From contig NC_081373.1 in the NCBI RefSeq assembly GCF_030684315.1, positions 40,463,989-40,527,988 on the forward strand: a stretch of 64,000 bases of DNA, read 5' to 3'. The position numbers were made by a program, and so were the translations under genes. The number at the start of each line of letters is the position of its first letter. The first letter of the stretch is position 1. Of the stretch, positions 1 through 64,000 are shown one piece after another. This DNA comes from Stegostoma tigrinum. Taxonomy: Eukaryota. Below the pieces are notes generated by a model, which worked only from the letters and a program-made list of their open reading frames with translations, had not been told where the DNA came from and did not search any database.

Positions 1-692
1 CTGGGGTAGATCCTCGTTGAAGAAAGAACCTGATGAAGGAGCCTGATCATCCCAGGTGCTAAGGAAGTCAAGATTGGAAACTAAAACTTGTGATTGAACT
101 TGTGCGATGAGTCCAGTAGTATACTTAGGCTGAAGAAGACACATGCTGGAACTGAGAATATTCAAAGATATGGTTATTGTCACCAAATACACTGCTTAAA
201 GATAGTCTGAATGGTGTAGATCCATTATTCTTAACAAGAGCAGCATTGAGGAAGTTCTGCAGGCATGTGGTACTTTTGGTGTAAAGCATGTACATTTTGG
301 CAATGTGATGCACTTGGCTGAGAGATCAAGTTAAATCCTAGAAGAATCGTTAAAATTCTTTGTGGGGGAGATGATGTTTTCAAGGACTTAGTGATTAAGA
401 TTGCTGAGTGGACTGCTGGACCACTTCGTAAGATCTGATTATTGTATCTGCACGCTATTGATGTGTAATTTACATTTTATAATTGACTGCAATTTTCCTG
501 CTAATTCACATTTAAGTTGCATTGATTTGAGGTTTTAAATTAAAGGAAGTTATTTTAAAATAGATTTAGTCGATGGTTTATTTTATTTTAGGTGATGAAA
601 TCTTGTGGTTTCCTTCTTTCAGTATGCAACTGGGACTTTGGAATTCATCTTTTTCTAAAATTATGATACTGGCCTTAACCAAGACTTTTACA
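1..692 (+). mobile_element. Possible degenerate LTR fragment
   Basis: Resembles the 3' part of shark LTRs and ends in ...CA; no coding motifs; weak call. Confidence 0.25.
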
Positions 693-2791
693 TTCTAACC
701 ACTCTGACAACATACACTTCTGTTTCTTTACATTTGGAATTATTAGAAATGATTATATCATAATTTAGGATTCTCTGACAATTGAATCAGATGTTCTTCA
801 AGAACATGAGCATCTGGAGTTGGGTAAATTCCATTCCCATAAACCCATTCCTGTCAGGAAGGTCAGGTAGGAGCTGGACCAAGTTGAGTCCATTTTCTCC
901 AGAGGCAAGCCTGAGGTAGCAAGGAAGGTGGGTTAGCAAGCTAGAAGGCTAACTTCCAATTATTCAGACATTGGGTGTAATAGCAACTGTCAGGCCCTCG
1001 AATTCTCGCTTCATTATGAATGCTTGTCTGGGATTCAAGGTTGACAAAGCCACTTAGTTCAGCAGAAAATGTTTACACAGTTTGAAGAGGCATTGGCAGC
1101 ATTGTTTAGATGTCATCCATCTATACCAAGCTAATTTATCTCCATGTTTGTCAAATGTGTATGCTTGTTTACACAAATTTGAGAGGTTAATAATGGACAA
1201 ATGCTTGTTGAAATTAATACAATGAATATTATTGATTGACAGTTCATGCAAAGTTAAAAAGGGCAATGCACTTGAAACAGAATGATTTTTCTTTTAGTTT
1301 CCAACAGGGAATGAGAGGTTGACGTGATCAAATAACCATCACAAAGCAGCGAAACAAGTCTACTAGTGGAATGGACCCAACTCCATTCAAATTTTGGGGG
1401 GGGTTAGTGGGTGGTGATGGGGTTGGAGTGATCCCAATGGAACTGGCAACAGTGGGAGCACTGTGCAGCTAGCTGTACCTTTCATCACACACAGAGAAAA
1501 TTCCCAGAAACAGGAATTTGAGGAGTAGGAGGCAGCAAGAATCCTGGAATCCTATCTCCCATTTCTTAAGGTTTTCTGTTTCAGCAAAATCCAGATCAAT
1601 CACCCAAACATTTACCCTGTCAATTCAATCATTAGCTTGATATATTCTGTCAGGTTTCTTATGAGGCTTCCGTTTTACAAAGAAAAATGCTCCAATATGT
1701 TCAACTATCCTGATTGCAGTATTTTGTCCATTCTGATATGAACCTTGTAAATATTTTTATACTTCCTCCCATGTTTCTATGTTCTTCTTATGATAAGAGA
1801 CCAGCGGCAAGATTTTTGTGACTCAAATCAGACTGCAAATGAGGCCAGAAAATATTGTGACAACGTTGTGTGACCTTGTCTCCATTCCTGACATAGGAAA
1901 CCTTCATGAAAGTGAGGATAGCATGGGCCTGTGAACTCATCTGTGCTTTGTCAAAGATCATTTTCTGAAACCTTTTGGAATTTTTGGAAGATTTCTACCT
2001 GACCAACCAAAGATGGGTATGGACCAAGTTGGGGGTGAGACATGGAGACCAGAAGCATTTCTAAAATGCTGACCATAGTTTAAAGGGATTACCACTTCTG
2101 AGGAAAAAGTAGCAGCAACTTGTTACAGATTAAATGTGGCCCCAACATGAAATACCTCACCAGCTCAGGGGATCGTCACCCTCCCTGCAGCACTAGGGAA
2201 ATTGGCCAAGTGGAAAAACTGCTTGGAGCACCTGAAGATTCTGGTGGGAAATAGATGTTGCACCTTTAGAAATCGAGGCCATTGATGACAAGTAGCAGCA
2301 TCCACAGGAAGGGTTGAATGCTGGCCAACAAGAGACTGGAGAGGGACAAGGTGCACAAGAGAGAAGCAGATGATATTCTAAGAATAGGCAGAAGCAAAGA
2401 AACGCAGAAATGAGAAAATACAGGGTTGGGGACGAAGCACAGGGAAGTGGGACTAATAGAATGCGTCCACGAAGTGCCAGCATTGACGGGATAGTTTGAA
2501 TATCTACACTTCATGTTTTAGTCAATGATTTTATAGTTGAGCTTAAGCTGCATTGTATGGAGATTTCCCCTATGTGGGGAAAAAACAACTGTTCATCTGT
2601 AAAGAATGGCTATTTAAGTTGTTTCATTAAAAGGTACAGTAAAATGTCCGACCCAATGTTGTGGTTTAATAAAAGTTATACAAAACAACCAACCCACATA
2701 ACACCAAACCACGAGGTGCTTGATGTAACCAAGGAGGAAATCACCACCTCCTGATCTATTTTGGCTGTCTTTTAACCTGTTCAATCACGAT

Positions 2792-4216
2792 AATAGACAA
2801 TAGACAATAGACAATAGGTGCTGGAGTAGGGCATTCAGCCCTTCGAGCCAGCACCACCATTAATTATGATCATGGCTGATCATCCACAATCAGTATCCTG
2901 TTCCTGCCTTATCCACATAACCCTTGATTCCACTATCTTTAAGAGCTCTATCCATCTCTTTCTTCAAAGTATCCAGAGACTTGGCCTCCACTGCCTTCTG
3001 GGGCAGAACATTCCATATATCCACCACTCTCTGGGTGAAGAAGTTTTTCCTCAACTCTGTTCTAAATGGCCTACCCCTTATTTTTAAACTGTGTCCTCTG
3101 GTTCTGGACTTACCCATCAGCGGAAACATGCTTCCTGCCTCCACAGTGTTTAATCCCTTAATAATCTTATACATCTCAATCAGATCCCCTCTCATCCTTC
3201 TAAACTCAAGTGTATTAAAGCCCAGTCGCTCCAATCTTTCGACATATGATAGTCCCACCATTCCGGAAATTGATCTCGTGAACCTACGCTGCACTCCCTC
3301 AATAGCCAGAATGTCCTTACTCAAATCTGGAGACCAAAACTGCACACAATACTCCAGGTGTGGTCTCACCAGGGCCCTGTACAGCTGCAGAACAACCTCT
3401 TTGCTCCTATACTCAATTCCTCTTGTTATGAAGGCCAGCATGCCATTAGCTTTCTTCACTGCCTGCTGTACCTGCATGCTTGCTTTCATTGACTGATATA
3501 CAAGAACATGTAGATCTCGTTGTACTTCCCCTTTACCTAACTTGACTCCATTTAGATAGTAATCTGCCTTCCTGTTCTTGCCACCAAAGTGGATAACCAC
3601 ACATTTATCCACATTAAGCTGCATCTGCCATGCATCCGTCCACTCACCTAGCCTGTCCAAGTCACCCTGTATTCTAATAACATCCTCCTCACATTTCACA
3701 CTGCCACCCAACTTTGTGTCATCAGCAAATTTACTAATATTACTTTTAATGCCTTCGTCTATATCATTAATGTCTATTGTAAACAGTTGCATTCCCAGCA
3801 CCGAACCTTGTGATACCCCAATGGTCACTGCCTGCCATTCTGAAACAGACCCATTTATCACTACTCTTTGCTTCCTGTCAGCCAGCCAATTTTCAATCCA
3901 AGTCCGTATTTTGCCCCCAATACCATGTGTCCTAATTTTGCTCACCAATCTCCTATGCGGGACTTTATAAAAGGCTTTCTGAAAGTCCAGGTACACTACA
4001 TCCACTGGCTCTCCCTTGTCCATCTTCATTGATACATCCTCAAAAAATGCCAGAAGATTAGTCAAGCATAATTTCCCCTTCATAAATCCATGCTAACTCT
4101 GACCTATCCTGTTACTGCTCTCTAAATGAATCGTAATTTCATCTTTTATAATTGATTCCAGCATCTTTCCCACAACTGACGTCAGGCTAACCGGTCTATA
4201 ATTTCCTGTTTTCTCT
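2792..4216 (-). mobile_element. CR1 LINE, 5'-truncated, relatively young (RT domain and 3' end)
   Basis: ORF 2890-4083 has CR1 RT motifs (YLDFQKAF, GVSQGSVLG, KFADDTK, LVRPHLEYCVQFWSP, TRGHSLK). The frame extends to GNYRPVSLTS with one stop. 3' tail of (CTATTGT)n at 2792-2817. Confidence 0.95.
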
Positions 4217-4269
4217 GGTGTCTGCATTAAATGCCTGACTCTATACCTGGCTTCTAGCTGTTAAAATAA

Positions 4270-5907
4270 TGTGAAATTATTTCTCCTCTGTGTTTACCAT
4301 GGACAATGACGTGAAGACTTGGGAACTTGGGGAAGTTAATGGCAATATCTTGAGGACAGTCCACTTCACAGTAGAGGAGGTGTTGGAAGTATTAGAATGT
4401 ATGAAGGTGGAGTAATCTCCGAGTCCTGACCAGGTATATCCAAGAACCCTGAAAGAGTAGAAACTGTGGGGCCCTGGCTGATATATTTGCATCATCATTT
4501 GTTGCAGGTGAGGCCCTGGAAGACTGGAGGGTAGCAAGTGTTGTGTCCTTATTCAAGAAGGGCTGCAGTAGGTGAGGTACTTGAGAGGATTCTGAGGGCT
4601 AAGATGTACATACATTTGGAAAGACAAGATTTGATTAACAGAAGTCAGCATGGTTTTGTGCATGGGAGATCATGCCTGACAAATATGTTAGGGTTCATTA
4701 ATGAAGTGACCAGGAAAGTTGATGAGGGCAGGGTAGACGCAGCCTACATGGATTTCAGTAAGGCCTTTGATAAGATTCCACATAGTAGGCTGCTCTGGAA
4801 GGTTAGATCGCAAGGAATCCAAGGATAGTTGGCAAATTAGATACACAATTGACATGATAGTAGGAAGCAGAGGGTAATACAGGAAGGGTGGAGGCATGTG
4901 ACTAGTGGTGTGCCTCAGTGGTCAGTGCTGGGCCCATTGCTATTTGTTATCTATGTCAATGATTTAGATGAGAATGAACAAGACATGATTAGTAAGTTTG
5001 CAGATGACACTAAAATAGGTGGCATCGTGGACAGAGAGGAAGTTATCAGTAATTGCAGCAAGATATTGATCAGCCGGGGAAGTGGGTCGAGAAATGGTAA
5101 ATAAAATTTAAGATAGATAAATGTGAGGTTTTGCATTTTGGAAAGTCAGATCAAGGTAGGAGTCTCATGCTGAATGATAGGGCCTTAAGGAGTGTTGCAG
5201 AACAAAGAGACCTTGGAGTTCAGGTACGCAGTTCACTGAAAGTGGAGTCACAGGCAGACAGGGCAGTGAAGAAGGTTTTTGGCACACTGACCTTCATCAG
5301 TCAGGGCACTGAGTATAGAAGTTTGGAAGTTACGTTGCAGATGGATAGGACATGGGTGAGGTTGCACTTGGAGTATTACGTTTAGTTTTGGTCACCTTGC
5401 TAATAGGAAGGTCGCTATTAAATTCGAAAGAGTGCAGAGCAGATTTACAAGAATGTTGCCCGGACTCAAGGGACTGAATTATAGGGAGAGGCTGGATAAA
5501 CTAGGACACTTTTCTTTAGAGTGTAGGAGATCAAAGGGGAATCTTACAGAAGTCTATAACATCATGAGAGGTATGGGTAGAGTGAATAGATCAGTCTTTT
5601 TCCAAGGGTTGGGGAATCGAGGGCCACCAGTTTAAGGTACGAGGGGAAAGAATACCTGGGAACCTGAGGGGCAACCTTTTTACACAGAGGGTGGTATGCA
5701 TATGGAATGAGCTGCCAGCGGAAGTGGTTGAGGCAGGTACATTAACAACATTTAAAAAGGCACTTGGACCAATATATGGATAGGAAATGTTTAGAAGGAT
5801 ATGGGCCAAGTGCAGAGAAATTGGTTAGCGTGGATGGACATTTTGGTTGGCATGGACTAGTTTGGCCTGAAGGGCCCGTCTCTGTGCCATGTGAGCCTAT
5901 GGCTCTA
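4270..5907 (+). mobile_element. CR1 LINE, degraded (RT and 3' UTR)
   Basis: Frameshifted fragments QHGFVHGRSCLTN, YMDFSKAFDK, GVPQWSVLGPLLF, KFADDTKIGG, LEYYV, followed by a CR1-type 3' UTR. Confidence 0.93.
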
Positions 5908-6799
5908 TAAAAGACCTCTATTCCTCGCCACTGATCTCTCTCCATGTGATCAACACAAAATGTCACCATGGTAGCTGGCATAGAAATTACCTACATATGA
6001 TCAGATCCAAACTGTTTCTTATGTTTAGTTTTGTAAATGTTAGTTTTTTTAATTCAACAAAATATAAAACTGAACAACAATATTGCATTGATAGAAAAAT
6101 TAAGTAGTAGCCATGCACTTATGTACATCTGCTTTATATCTTGAGCTTTTTAAAAACCTGTTACTTTTAGCTGCCTGCACTTGACTTTGCTTTTAATACA
6201 AATTGTGGAGTAGTTATGTAAATGCAATGAGGACATTCTTGCTATCAGTGCCACTCTCACATCAAATTTTGTAAAAAATAGTTTGGCATTAGTAAGGCCA
6301 TGCTCACCTGCAAGGAAAATATTACAACTGAGTGCAAAGGAAATGAATGAGGAACCCAAGTTCATTACTCAAGGTATTGAGCCAGATTTTGGATTCAACA
6401 GCAAATTCACCATCGACTTGGAAGAGTCTTAGAACCTCTATGGTATAGATTTCCACATTCATGTGTCAGTTTAATCTGCAGTAAAGTCCAGGGGAACTCC
6501 AATCGTCCACCAAAACTGATAACATAAAGTAGGCAATCAGATTGAAGAATTTTCACACACCAATCAGGAAATTAAACATACTGATTATCTTTCATTTCTA
6601 ATAAAAAATTCCAAGAAAAACAAATGACAATTTGGACATTCGGATTAACACAAGATATTGAAATTTTATTTTTAAAAGATATAAATTTATTTTCAACAAA
6701 TATGCAGCATTTTTAACACGATGGAGAAATTTAACATTTGACAGATTTAAAGTTTGTTTTCTTAGGGCCAATTAAGCTGTTCAAAGAGAAAAGAAATCC

Positions 6800-7185
6800 C
6801 TCAGCACCATCAGATGTCTCAAAACATTTTGCAGCCAATTAAGTACTTCAAAGTTTAGTCATTTTGTAATGTAACAAATTTTCATACAGCAAGCTCCCAT
6901 AAAGAACAATGTAATAATAACCAATCATTTTTGTGTCAATGATCGAAGGATAAGCAATGACCAGGGATAATTCCCCTGCTCTTTTTCATAATAGGGATCC
7001 CTTCCATCCATCTGAGAGAACAGACAGGGTCAAGGTTTAACATCTGACCTAAAATGCAAGGTTAGCTACCGTGGAATATATTTTCAGTACCGAATTGGAC
7101 CATATCCGTGTTAAACTCCTGAAATATGTCTTGTACTAGGCACCTCATGATTCAAAGAGTAAGGTGCTGCTAATTGAGTGACATT
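6800..7185 (-). mobile_element. DeuSINE (AmnSINE1/SacSINE1-like) old copy
   Basis: Reverse complement contains Deu-domain-like blocks (GTTAAACC..CCCTGTCTGTTCTCTCAGATGGATG, AAGAGCAGGGGA, GGGAGCTTGCTGT, AAGTACTTAATTGGCTG) with a decayed tRNA-like head. Confidence 0.8.
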
Positions 7186-8803
7186 TTAGCAGCATTTATT
7201 TATTGAGCAGTAAATATGATTTTAGTTCCCTGTTAAAAAAAATACATGCCTACATTGCATTGAACAAGGTATAGCTTTCTCCAAGGGTTCTTTTTTACAG
7301 CAAAATTAAATCAACAGCATAAATGATCAAGCTTACATTAAAATTAGTTTCATTGTATGGGATGACAATGAAGAAGAGTAGAACTACTGACAGCATCTTC
7401 TGGATTTTGGCATTTAACTCTGTTTGTGCAGACACCAGCAGATGCAGTCATTTTTTTGTGATAGGAGGATGGCGAACCCTGACAGTTTTGCCATCATTAC
7501 TACCAAAAATCCAGCTGTTAATATCCCCTTGCGGCAGTTTAAAGCAACCAGCTGATTGTATCTGAAAGTGTTAACCATGTTTTGGAGTTATACATTAACT
7601 TTCATACCTTAGCTTCCTGTTGTGAAATTATACTGGTCAGAGCACCTGAGTTCCATCTCCTAAAGTGAATAGATGAAGTTGGAAAGGATTTGAGAAAAAA
7701 AAAATTCATGACATACATTCTCAGGGGTCAAAAGTGAAATTTCATGCTCAATTTAACATTCTTACAATTGTTATCAAAATCTCAACAGTAATTCTATTTA
7801 CTTCTTATACAGATTGTTTGACCATTTCAGTACCAAGTTGCCTTTTCTCCAGGGATTTCCATAGAGTTTGTTTTTTTGTCAACTGCTTTGTAATTTCAAA
7901 GCACTCTGTCATCTTTGTATCTGAAAGACAGCTGATTTGTATATTCTCATTACAGAGCTAAATTCTCTCTAAATCTTTCAAATGATGCATAACATCTCAA
8001 CCACAGAACAGAGTATTTGTTTATCTTTATTGCAACAGCAATTTAAAAAAGAAATCAGCAATATTGTTCAGATTATAGTATTAAAATGTTATCTCAGTGC
8101 ATTGTGACTCAAGCTTCTCTACAAGTATTTTACAAAAAAAAATGATCTGTTGCTCAATAAGACAGATAGCAAGATGTGAGATAGGTTCAATGCGCCTGAC
8201 TCTTTCATCATTTACTTGGCTGAGCAAAGGAGAAGTTATAGACCATTCTCTTGGGAGAGTTCAGCAATTCAGTTTTAAAATTGAAAGGAATTAAATGTGG
8301 TCTTTCTATCAAATAGTTGGTAAATCCATTAACTTTCGCGGCCACCGCAAACCAAGCTAATGTTGTACCTAGGGAAAACATATGTGAACTTCCCACAAAA
8401 ATCATCCAATAGCAACACCAGCAGGCAGCAGTGCAGTTGTTCTTTCTATCGCTTGAGTTTGGGGACAACAGAAGTACATAATTTCCAGGCACCAATTGCC
8501 ATCATAGAATCATACACCACATAATTTCAGGCTAATGTGCCATTCTCCATCTGTAAACACCTCAGATCAGAACCAAAACTGAAGATTTTTTTTACATTTT
8601 TTTTGTTTGACACTGCACCATACGGTGCAGATACTTACTGAGTTAAGCAAATGGGAAATTGATACAGAGATCAATAATTTTGAGACAGATTTGATTTCCC
8701 TAATGTTTGCATTTATCTTAAAGAAGTTCACTCAACATCAAGCTTCGACTAAATTACCAAGCACAAAAGATTGGCTGCAACCATGGGATATTTGAATTTT
8801 TTT

Positions 8804-9102
8804 ATAGAATCCCTACAGTGTGGAAACAGGCCCTTCATCCCAACAAGTCCACACCGACCCTCAGAGCATCCCACCCATACCCTTCCCCTATAATCCACCT
8901 AATCTACATACCCCTGAACACTACGGACAATTTAGCCTGGCCAATCCACCTAGACTGCACATCTTTGGACTGCGGGAGGAAACCGGAGCACCTGGAAGAA
9001 ACCCATGCAGACACGGGGAGAATGTGCAAACTCCACACAGTCCAAGGGTGGAATTGAACCCAGGTCCCTGGTGCCATGAGGCAGCAATGCTAACCACTGA
9101 GT
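8804..9102 (-). mobile_element. HE1-type tRNA-derived V-SINE
   Basis: A/B boxes (CAGTGGTTAGCA / GGTTCAATTCC), V-domain (GTGTGGAGTTTGCACATTCTCCCCGTGTCTGC...TCCTCCCGCAGTCCAAAGATGTGC), CR1-like 3' tail. Confidence 0.9.
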
Positions 9103-10676
9103 ATGGCAATCATATCAGAGTGTCAGAGGAACTAGCTGGGGTTGGGGGGTGCAGGTAGGAGGGACTGTTCAGACATGGTGTATCTGCTTTCAAAACAAGG
9201 AACAGGAATGCTCCTGCTAACTGTCAGCCTGCTAACTTAATGTTTGTTTTTGGAAAACTTCTACAGACCATAAATCATAACAAAATTAATTGTCATCAAA
9301 GAATCAGGATCAGTGATTAATAGTTGCTAGATTCGTTTTAACAAATGCAATGTCTGGCTAACATAATTGAATTATTTTAGGAAATAACAGTAAATGAATG
9401 AGGGCAGCACAGTTAATGTTAAGTATATGGATTTTCAAAAGGTGTTTGATTAAGTAACACATAGCAGAATGAAGAGTGACTAAAGGGGCAGTAGCAATAT
9501 GGATAGAAAATTGGCAAAGAGGCAAACATCTGAGACCGATTTTTGAAAATGTGAGTAGTTAAATCATAGGGTTGAAACTTCCTCATCGCTTTATTTAAGT
9601 ATGCCTGAAGGTAATAAAAACAACACCCACATGACAAGAGAAAAAGAGATGAAGACAGAGAAAGAAGAGAAGAAAAGAATATTCTATGGTTTGATCAGCC
9701 TGACCTGGGTGTGGAATCTATACAACTGCATCGCTCCCTTCCTAATGCTTGTAGAATGACGATGCGGTGCTTTGCTCACTAAGTGGAACATTCTGACTTC
9801 ATTTTGTTCTAACAGCTTCTCAATAATGATAATGCACATCAATGAAGACTTAAGTTCTTTAAAGTAACAGGAATCTTTTGAAATCCAACCCATTTTGGGT
9901 TCAATATTTACTACTGCAGAAGCAGTGTATGCCAGAGGATAAAAGTCCAGGGATTAGTTCTGTACAAATTCAAGAAGAAATGTCACCACTCACCAGCCTC
10001 CACCTGAATATCCCTGGCCTTCAGCAGCTGCCATCAAGATTGTTGAGGAACGCTGAGGGAATTCTTACCCAATTGTCAGCAGCAGCACTTTGTAGCATCA
10101 ATTAAGTGCTGGTAGACAGCTCAATTTAACACAGGCATCCTTCAACAAGTATTAGACCATGACCTAGCATAGCAAGAGGCCTAATTCCTTTGTCATGTAA
10201 TTTATAAATGTGCATGGCACATTCAGTAATAAACAGAAAGTCTTTGCAGATTAGATATAGGCCATCCCACTGTAAAACTGATGGCATTACAATTTTTTTT
10301 GACCAGAGAAACAAGTGTGTTAGATACCAATTTCAGCACCTTCCATAGTGCAGAACTTCTATGAGGAAATCTGCAGGCATGTATTCAAATACCTTTACCC
10401 TAACATACATCATTCATTTTCCTATTTGTCGGTTCCCATTAATGCCACTTCACATTGCGCATTTTCAACTAATTATAGACTGAACAAAATGATGCTATTT
10501 ATTGGATAACAATTGCTGAGATGAATGTATAACCCAATTGCTGTGTTTAGTAACTGCAAATGGAACTAATTAACTTATGGTGAATTTTAGTTTCAAGGTA
10601 GAATTTTGTATTCGGTTACATCTGAGCAGTTTACCTGCAAAGAACAATACAAAGAATAACAAGTAAAGAACTAAAA

Positions 10677-13085
10677 ATACAGAACAAAAGAACAACGAAT
10701 GCAGAGTACAGGAACAGACCCTTTGGCCCACCAACGACGCCACCACATGATGACTTTCAAAACTAAAAACCATTTGCCTCTATGCAGTCCATATCCCTCT
10801 ATTCCCTGCCTATCATCTACACGTCAAAATGCCTCTTAAACATAGTTATTATATTCACGTCCTCTGGCTAATCATTTCAGACACTTACCACTATGCATGA
10901 AAAAACCTGCCTCATGCACCTCCCTTAAACTTACCTCCTTTTAATTCAAACCAATGTCCCTTAGCAATTGACATTTCTATGCTGGGAAAAAGACTCTGAT
11001 TATCCATTCTATTCAGCCTTACCTAATTTTGAAAAATTCAGGTTGCCCCTTATCCTCCAAGTCAAAGTTTGTCCAATCTCTCCTCACAGCTAACATCTTC
11101 CAAAACAGGCAACATCCTGGTGACCTGCTTCTGTACCCTTTCCAAAGTCTCCACATCCTTCTGGTATTGTGGTGACCAGAACTGTGCACAATATTCCAAA
11201 CATGGCCGAACTAAAGTTCTATACAGCTGCTACATGACTTGTCAATTTGTATACTCTGTGCCCTGGCCGATGAAGGCAAGCATGCTATATATCTTCTTGA
11301 CCACCTTATCTAATTGTGGTGCTACTTTTGGGGAGCTGTGGACCTGTGCACCTAGACCCTTCGGTATGTTGATGTTACTAAGGGTTCTGCTATTTACTGT
11401 ATATTTCCAAAATGCATCACCTCACATTAGTCTGGATTAAACTCCATCTGTCATGTATCCACTGAAATCTCTAGTTTATCTGCATTCTGCTGTATCCTTT
11501 GATAATCCTCCTCACTATCAGTAGCTCTCCCAATTTTCGTATCATCTACAAACTCACTAATCGAGCTAACTATATTTTTCCCCAAATCATTTACATCTAT
11601 TACAAACAGCAACGGTCCCAGCACTGATCCTTGTGGAACATCACTGGTCACAGATCTCCAGTCTGAAAAACGCCTTTCAACCTCTACTCTCTGTCTTCAA
11701 TGGCTATGCCAGTTCTGTGACCATCTTACCAATTTACAGTGGATCCCATGACTTTACCCTTTGTATCAACCAGTCAAAGGCCTTGCTATAGGCCATATGG
11801 ACTGAAGAGAATACAAAGATTTTGTACAAGGTCCCAATAATTTCTTCACCCACCTCTCTCAGCATTCTAGGATGGATCCCATTAAGACCTAGGGATTGTC
11901 TACCTTAAAGCTTTTTAAAGCATCCAATGCTTCCTCCTTTCTTAAATATACATGCTCAGGATATCAACATAGCCCTCCTGGGCCTTGTCTTCAACCCTTA
12001 CTTCCTCTTATGAGAATATTGTTGCAAGGTATTCTTTGAGAACCTCACCCACTTCCTGCAGCTCCACACATAAATTGCATCCTTTGTCCTTGAGTGGGCC
12101 TACTCATTCCCTGGCCACTTGCTTCTTATATATGGTAAAAATGTCTTGGGATTTTCCTTAATCCTGTTTGCCAAAAACACACGCCCCTTTTAGCCTACCT
12201 AATTGCTTGCTTGAGTTCTTACATGTTTCTTTGTATTCTTCAAGGGCTCTGCCTGTCTTCAGTTTCCTAAAACGTACGTATGTCTCCTTTGTCTTTATGA
12301 CTAAGCTGTCAATTTCGCTTTCGGTTTCCGAATCATACCATCCTTATCTTTCATTTTCACAGGAACATGCTGGTTCTAAAGTCTAATCAACTGGCCTTTA
12401 AAAGATTCCCACATATCAGATGTGGATTTACCCTCAAACAGCCACCCCCGATCTACATTCCCAGTTCCTGCCTAATATTGTGGTAGTTAGCCTTCCCCAA
12501 GTTTAGTTCTCTCACTACTCTTACCCTTATCTGTAACTAATTTAAAATTTACAGAATCACGGTCACTGTTCCTGAAATGCTCCCTCACTGAAAACATCGT
12601 GGCCAGGCCCATTGCCCAATGCCAGGTCTAGTATGGCCCCTTCCCTAGTGGGATATTTTTAAATATATTCTTTCAAAACAATCATCCTGGACACACTTAA
12701 TAGATTCTGCCCCATCCAAACCCCTGGCACTAACTGAGACCCAGTCAATATAGGGGAAGTTAAAAACCACCCTCCTCAACAACCCTCTTGTTTTCACATT
12801 TTTTCCATAATCTGTCCACATACCTATTGTTCTATCACCTGCTACGTACTGGGAGGCCTGTAGTACGATCTCATCAAAGTGATTGTACCCTTCCTATTCC
12901 TGAACTCTACCCATATGGCCTTGCTGGATAAGCCCTCCGAGGTGTCCTCCTTCAATACAACTATGATATTCTCCCAAAACAATAACGCAACTCCCCCCAC
13001 CTCTTTTATACCCCTCCCTATCATGCCTGAGATGTCTAAATCCCAGAACATAAAGCTGCCAATTTTGTCCCTCTCTCAGCTGTAA
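10677..13085 (-). mobile_element. CR1 LINE, degraded, internally deleted (APE fragment, RT, 3' end)
   Basis: ORF pieces GGVALL..IWVEFRNRKGTITLM.SYYRPP (endonuclease) and VPQGSVLGPLLF..FVDDTKIG (RT); CR1 3' UTR and tail near 10680. Confidence 0.9.
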
Positions 13086-13559
13086 TATCTACAACATCAT
13101 TGTTATATGACAATATGGTGTAAAAATCCTGTTAGATATTCAATCTATGAGGTGAAGGATTTTTACTAAATGCAAATTAATAGATCAATGTAGAAGATCA
13201 TGGGAAGTTCATGTGATAAAATAAAAAATACTGAAATGGTTTCTTTGGGCTCAATCTTACATTGATTGGTTCTGTGCTATTTTTGTTGGGTTTCATGGAG
13301 GGTTTTACTCTGCGAGGCCCAATGAGTTTTCTCAGACAATTGTCCCACACATGCCTCATTAATGACTTTTCCCAATGCTATAGTACTCCTCTTGTCCAAT
13401 ACTACCTGGATTCTACCACTCATCATAGCCAGAAGAAATCATCACTGTCAGGATATCCTGGAATAGACATTATCCCTGGCATTAGCATTATAGTTTAAAG
13501 ATTATTGTGCACCCAAGCGAATGCTGGCAGTCCAGAGCTGCACTCTGACCTCAAATCTA

Positions 13560-14160
13560 GCAGACAGTGGAAGCTGGCACTGACTTCCCACAGGGGGAGC
13601 CTGGAGGTCTTCGTGGATGGGGCAGTGCAGAGCAAGAATGCCCTCTTCCCCCAAGACTGACAATGGGCACTAGCTTATTCAAGGAAACCACCTGGATTAG
13701 TGTGGTCTCAGCTGTCTGGAACAATAAATAGCAGTGTAAGTCAAAGGTCACTGACCTCCTCTGTCTACCAGGGGAAGGGCTGCCATCTCCTATCTGCTAT
13801 GTTACATTCGCTATATCTCTGCTACTGCACCGAACTGCCCAACATGCCTCAAGCTCTGCCACTTTCCCTGTTGTGTGCAACATCTTCCCTCAGTCACTAC
13901 CATCCACTCAGTCACCTCCACACCACTAATTCTCCATGGGTTCTGCAACTCCTGCTCACTTGCCAGGGTACCTCATTAATTTTCCCCCACCTGCACCAGC
14001 ACCAATAGCTGAGCCACCCTCTTATATCTCACTCAATCCCTTCCTTTCTCTCATTTCAGTAGAAAACAGCTTAATGGAGGGTAGAATGAGCCAAGATGGG
14101 TGGTGGGGTGCCCAACATAGCACCTCACCAACTATGTGGAGGAGGTCCTGATTGCCCCAA
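13560..14160 (+). mobile_element. Decayed Myb/SANT-like gene of a PIF/Harbinger-type DNA transposon
   Basis: Translates to SLEVFVDGAVQSKNALFPQD... A second piece after an acceptor-like ttctctcatttcag resembles ..GGGVPNI..LT.YVEEVL, typical of Harbinger-associated Myb/SANT proteins. Stops and frameshifts present. Confidence 0.55.
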
Positions 14161-14812
14161 GTGTGCCCAAGTCCCTGCCTTTGACTTAATGTGCTTGAAT
14201 ATTCCTGTCTGACCTCGAGGCAATGCCATTTGGTAGATCCACATCCAGTGTGTCAGCTGCTAGTACATGATGTAGCTGTGAGACTGATGTAGCATGGGCA
14301 TCCCCTTGACCGATAACTGCTGACAACCATGACATGCTGCCCATCCTTGTGTCAGCACTGAAATGAAACTCATGGCAAGGTAAGGCAGAACAGGGCAGAG
14401 CTGCTATAGACATAAGGTGAATGACTACTAAGAAAACCTGCAACAGGGTTAGGATGAGCAGCTCTGAGCCATAGCGTGATCTGGCTCCCTATCCAAGCAT
14501 AGCACACTTGCAGCATTCTTCCAAGGAAAGGGGCTTGTGCGCTCCAAAGTGAAGCATTGAAGAGCAGAACAATTGTTTAAGTGGATCAGAGATGTGCCAT
14601 GAGGGTGCAAACAGGCTGGTGTATATTGGGTGTCAAGGTCTATGGGCATGGTATGTTGGCATCACTGGCAGTGGAGTGTGCCCTGAGATATTGGTGCTGG
14701 GTGTCCAATAAGGCAGTCCAGTGGAGCATGCAGTGTGTTGGAATCACCAAAACACATGCTGCAACTTTCACTTCAGGAATTCTTCTTGTATAACTTATAA
14801 CTGGCAATGTGG

Positions 14813-15108
14813 TAGAATCACAGAATCACTACAGTGCAGGTCGAGGCCATTTGGCCCACTGAGTCTGTGACAGCTCTCCAGAAAGCCCCTCAGCCTACTT
14901 CATCCTAGTAATCCCACATTTCCTATGGCTAACCCACCTGGTCTGTACATCCCTGAACACTACAGGCAATTTAACGTGGCCAATCCATGTAACCTGTACA
15001 TTTTTGGACTGTGGGAGGAACCAGATCAACTGGCGGAAACCCATGCAGTCACAGTGAGAACGTGCAAACTCGATACAGACAGTCATCCAAGGTAGAATGG
15101 GAACCTGC
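14813..15108 (-). mobile_element. HE1-type V-SINE (5'-truncated)
   Basis: V-domain and CR1-like tail similar to 8804-9102. Confidence 0.8.
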
Positions 15109-15779
15109 ACATTAATGGATGAGGTTTGGTGTTAATGAGGGTAAGAACAAGTGATAATCCACCATAACAGGCACCTTTCCACTGCTTTCTGAAAATCTTA
15201 TCTTGATGTTCAGGATGCTGTTAGAAAGTGGAAGTTGTTGATCCCACCATTGGGAATGGCCTTGCTATTTCTTCCAAATTTCATACCATCACCAATGTCA
15301 TTCAGGACCTTTTAAGGTTCCGTGCTTTGTGTCAGTCTTATAGTTTGTCCACCATAAAGTCATGCCTTTTTAACAATGTGAAAAGTTATACATGTTTGAT
15401 TTATTTAGATTGTTATTTTGGTTTCCATTTTTGAGCAGAAATACAATGTATCCATCTAGTGCTGACCAATATGCAAAAGTTGTGGCCACATATTGAAAAA
15501 TAAGGGTACTTTTAAAGTGGAAATTTTGGCCTACACCATTTCTTTCATGAAATACCACACCATAATTCAAAGGTTTAAAAAATTTCAAAATAACACGTGG
15601 AACATTCAGAATTGATCTCCAGTCACCTGTAAAAGTGCACTTTGTGTAAATTCCATCACATTTACAATATTTGGCATGTGACAATGGGGAGAAAAAATAA
15701 ATAAGCAATTTGTATTTTAGATAACAATTTTAGAAGAACTGGTTATAACAGGTGGCAACCATAAATTAATTATTTAATA

Positions 15780-16022
15780 TGCAGGTCGAGGCTTTCCAAA
15801 AGGTCCACTAAAAAGATATGTGGAACCTGCTCCCCAAAGAACTTTGGAAATTGGGTTACCTGAAACCTTCAAGCCTGAGATCCATAGCTTATTATTAGGC
15901 AAGCACAAGAAGGGAAATGAATCACAGATAGATAAATTATGCAGAGATCAGTCATGATCCAAATGACTGATAGAACAAACTGGACGGACTAATTGATCAA
16001 TGTCTATTCAAATGTTCTTAAG
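15780..16022 (+). mobile_element. Old CR1 3'-end fragment
   Basis: Decayed CR1 3' UTR motifs (GATCAGTCATGATC..AATG...TGTTCTTA). Confidence 0.5.
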
Positions 16023-16087
16023 TCTTAATCAGCTTCACAATACAATACTGTAGAACTAATTAAATTGAAATCCCTTTCCCAAAATAG

Positions 16088-16093
16088 TTTATT
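16088..16093 (-). promoter_or_regulatory. Candidate DNTT polyadenylation signal (AATAAA)
   Basis: First AATAAA on the minus strand downstream of the DNTT stop (~190 nt 3' UTR). Confidence 0.55.
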
Positions 16094-16282
16094 TGCAGCT
16101 TATATACTATTATTTCACTACTGGTGGATATCTGCATTGTACTTGCCTATCTCATTGAAGAAAATTAATGTTGCATTACTACATAAGTGTGCTTTTAAAC
16201 AAAAGTAAAATTTTACATGAACACTCCCTTTCCCTCTGCCTAAACATTTAATGCATGAGGATACAATTTAAACTTCTGCAGC

Positions 16283-16402
<120 letters not shown>

Positions 16403-16954
16403 CTAATGATATGTAGCATGCTGCATTAAATAGTACTCTTTGAAATAATGGTTATGATGAAAAGTGCTTAATTTCTTTATCTAATATATAATTCAAGATA
16501 TAATGATGCTTACCTTCTGTTTAATATTGGCTTTAGTAAGATAAAGGAACAATTGTGTTGTTTTCATAGAAATACCCGTGTGACTGGGTAGAATAATGGC
16601 GATCTTCCAGCAGCAGGCAAGCATAAATCCTGCAAAGCAGCCCAATATATACCCACTGGGCTGGGAGGATTAAAGGCTTGGCAGTTTCATATTACAGTAC
16701 TGAATACATTCGATGAGGCAATCTCCATTGCTTTCTGAGGAACAGAACTCTGGAGCAACATGCTCTCTAAGCCACATGGCCACAGCGAGAGTCCGCGGAA
16801 GGTGACTGTCATGTCAATGTCACCCCCAGGATTGAATTCTGGTTTTAGATGTCGCTGCTGCACATAGTCCTCAGAGGTCTATGCAGCGAAAAACATGGGA
16901 AGCAGAAATGCTGCTCTGGAAACTGAGGGTACTCATAGAAAAATTCTCCTTGCC

Positions 16955-17143
16955 CCTGCACGGCCAATCCACCTAATCTGCAAATGTTCGAACTATGCGA
17001 GTAAACTGGAGCACCTAGAAGAAACTCACACAGTTACAAGAAGAAGGTGCAAACTCCACACAGAGAGTCACCTAAGGGTGGAATCGAACCAGGCTCCTGG
17101 TGCTGTGAAGGAGCAGTGCTAACCACTCAGCCACTGTGCTGCC
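16955..17143 (-). mobile_element. HE1-type V-SINE, 5' part
   Basis: tRNA head (GGGCAGCACAGTGGCTGAGTGGTTAGCACTG...GGTTCGATTCC) and V-domain. Confidence 0.85.
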
Positions 17144-17149
17144 CTTTAT

Positions 17150-17797
17150 ATTTCAATAAGATCAACTGTCTTTCCTTTAAACTCCAATCAGTATGACCCA
17201 GGCTGCACAAACTTTCATTGTAAGGCAACCCCTTCATCTCACAAATCAGCCTACAGAACTTTCTTGTAACCATTTGCAATGCAAGTAAAACCTTCCTTAA
17301 GGGGGGTGACCAAAACTATGTGCAATATTCTTAGTGTGGTCTCATAACTGCTCTAAACAGTTTCAGCAAGACTTATCTATTTCTACAATCCATTGCCCTT
17401 GCAATGACGGGCAACATTACTTTGCCTACTATTTGCTGTACTATTTGCTTGCTTTTTGTGATTCATTTTCAAGGATACAAAAATCCCTCTGTTGCACAGA
17501 TTTCTACAATCTTTCCGTATTTAAATAATATCCTGCTTTTGTACTCTTTCTGCTAAAGCAGCCAACTCTCATTTTCCTACATTGCCAATTTTTTCCCCTA
17601 CTCTGGACCAACTGAACTTCCAGAGTTGGGGGCAAGTACAGTTACAATGTTTAAAAGGCATCTGGATAAGTTCATAAATAAGAAAATTGAGGGATATGGA
17701 CCAGGAACAGGCAAGTGGGGCTAGTTTAGCTTGGAATTATGGTCGGCATGGACTGGTTGGACCGAAGGGTGTGTTTCTGTGCTGTACGATTCTATGA
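17150..17797. mobile_element. CR1 fragments (minus-strand RT C-terminal piece 17150-17590, plus-strand 3' end 17610-17797)
   Basis: Decayed EY.I.FWSP-type motif on the minus strand; CR1 3' UTR ending in ..TACGATTCTATG on the plus strand. Confidence 0.7.
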
Positions 17798-18206
17798 TAA
17801 TGGGCTAGAGTCAAGGATGACACATTCTCTAAAACAGGAGATAAGTTCTTTGATGAAGAATTTGCAAAACCAGTACTCCCAGCAGATTCTGAGGTTTCTC
17901 AACACCAGGATATACATTGTGGTCCTTAAGATTAAATTTGATACCTTTATATTAAAAATTACTCATGTAGTCTTTAGAGGTTGTTGTTGGTATCCTAACA
18001 GTTATCAGGCCATTGCAGCACATTTCAGCTGACTAAATGACAACTGACCAAAGCCACAGGACTGGCAGCATTACATCAGAACAGTTACTGTAGAGATCAC
18101 AGCAAAATCATTTCTTGAGTCTCAGAATAGTACCTAGACACTACATCATTATGCAGCCACATTGGAACTTCCTTGCTGAGCAGGTATTGAGCAACATGTA
18201 GAGTTA

Positions 18207-18434
18207 AGTAATAAAATGTGAGGCTGGATGAACACAGCAGGCCCAGCAGCATCTCAGGAGCACAAAAGCTGATGTTTCGGGCCTAGACCCTTCATCAGAG
18301 CTGATGAAGGGTCTAGGCCCGAAACGTCAGCTTTTGTGCTCCTGAGATGCTGCTGGGCCTGCTGTGTTCATCCAGCCTCACATTTTATTATCTTGGATTC
18401 TCCAGCATCTGCAGTTCCCATTATCACTGATACA
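18207..18434. mobile_element. Palindromic non-autonomous Penelope-like element with hammerhead motifs
   Basis: 90-bp inverted arms (18209-18298 / 18301-18390, one mismatch) plus a ~44-nt tail; 11-bp TSD ATGTAGAGTTA (18196-18206 / 18435-18445). Confidence 0.9.
18301..18330 (+). ncRNA. Minimal type I hammerhead ribozyme motif (PLE-associated)
   Basis: CUGAUGA-A-GGGU(CUAG)GCCC-GAAAC-GUC: conserved core, 4-bp stem II, palindromic ACGU stem III, GUC cleavage triplet. Confidence 0.8.
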
Positions 18435-21400
18435 ATGTAGAGTTAGGTGTCCCATTTCAGAAATACCTCTAGCCTTCTATCTGGCTTTCTACCTTCTATC
18501 CTCTCTGCAGTCACCTTCCTATCCTCCCCCCAACAGGAAACAGTCATGTCTTCCACCAAACTCATTATTAAAGGTTAGCAATAGTATCATGATGTGTTTT
18601 TGTTTTAAATTTCTCCTTTAACAGAGCGAAAGAGGGGATATAAAACTGAAATTTGTGTAGATAAGAAAAGGTTTACATTTTAACTCAGTTCCCAATGTTC
18701 TGTCAGTTTTAACATGCATCCCTGCTTTTCCAGCTATAAAATGAAGATCAACAGATATCCTTGGTTCTGCAGACAGGTAAGAGGCATCCCTCATTATATG
18801 TTGACTCTCATATCACAGTGTCTTTCATGGTCCATGTACTTACTGTAAATACATTTTAAAATTTAAACATTCAAATACATTTTGAAGATGATGTTTCCAC
18901 CCTTTTGCTTTTCATACAACAGACACTACCCTGCAGCCAAGGACAGATGGGCAGTTTGCCAGACCGAACTAATTAAAGAGGTGCAAGGTGATTCACCTTC
19001 TAATTTTTGTCTATTCCTGATGGAAGACTTTTGCCTTGGCTTGACATATCCCAGATGGCAAAGCTAACATTCAGAATTTACCTTCTGATGAATTGCAGAG
19101 CATAAATGCTTTTCAGAATTACGTGACACAGCACACTAATAAGATATTGCCCCTTGCTACCTCTTCCCAAAATGTTTTGCACATAAATAGAACACTACAT
19201 GCTAAATGGACAACACAGACCAATCCTAAAAGTCAAGAGAATCTTAATGACTCATACAATTGATGAGGTCCTGCTTATCATGAAATAATCTTCCCAGCAA
19301 CACTCTTTAGCCTTCAAATTTGTGAAAATGTCAAACCCCAAAATTCAGTGTACTGACAGTAATACCAAAAACAATGTACTCAGTACATTATCAAGATGTA
19401 AAATATGCCGTGAAAGCTTGCTTGTAGCTTGGGTTCAATTTACTGTGTTTTTTTCAAAACTTCTGGACTGACGTAAATCAAAATTCATTAAGTTGCCGCT
19501 TTGTCAGAAAAACTAATGGGATGACACAGGTTTAATGACAGAAGTCCGCAGGAATATTTATTTCATGTTTAAAGGAGGAATAGATAATGAACAACCTGCC
19601 TCCTTTCTCACCTTGGGAGTCTATTTATACTAGGCTGGAACAAAAAGGATGGAAACACATTATCTGTCAATCAATTTTAATAAATACAGAATGGTCTTGC
19701 TTCTTGTCATTGCAATCCTGCAGTTATGTCACACCACTGCTCAAAATCATATTTTTTTTTGTTTTTCAGGCCTCAAAATAATCACATTTATGGCTTGTAA
19801 CATTATCATTATCTTTGCTTAGCTAAAACGCAGCTGCAAAATATGATCCATGGCTTTTTGTGCACCTCCTGTTTGTCAATTGCCATTCATCATCAATAAT
19901 TATAATAAGTAAAAAGTGCTAGTTGATGTTTTGCCAGTAAATGCATTAGCAATTTTTCTACCCTTTGCATTGTGGTAAATGAATCTCTAATCAATGTCAC
20001 CAATCTGCTCTATTATAACCTGCTGCATTCCCTAAGAAATGGCACTTTCATCTCACATTTTATTGTAAACTTGCTGTAATGAATTCCATACAGTAAACTT
20101 TGTGCAGAACTATTTGCACATCACTAGGTTTTTCTAAAAAGCATAATGTCAATCACCTGCAATTCCTGATTCAATATAATTTCCTTCCTGAATCTAATTC
20201 CAACAAATTGGGATTCGGTTTCAGCTGCTGCTTCAGTTCCTTAATTCTTTCACGGGAAAACATTCTGAATATTTAGACTGCAAATTCACTTTCATTATTT
20301 GGCACAGCAAGAGAAAACTACAGAAACTTCATGCAATCGTATGGACATAAAATGACTAGAGTTCAATGAAGACTTCAAATAAGAGAAAAAAGCAAACTTC
20401 AAGCAGACTTTCATGACTGCTTCGACCCCAGGCCATCAGGAGACTTCTATGATTTAATAACAAAAAATGTCAGAGAATGGGTTAGTCTTATACTGCAGAC
20501 TTGTAGGCAATCCCCAAGGAGAAACTGACGTTAAAATTGAACTAATGGTTAAAAGTGTTGGCCTGAAATTCTGAGGATGCATCTTTTAAACATTAGAATT
20601 GAAATTCAAAGTCAGGGAACTGGAGTCAAAACATGGGTAAGATGGTCTGAAGACTACTGTGATTTCACATGCTCCCCATGGACCAGCAGAGACTCAAGTA
20701 CATATCACAATGGCTTGCCCGAGATCAGATAGCTAACAACTGCTGGGCTGCTGAGAAAAGGAACTCATTTGACAAGTACCTAGGAAATTACCATGAAGAT
20801 GAACAGAAGCCAGTGTACAATTTCCATCCCTTAGTTTAGAAGATAGTTCACTGGGTACCTGTAATCTTTTGGTGCATTGACAGCCATGGCTGTACACTCA
20901 GTGAATTATTTCTTGGATTAGCATCTCAAAAATCAGAATTAACTTACATTTTGGTTTAATTTTTCAGATTTGATACAACCAAACTTTGTGAATTAGTCTC
21001 GCACCCTCTGCAGTTCTACAACACATACATCAACAGTAAATTATTAAAGAAGTTTGTTTACATGTCAATCAAGCTTGGAGAAATCGCTGCATGTAACTTT
21101 AACTATATTAGCAGCAACAAAACAAAAGTTCAGTTGATATTTTTGACAGTTAACACCAGGGCCCAGAAAACCTATGGAAGCTGAACTAGACCCCAGCTCT
21201 TAAGGATGCACAATGCTTTAAGATAAAAGGATTTGCTCGAAAACTACGTCATTCTACTAGCTCTGTTAGATTTGAAATGACATCCTAAAGAAAGAATGTA
21301 CCATTTGCACATTTCTACTTTCATATCTGAAACTTTGAAAGAAGCTTCAAATTTAGTTTTGTATTTAATGAAAAACCTGCAGAGTTTGGAAATGTCAAAG

Positions 21401-21929
21401 GAAAAATCAGCAAGTCAGATCCCAGCAAGCAAGCTGCAGCTGTGGTGGAATAGATTTCAGAAACTGGGGGTAGGAATAAAAGAGGGGGGGTGGGAAGCGG
21501 TGGGGTTCTGCTGAATGGGCACGGGGGATCCCATAAATGAGGCACACGCCCCTTGGTCCAACAGCAATCTGTGCTAGGAAAGTACATTCCTCTTGCCTTG
21601 CTCCTCCCCCACCCCTATTACCTCAAACCCAACTTGTCCAGACAGAGGTAAAATTGTAGTGGTGAAGGAATTAGGCCTATAGGTGGCAGCCTAAGGTCCT
21701 TGATAGGCCTAAGGGTGGATGGGCCACCTGGTTCCTTACCCATCCACTTTTACACGGAAGACAAGTCAAGGGTGAGTAGGGAAGCGGCAGGAACCACCCG
21801 TTTTATTTTACATGTGCCTCTGCCTTCAAATACACTGTCAGTCAAGTGAGGGGTCTCACATAACTCACTCTAACAACATTTACTGTGAAATCTGACAATG
21901 TATACAAGTCTAGAACAGTCCAGAACAAG

Positions 21930-23470
21930 CGAGGCAATGTGATTAACACTGCTGCCTCACAGTGCCAGGGACCTGGGTTCGATTCCACCCTCGGACGACT
22001 GTCAACGTGGAGTTTGCACATTCTCCCTGTGGATTGGCCATGCTAAATGGCCTGGTAGTGTTCAGGGATGTTCAGGTTAGGTGGGTTTGACATGGGAAAA
22101 TGAAGGGGTAGGGGGAATGGGTCTAGGTGGGATGCTCTTCAGAGGGGGGGTGTGAATTTGTGATAATGGGAACTGCAGATGCTGTAGAATCCAAGATAAC
22201 AAAGTGTGGAGCTGGATGAACACAGCAGGCCAAGCAGCATTTCAGGAGCACAAAAGCTGACGTTTCAGGCCTAGACCCTTCATCAGAGAGGGGGATGGGG
22301 AGAGGGAACTGGAATAAATAGGGAGAGAGGGGGAGGCGGACAGAAGATGGAGAGAAAAGAAGATAGGTGGAGAGGAGAGTATAGGTGAGGAGGTAGGGAG
22401 GGGATAGGTCAGTCCAGGGAAGACGGGCAGGTCAAGGAGGCAGGATGAGGTGGTAGGTAGGAAATAGAGGTGCGGCTTGAGGTGGGAGGAAGGGATGGGT
22501 GAGAGGAAGAACAGGTTAGGGAAGCGGAGACAGGCTGGGCTGGTTTTGGGATTCAGTGGGTGGAGGGGAAGAGCTGAGCTGGTTTTTACCTTCCCCTGCA
22601 ACCGCAGGAAGTGTTACACTTGCCCCCACACCTCCTCCCTCACCCCCATCCCAGGCCCCAAGATGATTTTCCATATCAAGCAGATGTTCACCTGCACATC
22701 TGCCAATGTGGTATATTGTATCCATTGTACCCAGTGTGGCTTCCTCTGCATTGGGGAAGCCAGGCGGAGGCTTGGGGATCACTTTGCAGAAAACCTCCGC
22801 TCGGTTCGCAACAAACAACTACACCTCCCAGTCGCGAACCATTTTAACTCCCCCTCCCAATCCTCAGACGACATGTCCATCATGGGCCTCCTGCAGTGCC
22901 ACAATGATGCCACCCAAAGGTTGCAAGAACAGCAACTCATATTGCGGAACCCTGCAGCCCATTGGTATCAATGTGGACTTCACAAGCTTCAAAATCTCCC
23001 CTTCCCCCACTGCATCCCAAAACCAGCCCAGTTCTTCCCCTCCCCCCACTGCATCACAAAACCAGCCCAGCCTGTGTCTGCCTCCCTAACCTGTTCTTCC
23101 TCTCACCCATCCCTTCCTCCCACCTCAAGCCGCACCTCCATTTCCTACCTACCACCTCATCCCACCTCCTTGACCTGTCCATCTTCCCTGGACTGACCTA
23201 TCCCCTCCCTACCTCCCCACCTATACTCTCTCCACCTATCTTCTTTTCTCTCCATCTTTGGTCCACCTCCCACTCTCTCCCTATTTATTCCAGTTCCGTC
23301 ACCTCATCCCTCTCTCTGATGAAGGATCTAGGCCCGAAACGTCAGCTTTTGTGCTCCTGAGATGCTGCTTGGCCTGCTGTGTTCATTCAGCTCGACACTT
23401 TGTTATCGGGGGTGTGAATTTTTTGGGCTAAATGGCCTGCTTCCACACTGTCAGATTTTTCTGATTCTGC
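21930..23470 (+). mobile_element. HE1-type V-SINE split by a PLE insertion (SINE parts 21930-22159 and 23408-23470)
   Basis: tRNA head (GGTTCGATTCC) and V-domain on the left; the CR1-like tail resumes after the insertion. Confidence 0.85.
22160..23407 (+). mobile_element. Penelope-like element, 5'-truncated, with GIY-YIG endonuclease fragment and inverted 3' copy
   Basis: ORF 22477-23196 includes CNRRKCYTC...FTCTSANVVYCIHCTQCGFLCIGEARRRLGDHFAE...PVANHFN (PLE GIY-YIG). 22160-~22583 is an inverted copy of the 3' end. Hammerhead motifs at 22259-22286 (-) and 23316-23343 (+). 14-bp TSD GGGGGTGTGAATTT (22146-22159 / 23408-23421). Confidence 0.93.
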
Positions 23471-23686
23471 TTTGTGTCTCTCCCAAGGTACAGAACTGAA
23501 CATTCTAAGTGTTTTTGCATGATAAATATCTCCCAGGATAAAAACTTCTAAGTGTATTCAACATCTTTGATACCTTTTACTTTTTAATATACTTTTGCTC
23601 CGCCCCTTCCAACTCCACAATCGATTTGGAACACAATACTAACATTTAAAACCATGCCCACTTCAGTAACCTACTTTTAATATGTT

Positions 23687-24096
23687 CGTCCCCTCCCCCC
23701 ACTGCACCACACAACCAGCCCAGCTCTTCCCCCCCACCCACTGCATCCCAAAACCAGTCCAACCTGTCTCTGCCTCCCTAACCGGTTCTTCCTCTCACCC
23801 ATCCCTTCCTCCCACCCCAAGCCGCACCCCCAGCTACCTACTAACCTCATCCCACCTCCTTGACCTGTCCGTCTTCCCTGGACTGACCTATCCCCTCCCT
23901 ACCTCCCCACCTATACTCTCTCCACCTATCTTCTTTACTCTCCATCTTCGGTCCGCCTCCCCCTCTCTCCCTATTTATTCCAGTTCCCTCTCCCCATCCC
24001 CCTCGCTGATGAAGGGTCTAGGCCCGAAACGTCAGCTTTTGTGCTCCTGAGATGCTGCTTGGCCTGCTGTGTTCATCCAGCCTCACATTTTATTAT
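23687..24096 (+). mobile_element. PLE 3'-end fragment with intact hammerhead motif (24006-24033)
   Basis: Near-identical to 23040-23407; 13-bp TSD CTTTTAATATGTT (23674-23686 / 24097-24109). Confidence 0.92.
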
Positions 24097-24699
24097 CTTT
24101 TAATATGTTACTTCTCACCCGTGCACTGGATTCTATGATTTCCTGCATCCCACCCCCAACTAGACCCTCGGTTAGCGAGCAGAGGAAATGTACTTTTCTA
24201 TTCGGAGAATATAACTCTTAGTCTGTCTGGCAACCCATATTTCTTTTAAATTTCTTAATATTTTAGGAGTTTTTGGGCATGTTTTCAGTTCCTAGTGCTA
24301 AGGCACATTGAGGTTCTGGCCTCAATTGTTTTTGACACTGAGTGTGCTCAATGAGCTGTAGACAGTTCAGTGCACCATCAACCCTTCAAGAACTACAAAT
24401 TGGATTTAAAGTGATCGAACCATTTAAAAGTGGCCACACATGGGAGTTAAAACACATTTCCTGCATTTCTGAAAACGTCATATCAAAAGCAAATAGCTAT
24501 CTGATCCCAATGGATGGCAAAGCAGATGTAGGAATGGAGCATACAGACCACTGATTGCATTGAGGTGGGAATTGCTCCTAACTCTCCTGTTTAATTCAAG
24601 CAGAACAGAGATTCTCTATTGCACAAAGTAGAGAGGAGGATTGCTCTGTTTCACACTTCAATGTAGTCTATCTCAACATCTCAACGACAGCTTTGTAGC

Positions 24700-25102
24700 A
24701 TTTTTTTTCATCATTCATGAGTGTCGCTGACTGGCCAACATTTATTGCCGATTCCTAATTGTCGTTGAACTGAATGGCTTGCTAGGTAACTTCAGAGGAC
24801 AGTTAAGAGTTAACTGCACACTTCTGTGCATCTGAAGTTACACATAGGGTGACCAATTAACAGGGAAAGATGGCAGACTTGCTGTCCTACTGGGCATTAG
24901 TCAACCAGATGGGTTTTTGCAGCAACAACCAACAATGGTGAATGATCATAACAGGCTAACATTTTCTGAAAGCATCAGTTGTTTTTTTATTGATCAAACT
25001 TCACCATCTGCCATGATGGGATTTCAGCTCATGTCCCACAATGTTAACCTGGCATTCTGGATCAATAGACCAGTGACATTGCAACTACATTCACACCTCC
25101 CT
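24700..25102 (-). mobile_element. tRNA-derived SINE sharing its 3' tail with the CR1-like LINE at 30515
   Basis: Tail ..GCAATAAATGTTGGCCAGTCAGCGACACTCA..; body related to 29665-29920 and 40636-40945. Confidence 0.7.
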
Positions 25103-26740
25103 GGTTCGGCAGGAGATGGCAGGTAGGGTCAATAGTTATTGAAATGCTTGAAAGTCTTAGGAATAGAGATCAGCCATAATTGTATTAAAGGGTGGAGCAG
25201 ACTTGAAGGGCTGAATCGCCTACTTTTGCTCCTAGTTATTCTTATGTTCTTACCAACTTCCTTCTTGAGTATGAACGCTTCTCCTGTTAATCTGCAGTGC
25301 TATATATATATATACTCATGTAAAAGTTGAGTTTGAGAGATCAATATTTAGCCAAAATGCTGTGGATGAACTTATGTTTGTATGAAATCTACACATTCCC
25401 ATCATCTCAGTAGCTGTTTATGACAGTGCTGCAGCTAGCTGCAGGTTTGCCAAGTTGGAGACTGTTCCTGCCAATCATGAACCACATCAAGACAAAACTA
25501 GTAAAATGGAGCCAGAAAGCATTTTCATTATTCTCTGCAGACATGAGAAGTTGAGTACTTTGAATGAGTACATTTGTACCAGATATGCTCGACTGCAGTG
25601 GTTAGTGGATGTTAATTCAAAAGAGTTTGGATTTTTTGACTGCACGTTAGGGGCTGACCTCTACATGAGTTACCTGAAAATTTAAGAAACTTTGGCAAAA
25701 AAAAAGTGTTGAATTATCCATGAGATTGACCAATACTTGAGTATGTATGGTACATTAATGCTCCACATAGGAATTAGGAGCAAAAATACATCATTTGGAC
25801 CTGCCATTCAGTAAGATCATGCTTGATCTGTTAACGTCTTGAATTCCACATTACCACCTATTCTCAATAGCCTTTGATTCCACTACGAAGCAACAACAAA
25901 AATCTATTTACATATGCCTTAAGATATCCAATGACTTCACTTCCATTTGTGGTGTCTACTGCAAGGTAACAAATATCATCATCAGCACACAGCCCTTCCC
26001 ACCAGCTATGGAGTCAGCTGCTAAGGAGCAGAAGCTTGAGGAGGGGCAAAAAAGAGGCAACTGCAACACCCTCTTTCTGAATGGGCAGTCTATGAAGAAC
26101 TGCTGGAATAGGTTGGGTGGAAGGATGAATGATCTCTTCTTGACAGACAACGCCAAAGGAGCCATAGTCTACTGCCACTTGCCCAGGTCACCACCTCAAT
26201 AATGCTACTAATTCACTGGAGGGTAGATTGCTGTGATAGCCTGCAGGTCTTCTGCACAACCAATCAACAGAAAGACTGGTGCGGTGCAGATTTTTACAGC
26301 AACAAGTGAGCCTTGCTGACCTCAGTGTGAGATAGCACTTGCAGGTATTATGCGGAGACTACTTGCACCGCAAATGAAGCATGATTGGAGCCATGGTTAG
26401 GTCAACCGGAATTGCTGGTGGTACGGATGAGGAATAGTTGAACCCCTCTGATAGCTAAACCAAAACATAAGTCCCAATCTGCTGTGACAGGTGTAGGGGT
26501 TCCCCTTTAATAATTAATCCCGGAACACCCAGAGAAGCTCACATTTCCCCTTGTAATCTATTAAAAGAAAGAAAAGACTTGATCTCCACTTTACAAGTAA
26601 TAAGAAATAATTTATTTATTTATAAAAACAGAAGTTGCTGGAAAAGCTGAACAGCTCTGCCAGCATCTAATTTGTTTATTTAACCCAACAATGAACAAAT
26701 TCTGGATGTGAGTTTGCTCACTGAGCTGGAAGGTTAGTTT

Positions 26741-26780
26741 TCAGACGTTTCGTCACCATTCTAGGTAACTTCATCAGTGA
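26741..26780 (-). ncRNA. Minimal hammerhead ribozyme motif, PLE family 2
   Basis: Complete core, 6-bp stem II, 3-bp stem I (UCA/UGA), ACGU stem III, GUC triplet. Confidence 0.82.
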
Positions 26781-26826
26781 GCCTCCGACGAAGCGCTGGT
26801 GTTATGTCCCGCTTTCTATTTATCTG

Positions 26827-26919
26827 ATATAATAAAATGTGAGGCTGGATGAACACAGCAGGCCAAGCAGCATCTCAGGAGCACAAAAGCTGACGTTTCG
26901 GGCCTAGACCCTTCATCAG
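26827..26919 (-). mobile_element. 93-bp PLE family-1 mini-insertion beginning exactly at a hammerhead core (26892-26919)
   Basis: Corresponds to one arm of the 18209 palindrome; 9-bp TSD ATTTATCTG (26818-26826 / 26920-26928). Confidence 0.88.
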
Positions 26920-27016
26920 ATTTATCTGGTTAGGTTTCCTTGGGTTGGTGATGTCATTTCCTGTTCTTTTTCTCAGGGGATGGTAGATTGGCTCCAAATC
27001 AATGTGTTTGTTGATG

Positions 27017-27187
27017 GACGTTTCAGATCGGGACCCTTCATCAGAAATGTAAGATTCTTTCTGAAGAAGGGTCCCGACCCAAAGTATCAGCTTTCCTGCT
27101 CCTCTGATGGTGCCTGGCCTGCTGTGTTCCTCCAGCTCCACACTTTGCTATCTCTGACTCAAGCATCTGCAGTTCTTGCTGTCTCAG
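27017..27187. mobile_element. Older PLE family-1-like inverted fragment
   Basis: Hammerhead-like motif on the minus strand (27017-27044) facing a decayed plus-strand copy (27061-27090) and 3' tail. Confidence 0.75.
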
Positions 27188-28327
27188 ATTTAAATTCAAT
27201 TTGCTTTTTCTATTTAGATGCTCTGTTTAAATTAACTGGCCAAATTCAAACTTATTGTCTGGGAAAAAGTGCTGTTTGGCTGTTCTATACAAAATGTTTC
27301 CATTCGGGCACTCTCTTTGCACCTGCATTTATAAACTTCCAAGCACAGACAAAGCACAAGCTCTAAAAGGGACCATAGCACTCTCTTCCCGCGTGATCAT
27401 TTTTACCAACAAATTCTAACTTCCTGCCCTCCAACTCATGAATACGCTACCCAACTTTGTAACATTGGAAAGAATAGGCTCTAAGCCCATACAAACCCCT
27501 CTTCGCAGTTAGCACGGCAAACATCCATGCCCTTTAACACTGACCGCAGGCTTACTGACAGGTTTCTCAAGTCATTAAGATGTGTACAGCCATCGTCAAT
27601 CAACTGTAGCCTTCCCCAAAGTCCTTAGCTAAGTTCTTTGCAGGGAATTTATATGCATTTTACACCCTCCAATAAATTACCCCTTTTGTCATCCATTTTC
27701 CTGCCTCAGCTCTGACCCATGACCTATTATTCACCGTTTGCAAATCATGCTTTGAGCTTATCCTCAATATCTGAATTGATGGCTGCCATGATGAAGAGCT
27801 GGCATTGTGTACAAACTGGTAGCAGTGGGTGCAAGCGTTACGTGAAGCATCTGAACATTTAGCATGAGTCCTGCTTGGCAGAAATTGCCGGTAGTTGATA
27901 GATAGTGGAGTGGTGTTCTGAGCAGTCTCAGAGGCAAGATGCTCCATTGTTAGCTGTTGAAGATATATGCATTGCTCACGACCTTGACTGTGCAGTCAGT
28001 GTGTCTTGCTGCACTGCAGTCAGGTCTTTGACCCTTTAGACATTGACCTCCACCCAAACACAGCTGCCTTCTGATGATCGATCTGCAAAGTCCCAGGCCC
28101 TCTATTTGACACAGCACTTTTCCATTCTTTTCTACTCTACTCTGTCAAGGTCTCTGGAACAGCTTTCAGAAATAATTTCTTCAAATGCTCAAGAATATGA
28201 CTGCTTTCTAAGACCAATATTTAATCATGACCGGACAGTACGTACTTCCTCTTCAGCCTGTACCTTAGATTCTCGACAAACCCGCCAGTTCTCATTTTTG
28301 ATCCAGCAGTCAACAATGTTATGGTTT

Positions 28328-28540
28328 TACACACACACACGTGCACAAACATAAACACACAAACATGCACATGTGCACAGACACACATACAAACACACAC
28401 ACACAAATACACACATCAGTGCACAAACACACACATCAGTGCACAAACACACACGTGAGCACACAAACACGCATGCACACATACGCATACATGCACAGAC
28501 ATGCATACACACACGCACGCACGCACACACACACACACAC
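28328..28540. repeat. Imperfect (CA)n microsatellite
   Basis: Direct inspection; it generates the low-complexity ORFs in the track. Confidence 0.95.
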
Positions 28541-29664
28541 AATAATAGTGATTCCATGCTATAGAAATTTGACATTTTCTGAGAAACAGCAAAAAACTGA
28601 CAAAGGTTTAACTGTTGCCTCATCTTGCTCTCGATTGTTCCAGTTTATTTTCTATTATTAGCAGCAGTTCAACTTTTATCCACTTAAAAAAAATCAATAG
28701 AACTACAAATCCAAAAATTGGTACTTTGTAGCTAATCAATCTGAACATTACAATCATGCAAATGGAGAAAACATTAATTATGCTAATCGACCATACCTGT
28801 CTCTTCTCTCTTCCCAGCCCAGCTAACACATACACAGTACTGATCCCTGAGCAGAACTTAAAACCTTCCCCTGAGGTTTGGTCGTGGGAGGAGATGCAGT
28901 GAACGGGAGCTTTGTGGCCATCCTGACCCTACCCCAAGTAAATCTCGGCAAGAAGCTCATTTATGGTAATTAATGCTCATTTAGGGTCCACATCCACCAC
29001 CAATGGTGCCGCCAGCAGTGAATAAGAGGCTCAACATGCCAGAAGCCTGAAAAGCAAATCCTTTCAAGATTCCATTTGTGCTTTTCAGGGTCTTGATCAG
29101 AGATCCCCAAGTGCCTGTTTGAGGGTCTCAGCACCAGGAATGGAGTCTGCTGAAGGTTACTCCCTATGTGCTTTAGGCCACTTCCACCTCCCCCATGTGT
29201 ATGACTCCCTCCCTGCCATACCTCCTGGCCTCCATCTGTGGCCAAGGTCCCTCAAAAACCCTGGGTCTCAAGTGAGTTCATTACCAACTGCTCTCCCCAT
29301 GACACTGTCAGTCATTGCAGAGCTTCCAGCCCTAATTGGCTGGCAGGATTTTCTGAGTGGTGGTCCTTCCCCAAATATAAGTGACGCAGTGTTCTCACAG
29401 TATCCTGTCACCACCATTAAATACTGCTCTCCGTCTCCACTTATCATAGGAAGCAGATATTTCAATATCTATTCCCAGCCAAAGGAGGCAACGATACTTC
29501 AGAGAGTGAGAATGGCAGAAAATTTTGAAAGGAAGAAGTGTGCTGAGAGTTAAAATTCCTTAAAAATGTTTCTAAGTTGGAATGTGACACCATCCCACCC
29601 TCTTCTAGTTTCAACATGGGTACATTTACAAGTGAATAGGGAATGTCACGTGAGCTAACCAAAG

Positions 29665-29920
29665 GGGAGGCAATGGCCCAGTGGTATTATTGCTGGACTG
29701 TTAATCCAAAGACCCAGGAAATGTTCTGGCGATTCAAGGTTGAATCCTGCTATTGCAAATGGTTAATTAACAGTGTAATAATGACCATGAATCCATCATC
29801 AATTGTCAGGGAAAAAAAAATCTCATCTGGTTCACTAATATCCTTTAGGGAAGGAAACTGCCATCCTTACTTGGTCTGGCCTACATGTGACTCCAGACCC
29901 ACCGCAATGTGGTTGACTCA
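29665..29920 (+). mobile_element. tRNA-derived SINE (non-HE1 family), 3'-truncated
   Basis: GGAGGCAATGGCCCAGTGGTA head, B-box-like GGTTGAATCC, body CTGGTTCACTAAT.TCCTTTAGGGAAGGAAA.TGCCATCCTTAC.TGGTCTGGCCTACATGTGACTCCAGACCC. Confidence 0.75.
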
Positions 29921-29934
29921 GAATACACAGGAAA

Positions 29935-30470
29935 GGAAGTGAGGTTTGGAAAGGTTGCTTACTAGGCCTTTGACTCGAACGCCATCCTGCGATCTGAGGG
30001 ACTGTGAGGCGATTTTCCTTCAGGTCAGGAAAATGTGGACAGCATCAGGCATGAGCAGATGGATGAGGCTGGGGAGATCTGCAGCAGGGCTTGCTTCCCT
30101 CAGCATGGAGTCAGTGCACCTGGAGGGTCAGGGATTTCAGGAGGGCAGGGAAGGTGAGTGATACATCACGCTCAGTGCCAAGCCCACATCCTTCACTGTT
30201 GCATTCCTCAGAGCAACACGGGTTCCAACAGCACATGTTCTCTTTCCTCGAGGCACATCCTCATATCCCCTACTAAATTTTCACATCCCTCCTGCCTCAT
30301 TGGCATCTTCCATAAATTTTGTCCTTCCCTGCTCTCTGCACAATCATTTACTAATTTCTGTTTATCGCCCTTATGGAAGAAAATGCAGAACCTTAAGCGA
30401 GAGGCAATGAGCTGCAGACGGGGCTGGGGCGGTGTTGGATGGGTGACCCCTCTACTAATGGGAACCTCGC
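29935..30470 (+). mobile_element. Second decayed Myb/SANT-like (Harbinger-type) gene remnant
   Basis: AWSQCTWRVRDFRRAGK followed by a GTGAGT donor (30154-30159); downstream KKMQNLKREAM...GGVGWVTPL resembles the second exon of such genes. Confidence 0.55.
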
Positions 30471-30514
30471 TAAATCTTGCCAATACGTGCCCACCAATAC
30501 CTGTTCTTTAAAAT

Positions 30515-32130
30515 TTATTCATCCTTGTGGGATGTGAGTCTCACTGGCTGGCCAGCATTTATTGCCTGTCCCTAGTAGCCCTTGAGAAGGTGGTGGTGAG
30601 TTGCCTTCTTGAGCCACTGTATCCATCTACTGTAGGTTGACCCATTATGCAATTAGGGAGGAAATTCCAGGATATTGACCCAGCAACTGTGAAGGAATGG
30701 CAATATATTCCCAAGTAAAGATGGTGAGTGGCTTGGAGAGAAACTTGCATATAGTGGTGTTTCCAAGTATTCTAGATGGAAGTGACCATGGATTTGGAAG
30801 GTGCTGTCTGAGGATCTTTGGTGAATTTCTGCAGCGCATCTTGTAGCTAGTACACACTGCTGCTACAGAGAGACAGTGGTAGAGGGAGTGGATGCTGGTG
30901 GACGTAATGCCAATCAAGAGGTTTGCTTTCTCCAGGCATGTGGGGAGTATTCCATCACACTCCTGACTTGTGCCTTATAGATGGTGAACAGGCTTTGGAA
31001 GTCAGGAGGTGAGTTACTCACCACAATATTCTGAGTCTCCGACCTGCTCTTGTAGCCACTGTGTTTATGTGGTAAGTGTCGTTGAGTTTCTGGTTAATGA
31101 TAGCACGCAGGATGTTGTTAGTGGGGGATGCAGCGATGGTAACACCACTGAATATCAAGGGGTGGTGGTTAGAGTGTCTGTTATTGGTGATGATCATAGC
31201 CTGGCATTTGTGTGGTGTGCATATTACTTGCCACTTATTAGCCCTAGCCTGGATATTGTCCAGGTCTTGTTGCATTTGGACATAGACTACTTCAGTATCT
31301 GAAGAGTCTTGAATGTGTAATCATCCATGAAATCTCCATTTTAACCTTATGATGGAGGGAAGGTCATGGATGAAACAGCTGAAGATGGTTGGGCCTAGGA
31401 CACCACACTGAGGAACTCCTGCAAAGATGTCCTGGTGCTGAAATGATTGACATTCAACAACCATGACCATCTCCCTATATGTCAGCAATGACTCTAACCA
31501 CCAAGGAGTTTGTCCCCAATACCCATTGATTCCAGTTTTGCTCGGGCTCCTTGATGCCACACTTGGTTAAATGCAGCCTTGATATCAAGGACTAGCACTT
31601 TCACCTCATCTCTAGAATTCAGCTCTTTTGTCCATGTTTGAACCAAGGCTGTAATGAGGTCAGGAGCTGAGTGGCCCTGGTGGAACACAAGCTGGGCATC
31701 ACTGAGCAGGTTATTGCTGCGCAGGTACTGCTTGATAGTTCTCTTGATGTCACTTTCCATCACTTTACTGATGGTCGACAGTGGACTGATTGGGCAATGA
31801 TTGGCCAGGTTGGATTTGTCCTACTTTTTTTTATGTACAGGAAATACATGAGCAATTTTCCACATCATCGGTTAGATGTCAGTGTTGTCACTGCGCTGGA
31901 AGAGCTTGGGTAGGGGAGAGGCAAGTTCTGGAGCACAAGCCTTCATTACTATTGCTGGAATGTTGTCATTGTCCATAGCCTCTGCAGTATCCAGTGTCTC
32001 CAACCGTTTCTTGATATCACTGGAGTGAATACAATTGGCTGAAGACTGGTATCTGTGATGCTGGGGACCACTGGGGGAGGCCAAGATGGATCATCCACTC
32101 AGCAGCTTCAGCCCTATCTGTTGTTACATG
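30515..32130 (-). mobile_element. CR1-like non-LTR retrotransposon (second lineage), degraded RT and 3' end
   Basis: NNLLSDAQ..FHQGHSAPDLITALVQTW..LDIKAAFNQVWHQG, GVPQCGVLGPTIFSCFIHDLP, MQQDLDNIQ; 3' end GCAATAAATGCTGGCCAGCCAGTGA..CACATCCCA. Confidence 0.88.
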
Positions 32131-32177
32131 AAGCTGCAGGGGGCAGAGGCAACATGCCACGACAACCAGAGCTTTAT

Positions 32178-32531
32178 ATCATACAATCGCTACAGTGTGA
32201 AAGTAGGCCATTTGGCCCATAAAAGCCACACTATCCCCCCAAACAGCATCCCACCAAGACCATACCCCTACCTTATCCCAGTAACCCTGCATTTCCCATG
32301 GCTAATCCACCTGGCCTCCATATCCCTGGAAGCTATAGGGCAAATTAGCATGGTCGCCCACCTAACCTCCATATCTCTGGACTGTGAGAGGAAACAGCAC
32401 CCAGGCAAAACCTACACAGATATGGGGAGAATGTGCAAACTCCACATAGACTGGCACCCAAGGCTGGAAACGAACTATGGTCCCTGACGCTGTGAAGCAG
32501 CGGTGCTAACCACTGAGCCACTGTACCGCCC
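32178..32531 (-). mobile_element. HE1-type V-SINE, full length
   Basis: GGGCGGTACAGTGGCTCAGTGGTTAGCACC head, V-domain, CR1-like tail. Confidence 0.9.
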
Positions 32532-35500
32532 AGCTTTCTGAGGCACTGCAGCTCAGAAATAGCAGAATAAAGAGCTGGTTCTGTGCTTCTCTGCTGGGGC
32601 TTTGCCTCCTTCCAGCTGGAATCCTGTGTTAAAGCCTCCTGTAAGTAAGTTATGAAGAAGACAACTGGTGCTGTTACTGGGTGCTGCTCTAGCTCCTGCC
32701 AGAGAAACAAATTAATAACTGCTCCATGCTGTGGTAAAGGCTGATAGCAGAAAGCTGAAACTGAAGAAATGTGAAGTATAAAGCAATGAACTGACCTCCA
32801 TAATTACCCATTAAGCAGGAAGAGCACAGACTTGAAAAAGTGCTGGGAACTGCACCCTCTCATCTGGGCAGCAATGCAGTTCCTCAGTTTCATGGATTAA
32901 AGGAGACGCAGCTTGTGAGCTTCCCTGATGAAGGACACCGTACACTCATCTGGCCAATTCTGTTGACGTATGAAAGTTCAGGAAGTAGGTGAGTTGACTG
33001 TGAAGGTCAGAATATTGGTAGTTAATGATATTCCTGAGCATTTTAATTATTGTTCGAACAGCCCCAACGGGTTCCCCACTCACTTGTAAATGTATCCAAA
33101 TTGAAAACAGAAGCTGGCGGGCTGGTGTTGCATTCCAATTTAGAGACTTTTTAAGGAATTTAGCTCAACACACATTTCCCCTTTGGCTCAAAAATTTCTG
33201 CCATTCTCAGTTCCCACAATATTGGACATATTGGTTCTGTGCAGCGGTCATTCATGCTCATTTTATCTCCGTCTCTCTCTCTCTGTCACACACGCACACT
33301 CACACTCAAATTATGCCCAAATTTTATTTGCAAACACTATACCTGACAAAAAAAATCAATAAATTGGATAGATAGTAAACGCTTTGAACTAACATCACAG
33401 CAATATTTAAAGACACAATGGAATTGTCTATTTTGTAATTTATCATAAGCTTTGATTTATTAAAAAAACTATTCTGATAAAATTCATGGTTATCAGTTCT
33501 GCACAGTTATTGCTGGACAAATCAAATCCCAGACTGATATCTGGATTGATAAATCTTCTATTTTCTGGTGCTAATGAAGTCGCCTTTCACTGAACGTTGA
33601 ATGTGCAATGCTGCAGATTTGGAACTAACAATTAAACACAAGTTTACTCCTCAAAAGAAATTAAGATAAATTCGAATAAACTAAACTATACATACTTAAC
33701 ATGAGTAACTAGTTTGAAATACATGGCAAACTACGGTCACATGAATCCTCATGGCATTCCTTTAACCTGCTCAAACAGCAGGGCAGAGGCAGAATCCCCA
33801 TTTCTGTCATACTTAGGGATTGACTTAGTGGTGGCTTCAATTACCCAGCCTTAAGAATCTGATAGCATCTTCCTTGAGCCTTCATATAAACAAGTTTAGA
33901 CATTCTCTCGGTGAAAGCCCAGTTCTGAACAGTTTCAAACTATTTCGTTCTCTCAGGAGAAACTGTTTAAATATACAGATTCAGCCATGGCTTCTGCACT
34001 CCTGCTAAACTGTAACCTTGAACTGTTAACTTTGCTGTGCTATGGGTGTTTCTCCTAGCCAAAAACCAGAAATCTCAGGGCTTTTAAACTGAAAGCCCAA
34101 TGCATAAGTGCTTACTTTGTTTGCTCACAAAACTCTCCCAATATAAGCAAATTTCCATTAGCCTCCAAGAACTACTTACAAGTTAATAATTAAACTCCAG
34201 CAAATATAAAAACCAAAACCCACATGTCACTAGCTCAAGTCCAAATACTAAAATAAGTTATATTAAAATATAAATGAATTACACTTCCGCACAAAGAAGA
34301 ATGAAAATGTATCTTTAAGAAGTATTTTCATTATTCATCAGAAGTTATCTCAACACCATTACTATGTCACCATAACAGTGCTTACATGTTGACATTAAAT
34401 ATACAATGAGTTACACAACAATCATATATTATACAAGTCAATGGGCACCACATCACTGCATAGATATGCTCTTGATAGTGTCCCCTATACTTTACATTTC
34501 CAGGCACATGAATAATTGTCAAATTAATTGTTCCATTGAAGAATTAATCACCACTGAAATAATTGCAAGTTGCTTTCCCAAATTTTTCCAAGACAATTAA
34601 AACCTTGTGGAATTTTCCATCTTAATGCTGATAGAAATCTCAAAATGATGGAGAGCTATCACAAGACTTGATACCTTCTTTTTTATTGTGGAATATTTTT
34701 GCTGGTGTCTAGTCAGCTTCTTTGAAAAATAATTGTCAGGCCTTTCAATCCCCATCGTGTTATCTTGCAGTAAGACCAATGTTGCAGGCATCAACAGCCA
34801 GTGTGAACAGGTTTGCATAATTAGGTGCAGCTAAAATCAGTGTGGTTGCCAACACAGCTTTCAAGTTTTCAAAAGCACTCTGATATTACTGCTTCCATTC
34901 AAATTTTATGCCTTTCTTCAACACATTTCTTAGAAGTGTAATCAGTGCTAAAATCCAGAACAAACCTGTGATAAAATTCACTTTTGCTGGCATTGATCAA
35001 AATTTCACATTTTGTCCTACCACAGGAAAATCCAAAATAGCCCTTACTTGTTGTTTTTATTTCAAAAATATGCTTTATTCATGAAGATATCTTTATAAGC
35101 AGATTTAGTCGCTAAAGCAATTAGGTTTTATACAGTAGCATATTGAGAAACAAACATTGTAGCTTGTCTCTATCCAACAAACAAACCAAAGGTATTTCTT
35201 ACTTGTACAAGATTATATTTACATATATTTGAGGCACGTGGAAGGTCCAATAACTGGACAGAGCCCCATTTAATTTTGGCACAATGAGGTTTGATGGTGG
35301 TCTTTCCCCACTGTGCCTTGGAAGCAGATCTCCCAAGCTTTAGTACGTTCCTCAGCATGTAGCCCAAAACCTTGGAATGTGCCAGTCCACAACACTTGGT
35401 TGGGGTCAACTCATTGTTCTGGAAAGCCAACAAGTTTCAGGCAGATCAAAGAGAATCCTTCATTGAGTTGATGGTTCTCCAGGCACAGCTGATGTTTGTC

Positions 35501-36873
35501 TCAGTGTAGGTCCTAGGGAACAGACCGTACAGCCTGGGTCACAGAGCTACTTGGGATGAAACCTACCGCACTTTTCTCCAGACTTCCTTTGCAAAGGCAA
35601 ATTTCATAAGGAGATGTGCGACAGTCTCTATCCCCTACAGCTGCTTTGAGGGCAGTGAGCGGTAGCACACAGAGTCCAGGCATACAAGAATGATCTCACA
35701 GTCAGTGCCCTTCTCACCACCAGCCAAGCGATGTTTTGGGGTTTATTGGAAACTTCAAGTGATGAGGCATTCTGCCAAGTGACTGACAGTTTGCTCAGGA
35801 TACAACCCGGCTGAACCACCTTTTCTCACGGGACCTTGCGGTTGCTACGAGCTGACCACTTCCTGTGGGCTGGTGGCCAATGGTGTTTTTCTTTGCAAAT
35901 TTCTCCATGAAGGACAGGGGATACAGAATTGTCCAAATACTTGGAGCGTTCCCTGGCAACAAAGCCAGTCCCATCCTTCTCAACATCAGGGACAGGTAGA
36001 ACTCAGCACATAGTGACACTTGGTATTTGTATACTGAGGGTCTACACAGAGCTTGATGTAGCTGCACACAAAAATGGCCAAGAGGATGAGGGCAGCATTG
36101 GATAAATTCTTACCCCTTCTATCCAGAGCATTGCACTTGGTATCCCTGTGGACACGGTCCATCTTAGATCTCCAGATGAAGTTGACAACGGCCCGGGTGA
36201 CTGCAGTGGCACAGGCTCTGGAAGTGGGCACTAACAGAGAGTACCTCACACCCGATGACAAGGATTTTACCCACTATGGAGAAAGAGCGGTACTCCCAGA
36301 TCCCAGTTTCTGCCTCATCTTGGTGATACACAATTCCAAAATTTTTGCACACAGCCTGGCCCCTCTGAATCATATTCCCAACACCATCAGGCAATCTATC
36401 CTAATGGTGAAAGCAATACAGGATCAGTCCACCTAGTTCCCAACGAACCTGGCCTTGCTCTTTCCTCCATTTACCTTGGCTCCTGAAGCCAGTTTGAACT
36501 GGTTGCAGATGCTCATGAGTCTGCGCACCAACAGTGGATCCGAGCAGCAAATGGTGATGTCATCCATGTGCAGGAAGGCTCGAACCTGCAGGTCTCTGCT
36601 GCCTGGAGCAGTCACCCCTCTCAGGTTTGTATCCTTCTGATGGACTCAACAAAAGGCCCTATGCGACACACAACCAGGCCAGGAGACAATGGGCAGCCCT
36701 GCCTGACTCTGGATCTGATTGGGAAGCTTCCTGATTCCCACCCAGTGATTGAGACTGCAGTAACAATGTTGGTGCAGAGCAGTCAGATCCAATTGCGGAT
36801 TCCCTCCTCAAAGCCCATATTGGAAAGAATGTCCCTCATGTGGGTGTGTGATATCCTGTCATAAGCCTTTCTG

Positions 36874-37001
36874 AGATAATAGGAACTGCAGATGCTGGAG
36901 GATCCGAGGTAACAAAGTGTGGAGCTAGCTGAACACAGCAGGCCAAGCAGCATCTTTGCTGCTTGGCCTGCTGTGTTCTTCCAGCTCCACATTTTGTTAT
37001 C
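36874..37001. mobile_element. 128-bp palindromic PLE family-1 insertion without the hammerhead, inside the Tx1 RT
   Basis: Inverted arms around GCAGCATCTTTGCTGC plus tail; 15-bp TSD TCATAAGCCTTTCTG (36859-36873 / 37002-37016). Confidence 0.9.
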
Positions 37002-37784
37002 TCATAAGCCTTTCTGGTTCAGGCTCATGAGGCAGGTGTCCACCCCCTTTTCTGCACATAGGCAATCGTATTCCTGAGGAGTGCGGGTCTCTTAGAGATT
37101 GTCCTACCAGGTTGAGCACAGGTTTGTTAAAGGTGAATTACCAATCCCAGAGCAGACAGGACCCAGTTAGTCAGGATTTTATAGTCTGCATTCAGTTGTG
37201 AAATTAGTCGCCAATTTCTAATTTCCTCCCTCTCCCTCTTCTGCATGTAGGTGAGGGTAATGATACCTTGCTTCATGGATTCGCACATGATACCTGCCAG
37301 CAACATCCTGTCATACACTTCCAGCAAGTCCTAGCCAATCAAGTCCCTCAGAGCCAAATACACCTCAGCTGGTAAGCCATCGCTTGTGGGAGATTTACTT
37401 TTTTCTAAGGACCTTAGTTATCTCATTCAGAGATCATGGCTGGTCCAATTTCTCCTGCCTGCTATCATCTAAGACCTCTGTGATAGAGGACAGGAACAAC
37501 TGGGAGGCTGCTCTATCTGTGGGCTACATGTCATACAGTGTGGCATAACAGGAATTGCTGCTCCTCAGAATGTCAGGCCAATGTGGCGTTACCAAGCCAT
37601 CTTCTTCCTTCAGGCTGCTGAGTTCAGAGCCGTCCCTGTGCAATTTTTGGCACGTGTCTTCCTGCTCCAGGGTGCAGATGCTGGACTGGAAGATCATCTT
37701 GGAGGCCTCCAAGGCAAAGAGCAAAGCTTAAGATAACAAAATGTGGGGCTGCTGGCTCTTCACCTCCTGGATGTCCTCCATGAC

Positions 37785-38046
37785 ATTGACACCCTCATCG
37801 TATGCAGCATGGGTAGGTTCTACTGCTTTTCTGGAGTTTGGACAGATTCCCCATCTCTGTCTCACCTACTGAACACCTTTGAGGATAAAGAACGTCTTGA
37901 TGTTTCCCTTGGCTGTTTCCAAGGGAAACATCAAGAGATTCTTTATCCTCAAAGGTGTTCAGTAGGTGAGACAGAGATGGGGAATCTGTCCAAACTCCAG
38001 AAAAGCAGTAGAACCTACCCATGCTGCATACGATGGGGGGGTCAAT
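37785..38046. repeat. Fold-back inverted duplication (128-bp arms, 6-nt loop) within Tx1 ORF2
   Basis: 37785-37912 is the reverse complement of 37919-38046 with ~4 mismatches; the ORF track shows the same peptide on both strands. Confidence 0.95.
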
Positions 38047-40635
38047 AGAGACTCAAAGAGGGGCTTCATGGTTCTCCAACCCATGTCATCCTTTTTGAAG
38101 CTCCTCAATGTTTTCTGGGGGGTCAAGTTCCACATTCAGCTTGCACATTCCCTTGACAGTCCGCTGGCCATCCTGTAGGTGACATTCATTCAGCAGAAGG
38201 CAGTGGTCAAAGAAGAACACAGGCTTGATGTTAATAGGTTTGACTGAGAAAGTGCGGGACACAAGCAGGAAATCTATCCTTGAGCGGACAGACCCCGCGA
38301 CCAGGCGTATCCGTGCTGCATTCCATCTGCAGGGGTGCTGAAGACATTATGCAGCTTAGTGACTATAGCCATGTCCATCAGGATTCAGTGTCCGGTTTGC
38401 AGTCAGCTCCTCCGGATCATCCATCTGCATCAACGATATGGTTGAAGTCTCTGGCCAGAATGAACGGCCTGGACATCACCAGCAGCAGGTGGGAGCTGCT
38501 GTTGGGTGGCCACCAGCTCATTCTTTACCACTGGGGCAGTCACGTTAATTGGTATGGGGGGGGCTGCTTCTGTACATAATGTCTGCTATGAGGAGATGCC
38601 CACCCACCACCTCCTTAACTTCGGAGATGCTGAAGTTGCTTCCTCGCCGAAGAATACCCAGGCCAGAGAATCAGCTATTGTTTCCTCCTGACCAAATTGA
38701 AAGCCCATAGGGCCATAAGCTCAACTGTTTCTTGTAGCTGCTGAGATACGGAATCCCACACTCCTGCACAAACAGAGATCTGCTAAGACTTTGGCCAGGT
38801 AAGTCAATGTGGAAACACATCGCACAGTAGACTTAACATAACCCACATTAATACTAGCAATTTTAGAGCCCATTTTGAGGGTTTATAAGATTGCCCTTAG
38901 ACCCAATGTCCATTCACCCATGTTCTTGTCACTCATTGGGGGTCTCCCTGCATTCCTGTGGTGTGTGCTCCCCCAGGGGGCTCTGCCCTGATCCGGTGTC
39001 ATTGGAGTGGGAACAAAGCCAGGAAATTTTGGTTCGTAGTCCAACAGATGGGAATTCATGCTCTGCTCCTCATTCAGTGTATCAATGCCCCTGCTTGCCC
39101 AGAGGAGGGCTATCCCTTGGTTCCCAATGGCTGGAGGTTAGGTTTCACTGGGCCTCTCGGGACGTCCAGTGTTTCCAGGTTGGCGGCGGGACGGTTGTGC
39201 TCCCCTCCTTCTCCCTCATGGTGCTGTGCTTCTTTTGTTGCTGGTGGCCATTCCTCTGTGCATCTTCATCATCAGAGAAGCTGCTGGTTTATCCACCATG
39301 CATCTTGCATCTTTCTATTTTGCTGCGCAACCTGGGGTGGGAGTGGGGGGGAGGGGTGTGCGACGCATTTTCCTTTTCCAGTTGTTCCCATCGGTATTCA
39401 ATCCCCTGCCTCCTCCATTGACTCCATTGTCTGTTCAGATGGAGGCTGGGTTGGTTTTGGTGCTCCTCATTTCAGTTTTGTTGCCGAAGTGTGACCCCTG
39501 AATGCCTTCTAGGGATCCACAGCCCGTGTTGCCACTTCAGGCCATCTGTGTGTATGTGGCACCATCCCTACCCCGCACACTCCACCACTCCCATCTTGGA
39601 CAGGCCTTGTACAATTGGCTTGCTTCTCCACACAGACTGCAGCCCTTGGATTCTGAGCAGTCCTCAGTCAGATGCGCTCCTCTTTGCAGTTCCTGCAGAG
39701 GGTCAATTTGCAGTCAGCTGCCATGTGCCCTGACCTCCAGCAGGTTGGGCACACTCTCAGCTGCCCTGAGTATGTCAGGTAGCCTCTGCTCCCTCTGAGC
39801 GCAAAGCTGGAGGGCGGGTGGAGGTTGTTTGCACCAGTGTACACCTTCAGGGTCACCCTGACCTGCCTCTTGCTGGTCCAGGTTCCAAACAGATCCACTA
39901 CATCTGTGCTGCTTCCTTCAAGCTGTACATACCTTCACAGGAAGGTCAGGACCACCGTTGCCTAGATGAGAGGGTTGTACTTATGAATTATAACAACTCA
40001 GCTCCTCTGTGTAGGGACAACGAACAATGTTACTACAGACAGGGAGACCTCACCTCTTTTCTCCTCCAATACCTTCAGTGGACACTCACATTGCTTCACA
40101 TTCTGAAGGCCACGTCGAAGTAGCCCACACTGGGGAAATCCTGTGGGCAGAAAGTATCGTGGAAACTGTAGGAGGACTCTCGTCATGAAGAAGGTCCAGT
40201 TGACCGGCAATCCTTGCTCCACCTTCTTCAATCACCCTGTCTGTATTGCAGACCCCCTGGCCTGGGAAATGGGCACTAGCAGAGGCCATAGCTCTGGTTG
40301 GCTGGTTACTGAATTAGCATTAGGCCTAAGCCAATATAAAGATCCATGACAAGTAGCTCTACTCAACCAACAATCTTCCCAGTTCTACTCACAATCACAA
40401 CCCAGCAATGATCTAAGATCTTCTGATGATGAAGGTTCTCAGCTCACACCTGTCCTGGAAGAACCACCTTCTGGATTCTGGTCTTTCCCCTGCCAGATAC
40501 GTAGCTCTCACCTTCACTTCACACTGTAGGAACTACTTGACTTTGTCCCACAGTGTGGTTCAGATAAGCCACTTCTACTTTGACAAACTCACTCTTGGTC
40601 AGATTTATAGCAAAATTTATTTTTTGTAGCCAATC

Positions 40636-40945
40636 AAATGGGGTCATGGGTTCAAATTCTTCATGGCAAATGGTGAGGTTTGAATTCAAGAAAAGTCTGC
40701 ACTTAAAAGCTTGTCAAAATGGTGATCATGAAACAATTGGTGATTGTCATAAAAGATTAATTGGTTCACTTGTGTCCTTTAGGAAGGGAATCTGCCACCC
40801 TTACCTAGTCTGGCCTATGTGTGATTCTAGATCCACGGTCATATGGTTGTGTCGAATAGCTCTAGAAAACCAGTCAGATCAAGAGACAATAAGGGATGGG
40901 TAATAAATACTGGCACAGCTAATGATACTCACATCCCATGAAAAA
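40636..40945 (+). mobile_element. tRNA-derived SINE (same family as 29665) with LINE-derived tail
   Basis: B-box GGTTCAAATTC, conserved body, tail GGGATGGGTAATAAATACTGGC...CACATCCCATG. Confidence 0.8.
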
Positions 40946-41669
40946 ATTTGAAACCATTTCACATTCTGATACATTGGTTTAGAAGAATTCTGTGATAGCC
41001 TTTATAGGTCACTGTGATAGTTTTCTGGAAGACACAACATGATGCTATCTAAGTACTTCCGTGTTTCCTAATTTGATTGTTGGAGGATCAACTTGTGAAC
41101 TTTCAATTTCTGATTCATGCTCCATTTGTTTTAATGCTTCTATTTTTCTCCCTAATTCTTCCGTTACCCTAAGCTGACTTTTCTGCTTTCCATTGCTCCT
41201 GTCATAATATTTTTTTCAACATGTTAACATGTCACAATCATTGTTACTCTCTCTTGTCTGGAGTACTCACTACATAATTCACATCGCCGAGTTTCTTTTT
41301 GATTTGATAAGTTCCAGTGAATGTTGCATTTAGTAGATCCCCAGAGACAGGAACAGCACTAACACCTTGTCTCCTGCAATACACTTCAAATTTTGGCCTT
41401 GTTACCTGTTCTAATTTTCTTTGTTTTTTAAACATACTTCAAATAATTTTCATGCAACTCACATCCCTCTGGTTAGTTTCTCCTCCAACATAGTTTGGAA
41501 ACAGTTTCTGAGTTTTGATTTATCAGTTACTCCTTAATAAATTTAAGTTGTAATCTAACATATCCAGATATTGGTTCAGAAGAACTAAATGTCATTTGGA
41601 GCACCCCTACTGGTAATCCAAAACCAGATGTCAGCGTATTGGCACACTGATCAGCATTTGCTGAATCGT

Positions 41670-41823
41670 GGAGAAGCTGTGCAGCTTAGAGGAAGCATTG
41701 GTCATGGGGTATATGAAGTAAGCAGGAATATGGGACTGTGATAGATGATCATCCACGATCATATTGAATGGCAGAGCAGGCTCAATATCAAATGGCTTAC
41801 TGCTATTCCTATGTTTCTATGTC
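41670..41823 (+). mobile_element. CR1 3'-end fragment
   Basis: GATCATATTGAATGGCAGAGCAGGCTC...AATGGCTTACT...TATGTTTCTATGT tail. Confidence 0.75.
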
Positions 41824-41824
41824 T

Positions 41825-43450
41825 AGCAATAGCCTGAAATAGTCACACTCACAGAATCATAGTTTACTACGTCTCAGACAACACCATCACCATCACCATC
41901 ACTGGGTATGTCCAGGCAACTGATTCAGTTCAGCGATTTACAGCCAGGAGAAAGTTGCCCTACTGTCCTCAACATTGATTCCTGACCATACAAAGTCTCA
42001 TGATACCAGGTTCAATATGGATAAGGAAGCCCTCCAGATGTGGATGAACCAGCCTGCACCTCTTCAGCTGATGAATCTGCACTCTATGTTGAGCATCATT
42101 TGGAGGAAACACTGAGGGTGGCATGGGTGCAGAATGTAATTTGGCTAGGGTATTTCAATTTCCACCAAGAACGTCTTCAAAGCGTCATTACTGTTTGAGT
42201 TGATTGAGTGCTAAAGGACAAACTGCTAGACTGGATCTGTGGCAGGTTGGGAGCAAACCAACAAGATTGAGAAACATACATGATCTCATCCTCATGGAGA
42301 TCCCCACCTACTCTCACCTTTACTGGCTCCACACCCACCTCTTTGATCTGTCTATCTCCTCTTCACCTACCTGCTCCTTTATCCACCTTCCATCTGCCTC
42401 TTCATCTCTCTATTTATTTCAGAATCCCCTTTTCCTCCCCCATTTCGGAAGAAGGGTCCAGACCCATAACGTCAGCTTTCCTGCTTCTCTGATGCTGGTT
42501 AGCCTGCTGTGTTCATCCAGCTATACACCTTCGTATCTCATCCTCATGGATCTGCCTACCTGTAGGTGCATCAGTATCAGTAGTCCCATATTCACATTAA
42601 GATAACCCTTCACCTTCTTGTGTGGCACTATCACAGTGCTAAATGGGATAATAATTGAACAGATCTCGCATTGCAAGACTGGAATTCAGGAGGTACTATG
42701 GGCCATCAGCAGCAGTAGAATTGTACTCTTGCACAATTTGCAATCTCATATCTTCCACTCTTCCATTGCCATCAAGCCAGGGGATCAACCCTGGTTCAAT
42801 GAAGAGCATAAGATGACAGGCCAACAGCAGCATCAAAACATAGTAACGAGGTGTCAACCTGGTGATACTACCCAAACAGGACCACCTGCATGCCAACAGG
42901 ATAAGCAGTAAATGACACACTGAGCTAAGTGATTCCATTATCAACAGATTAGATCTGAGCTCTTCACTCCTGCCGTATCCAGTCATGAATGGTGGTGGGC
43001 AATTACATAAATCATTGGAGGGTGAGACTCCACAAATATTCCCATCCTCAATGATGGATCAGACCAACACATCAGTGCAAAAGATAAGGCAAACACATTC
43101 ACAACAATATTCTGCCAAAAGTTTCAAGTGAATGGTCTACCTTTACCTCGTCCAGTGGTCCCTAGCATCATTGATGCCAGTCTACAGCCAACTGTAGAAC
43201 TAGTTGCACCCACGCCAAGGTTGTTCCAGTCCACCTAAAGCGCTGGCATCTACCTGACAATGTCAGAACTTTCCCAGGTGTATCCTGTGCACAAAATGCA
43301 AGACGAATCCAATCTGCCCCTATCAGTCTACTCTTGATAATCAATAAAGTGGTGGAAGGTGTCATCACTAGTGCTGTTGAGCAGTACCTGCTCAGCAATA
43401 AACTACTCACTGACACCCAATTTGATTTGAGATGGGATAGGATGTTCACT
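41825..43450 (+). mobile_element. CR1-like LINE (second lineage): APE and RT N-terminal part, degraded
   Basis: IVTLTES...TITI.GYV (APE), IKPGDQPWFNEE, PISLLLIINKVVEGVI..YLLSNKLLTDTQF; same lineage as 30515-32130. Confidence 0.82.
42299..42534 (+). mobile_element. PLE family-1 3' fragment (older), inserted in the LINE
   Basis: Decayed hammerhead-like GGAAGAAGGGTCCAGACCCATAACGTC; 16-bp TSD ATCTCATCCTCATGGA (42283-42298 / 42535-42550). Confidence 0.85.
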
Positions 43451-45459
43451 GATGACTAAGTGAGCCTACGATACCAAACCCTTGAATTCCTAGAGGTGCA
43501 GAATGCCTTTGCAAATAATAAGGGTCAGCACCTGAACTGGGTTGAACACATCAAAATTCAAAAATAACTGATATACTCTAACTGTCTCTGGCAAAACTAC
43601 ATTACTAACAATCCAGCTAATGGCATAGCATAGCACAATGAAGCCTTACAGGCTGAAACTGAAAAGCTTTCAGAATATGTTCAAAAATTTTACACTCAGG
43701 CAACTGGTGCTTTAGCAAAGTGACATAACAACGAGATATATAGATGAAGGAAAATAGCTTTTATGCTGCAAAAATACTCAGAACTTCAACACTGTGGTGA
43801 AACATTAGCTGAAGAAAACGGTTTACTATAGCAAATAGAAATGCTGGAGAGATGGAAAGAGAACAAGGATCTTCATTCCCTTGTTAATGACAAAGATCAC
43901 CTGCAGAATGAGGTAGATTTTCAAGTAAATTTGATCAGCATACTACACAAGAATTTCTTATGCTGATCCAGAGATTTATTCTGTTGTCCATTATGGGGTG
44001 GTCCTTTTTGCCCATGATATTGCCCACTTTTCAGAGGGCTCACACTTCAGCAAGTGGCACAGCGATACCATTACCTACAGAAAGAGGAATTTCTACCCTA
44101 GACATAGCAGAGTAGGCTTAATTTCCCCTCCTGTAGCATTGTCTTCAAAAAACTCCTCATCCTTACTTCATCATTACATTCAACCTTAGATCCGTGAGCA
44201 AAGCAGACAGAAAGCAACACAAGAATTGTCTTCCTTTACAAACCAGTGTTCATTTGAATCCTGGGGTTTCCTCCTCTGAAATAGTTTTAAGAGAATCATC
44301 TTTATTGATTCCACATTCAAGTCTTCATGGTTATCTCAACCCAAAAGTCACACATTATCAGGAGCTGCTCTACTAATGAACTCATCCTCCAAACACAACA
44401 CGAGAGAACACAAGTCCTGTACGTCACTAAGAGTCTAGTGCTATTACAGGTTAGTTCCTCAAGCAAAAGAGATTTTTTTGGGATGGTGGGGGGCAGAATG
44501 TAGATTAGAAGTATTATATCTGATCATTAAATGTTTCTGGCAAAAAGAGCTACTTTAAAAGAACCAGTACAGTGAGTCAGACAGACAACAGATGGCTAAC
44601 AGTCATTGTCAGTGCTGTGGAGCAAAGAAACTTCACAGGTACAAGCAATGCTCAGCATCTAAAAAAAACATGCTTTATCTGCAAATAGGTGATGTTCAGA
44701 AACAGTTTTGAAGTGGGACATCGTTGTAGAATAACAAGCAGGTAAGCAGCTTCTCACAAAAGAGTAGTTCATGAAGTAGGAGAGCCAATAATAGAACAGG
44801 TATGGCTGGGCAAATAGGTGATCTAGACTTGGCCTTTCGCAAGAAGATATTCATGTCAACAGCTTGTTCACTGATTTCAATCTTGAAATGTGAGTGAGCA
44901 GTAGTGCAGAGAGTTCATATATAACTGCGAGCAGCTGTTTGGATCACTCTTTCAACACCTTACAATGAAATTCAACCACCATAATTCTGCATGGAGATTA
45001 CAAGTATTCTGACTGTTGGACATGAATGAACCAGCAATACCAGGACTACCAGCATGTATGGAACTCAAGATTGGTATTTTGATGATTTTGTCAATAGGAG
45101 CAATCACAGCAGAAGAGGACAAGCACACTCACATTGTCCTAAGCCCCTCTGGTTCAATTAGATTTGATGCCATAGGAAACTTCAAAGGTGATTTCAGAGA
45201 AGATACAATTCTGTCAGTTGACCCTCCCAGAAAGTGCAGTACTCACGTACAAAAGAAGTTTACAGCTGAGTTGGATGATACTGAATGTAATGGTGCTACT
45301 TGCATGCACATCAACACATATTTAATGTACTATTACATGCATGCTAAAGAAAAATGGACCTGACATCTGAAGCTTTCTCTAAAGAGGCACCTAAACAAAA
45401 TTCTAATGCTAAAAAAAAGGACCTAAATTATTTTCCAACTGGATATTTGTCCATTAGAC

Positions 45460-46022
45460 CATGACAGGTAGGAGCAGAATTAGGCCATTTGGCCCATTGA
45501 GTCTGCTCCACCATTCAATCATGGCTGATATGTTTCCCAATCCTAATTTCCTGTCTGCTCCCCATAACGCTTGACGTCCTTACTAATTAAGAGTCTATCC
45601 ATCTCTGTCTTAAATACACTCAATGACTGGCCTTCACAGCCTTCTGTGGCAATGAGTTACAGAGATTAACCACTGTCTGGTTGATGAAATTCCACCTCAA
45701 ATCATTTCTAAAGGGTTGTCTTTTCACTCTTAGGCTGTGCCCTGAGGTCCTATTCTCTTCTACTCATGGAAACATCTTCTCCATCCACTATATCTATGCT
45801 TCTCTGTATTCTGTGGGTTACAATGAGATACCCCCCTCATCTTTTTAAACTCCATCGAATACAGACCCAGGGTCCTCAACAGCTCCTCATATGACTAGTC
45901 CTTCATCCCTAGGAACATTCTTGTAAACTACCTCTGGATTTTGTCCAATGTCAAGCACATTGTTAGTTACAGGACCCAAAACCACTTACAATATTCCAAG
46001 TGTGCTCTGACCAGAGCCTTAC
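45460..46022 (-). mobile_element. CR1 3'-end fragment inserted in the Gypsy
   Basis: Homologous to 2820-3380 (LVRAHLEYCKWFW, CR1 3' UTR). Confidence 0.88.
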
Positions 46023-46929
46023 TACAACATACTTTGCAAGGAAATCTCGAGAAATAACGACTTTCAGAACACCATTGGTAGAATACTGCTTCCAAAAACT
46101 ACCGTTCAGTCTGTCAGTCAGGATTCTTTCCAGCAGCACATGGACACAGTTACAGAAAATATTCTTGGATATGTATGTGTGTATTACTGATGAATTATGG
46201 CCATAGGCAAACCAAACAGAAGCATGACCAGAACGTATGCTCACTGATGGCAGCCAATTGTCACAAAGGACTGATCTTCAACAGCAAGAAATGTCAGGTG
46301 AATGTAGGTTAGATCAACTTTTTCAACTTTATTTATTCATATTGTGGTATTTATTTTGACATGGGCAAAGTCAAAAATGTACAATGTGTCTACTCCCTAA
46401 GACTTAAAAAATCTGCAGGGATATCACCAAACTTTTAACTTCCTAGCATCACACAAACCAAAATTTTCCAACAAACCATAGTCATTGAGAGAGCTTTTAA
46501 ACAAAGATATCTAATATAAATGGCAGGAGGAACATCAACAAAGTTCAAATCACTCAAACAAGTGCGGACAGCAGATTATCGCATTCTATAGCACTATGAC
46601 AATCCTAGAAGTTGATGGCATCTCATAAAGGGCTAGGCATGAGCATGATGGAAGATTGCAAACCAACTACGTTTGGATTCAAAAGTCTATCCCAAGCACA
46701 ATCCAATTATTCTAAAGGAGAGTGTGAAAAAATTGCTCTGCTATTCACTACCATAGGCATGTAAAAATTCAAAGGAGACAGAATGGACATTTGGACATTG
46801 AAATGGAAGATGTGCTTGAGGTTGATTTGATGAATTTTAGTCAAATACAGTGAACTTCTGGAAGAAACAGCCATTACTGAAAGCACTATGGAAAGTTATC
46901 AAAAAAGAATACAACTGGCTTCTGATACT

Positions 46930-47078
46930 GTGATAACAAGTCATAGAAATTTCTGAAGAAGGGTCTAGGCCCAAAACGTCAGCTTTCCTGCTCCTCTGAT
47001 GCTGCTTGGCCTGCTGTGTTCATCCAGCTCTACACCTTGTTATCTCAGGTTCTCCAGCATCTGCAGTTCGTATTATCT
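46930..47078 (+). mobile_element. PLE family-1 mini-insertion (hammerhead variant CUGAAGA, GAAA mutated)
   Basis: 15-bp TSD CTGG(C/T)TTCTGATACT (46915-46929 / 47079-47093); vestigial 9-nt inverted arm GATAACAAG at the left end. Confidence 0.88.
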
Positions 47079-48610
47079 CTGGTTTCTGATACTTACACTT
47101 TAGCAATATAGAGATGAACTGGATATTTCAACAGGTGGAATTTTAATAGGAAAACAAGAGCTTGTAACTGAGGATTGTCACCAGGGCTTACTGTTAGTTT
47201 CATTGGGAACACTGGAGCATACAGCAAATGAGATGGCTGGCTGGGATACCATGTATTGGCCAGAGATCAACAATGACGCAAAGAGCACAGTGACTTTGTG
47301 TGAAGTGCACCAGACTCACTAACCACAACAATGCAAAGAACTTCGAAGCCCTTATGAGATTCCATCCATCCTTTGTCCAAAATCACATATTTATTCACTA
47401 CATGTGGCAATAATTTTCTCCATGTCACTGATTACTTTTCCAAATTTCCAATTGTCAGATAGTTAACAGACAGTTCAAGTGTATCCGTGACAAACAAGAA
47501 TGCAAAAATCAGTCCATTCAATACATCTGAAGAGCTCTTATCTTACAATGGGCCATAACATGCATGAAGACCTTTTAGAGATATGTGTGCCAACTGGGTC
47601 ATAAACTGTGTCAGCTTCACCACATTATCTCAGATATAATGTTCCCACTGAGCAAATAGTTTGCAATTTTGACTATGTACCACGAAGTACCGAGCCGAAA
47701 GAAAAATTTCATATTGCTATGCTACGGCCAAGGGCTATTCCTCTGGATACAGGCTTTCCATCAACAGCAGAAATTATGTTTGGAAGGAAAATTAGGATAA
47801 TCCAGCCAAGCCATCTCAAAAAAATGAGACAGATTGAAGATGGTGCAAAGCCAACATGAAGGGGCAGAACAGTCAGATCTATGTATAGGAGAAAAAGCCA
47901 GAGTCCTAACCAAGGAGCCTGATAACTGACAAAGCTACCCAAAGTGTGCAGTGAACCTAATTTGTATGAAATTGCACCACCTAATGGAACAATATTGAGA
48001 AGAAATAAAAGCCAACTCAGGGAACTGAATAAACATGTTGAGAACCATTATGACAAACATGCTCTAGCTATTCACAAGACAGCAACACTTGTGCAAGTCA
48101 AGAGCAATAAGGTGTAAAAATCTAGATCTCCAGAAGGTTAAAACATCACAAAAACTGGAAGGATTGTCAAGCCACCTACATGATATACAGACTCAAGCTT
48201 AATATCTTTCAGTTCCTGTTCTTGTACGATAATTTTTGCAACTACTGAATGTATATGTATGTTCAATCTTAGTGCATGTAATTTTATTTTGGGCAAGAAA
48301 GATGTTGTATCAGTTCTTCATGAGCCATGTTGCTTTAAGAGCAGATAACACGAATGAGCCAAGGATGCGAAATGATTAGAATGAAAAGGGCAACCATCAG
48401 CATACTAGAATAAGGATGTGGTCACAAAGTATTCTGTAATTGCAAGTTGTCAGTTTGTCTGTTAACTAAACCTGTTTGTGATATTCAAATAAAATAAATC
48501 TAAGCTACTTACCAATCCAACATGGGAGTGATAATTCTATGTTAAGGAACTCAACCTGAGAGGACAAAATATCTCACATTACTGCACTCTGCAAGGCTAA
48601 TTAAGACTAC

Positions 48611-48812
48611 AAGGTGTGGAGCTGGGTAAACACAGCTGGCCAAGCAGCATCAGAGGAGCAGGAAAGCTGACGTTTCAGGCCTAGGCCTGAAGGAGAGTCT
48701 AGGTCCGAAACGTCAGCTTTTCTGCTCCTCTGATGCTGGTTGGCCTACAGTGTTCATCCAGTTCTACACCTTGTTATCTAAGATTCTCCAGCATCTGCAG
48801 TTCCTACTATCT
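48611..48812. mobile_element. Palindromic PLE family-1 insertion
   Basis: Inverted arms around a decayed hammerhead centre, plus tail; 14-bp TSD CTAATTAAGACTAC (48597-48610 / 48813-48826). Confidence 0.9.
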
Positions 48813-51800
48813 CTAATTAAGACTACTTGGCTGGATAACTGCAATATGAGGGAGTGTGTACCACCACCTACCCCTATTCTGCCACTGGAAAAATAGCCTA
48901 GTGCTACTTGTTCACACTTGTCCACCTCCATAATCACCCAAAATGGACGCAAAAATTTAGTCCATGGGCATTATGTTATATTTTCCAAACTTTCAAGCAG
49001 TAGCCAAGGTCAAAAGGAAATTTTACATTATAAGAGTGGTCAAAGGATAATAATGTGTTTGAGAGCACATTATGAAAGGGATTAGTTTTTAAATGGTTAG
49101 GTTAATGATTAATACTCGGTTATAAACAAAACAATGTTATGGCATCGGTCACTGTGCATTAAAATTATAAGAATCTTAATTCTTGGTCTGATCAACAAAC
49201 TAAAAATTCTGCGATTAGGTAGGTTAATTTCTCATTGCAATTTGGAATAAATGGCCCAATTAGGAAATGCCCTGAGCAAAATAAATCTACTCATACAAAG
49301 AACTAATTTGCTTTTTTCTTCAATGCATAGGCTATTACTGAGAGTGTCACATGATTGTGCAAGAAAATTGAGAATTTACAATGACAATAAAGGTTTTCTA
49401 TTAAATGCTTCAAGATTTCATAATTTGATATTAATATAAAATGTACAATGGCAGGCACATTTTCCCAACTAATGTAAAATACAATGAATTCATCTGTACC
49501 TAGTTACAGCTTCATAATAAATCATAGATAATATATTATGTGCTATTCATAAGAGTACATGTCTCCCTGAAATGTCATTATTGCAGCATGTAATTTCACT
49601 GCCAAGTAATAGCATAAGCACTATCCATTAAATAAATGTCCTGAGGCACAAAATCCATGTACACGCATTACAAGAAAAGCTACAGATTATGTAATGAAAG
49701 CCTCAATTTTATTTATAAATATAGATATCTGATGTCTGTTAAACATCATAAATCACTTATTCTAAGGTTACAGAGTTGTTTCTCAATTGCACATTTTATC
49801 AGAAGTCAGGCATGTGACAAATTAAAAGTACTGTTGAAATTTAGTAACAAAGAAACTTAATGAAAAACATGAGAGAATTTAAGTAAATGGTCTGACATAC
49901 TAAGTGTACGATGATTATATCCTTAACATTGAAATAACTTCAAATTCAATGATAAAATTTCACTAGCTATATTGATTACATGAAAATTCATTGGAACCTG
50001 GTATTTGTAATTTAGTTTCTCTTTCTGTGTTAACCAGAGACAGTAGCATGATTTCTCCAGGTATGATAGATGCTAAAGAGTCTCTGAGGCGCCCAAATTG
50101 TGTGTGGAGCTGCAGGAAACAGTTTCATCAGAAGAAGTTTTTCAGAACTCAAAACATTAACTCTATCTTTCTCTCCAAAGATATTGCCAGATCTACTGAG
50201 TTTCTCAAGTATTGTCTCTGTTGGCATCTCTACCTTGCCCTGCTTTGCCACCTCATTCAATTCTTACATCCTCATTACTTCTGTCTTTCCATGCCTTTTA
50301 GTGCATACACAAAGTCAGTTAGCTTGTCATATTTACCAGCAGTTATCAGTCAAGGGGATGGACATATTGTTGTATGTCACTTTACAACATCAGTGTCACA
50401 CCTGTAACGTGCCAGCAGCTGAAATGGCAAACATGCTGCATGTGCATCACCCAAATGACCATGTCTTGAAGTCCGATGGAACCAGTCTTCAGGCAAATTA
50501 AAGGGGCACTGTCAGTCAGTGTGTCCATTACAGTCAGTCAAGGACTTTATTAGATCTCAATCAAGGCACTTGAAGACAGTCAGTTGACCACTTTGGGGGT
50601 CGAGGTCACGAGCTCCATATAATTACAGTCTGGGGACAGAGACACGGTCCGGTGCAACCAGCCTAGGAATTGTTGATAGATCCATGGGCATCTGCACAGG
50701 TATCAGTCAGCACACTGGTTGTTCATCAGCGGGGGCTGTCCTTCCAAGTCAGTCAGAGAGATAGGCCACAGTCAACCATGGAGATCCGTTCACTGCAAGT
50801 GAAAGAGGATTATCAGGGAAACTGCTGTGGCTGGCAAATTGGGAAAGTAAATTGTGGGATTTGGAGGCAGCAGACTAGAATGGAGAGGAGATAATAATCA
50901 TAGCAGGGGGCCAACTTAATGTGTGAGGGTGAGATATGATAGTGCACTGGAGGGCATGTAGGAATGTAGGTGGGAAGGTTATCAATGGTCAATACCACCC
51001 TGATTTTTTTGGAGAGATAGTGAATGGTGCATCACAATGGTTTGGCATATCTAAGATGTAGGGCAGGGGCTCAGAGGTAACATGGTACATGAAGAAGAAG
51101 AACATGGAGCAATTAAAAGTAATGGGATCAACAGGAAATGCAAAGAAAAAGGACTGTGAAGATTTGGTGTGTCACCCAGATGAACCTGAGCCTATGGTTC
51201 ACTGCGTGAAATGTGACTTGGTTGCCTTCCATTCTCATTCAAATTGCAAGTATTCAATGGAAATAAAAAATGGGGCTGCCACCACACACTGAGTAATCAG
51301 CATAAGCATTTTTTGTCTTTGTATGACAACATGGGCTTTAATTGTAAGCCACTCCAAGGGACAATTCTATTCACTAGGCTCTTACACAGTCCAGGAATCA
51401 AGTATCTGTAATCGTGGAATTCTGCAATGAAACACATACAACGACCAACTATGTAGGATACAAATCCTGGTCATAAGCAATCTTGACCATGTTACTGGAC
51501 AGAAAAAGAAGTTTGTCGTCATCTCTCTAAAGTATAAACAATTGCAGGTGACATTAGAAGTGTCGCCTGCAGGTCACAATTCACAAAGATAATCCACAAT
51601 CTCATAGGCTGCACTTTGGCATAGAGCTGACTGCCTGATACCTTGAACTGTAAGGATTTGGCAGCATAATCTTATATGTTCCTGGGTGATGTGGGTGGTA
51701 GGGAGGTTGAGAACAAGGTTTCAGTAAGTATACTGCAGTTGCATTCTCCTACTGTTCTTGATTGACATGGTTTTTGCTACGTCCATCAGAATGACGCCCA

Positions 51801-53011
51801 TTCTGTCAAAGATCCATGTAGCAACATTCCATGACTCTGCTTGTTACAGCCCTCTGCAAGGACATTGCTTCAACTTCATCTAATGGGGAAATTTGTCGTC
51901 CTTCACAGTATATTCCATCCCATCTGCCATTCAAGGGAATTAATACATTTGAAGGGATAGTTTGACTTATCTTTTGAGAATTGAAGGCTTCTGGAGCTTT
52001 TTGCATTCTGTTTGATTTATCTCGGATCTCTTCTGTTGCACTGTAGTGACACTGCTATGACATTCCAGGGCAGAGGGCATGGCTGTGCCACCATTTAGGC
52101 CAAGGTCAATGTGTTCTGCAGACAGATGATTCAGGCCCTGAAGAAGCATAAGGGCCAATGGAAGATCAGGTGTAATGAAGAATCAAAGTGCAGGACTGGA
52201 AAAAAACATGGTCAGTGAGATCCAGGCCATTTTAATTTGACAGAAAGATGAATAAGCTGGCCCAAATGCAACTTCAAAATGTGAGATGGGTGTCTACCTA
52301 TGCCAGGCCTTTGAATCCTGTGGGCCTTGATGGTAGTGTTACCATAGCTTTGCTGAGCTCAAGACTAACAACATGAAATGTGTTTACCCTGTCCGCATTG
52401 TTTATTACCTCCTCTAAGAACTCTGATATTTGTCAGAATGACATCCCTTCCACAGGCCAGACCTGAACTTCTTCGAAATCTGTATTGTTAAAATGCTTCA
52501 TTGTGGATAAAGTACACAGTAGATGCAGCAGCCTGATGTTAGGAATTGGAAATCATATATTGAGCAGAGATCAAAATACTGGAACAATTTTCACTTGAGC
52601 AGAGAAGGTAATGAAGGTGTTTAATGGAGAATTTTACACTATGAAAGGCATAGATAAAATAAAGAAAGAAGGATTGTGATCTGTCTTTGAGAATTATTGA
52701 TAAGGGATCTTCAAAATAAAATTACTACTAAGCTACTGAGGAGGTAAGTCTGGGGATTATTGATGTAAAGGATCATTCCCATGTGGAATGCTTTGGCATA
52801 TAAATCGATTAAGAAACTACTGCCTCTTTTCACTGGAAAATTGGACTAACATTTGAGACAAAGCACGTTACTGGGTAATGGAAGAAATAATTTGGGGCTG
52901 CTCGAGCAAACCGCTGGTACAGACCCAATGGGCAGAAAATTCTCCTTCTATAAATCTAAGGGACAAAGTACCTGGGCTGACAGGATGATAGACAAGGTGG
53001 TTTCAAAACAG

Positions 53012-53186
53012 AAACAAGGAACAGTAGATGCTGGAAATGACAAGCAAAAACAGAAATTGCTTTGAAAACTCAGCAGGTCTGGTAGCATCTGTTCAGAAAA
53101 AAACAGAATTAATGTTTCAGGTCCAGCGACCCTTCTTCAGAACCGGAAAAAGGTTCACTAGACCTAAAACATTAACTCTGCATTCT
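53012..53186. mobile_element. Older palindromic PLE end (third family)
   Basis: Minus-strand CTGAAGAAGGGTCGCTGGACCTGAAACATT facing a short inverted copy; related to 60891-61042. Confidence 0.7.
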
Positions 53187-54507
53187 GTAAATCAGGTGGT
53201 GTATTGATGGGACATATAAGAATTAGGAAAGCAAGCTGACTTTGCCAGTGTTACAGCCTATCAAAGCACCATATTAAATTACAATATTGAGTGGGAGAGG
53301 TAGTTGATATTAGAAGAGTGAAGCTGAGAAGTATTTGGCTAGTTTGAAACAGAATAAGGAGGCATATCTTGGTGTAGCTACTTGTGAAATTTTGATCCAT
53401 TTTAAGATTAAACGGTTTGAAGGGAACTCTCATGAGCTGAGAGTCAATGCAAGTTGCACCGAAGGTTGAAAAAGCCCAGACTTTGGTCATCAATCTAGTA
53501 GGGATTTGAATTACCTATTTAAAAGCCAATTGGTTCTCTCTGCTTCTCTTTGTCAAATGACCACTTGGCTCCTTACCAGAGGATTGGAACATGTTCCTTC
53601 ATGCACCATTATTGTGCATGACTGGTTGCTCTAACATACAGATGGTCTAGTACGAGAGGCAGTAAATAGTCACCATCATTGCTGCTTCAGAGTTGCACTC
53701 CAGTGTATTTATGGAGGAACAAATCTCCTGGGACTTTAGGCCCTTTGGTACTATAATTAAGTGACCAGCCATTGGATTAATTTGAGTCGAACCCTTGTCA
53801 TTTATGAATGTATCTCACTGAATATTAATATACTGTTATGTAAAATATGCCTGTCCCCATGGCCCACATACAGCATTTCAAAAGGAAATTTGTTTTAATC
53901 CTTAATGTCAACATTGTATCAACAGTGGCATGTTGTTAGTATTCCTTAATTCACCTCTACCACCATAGTTTCAACATTGAAAGGGCCAGGAGTAGCTGCA
54001 TGAAATTTTTCTTCTTTGGCTAAGTATTTCCTTGGCATCATAGAAACTGTCAGGTAAAATATTTCTATTGAAATCATTGTGTAAAATGGATTGATGCTGC
54101 TGAAATTCACATCACTTGCAATTTTTTTAAAAAAGTGCTGTCAGAGAAGAAACCGTCAATTCTTTCCTTGGACTTTATTAACCCGCAAATGAAAGGGCAG
54201 TTTTTAAAATACTTTTAAAGGTTTAAAGAATCGAGATGTGTTCTGTTTTAGAACATCATTTTTTACCTCTAGGATCTGGGCTCAAATGTAGTCTGGTATG
54301 AATCAGACAAAAGCCCTCACTTTCCGTAAGTTATTAAGGCCTCCACGACAAATGCACTTCAACACAGTCAACTTATTCAGATCCCACAGCAACTTCAGCC
54401 AAATTACAGCACTGACCACAATTCAGAAGTAATTGATATAAATTGAAGAACGTATATGCTACCATGAGCTATGGTTGACTGCTCTGCAAATACAAGTTGT
54501 GAAATTA

Positions 54508-55364
54508 TGGGATAGCAGGAATTGCAGATGCTGGAATCAGATATAGCAAAGTGTGGAGCTGGAGGAACACAGCAGGCCAGGCTGCATCAAAGGAGCAGGA
54601 GAGTTGATGTTTCAGGTCGGGACCCTTCTTCAGAAATGGGGAGAGGTAGGGAGCTCAGAAATAAATAGAGAGAGGGTGGGTGGGGCTGGGGGTGGTAGAT
54701 GGCACGGTGATGGGTGAGAGCAGGTAGGAAGTGGTGGGGATTGGTCAGTGAGGTGGGAGGAGCGGACGGGTGGGAGGGAAGATGGAGAGGTTGTGTCAGG
54801 TCAAGGAGGCAGGGATGAGAGGGAGGGTTGGTCATGGGATGCAGCCGGGGCGTGGTGGGGAGATTTCGACACTGGTAAAATTCATATTCAGGCCATCGGG
54901 CTGTAAGCTCCAGAGGCAGAATATGAGGTCCTCCAATTTGCAGGTGGCGCCGTTGTAACACTGGAGGAGGCCCAGGATGGACAGTGTCACAATGACGCCA
55001 AATGCAAACTGGAGGAGCACTACCTCATATTCTGCCTCGAGAGCCTACAGCCCGATGGCCTGAATGTGAATTTTACCAGTTTCAAAATCACCCCACTGCC
55101 CCCCTACCTCCGGCTTCATCCCATGGCCAACCCTCCCTCTCATCCCCGCCTCCTTTACCTGACACCTTGCTGACCAATCCGCACCACTGCCTACTTGCAC
55201 TCACCCATCACCATCCCACCTCCCTTCCCCACCTCTCCCTATTTATTTCTGAGCTCCCCCGTCCCTTCCCATTTCTGAAGAAGGTCCCGAATTGAAACAT
55301 CAGCTTCCTGTTCCTCTGTGTCTTCCTGGTCTGCTGTGTTCCTCCATCTCCACACTGAGTAATG
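54508..55364. mobile_element. PLE with inverted 3' halves (GIY-YIG C-terminal fragments on both strands)
   Basis: ILGLLQCYNGATCKLEDLIFCLWSLQPDGLNMNFTS on the minus strand and KLEEHYLIFCLESLQPDGLNVNFTSF on the plus strand; hammerhead-like motifs near both ends; imperfect TSD G(T/C)GAAATTA. Confidence 0.88.
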
Positions 55365-56334
55365 GCGAAATTAGGAATAGCTTTTTTAAAAATTTGACTT
55401 AGTCAAAGAGTCATACATCACGATGACAGATCCTTCAGTCCAACTTCAATCAGGTCGCCTCTCAATCTCCTACGCTCCAGTGAAAAAAGTCCCAGCCTAT
55501 GCGGCCTATTTTTTATAACTCAAACCCTCTGAACCCTTCCAGCTTAATAATATCCTTCCAATACATGGATGACTAGAATTTGACACGATACTACAGAAGA
55601 GGCCTCACCAATGTCCTGTATAACCTCAACATGACTCCCTAACTCCTATACTTCAAGACATACTGTTCAGAACAGTGTAGAGGAATCACCATTGTACTTG
55701 GTAAGTAATAGCGACAGAGTTTAATTCCTGCTTCATTAACTTGGAAAACACACAAATGTAAAATACATTAAATTTTAAGACTCTCGAACCATCTCATCCC
55801 TTATATCAACATGCTGTTTTGATATATCATTGTTTCTTCCAAGGTTAATCAAATGTGAAATAAACTGGAAATAGTATAAACTATTGTTTCATGCTGCAGT
55901 TCGAGATGATGGGGTAAACCAAAATATAGCTACAAAAGTAATTGTTTCGCCATGGTTCATCTCTCATTATTAAAGCAATAAGGAATATAGCAACAGGAGT
56001 AGTTTTAGTTTTGAGCCTATGCCATCATTCAATAAAATCATTGCTGATCTCCATATACTTTGCTATATCTTCTTAACATAATGACTTAGAAAAGGGCTTT
56101 CAATCCCAGATTCAGAATTAACAATTGTTTAAATATCAACTGCTGTTTGCAGCAGAGAGTTTGAAACTTCTACCACTTCCTATGTTGAAAATTGATTCCT
56201 AACTCGATCACCGAAAGGTCTGCCTCTAATTTCTAAGCTGTGTCTCCAAATCTTAGACTCTAAACCAACAGAAATAAAAAAAATCTGCTATTTCTATCCT
56301 TGATCCTGAGTACTGCTAGAGAGTCTCCACACAT

Positions 56335-56600
56335 AGTTCAGAAGCAGCATCTTCATCTTTGAACCAGGCAAATAACAGGTTTCTGGTCTCGACATTGAAT
56401 CCAACAATTTTAGATTATAAGTTCTACTCTCCATTTTGTTTCTTTTCTTGCCCTTTTGCCCTGAAGGGCCAACTGCTCTGTCATTCTCCCTCTCCTTCCC
56501 TGGATCCTATCACAGACTTTCCTTTTGCCCTTGTCCCACCTGTTGTATGTGAACCTAAACGGTTTACCAATTGGAAGAAAGGGATAAATATCATCTAGAC
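56335..56600 (+). mobile_element. Old PLE fragment (GIY-YIG C-terminus)
   Basis: Decayed KQH.LIF...QVSGLDIESNNFRL* followed by a pyrimidine-rich 3' region. Confidence 0.6.
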
Positions 56601-57169
56601 ATTCACATGGACAATCTCACAGAGAGATGGAATTTCTTATGTAACTTGTATATAGTGAATTAATGCAAGACATTTTATTGTTTGCTGGACTCTTTATATC
56701 TCTACAAACTACACCAAGAAGTAAACAATTCTCCTCCACCACGGACAGGCAGCAATGGTCACAAAATGGCAGCAATGGTGGTGGCCATTGGAAGTTGCAA
56801 ACAAAAGTGGGCCTAACAAGAATCACATCTAGCAAGATCCAACTTCAACCTGAAAGGAGATTGCGAACTTGCAAGCAGATCCATAGGAGGACTGGAGCCA
56901 AAGGGATGAAGAAAATCCATAACTGGGAAATCCAGGCTGAAGGGTGATGTTCTGTGTGAATGGTCCTGATTTTGTATTTAAGCTGGTAAACTAAGGAAGG
57001 ACAATGATTAGGTGAGAAAACATTTGATAGGCTTGGAAAAGCTTAGTACATGGCGCAAAAATAATCACACTTTAAAATTAAAACCTCTATGACTCCATTC
57101 TGGAATGACACCAGTGCTCACAAGGGAAAAGCAGGAAAGAAACAGCAAAGAGCTAAGAAAACACCATCT

Positions 57170-59528
57170 TGGTAGCCCAGAGAAAGTAGATTCATCATTC
57201 AGTTATAGCAACTATAGGAAGGATAGAAAAGGAGGCAAAAAAGGAGAGTCAGTGAAAATATGGGTAGAAATTACAAATAAGAAAGGAAAGACCACTTTGA
57301 TGGGTTTGTACTGTAGCCCCTTCACGAGTAAGGGAGAAATTGAGAAATAAATATGTAGGGAAATCTCAGACATACTTAAGCATAATAAGGTTGTACTAAT
57401 GAGGGATTTTAATTTTCCAAACGGTGACTGGAACTATCACCGTGTTAAAGATTTGGATGGTGAAGGCATTCAAGAGTGTGATGATGAGAGTTCAGAGGCA
57501 TTTTGTTCCTGGTAGGGAGAAGGGTAGGGCTGGTAGGATTGAGGAACAATGGATGAATAAAGATATTGAGGCTCTAGTCAAGGATAAAAGTGAATTTTTT
57601 TTTAGATATAGACAACTTGATTCAATTGAATCTCTTAATCAATGCAAGGAGTGTATGGGCATTCTTAAGAGAAAAATCAGCAAAGTAAAGAGGGGATATG
57701 AGATAGTATTGGCAGATAAGGTTAAGGATAATCCAAAGAGATTCTACAAATACATTAAGAGCTACAGGGTAACTAGAGTGAGGATTGGGTCTCTTAAAGA
57801 TCAAGGAGGTTGTCTTTGTGTTGAACCCCAGGAGATGGGAGGGATACTAAATGACTATTTCTTGTCAATTTTTACTGTGGAGAAAGAAATGGAGTCTAGA
57901 GAATGCAGAGAAATAAACTTTGATGTTTTACAAATAGTTCACATTACAGAAGACGAAGTTTTGGAGGTCTTAGAGTATATAAAGGTGGATAAATCTTTGG
58001 GACCTGATCTAATGTATCCCAGATACATTAAGGAAGGAAATTACTAGACCCCTTGGAGAAATATTTGCATCCTCTATTACTACAAGTGAAATGCCTGATG
58101 ACTGGAAGTGGCTAATGTTGTACCTTTGTTTAAGAAGGGTTATAAGGAGAAATCGGTGAACTATAGGCCTGTGAGTCAGACTATGGCTATAGGTAAATTG
58201 TTGGATGAGATCATAAAAGATATGATTTATGGACACTTAGACAGGCAGAAATTGAATAGTCAGCGTGGTTTTATGCAAGAAAAATCGTGTCTTACAAACT
58301 TGATTGAGTTTTTTGAGGAAGTTACCAAAAAGGTTGATGACGGCAGAGCAGAAGATGTTGTTTATTTGGATTTTAGTAAAGCCTTTGACAAGGTTCCACA
58401 CGGTTGACTAATTAGTAAAATTAAGTCACATGGGATTCAGGGTGAGCTTGCCAATTGGATACAAACTTGGCTTAATGGCAGGAGACAGGGAGTAATGATG
58501 GAGGGTTGCTTTTCAAATCGGAGGCCTGTGACCAGTCGTATTCCACACAGATCGGTTCTGAATCCTCTTTTGTTTGTCATTTATATAAATGATTTGGATG
58601 AGAATACAGAAGGTATGGTTAGTAAATTTGTGGATGACACCAAAATTGATGGCTTAATCTAGAGGGAAGAAGGTTTTCTAAGATTGCAGAGGGGTCTTGA
58701 TCAAATGGGTCAAGGGGTTGAAAAATAGCTGATGGAGTTCAACCAGGACAAATAAGACATGTTGCATTTTGGTACAACAAACAAGGGTAGGGCTTATACA
58801 ATTAATGTTAGGGCCTTGGGTAGTGTTTTAGAACAGAGGGACGTAGGGGTGCAGGTACATAATTCTTTAAAGTTTGTGTCACATATAGACAGGATGGTTA
58901 AAAGGGAATTTTGCACACTTGCTTTCATTGCTCAGTCCTTTGGATACAGGAGTTGGGACATTATATTGAGGTTGTACAGGACATTGGTGAGGTCTCGTCT
59001 GGAATACAGTGTCCAATTCCGGTCGCCCAGTTATTGGAAGGATATTACCAAGCTCGAGAAGGTTCAGATGAGATTTACCGGGCTGTTCCTGGGTATGGAA
59101 CATTTGAGTTATAAGGAAAGGCTGGATAGCCTGGGACATTTTTCACTGGACCATAGGAGGTTGAGAGGTGACCTGATAGAAATTTATAAAATAATCAGAG
59201 GTACAGATAGAGTTGATGTTAGTTGTCTTTTCAAACGATGGTGAATTTCATGACTAGAGGGCACATTTTTATGGTCAGAAGAAAAACATTTTAAAAAGAA
59301 GTAATTTTTTTTGCAGAGCGGTGAATTGCGTACAGAATGAACTTCCTGATGAAGTGGTGGATGCAGGTACAATTACAATGTTTAAAAGAAATTTGAATGG
59401 ATACATGGAGAGGAAAGGCTGGGAGGGATATCGACCAGGAGCAGGCAGGTCGGATTAGTTTAGTTTAGGATTATGTTTGGCATGGACTAGTTGGGCCAAA
59501 GGGCCTACTTCTATGCTTACGACTCCAT
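57170..59528 (+). mobile_element. CR1 LINE, degraded (APE fragment, RT, 3' UTR)
   Basis: IWVEITNKKGKTTLMGLYC, DFNFP, KDNPKRFYKYIK, ANVVPLFKKG..NYRPVS, YLDFSKAFDKVPH, FVDDTKI, LVRSRLEYSVQF. Confidence 0.94.
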
Positions 59529-59684
59529 GGTTTTCAAAACTTTAAAGATACATTTCTGGTCAAACAGGGAGATTTTTCAATGGGAAGTAATGGAGTTGGG
59601 GGCACTCAGAAAATTTTATTCATTCACAGGATGTGGGCATTGCTGGACAGGCCCACACTTGTTGTCCATTTCTAAACTGATTGA

Positions 59685-60140
59685 TTTATTATTATCACAT
59701 GTACTGAGATACAGTGAAGATTGTTATTTTGTGTGCTATACAGGAAGATCGTACCATACATAGTGCATCGGGGAGCAGAACAGAATGCAGAATACAGTGT
59801 TACAGCCACAACAAAGGTGCAGAGAGACACACAGATCAGAATTAACATTTGAGAGGTTCATTCAACAGTCTGATAACAGTGGAGAAGAAGCTGTTCTTGC
59901 ATCCATTTGTATGTGTATTCAAACGTTTACATCTTCTATCCAATGAATGAGGGTAGAAGTAAGTATAAATGAGGTGGGAGGGATCTCTCATTATGTAGGT
60001 TGCTTTCCCAAAGCTGAGGGAAGTACAGATGGAGTCAGTGGATGAAAGGTTGATTGGCCTGATGAACTGGACTGTGTTCACAACTCTGTAGTTTCTTGCG
60101 GACTTAGGAAGAGCAGTTGTCAGACTACGCTCTGATTGCC
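59685..60140 (-). mobile_element. Rex1/Babar-clade LINE 3' end
   Basis: VVNTVQFI..NLSSTDSICTS..GKATYIMRDPSH..HTNGCKNSFFSTVIRLLN, typical Rex1-type C-terminus. Confidence 0.75.
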
Positions 60141-60663
60141 TAGGGAGCAACTAAGAGTCAATCACTTTGCTGTGGGTGTGGTGCCACATGTAGGCCAGAT
60201 CAGATAAGGACAGCTGTTTCCTTCCCTAAAAGGACATTAGTAAACCAGATAGGCTTTTCCTGAAAAGTCACAACTATCTTATGGTCCTCATTAGGTTCTT
60301 AATTCAATATTTTTTATTGAATTCAACTTCTACCATTTGACATGACAGGATTTGAACCTATGCCTGGGACATTATCAGGGTCTCTAGGTTAACAGTCCAG
60401 TAAAAACACCATTATGCTGTTGTATGATTATAATGAGGCCAGCCAGGTGGACCTCACAGAAGATTCCTGATTGACGCTGGTAATCTGGTCCAATCAAGGA
60501 GCCCTGGCTGACAGATTATAAACAGCTATGTCAGAGATTGTGCTCAACCTGAGACCTGGCTTTGAGGGAGCTGGATCAGTGTCAACAATTTTGGATGTGT
60601 AAATAAAGGGAGGCTTGGTGATGGGATACTGGCTTCTGTGGAGTTACTTTGGCCATCACTCCC
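60141..60663 (-). mobile_element. tRNA-derived SINE interrupted near its 5' end by a solo LTR
   Basis: SINE body 60141-60412; its 5' terminus (GGGAGTGATGGCC) resumes at 60651-60663. Confidence 0.7.
60415..60650 (+). mobile_element. Short solo LTR
   Basis: CCAAT, TATAAA and AATAAA in LTR order within ~240 bp; sits inside a SINE. Confidence 0.65.
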
Positions 60664-60699
60664 AAAAACTACCGAGAAAACCTCTATCAATGCAAGGTA

Positions 60700-63200
60700 A
60701 CTGAAAACAGAGAATAATGATGCCTAACAAGCAAAACAGGATGTGGCACAAGATAAGTAATTGCCAGGAATATTTAATTATAGAGACCGACATGATCAGA
60801 CACAGAATTGGGTATCATGGAAAAGGCAGTTTTTAAAATACGGAAGTGCTTCAAAATTAGACAGCAAGACTAATGCAAAACAAGTTAATATGTTATGTTC
60901 CGAAGAAGGGTCGCTGGACCCAAAATGCTAACTTTGAATCATGTCCACAGATGCTGCCAGATCTCCTCAGATTTTCCAGCAATTTCTATTTTTGTTTTAG
61001 TTCCTGATTTTTCCTGATCTGCAGTTCTCTCGATTCTTTGTAAAGTTAATACATCTCTTTGTTCCATTATAATCATAAGAGATAATGTTGAGGTGTTAAT
61101 CAAATGGCGAAGGAACATCAGACAAATCTGAAAAAGTTCTGGAAGCTTTTGATATAACTTTAATAAATTTCAATTGGAGTTCAGAAAGTTGGTGAATCAA
61201 TGGATGATTTTATTAATGGGAACTTGTGCACATGAGTTGAGATATCTGAATATGGAAATTAGAAGACAGAATTGATCAGAGACTGCTTAGTTTTATGTTT
61301 GGCTCAGGAGCCTTTGTCAGCTTGATTACAGGCAAAACAAACCTCACTGTAGAAAGGCATTTAATTGATAAGACAGGCAGAGGTCCTGAAGCAAAATAGA
61401 TCAATCGCAGAGAAGAGGAAAAACCTTGATGCATGAGATCTAGAGAATGTATTCATTCTCTTAAGAACAAGACAATAAAATAAACAAAAGAGAATATGAC
61501 ACAACTGATAGGACAATGACAGGGAGATCAGACATCCTCAGCAATGTCGTGGTACGTAAAACCTCCCAGATATGATCCGTAGCCATTTCAGAGAACTGCT
61601 TCCTTGCACTGAAAACAGTCATTTTCAGAAGGTGTGTTGAAGCAAAATAATGAGAATACAATATCTTCATGCAAAAATCTATCAACAAAATTGAACAACT
61701 CTCACCAGAAGATGAACCTAAATTTGTCCTTGGTGAGGAATTATTCTGACCAGACATTTTGACATGCAGACATATTATTGGCATCTTGCAAATTTCAAGC
61801 CAGGCACAGGACCCTGGTTGGCAAAACACTGCCTAGAACCAACCAAAATTCAATTTTCATTGTCCAGAAGAACTAAATTAAATATTAAAAGGTACACTAT
61901 GAGTAAATCTCCAACATAGGAGAAATCAAACAATAAACAATTTAGGTGTCTTCTATGATCAAAAGGTTTCAGTTTTGAACAGAAGAGCAAGAATTGACCT
62001 GAATCTTATTCAGTAAATGAAGCAAATTCATAAACAGAAGGAAAAAACTGTTCCAAGTTTTCAGAAAATTGAGGATGAACATAAGTGCTAAACCTACATG
62101 TCTTTATAGGCCCAGAAAAATACCACAACAATTAATGAAGCAATTGAATAGTGAACTGGAAGAGCTGAGAAGATTAGAAATCCTTTTCCCAGTCTTGCAG
62201 CCAACAGCAGAGTACTGGCACAAAATCCCTGACAGTATTGTTCTTTTTTTTGTTGATCTCACAAAGAAGTCAGTAGCAAGAGAAATCTACAGCAGATGAA
62301 AATTTAGCACAATTATCAAAATACAGAGTATTCACATAGCTTGATGCCAATATTGTTTTTGATTGGTCCCATTAAACAAACAAGCAAGGCAGCTAGCAAC
62401 TTTAATAAATCTACTTGGAAGATTTTACTTCAATTGCTTACCATTTGGTATGGCATCAGCACCAGAAATCTTCCTAAGGACAATGTTCCCTTTACTTGAA
62501 AGACTTAATGGACTAATGAACAGACCAATTCTAATTCATCAACAGGAAGAAAGCCTTGCATTTAATGATGTGTGACTTCTCCATGATGTCCATTCACTTT
62601 TTGGGACACATTATCAAAAATAATGAACCACAAAAGACAATAACCATTACAGAATTTTCAACTCCAGAAGTGGTCCAGCATCTTCAAAGTTTTGTGGGGA
62701 TAGCCAATCATTTTGCAAAGAGGTGGTTGATCTGGATAGACCACTGACTATCATTGGTAGGCAACTGTGGTCACAACACCAGCTATGTCTTGCATCTTTA
62801 ACTTTTCCCAGTTCCGGTAAAACATCACGGTTTGGTTTACCTCTCTACGCAGATCTTGCCTAACCTGCTGAGCATTTTTCTAGCATTTTCTGTTTTTGTT
62901 TCCGGATTTCAACATATGAAGCACTCTGCTTTCAACAGTAACAGTACTGAGTCAGTTTCCCTTATTACCGTGAAAACTTTGATTAATTCACCCCAACTTT
63001 CAAAATTCCAGGGAATACAACTCAAGTAGGAAACGCCTCCTGATAATTTAACAGTTGGAATCCAGAAATCATCCTGATAAACATATATTCCGCACACTCT
63101 GAGATATTCAGCCCTTATGACATTCCATAAATACAATGATGGGGTCTTTATCTGCAGGATATTTATGCCTGATGAGCTAGTAATTATGTTGATTCCAAGA
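60700..63200 (+). mobile_element. Gypsy internal region, highly degraded (gag, RT, partial IN)
   Basis: GESMDDFIN..ELIRDCLV (gag), RPRKIPQQLMKQLNSELEEL, LLGRFYFNCLPFGMASAPEIF, IHFLGHII, LQSFVGIANH. Confidence 0.78.
60891..61042 (+). mobile_element. PLE third-family 3' end inserted in the Gypsy gag
   Basis: Decayed hammerhead CCGAAGAAGGGTCGCTGGACCCAAAAT; 9-bp TSD AAGTTAATA (60882-60890 / 61043-61051). Confidence 0.75.
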
Positions 63201-63229
63201 ACATAAGAACTAGATGTGGACAATGTCGT

Positions 63230-63630
63230 ACTGATGGGTTCAATTGGTGTTTACTACAGCTCCTGATATTTACATACAGTGCAAAACAGCCAACTTGATT
63301 GGCACCACATCCACCCACCATCGACGCTCAGTAGTAGCTAGTGTGTGCTAACTACAGGATGGACTGCAGAAATTGACACAGGGTTCTGAGTCAGCACCTT
63401 CCAAACCCACAACCACTTCCTTCTAGATGGACAAAGGCAGCAACTGGAGTCACCACCACCTGCCAGTTTCCCTCCAAACCACTCACCAACTTGACGTGGA
63501 AATATCTCACCATTCCTTCTGTGTCACTGGGTCAAAATCCACCCTAACAACACCATGGGTCTACCTACAGCAGCTAACTAGCAGCACCCATGTTCCACAA
63601 GTGAATGAAAAGAAAACCAGGCACAGCCAT
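63230..63630 (+). mobile_element. CR1-like LINE (second lineage) 3' fragment
   Basis: Homologous to the reverse complement of 30560-30920. Confidence 0.75.
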
Positions 63631-64000
63631 GTCTAGGATAATATGTAAACTGCTGCATGCTTCTCTCAGCATGTCACGCTGCAACTGCCTCCAATAAGAT
63701 CGAGACTGAGACCTGAATACAGTCCGGTCACGTGCTGTGATACAATGATGAAATCATGAGTATGTCTGTTCAAGGCATATTGCAAACTAATATCTCATGA
63801 GATACAGCACAACACCCTCTTAGATCAGTATATCCACCCTAAGGTGTGGTGCACAATATCACTCCCAGTACTCCGGGTTTGCTCTAACTAGGACTTTGTA
63901 CAATATAAAATAACTTTGACTCCCTTGTGTTCAAATCCATGAGATATAAAAGTAAGAATTCCATTAACCATTTTAAAAACAATTTTCAACACATATTCAT

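Follow-up and report, generated by a model that had tools for sequence, protein, structure and literature searches.

Several short sequences in a 64,000-nucleotide stretch of the Stegostoma tigrinum genome (the window) carry a putative hammerhead ribozyme and are often arranged as two mirror-image arms. They raise the question of whether they form a mobile lineage of their own or are truncated insertions of a Penelope-like element (PLE), and of why many of them begin at the same point.

A family of independent insertions

Self-BLAST placed the nine stretches named in the initial annotation in one related family, as had been claimed. This family is not homogeneous, since at least four subfamilies (A-D) with identities of 63-100% were distinguished. 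A tenth, inverted copy, absent from the earlier list, was found at 27017-27190. The copies and their parts are given below, with signed positions counted from C3 of the CUGA core.

18196-18206 and 18435-18445: target-site duplication (TSD) of copy 18207-18434, 11 bp
18207..18300, minus strand: inverted arm, subfamily A; short 3' end at 18207, 5' breakpoint -2
18301..18434, plus strand: direct arm; starts exactly at C3, long 3' end (+133)
22146-22159 and 23408-23421: TSD of copy 22160-23407, 14 bp
22160..22586, minus strand: inverted arm, subfamily B; tail (long end), 5' breakpoint about -300
22587..23407, plus strand: direct arm with endonuclease remnant, pyrimidine-rich 3' UTR, TATA-like box and hammerhead; short end, 5' breakpoint -729
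22588..22944, plus strand: C-terminal PLE endonuclease fragment (P0001); CX4CxxC linker, then GIY-YIG-type region
23282..23288, plus strand: TATA-like box TATTTAT, 34 nt before C3
23972-23978, 42411-42417 and 55240-55246, plus strand: further TATTTAT boxes
22314-22320 and 54661-54667, minus strand: further TATTTAT boxes
23316..23345, plus strand: minimal type I hammerhead motif, pattern as in PMC4209133
23687..24096, plus strand: non-inverted 410-bp copy, subfamily A; short end, breakpoint about -319, TSD 13 bp
26827..26919, minus strand: non-inverted 93-bp copy; starts at C3, short end, TSD 9 bp
27017..27190: tenth copy, subfamily D; inverted remnant 27017-27049 (breakpoint -5)
27058-27190: direct arm of the tenth copy; breakpoint -3, long end
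36874..37001: inverted copy without hammerhead; arms start at +44 (minus, long end) and +48 (plus, short end), TSD 15 bp
42299..42534, plus strand: non-inverted 236-bp copy, subfamily C; short end, breakpoint about -147, TSD 16 bp
46930..47078, plus strand: subfamily C copy; inverted short-end stub of about 10 nt, then direct arm from -4 to the long end, TSD 15 bp with one mismatch
48611..48812: inverted copy, subfamily C; minus arm with short end and breakpoint about +12 in helix II, plus arm from C3 with long end, TSD 14 bp
54508..55364: old inverted copy, subfamily D; long end left, decayed short end right, TSD weak; both arms reach endonuclease coding sequence

Direct repeats of 11, 14, 13, 9, 15, 16, 15 (one mismatch) and 14 bp abut eight of the nine copies. 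The TSD of 9-16 bp claimed for every copy thus holds for these eight but not for 54508-55364, where the repeat measures only 7 bp if exact, or 9 bp if one mismatch is allowed. Among 1000 random boundary pairs only one had an exact repeat of at least 9 bp, and the reading of the copies as independent insertions is borne out. A search at the boundaries of the tenth copy found no TSD. The copies measure 93-1248 bp; the term 'mini' does not suit 22160-23407 and 54508-55364, both of which retain endonuclease coding remnants. The host site of 22160-23407 is a tRNA-SINE-like repeat, and the 93-bp copy is nested inside another hammerhead-bearing PLE family.

Relation to endonuclease-bearing PLEs

Fragment P0001 contains a GIY-YIG-type region, VVYCIHCTQCGFLCIG, with two internal cysteines, and its reading frame shifts after 22944. 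It is 88% and 84% identical to proteins P0002 and P0003 (Rhincodon, Stegostoma), which are partial (469 and 522 aa). A Pfam search with P0001 itself gave no match; P0002 matched GIY-YIG above and RVT_1 below the cut-off, and the reading of P0003 extends across the 3' UTR and enters the same hammerhead sequence. No RT lies within the window copies themselves. The C-terminal GIY-YIG with two cysteines downstream of RT, typical of EN+ PLEs, is represented by P0001 together with P0002. The pseudo-LTR (pLTR) hammerhead is present by pattern, its ribozyme activity being putative, and the optional 30-40 bp tail, the inverted 5'-truncated partner and the variable TSD were all found. CNRRKCYTC in P0001 corresponds to the CX2-5CxxC linker that precedes the endonuclease in Neptune and Nematis (PMC8557442). 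Judged from their sequence, the copies represent the 3' end of a PLE that encodes an endonuclease and has a linker of the Neptune/Nematis type, and the PLE origin proposed initially is confirmed by the endonuclease remnants and the RT-linked relatives. The vertebrate host alone would suggest Neptune rather than Nematis, the vertebrate PLE clades listed being Neptune and Poseidon (bioRxiv 10.64898/2026.07.22.740005).

The architecture of these truncated, often mirror-image insertions is mostly a known pattern. In three reports on EN+ PLEs (PMC8557442; PMC3846280; PMC2377424), complex insertions are likewise TSD-bounded and 5'-truncated, with inverted head-to-head arms, a 30-40 bp tail usually at one end only, a C-terminal GIY-YIG and a pLTR hammerhead. 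At 9-16 bp, the TSDs exceed the 8-10 bp cited for rotifer copies.

A minimal hammerhead motif

The motif at 23316-23345 consists of CUGAUGA, an extra A, helix II and GAAA-CG-UC, with a predicted cut after +27. It was called by pattern match to the published description of minimal hammerheads (PMC4209133); an Rfam search gave no hammerhead match at E ≤ 1. Like these dispersed metazoan motifs it is of type I, with an extra base after A9, a G-C closing pair and a palindromic CG at 15.2-16.2, and in both cases single copies are ascribed to truncated PLEs and opposite-strand pairs lie 100-700 bp apart. Helix I has only 2 bp, as in D. virilis, instead of 4-5 bp, and the present analysis maps breakpoints, which that study did not. 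Among core-spanning arms the pattern is intact in 9 of 13 and not in the other 4, and 36874-37001 has no hammerhead, so that 'hammerhead-bearing' describes only part of the family.

In isolation the motif is predicted to pair CUGA with UCAG at the cut (-9.5 kcal/mol, versus -1.7 kcal/mol for the minimal active-like fold with helices I and II), which would place the stem start exactly at C3. The predicted local hairpin reaches -3 to -7 kcal/mol in the weak subfamilies (-7.2 and -3.1 in C and D) versus -9.5 to -16 elsewhere. Copy 46930 has a second predicted stem that includes the tail. The hammerhead-proximal AUG opens a frame of only 13 codons and is absent in subfamilies C and D.

Unequal 3' ends

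Two classes of 3' end exist, at about +86 to +93 and +125 to +133. The recurring end points reported initially are therefore real as classes but not as sharp points, each being ragged by several nucleotides. The pairing of one short with one long end in inverted copies stood up in all six with both outer ends readable, a count that takes in the stub of about 10 nt at 46930 and the decayed short end at 55364; all three non-inverted copies have the short end. Both the pair of 3' ends, separated by about 35 nt, and inverted arms with a one-sided tail have already been described for PLEs (PMC11167929; PMC8557442). The proposal of two priming positions is supported, and a biochemical demonstration exists for the Anolis carolinensis Poseidon element PAc, in which, as in the window family, two internal RT start sites bound the tail downstream of the hammerhead (PMC11167929). 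With PAc both strands are nicked and extended, and hammerhead cleavage is dispensable (PMC11167929). The PAc clade (Penelope/Poseidon) lacks the CX2-5CxxC linker that the window family has, and PAc priming is reported as non-homologous to the target, whereas the window 3' junctions overlap it above expectation (21 nt at 11 ends versus 9 nt, P = 0.003).

A 5' breakpoint hot spot

The copies had been described as beginning or folding back at the hammerhead core, and there is indeed an excess of breakpoints at its 5' edge. Seven of 16 arms, and 5 of 10 insertions, break at -5..0, before the CUGA core and away from the predicted cut site (+27). For arms, a scan test gave 0/100,000 under a uniform model, P = 0.0003 under a median-fitted exponential and P = 0.006 under the harshest model (mean 50 nt), and for insertions P ranged from 0 to 0.018; the breakpoints in old copies were assigned by eye, and two arms that belong to the same insertion are not independent. 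A second PLE family in the window, which has no CUGA/UCAG pairing, breaks at -3..0 in three of five readable arms. Unlike the window copies, the EN+ PLEs are described in the available text of the three reports with frequent or variable 5' truncation and no named hot spot at the hammerhead edge. No consistent extra G of the kind that a copied cap would leave was seen at the 5' junctions of the aligned arms.

The peak is seen in genome-wide contigs as well. Of the six rows listed for run X1, which may be the window's own sample, that of position -1 alone was a 5' loose end with mixed flanks (782 contigs, agreement 0.37), and this position was also among those listed for run X5 (24). It was not among the six loose-end rows listed for runs X9 and X16; run X9 had 8 contigs in four listed 'goes back' rows from -1. 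All eight 'goes back' joints listed start at -1..-4, and of the 12 joints listed as having inserted letters (table 5c), 2 begin at +28, immediately past the predicted cut. These figures apply among the rows listed, beyond which lie 1272 loose ends, 97 joints and another 151 rows of table 5c. The sequences of subfamilies C and D depart from the reference immediately upstream of -1; the contig peak therefore pools several positions and maybe some longer copies.

All six long arms carry an invariant TATTTAT 34-35 nt upstream of C3, their sole A/T run of at least 6 within 130 nt upstream. Eight of 8 nt at the box are identical in all 10 pairs of five arms compared, and 13-18 of the 26-27 nt of the box-to-core spacer are identical between distant subfamilies. 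On the opposite strand, TATTTAT resembles the polyadenylation signal AATAAA, which could account for the conservation even if there is no promoter. The breakpoints lie about 30 nt past this TATA-like box and keep their position where the hairpin is weak, which points to an RNA 5' end; on these sequence features, the hot spot likely marks a transcript start just before the hammerhead core. A similar box, TATTTATA, had partial activity in HeLa extract (PMC10005294), and PLE transcripts initiate inside the upstream pLTR (PMC2377424). In the latter source the D. virilis promoter is TATA-less, with a start 45 nt (spliced) before the hammerhead 5' edge as placed by PMC4209133, so the start-to-hammerhead geometry is not general.

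Alternative explanations

The hot spot could instead mark the 5' boundary of an RNA domain that is folded or bound by protein, the RT being released after the hammerhead hairpin or a 5'-3' exonuclease trimming to the protected region. The predicted stem start at C3 agrees with this, as does the start of the 36874 arms at the edge of the second predicted stem, and the Anolis protein assists its own hammerhead and requires the first 172 nt of the ORF (PMC11167929). We nevertheless consider it rather unlikely, as the hot spot is kept in subfamilies C and D despite their weak hairpin and in the second family without the pairing, the fixed spacing of the TATA-like box is left unexplained, and the Anolis RT copies through its hammerhead in vitro (PMC11167929). 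Of the truncation bias ascribed initially to the ribozyme fold, the breakpoint excess stands, whereas the fold is only one possible cause. Hammerhead self-cleavage deserves hardly any credence as the source of the main template 5' end, in spite of the intact cores and the listed joints at +28: none of the 16 window arms starts at +28, the peak lies 28-33 nt upstream, helix I is short, and insertion in vitro proceeds without cleavage (PMC11167929). For inverted arms, it has been argued from junction palindromes in rotifer PLEs that a single cDNA or antisense RNA folds back and primes itself, in place of priming at both nicks (PMC3846280). Both arms of an insertion always belong to the same subfamily, those of 18207-18434 share a private G at +53, and the 48611 junction contains a 20-nt palindrome, but shared variants are also expected from two cDNAs on one RNA. 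Since the 18207 junction has a 2-nt loop with no pre-existing stem for priming, the 22160 arms differ by 430 nt, the unequal outer ends do not follow from fold-back itself and nicking and extension occur on both strands in vitro (PMC11167929), we regard fold-back as improbable.

It had been suggested that the copies belong to a non-autonomous lineage, similar to retrozymes or MITEs, that has master copies of its own and is mobilised in trans, and several of them are indeed just 93-150 bp, non-coding and TSD-bounded. Non-LTR retrozymes are likewise short, non-coding, pLTR-derived and hammerhead-bearing (bioRxiv 10.64898/2026.07.22.740005), PLE proteins can mobilise pLTR-bounded sequence in trans (PMC3846280), and some partial tandems occur among the contig rows listed. 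Retrozymes, however, are head-to-tail tandems of at least two hammerhead units with family consensus lengths, whereas the window copies are single or head-to-head with variable ends; the window holds no tandem hammerhead array, and none of its six tandem arrays involves the PLE family. The short copies do not form a clade: in a comparison of 13 arms over 92 columns, window copies only, short and long arms interleave across four subfamilies with 5 changes (429 of 500 shuffles as low), at least 3 of them forced by well-supported branches, and single-change trees make up 0% of the bootstrap. The 93-bp copy is 100% identical to the 410-bp copy over 91 bp, no two short copies have both ends in common, and copies starting at C3 lack the upstream box and the helix I 5' strand. 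MITEs are uniform in size, with a fixed short TSD and the terminal inverted repeats of a DNA transposon; here sizes and TSDs vary, and the arms, which represent the 3' end of a PLE, terminate unequally. We therefore hold a separate lineage to be very unlikely, although with 13 arms compared a minor master lineage may exist in other parts of the genome.

Proposed mechanism and implications

We favour, as fairly probable, independent, 5'-truncated, often inverted EN+ PLE insertions, the shortest class arising from RT running off the 5' end of the element's own transcript. The scheme starts from the TSD-bounded 3' ends joined to RT/GIY-YIG-type coding sequence. By analogy with the Anolis PLE, for which both-strand nicking and two internal start sites are established (PMC11167929), the protein would nick both target strands and prime within the RNA at two sites separated by about 35 nt, giving short and long (tail) ends; priming at both nicks would yield head-to-head arms with one outer end of each kind. 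To this part we attach high confidence. If transcription further began at about -4 in the upstream pLTR, driven by the TATA-like box, the priming sites would occur a second time at 90-130 nt from the cap, where priming would give a 'strong-stop-like' cDNA of 93-135 nt, while priming in the downstream pLTR would give long, randomly truncated arms; this step is evenly balanced. The Anolis product shortens in vitro with template 5' truncation, i.e. copying reaches the RNA end through the hammerhead (PMC11167929), and the +28 joints fit a minor run-off class at the cleaved 5' end.

Tentatively, the shark PLE transcript may start at the first hammerhead bases under the TATA-like box, so that every mRNA would offer a site for priming at about 90-130 nt from the cap, strong-stop-like cDNAs would integrate alone or as a second arm, and the short copies would read out template 5' ends, capped (-5..0) or, in a minor class, ribozyme-cut (+28). 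If the peak is not the transcript start, the copies are no more than ordinary truncated PLE insertions, of use for annotation alone. If it is, thousands of genomic copies would record template 5' ends. The question bears on the origin of the inverted and partial-tandem ends of PLEs and on in vivo cutting by weak hammerheads (PMC11167929; PMC4209133): the proposal, if true, would account in general for the inverted 5' pLTR that PLEs have, and the +28 class would be indirect evidence of hammerhead cleavage in vivo.

Copies and their ends

The nine stretches assigned to one family in the initial annotation were all connected by self-BLAST, which also revealed a tenth copy of this Penelope-like element (PLE) at 27017-27190. 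Copies are named here by their start coordinate, and positions are counted from C3 of the hammerhead CUGA. A target site duplication (TSD) had been proposed for each copy; abutting direct repeats of 9-16 bp were present at eight of the nine, the repeat of 54508-55364 being weak, and in a chance control a direct repeat of at least 9 bp occurred at 1 of 1000 random boundary pairs. The two proposed 3' end points are better described as two classes, short (about +86 to +93) and long (+125 to +133), each spanning several nucleotides. As had been noted, inverted copies have a short outer end on one side and a long one on the other; this was seen in 6/6 copies with both ends readable, including the roughly 10-nt stub of 46930 and the decayed 55364 end. 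The 3' ends face outward on both sides in all inverted copies, and the non-inverted copies have the short end (3/3).

The 22160 copy is inserted at the end of one member of a dispersed SINE-like repeat family, found in the window at the following positions:

8891-9101, SINE-like dispersed repeat
14894-15092, SINE-like dispersed repeat
16962-17144, SINE-like dispersed repeat
21939-22150, SINE-like dispersed repeat
32267-32531, SINE-like dispersed repeat

Other PLE-like sequences are located as follows:

53002-53193, second hammerhead-bearing PLE-like family (helix I of 4 bp)
60891-61042, second family
62785-62940, second family
26624-26668, second family
50125-50220, second family
26700-27016, third PLE-like family, intact hammerhead core at 26777, minus strand

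The second family includes an inverted copy with breakpoints at -3/0 and a single copy, flanked by a 9-bp TSD, that breaks at -3. The third family hosts the 26827 copy and adjoins the 27017 remnant, forming a nest of PLE insertions. A 262-bp inverted repeat at 37785-38046, 95% perfect, is unrelated to the main PLE family and has no evident TSD; its left arm and flank contain on the minus strand a broken frame which we take to be LINE-like.

Clustering of 5' breakpoints

The 5' breakpoints of 16 arms, an arm being one orientation half of a copy, were found at -729, ~-355, -319, -300, ~-295, -147, -5, -4, -3, -2, 0, 0, 0, +12, +44 and +48, those of old copies being approximate and the 46930 stub being left out. 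Seven of the 16 lie inside six bases (-5 to 0), in agreement with the earlier observation that several copies begin or fold back at the hammerhead core. In a scan test with a freely moving interval, P for arms was between 0/100,000, under a uniform model, and 0.006, under a steep exponential one; for insertions, 5/10 of which are at the hot spot, it ranged from 0 to 0.018. Three of the five readable arms of the second family in the window break at -3 to 0. Breakpoints at about +44 to +48 (36874-37001 and 26624-26668) coincide with the border of a stem predicted to form with the tail, the segment between the short and long 3' ends, and possibly represent a second, weaker hot spot.

Contigs from 4 of the 22 listed public sequencing runs (X1, X5, X9 and X16) were compared with 22135-22610; three bisulfite raw-read runs were left out. 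In X1, which may be the window's own sample and for which all counts are lower bounds, -1 is, of the six rows listed, the single 5' loose end with mixed flanks (at least 782 contigs, agreement 0.37), a peak that pools several positions, as subfamilies C and D diverge just upstream of -1. The flank at this position is T-rich, as opposed to the G-rich element sequence. A loose end at -1 is also listed in X5 (at least 24 contigs); it is absent among the loose ends listed for X9 and X16, and X9 has at least 8 contigs in joints from -1. Among the 'goes back' joints listed, 8/8 begin at -1 to -4 (at least 87 contigs in X1). The loose ends at 22240, 22569, 22290 ('before'), 22373, 22453 and 22584 were discounted as breakpoints, since their agreement is high (0.6-1.0), a sign of subfamily divergence or of an arm edge.

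In X1 contigs reference 22158-22162 is also joined to 22194-22195, so that the long 3' end immediately abuts a short 3' end in inverted orientation. Such tail-to-tail junctions, absent from the window, were found in at least 171 contigs of X1 (four rows listed) and in 3 of X9, and may reflect either inverted units arranged in tandem or an element that inserted into its own tail end. The contig counts at 22193-22197 (891, 3405, 1199 and 693) were not used as a short/long ratio, because true short ends are mixed there with tail-bearing copies of other subfamilies.

A TATA-like box upstream of the hot spot

In all six arms long enough to show the region, the 130 nt upstream contain a single A/T run of at least 6, TATTTAT, which starts at -34 or -35. 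This box is identical at 8/8 nucleotides in all 10 pairs of the five arms compared; the spacer between the box and C3 keeps its length, with 13-18 of 26-27 positions identical between distant subfamilies. Transcription starts about 30 nt past a TATA box, and with this spacing the start would fall at -4. At -4 subfamilies C and D carry CCATTTC, which we take to be initiator-like, although motifs of this kind occur frequently in pyrimidine-rich DNA. With such a start, the mRNA would contain two sets of priming sites. A cDNA primed at the 5' set would end in run-off at the RNA end after 93-135 nt, and priming at the 3' set would produce long, randomly truncated arms.

According to the available text of the sources, a similar box, TATTTATA, has partial activity in HeLa extract (PMC10005294), PLE transcripts begin within the upstream pseudo-LTR (pLTR), the D. 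virilis promoter being TATA-less (PMC2377424), and a rotifer pLTR has a putative TATA and initiator (PMC3846280). No cited viral promoter with TATTTAT was found in the literature search. Counter to an RNA start at this place, TATTTAT reads as AATAAA on the opposite strand. No consistent cap-derived G was seen at the 5' junctions. The longest window copy of the second family extends only to about -28, short of the TATA-box distance, and the third family has an A/T run at about -46, which does not match the -34/-35 spacing.

RNA structure is a real alternative as the determinant of the hot spot, the isolated hammerhead motif being predicted to fold with a stem starting at C3. However, the hot spot is retained even with a weak stem or none, and the Anolis reverse transcriptase (RT) is described as reading through its own hammerhead (PMC11167929). 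There is also a hint that hammerhead-cut RNA served as template for a minor class: among 12 listed joints that contain inserted letters, 2 begin at +28 (reference 22258), the first base past the predicted cut, although none of the 16 window arms does so. The +28 joints are possibly a trace of in vivo cleavage. A splice acceptor was rejected, as no AG follows the pyrimidine tract before +7/+8 and random flanks would not be expected from splicing, and so was a cDNA G-quadruplex, the G-runs being complete only 20-25 nt further upstream.

Inverted copies and priming

Since the arms of each insertion belong to the same subfamily (of at least four, A-D) and the 18207 arms have a private variant in common, each inverted insertion likely derives from one template. 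The pairing of a short outer end with a long one is explained if both nicks are primed, using the two start sites; an alternative account of the inverted arms is self-priming by fold-back (PMC3846280). Summed over 11 3' ends that could be read, TSD and template continuation overlap by 21 nt where 9 would be expected (P = 0.003); the sum leaves out four ends that are long or decayed (18207R, 27057R, 54508L and 54508R, L and R being left and right), of which 54508L would score 0. This excess suggests brief primer-template pairing, contrary to the in vitro report on the Anolis PLE in the available text of PMC11167929.

Hammerhead motif and short copies

The copies had been described as hammerhead-bearing; the core is intact in 9 of the 13 arms spanning it, and 36874-37001 contains none. 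The main-family motif fits the minimal type I form as defined in PMC4209133, with an extra base after A9, a palindromic CG and a helix I of 2 bp, and its predicted cut site is after +27. An Rfam search of the window at E<=1 gave 13 matches, all under the gathering score and none a hammerhead. At 18304-18345 an AUG within the core opens a 13-codon frame closing at UGA in subfamilies A and B; this AUG is absent from C and D.

The proposal that short copies form their own non-autonomous, retrozyme- or MITE-like lineage was not borne out. In a tree built from 13 arms (of the 16, 27017L and the two arms of 36874 were too short), short and long arms interleave with 5 changes, a number as low in 429 of 500 shuffles, and at least three changes are forced by well-supported branches. 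Both kinds of arm occur in three of the four subfamilies, the fourth being the 22160 pair, and by self-BLAST the 93-bp copy 26827 is identical to the 410-bp copy 23687 across 91 bp. Retrozymes are defined as tandems in the available text of bioRxiv 10.64898/2026.07.22.740005, whereas the main family forms no tandem array in the window. Both the retrozyme and the MITE tests fail on these grounds. The window thus gives no sign of a short-copy lineage; in view of the small sample, a minor master lineage may be present elsewhere in the genome.

Relation to known elements

Most of the finding is textbook PLE anatomy, because start sites, nicking, inverted partners and single hammerheads have already been reported. 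In the accessible sections of these papers, two adjacent internal RT start sites bound a 30-40 bp tail in the Anolis PLE and both strands are nicked and extended (PMC11167929), an inverted 5'-truncated partner with the tail at one end is the typical PLE form (PMC8557442, PMC3846280), and a 2014 paper described single minimal hammerheads from truncated PLEs as well as opposite-strand pairs (PMC4209133). The point not found in print is the breakpoint peak 30 nt past a conserved TATA-like box; the literature search, with older key reviews and Repbase entries outside its scope, found no published breakpoint hot spot at a hammerhead edge. The PMC11167929 supplements, in their available part, have no text on 5' ends, and the coverage plot of Fig. 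S2 may bear on novelty.

The translation of 22588-22944 contains a CX4CxxC linker, a type described as a Neptune/Nematis mark in the available text of PMC8557442, and a GIY-YIG-type region. It is 88% identical to a protein of Rhincodon typus (P0002) and 84% to one of Stegostoma tigrinum (P0003), identities that point to a related shark as host. The fragment itself had no match in a Pfam search, and P0002 matched GIY-YIG over the cut-off and RVT_1 under it. P0003 continues beyond the endonuclease, crosses the pyrimidine-rich UTR and runs into the hammerhead sequence found in the copies, and the end module is therefore tied to an RT-endonuclease ORF. Judged from their sequence, the copies belong to an endonuclease-bearing PLE of a shark, present as truncated and inverted insertions, and not a new non-autonomous class.
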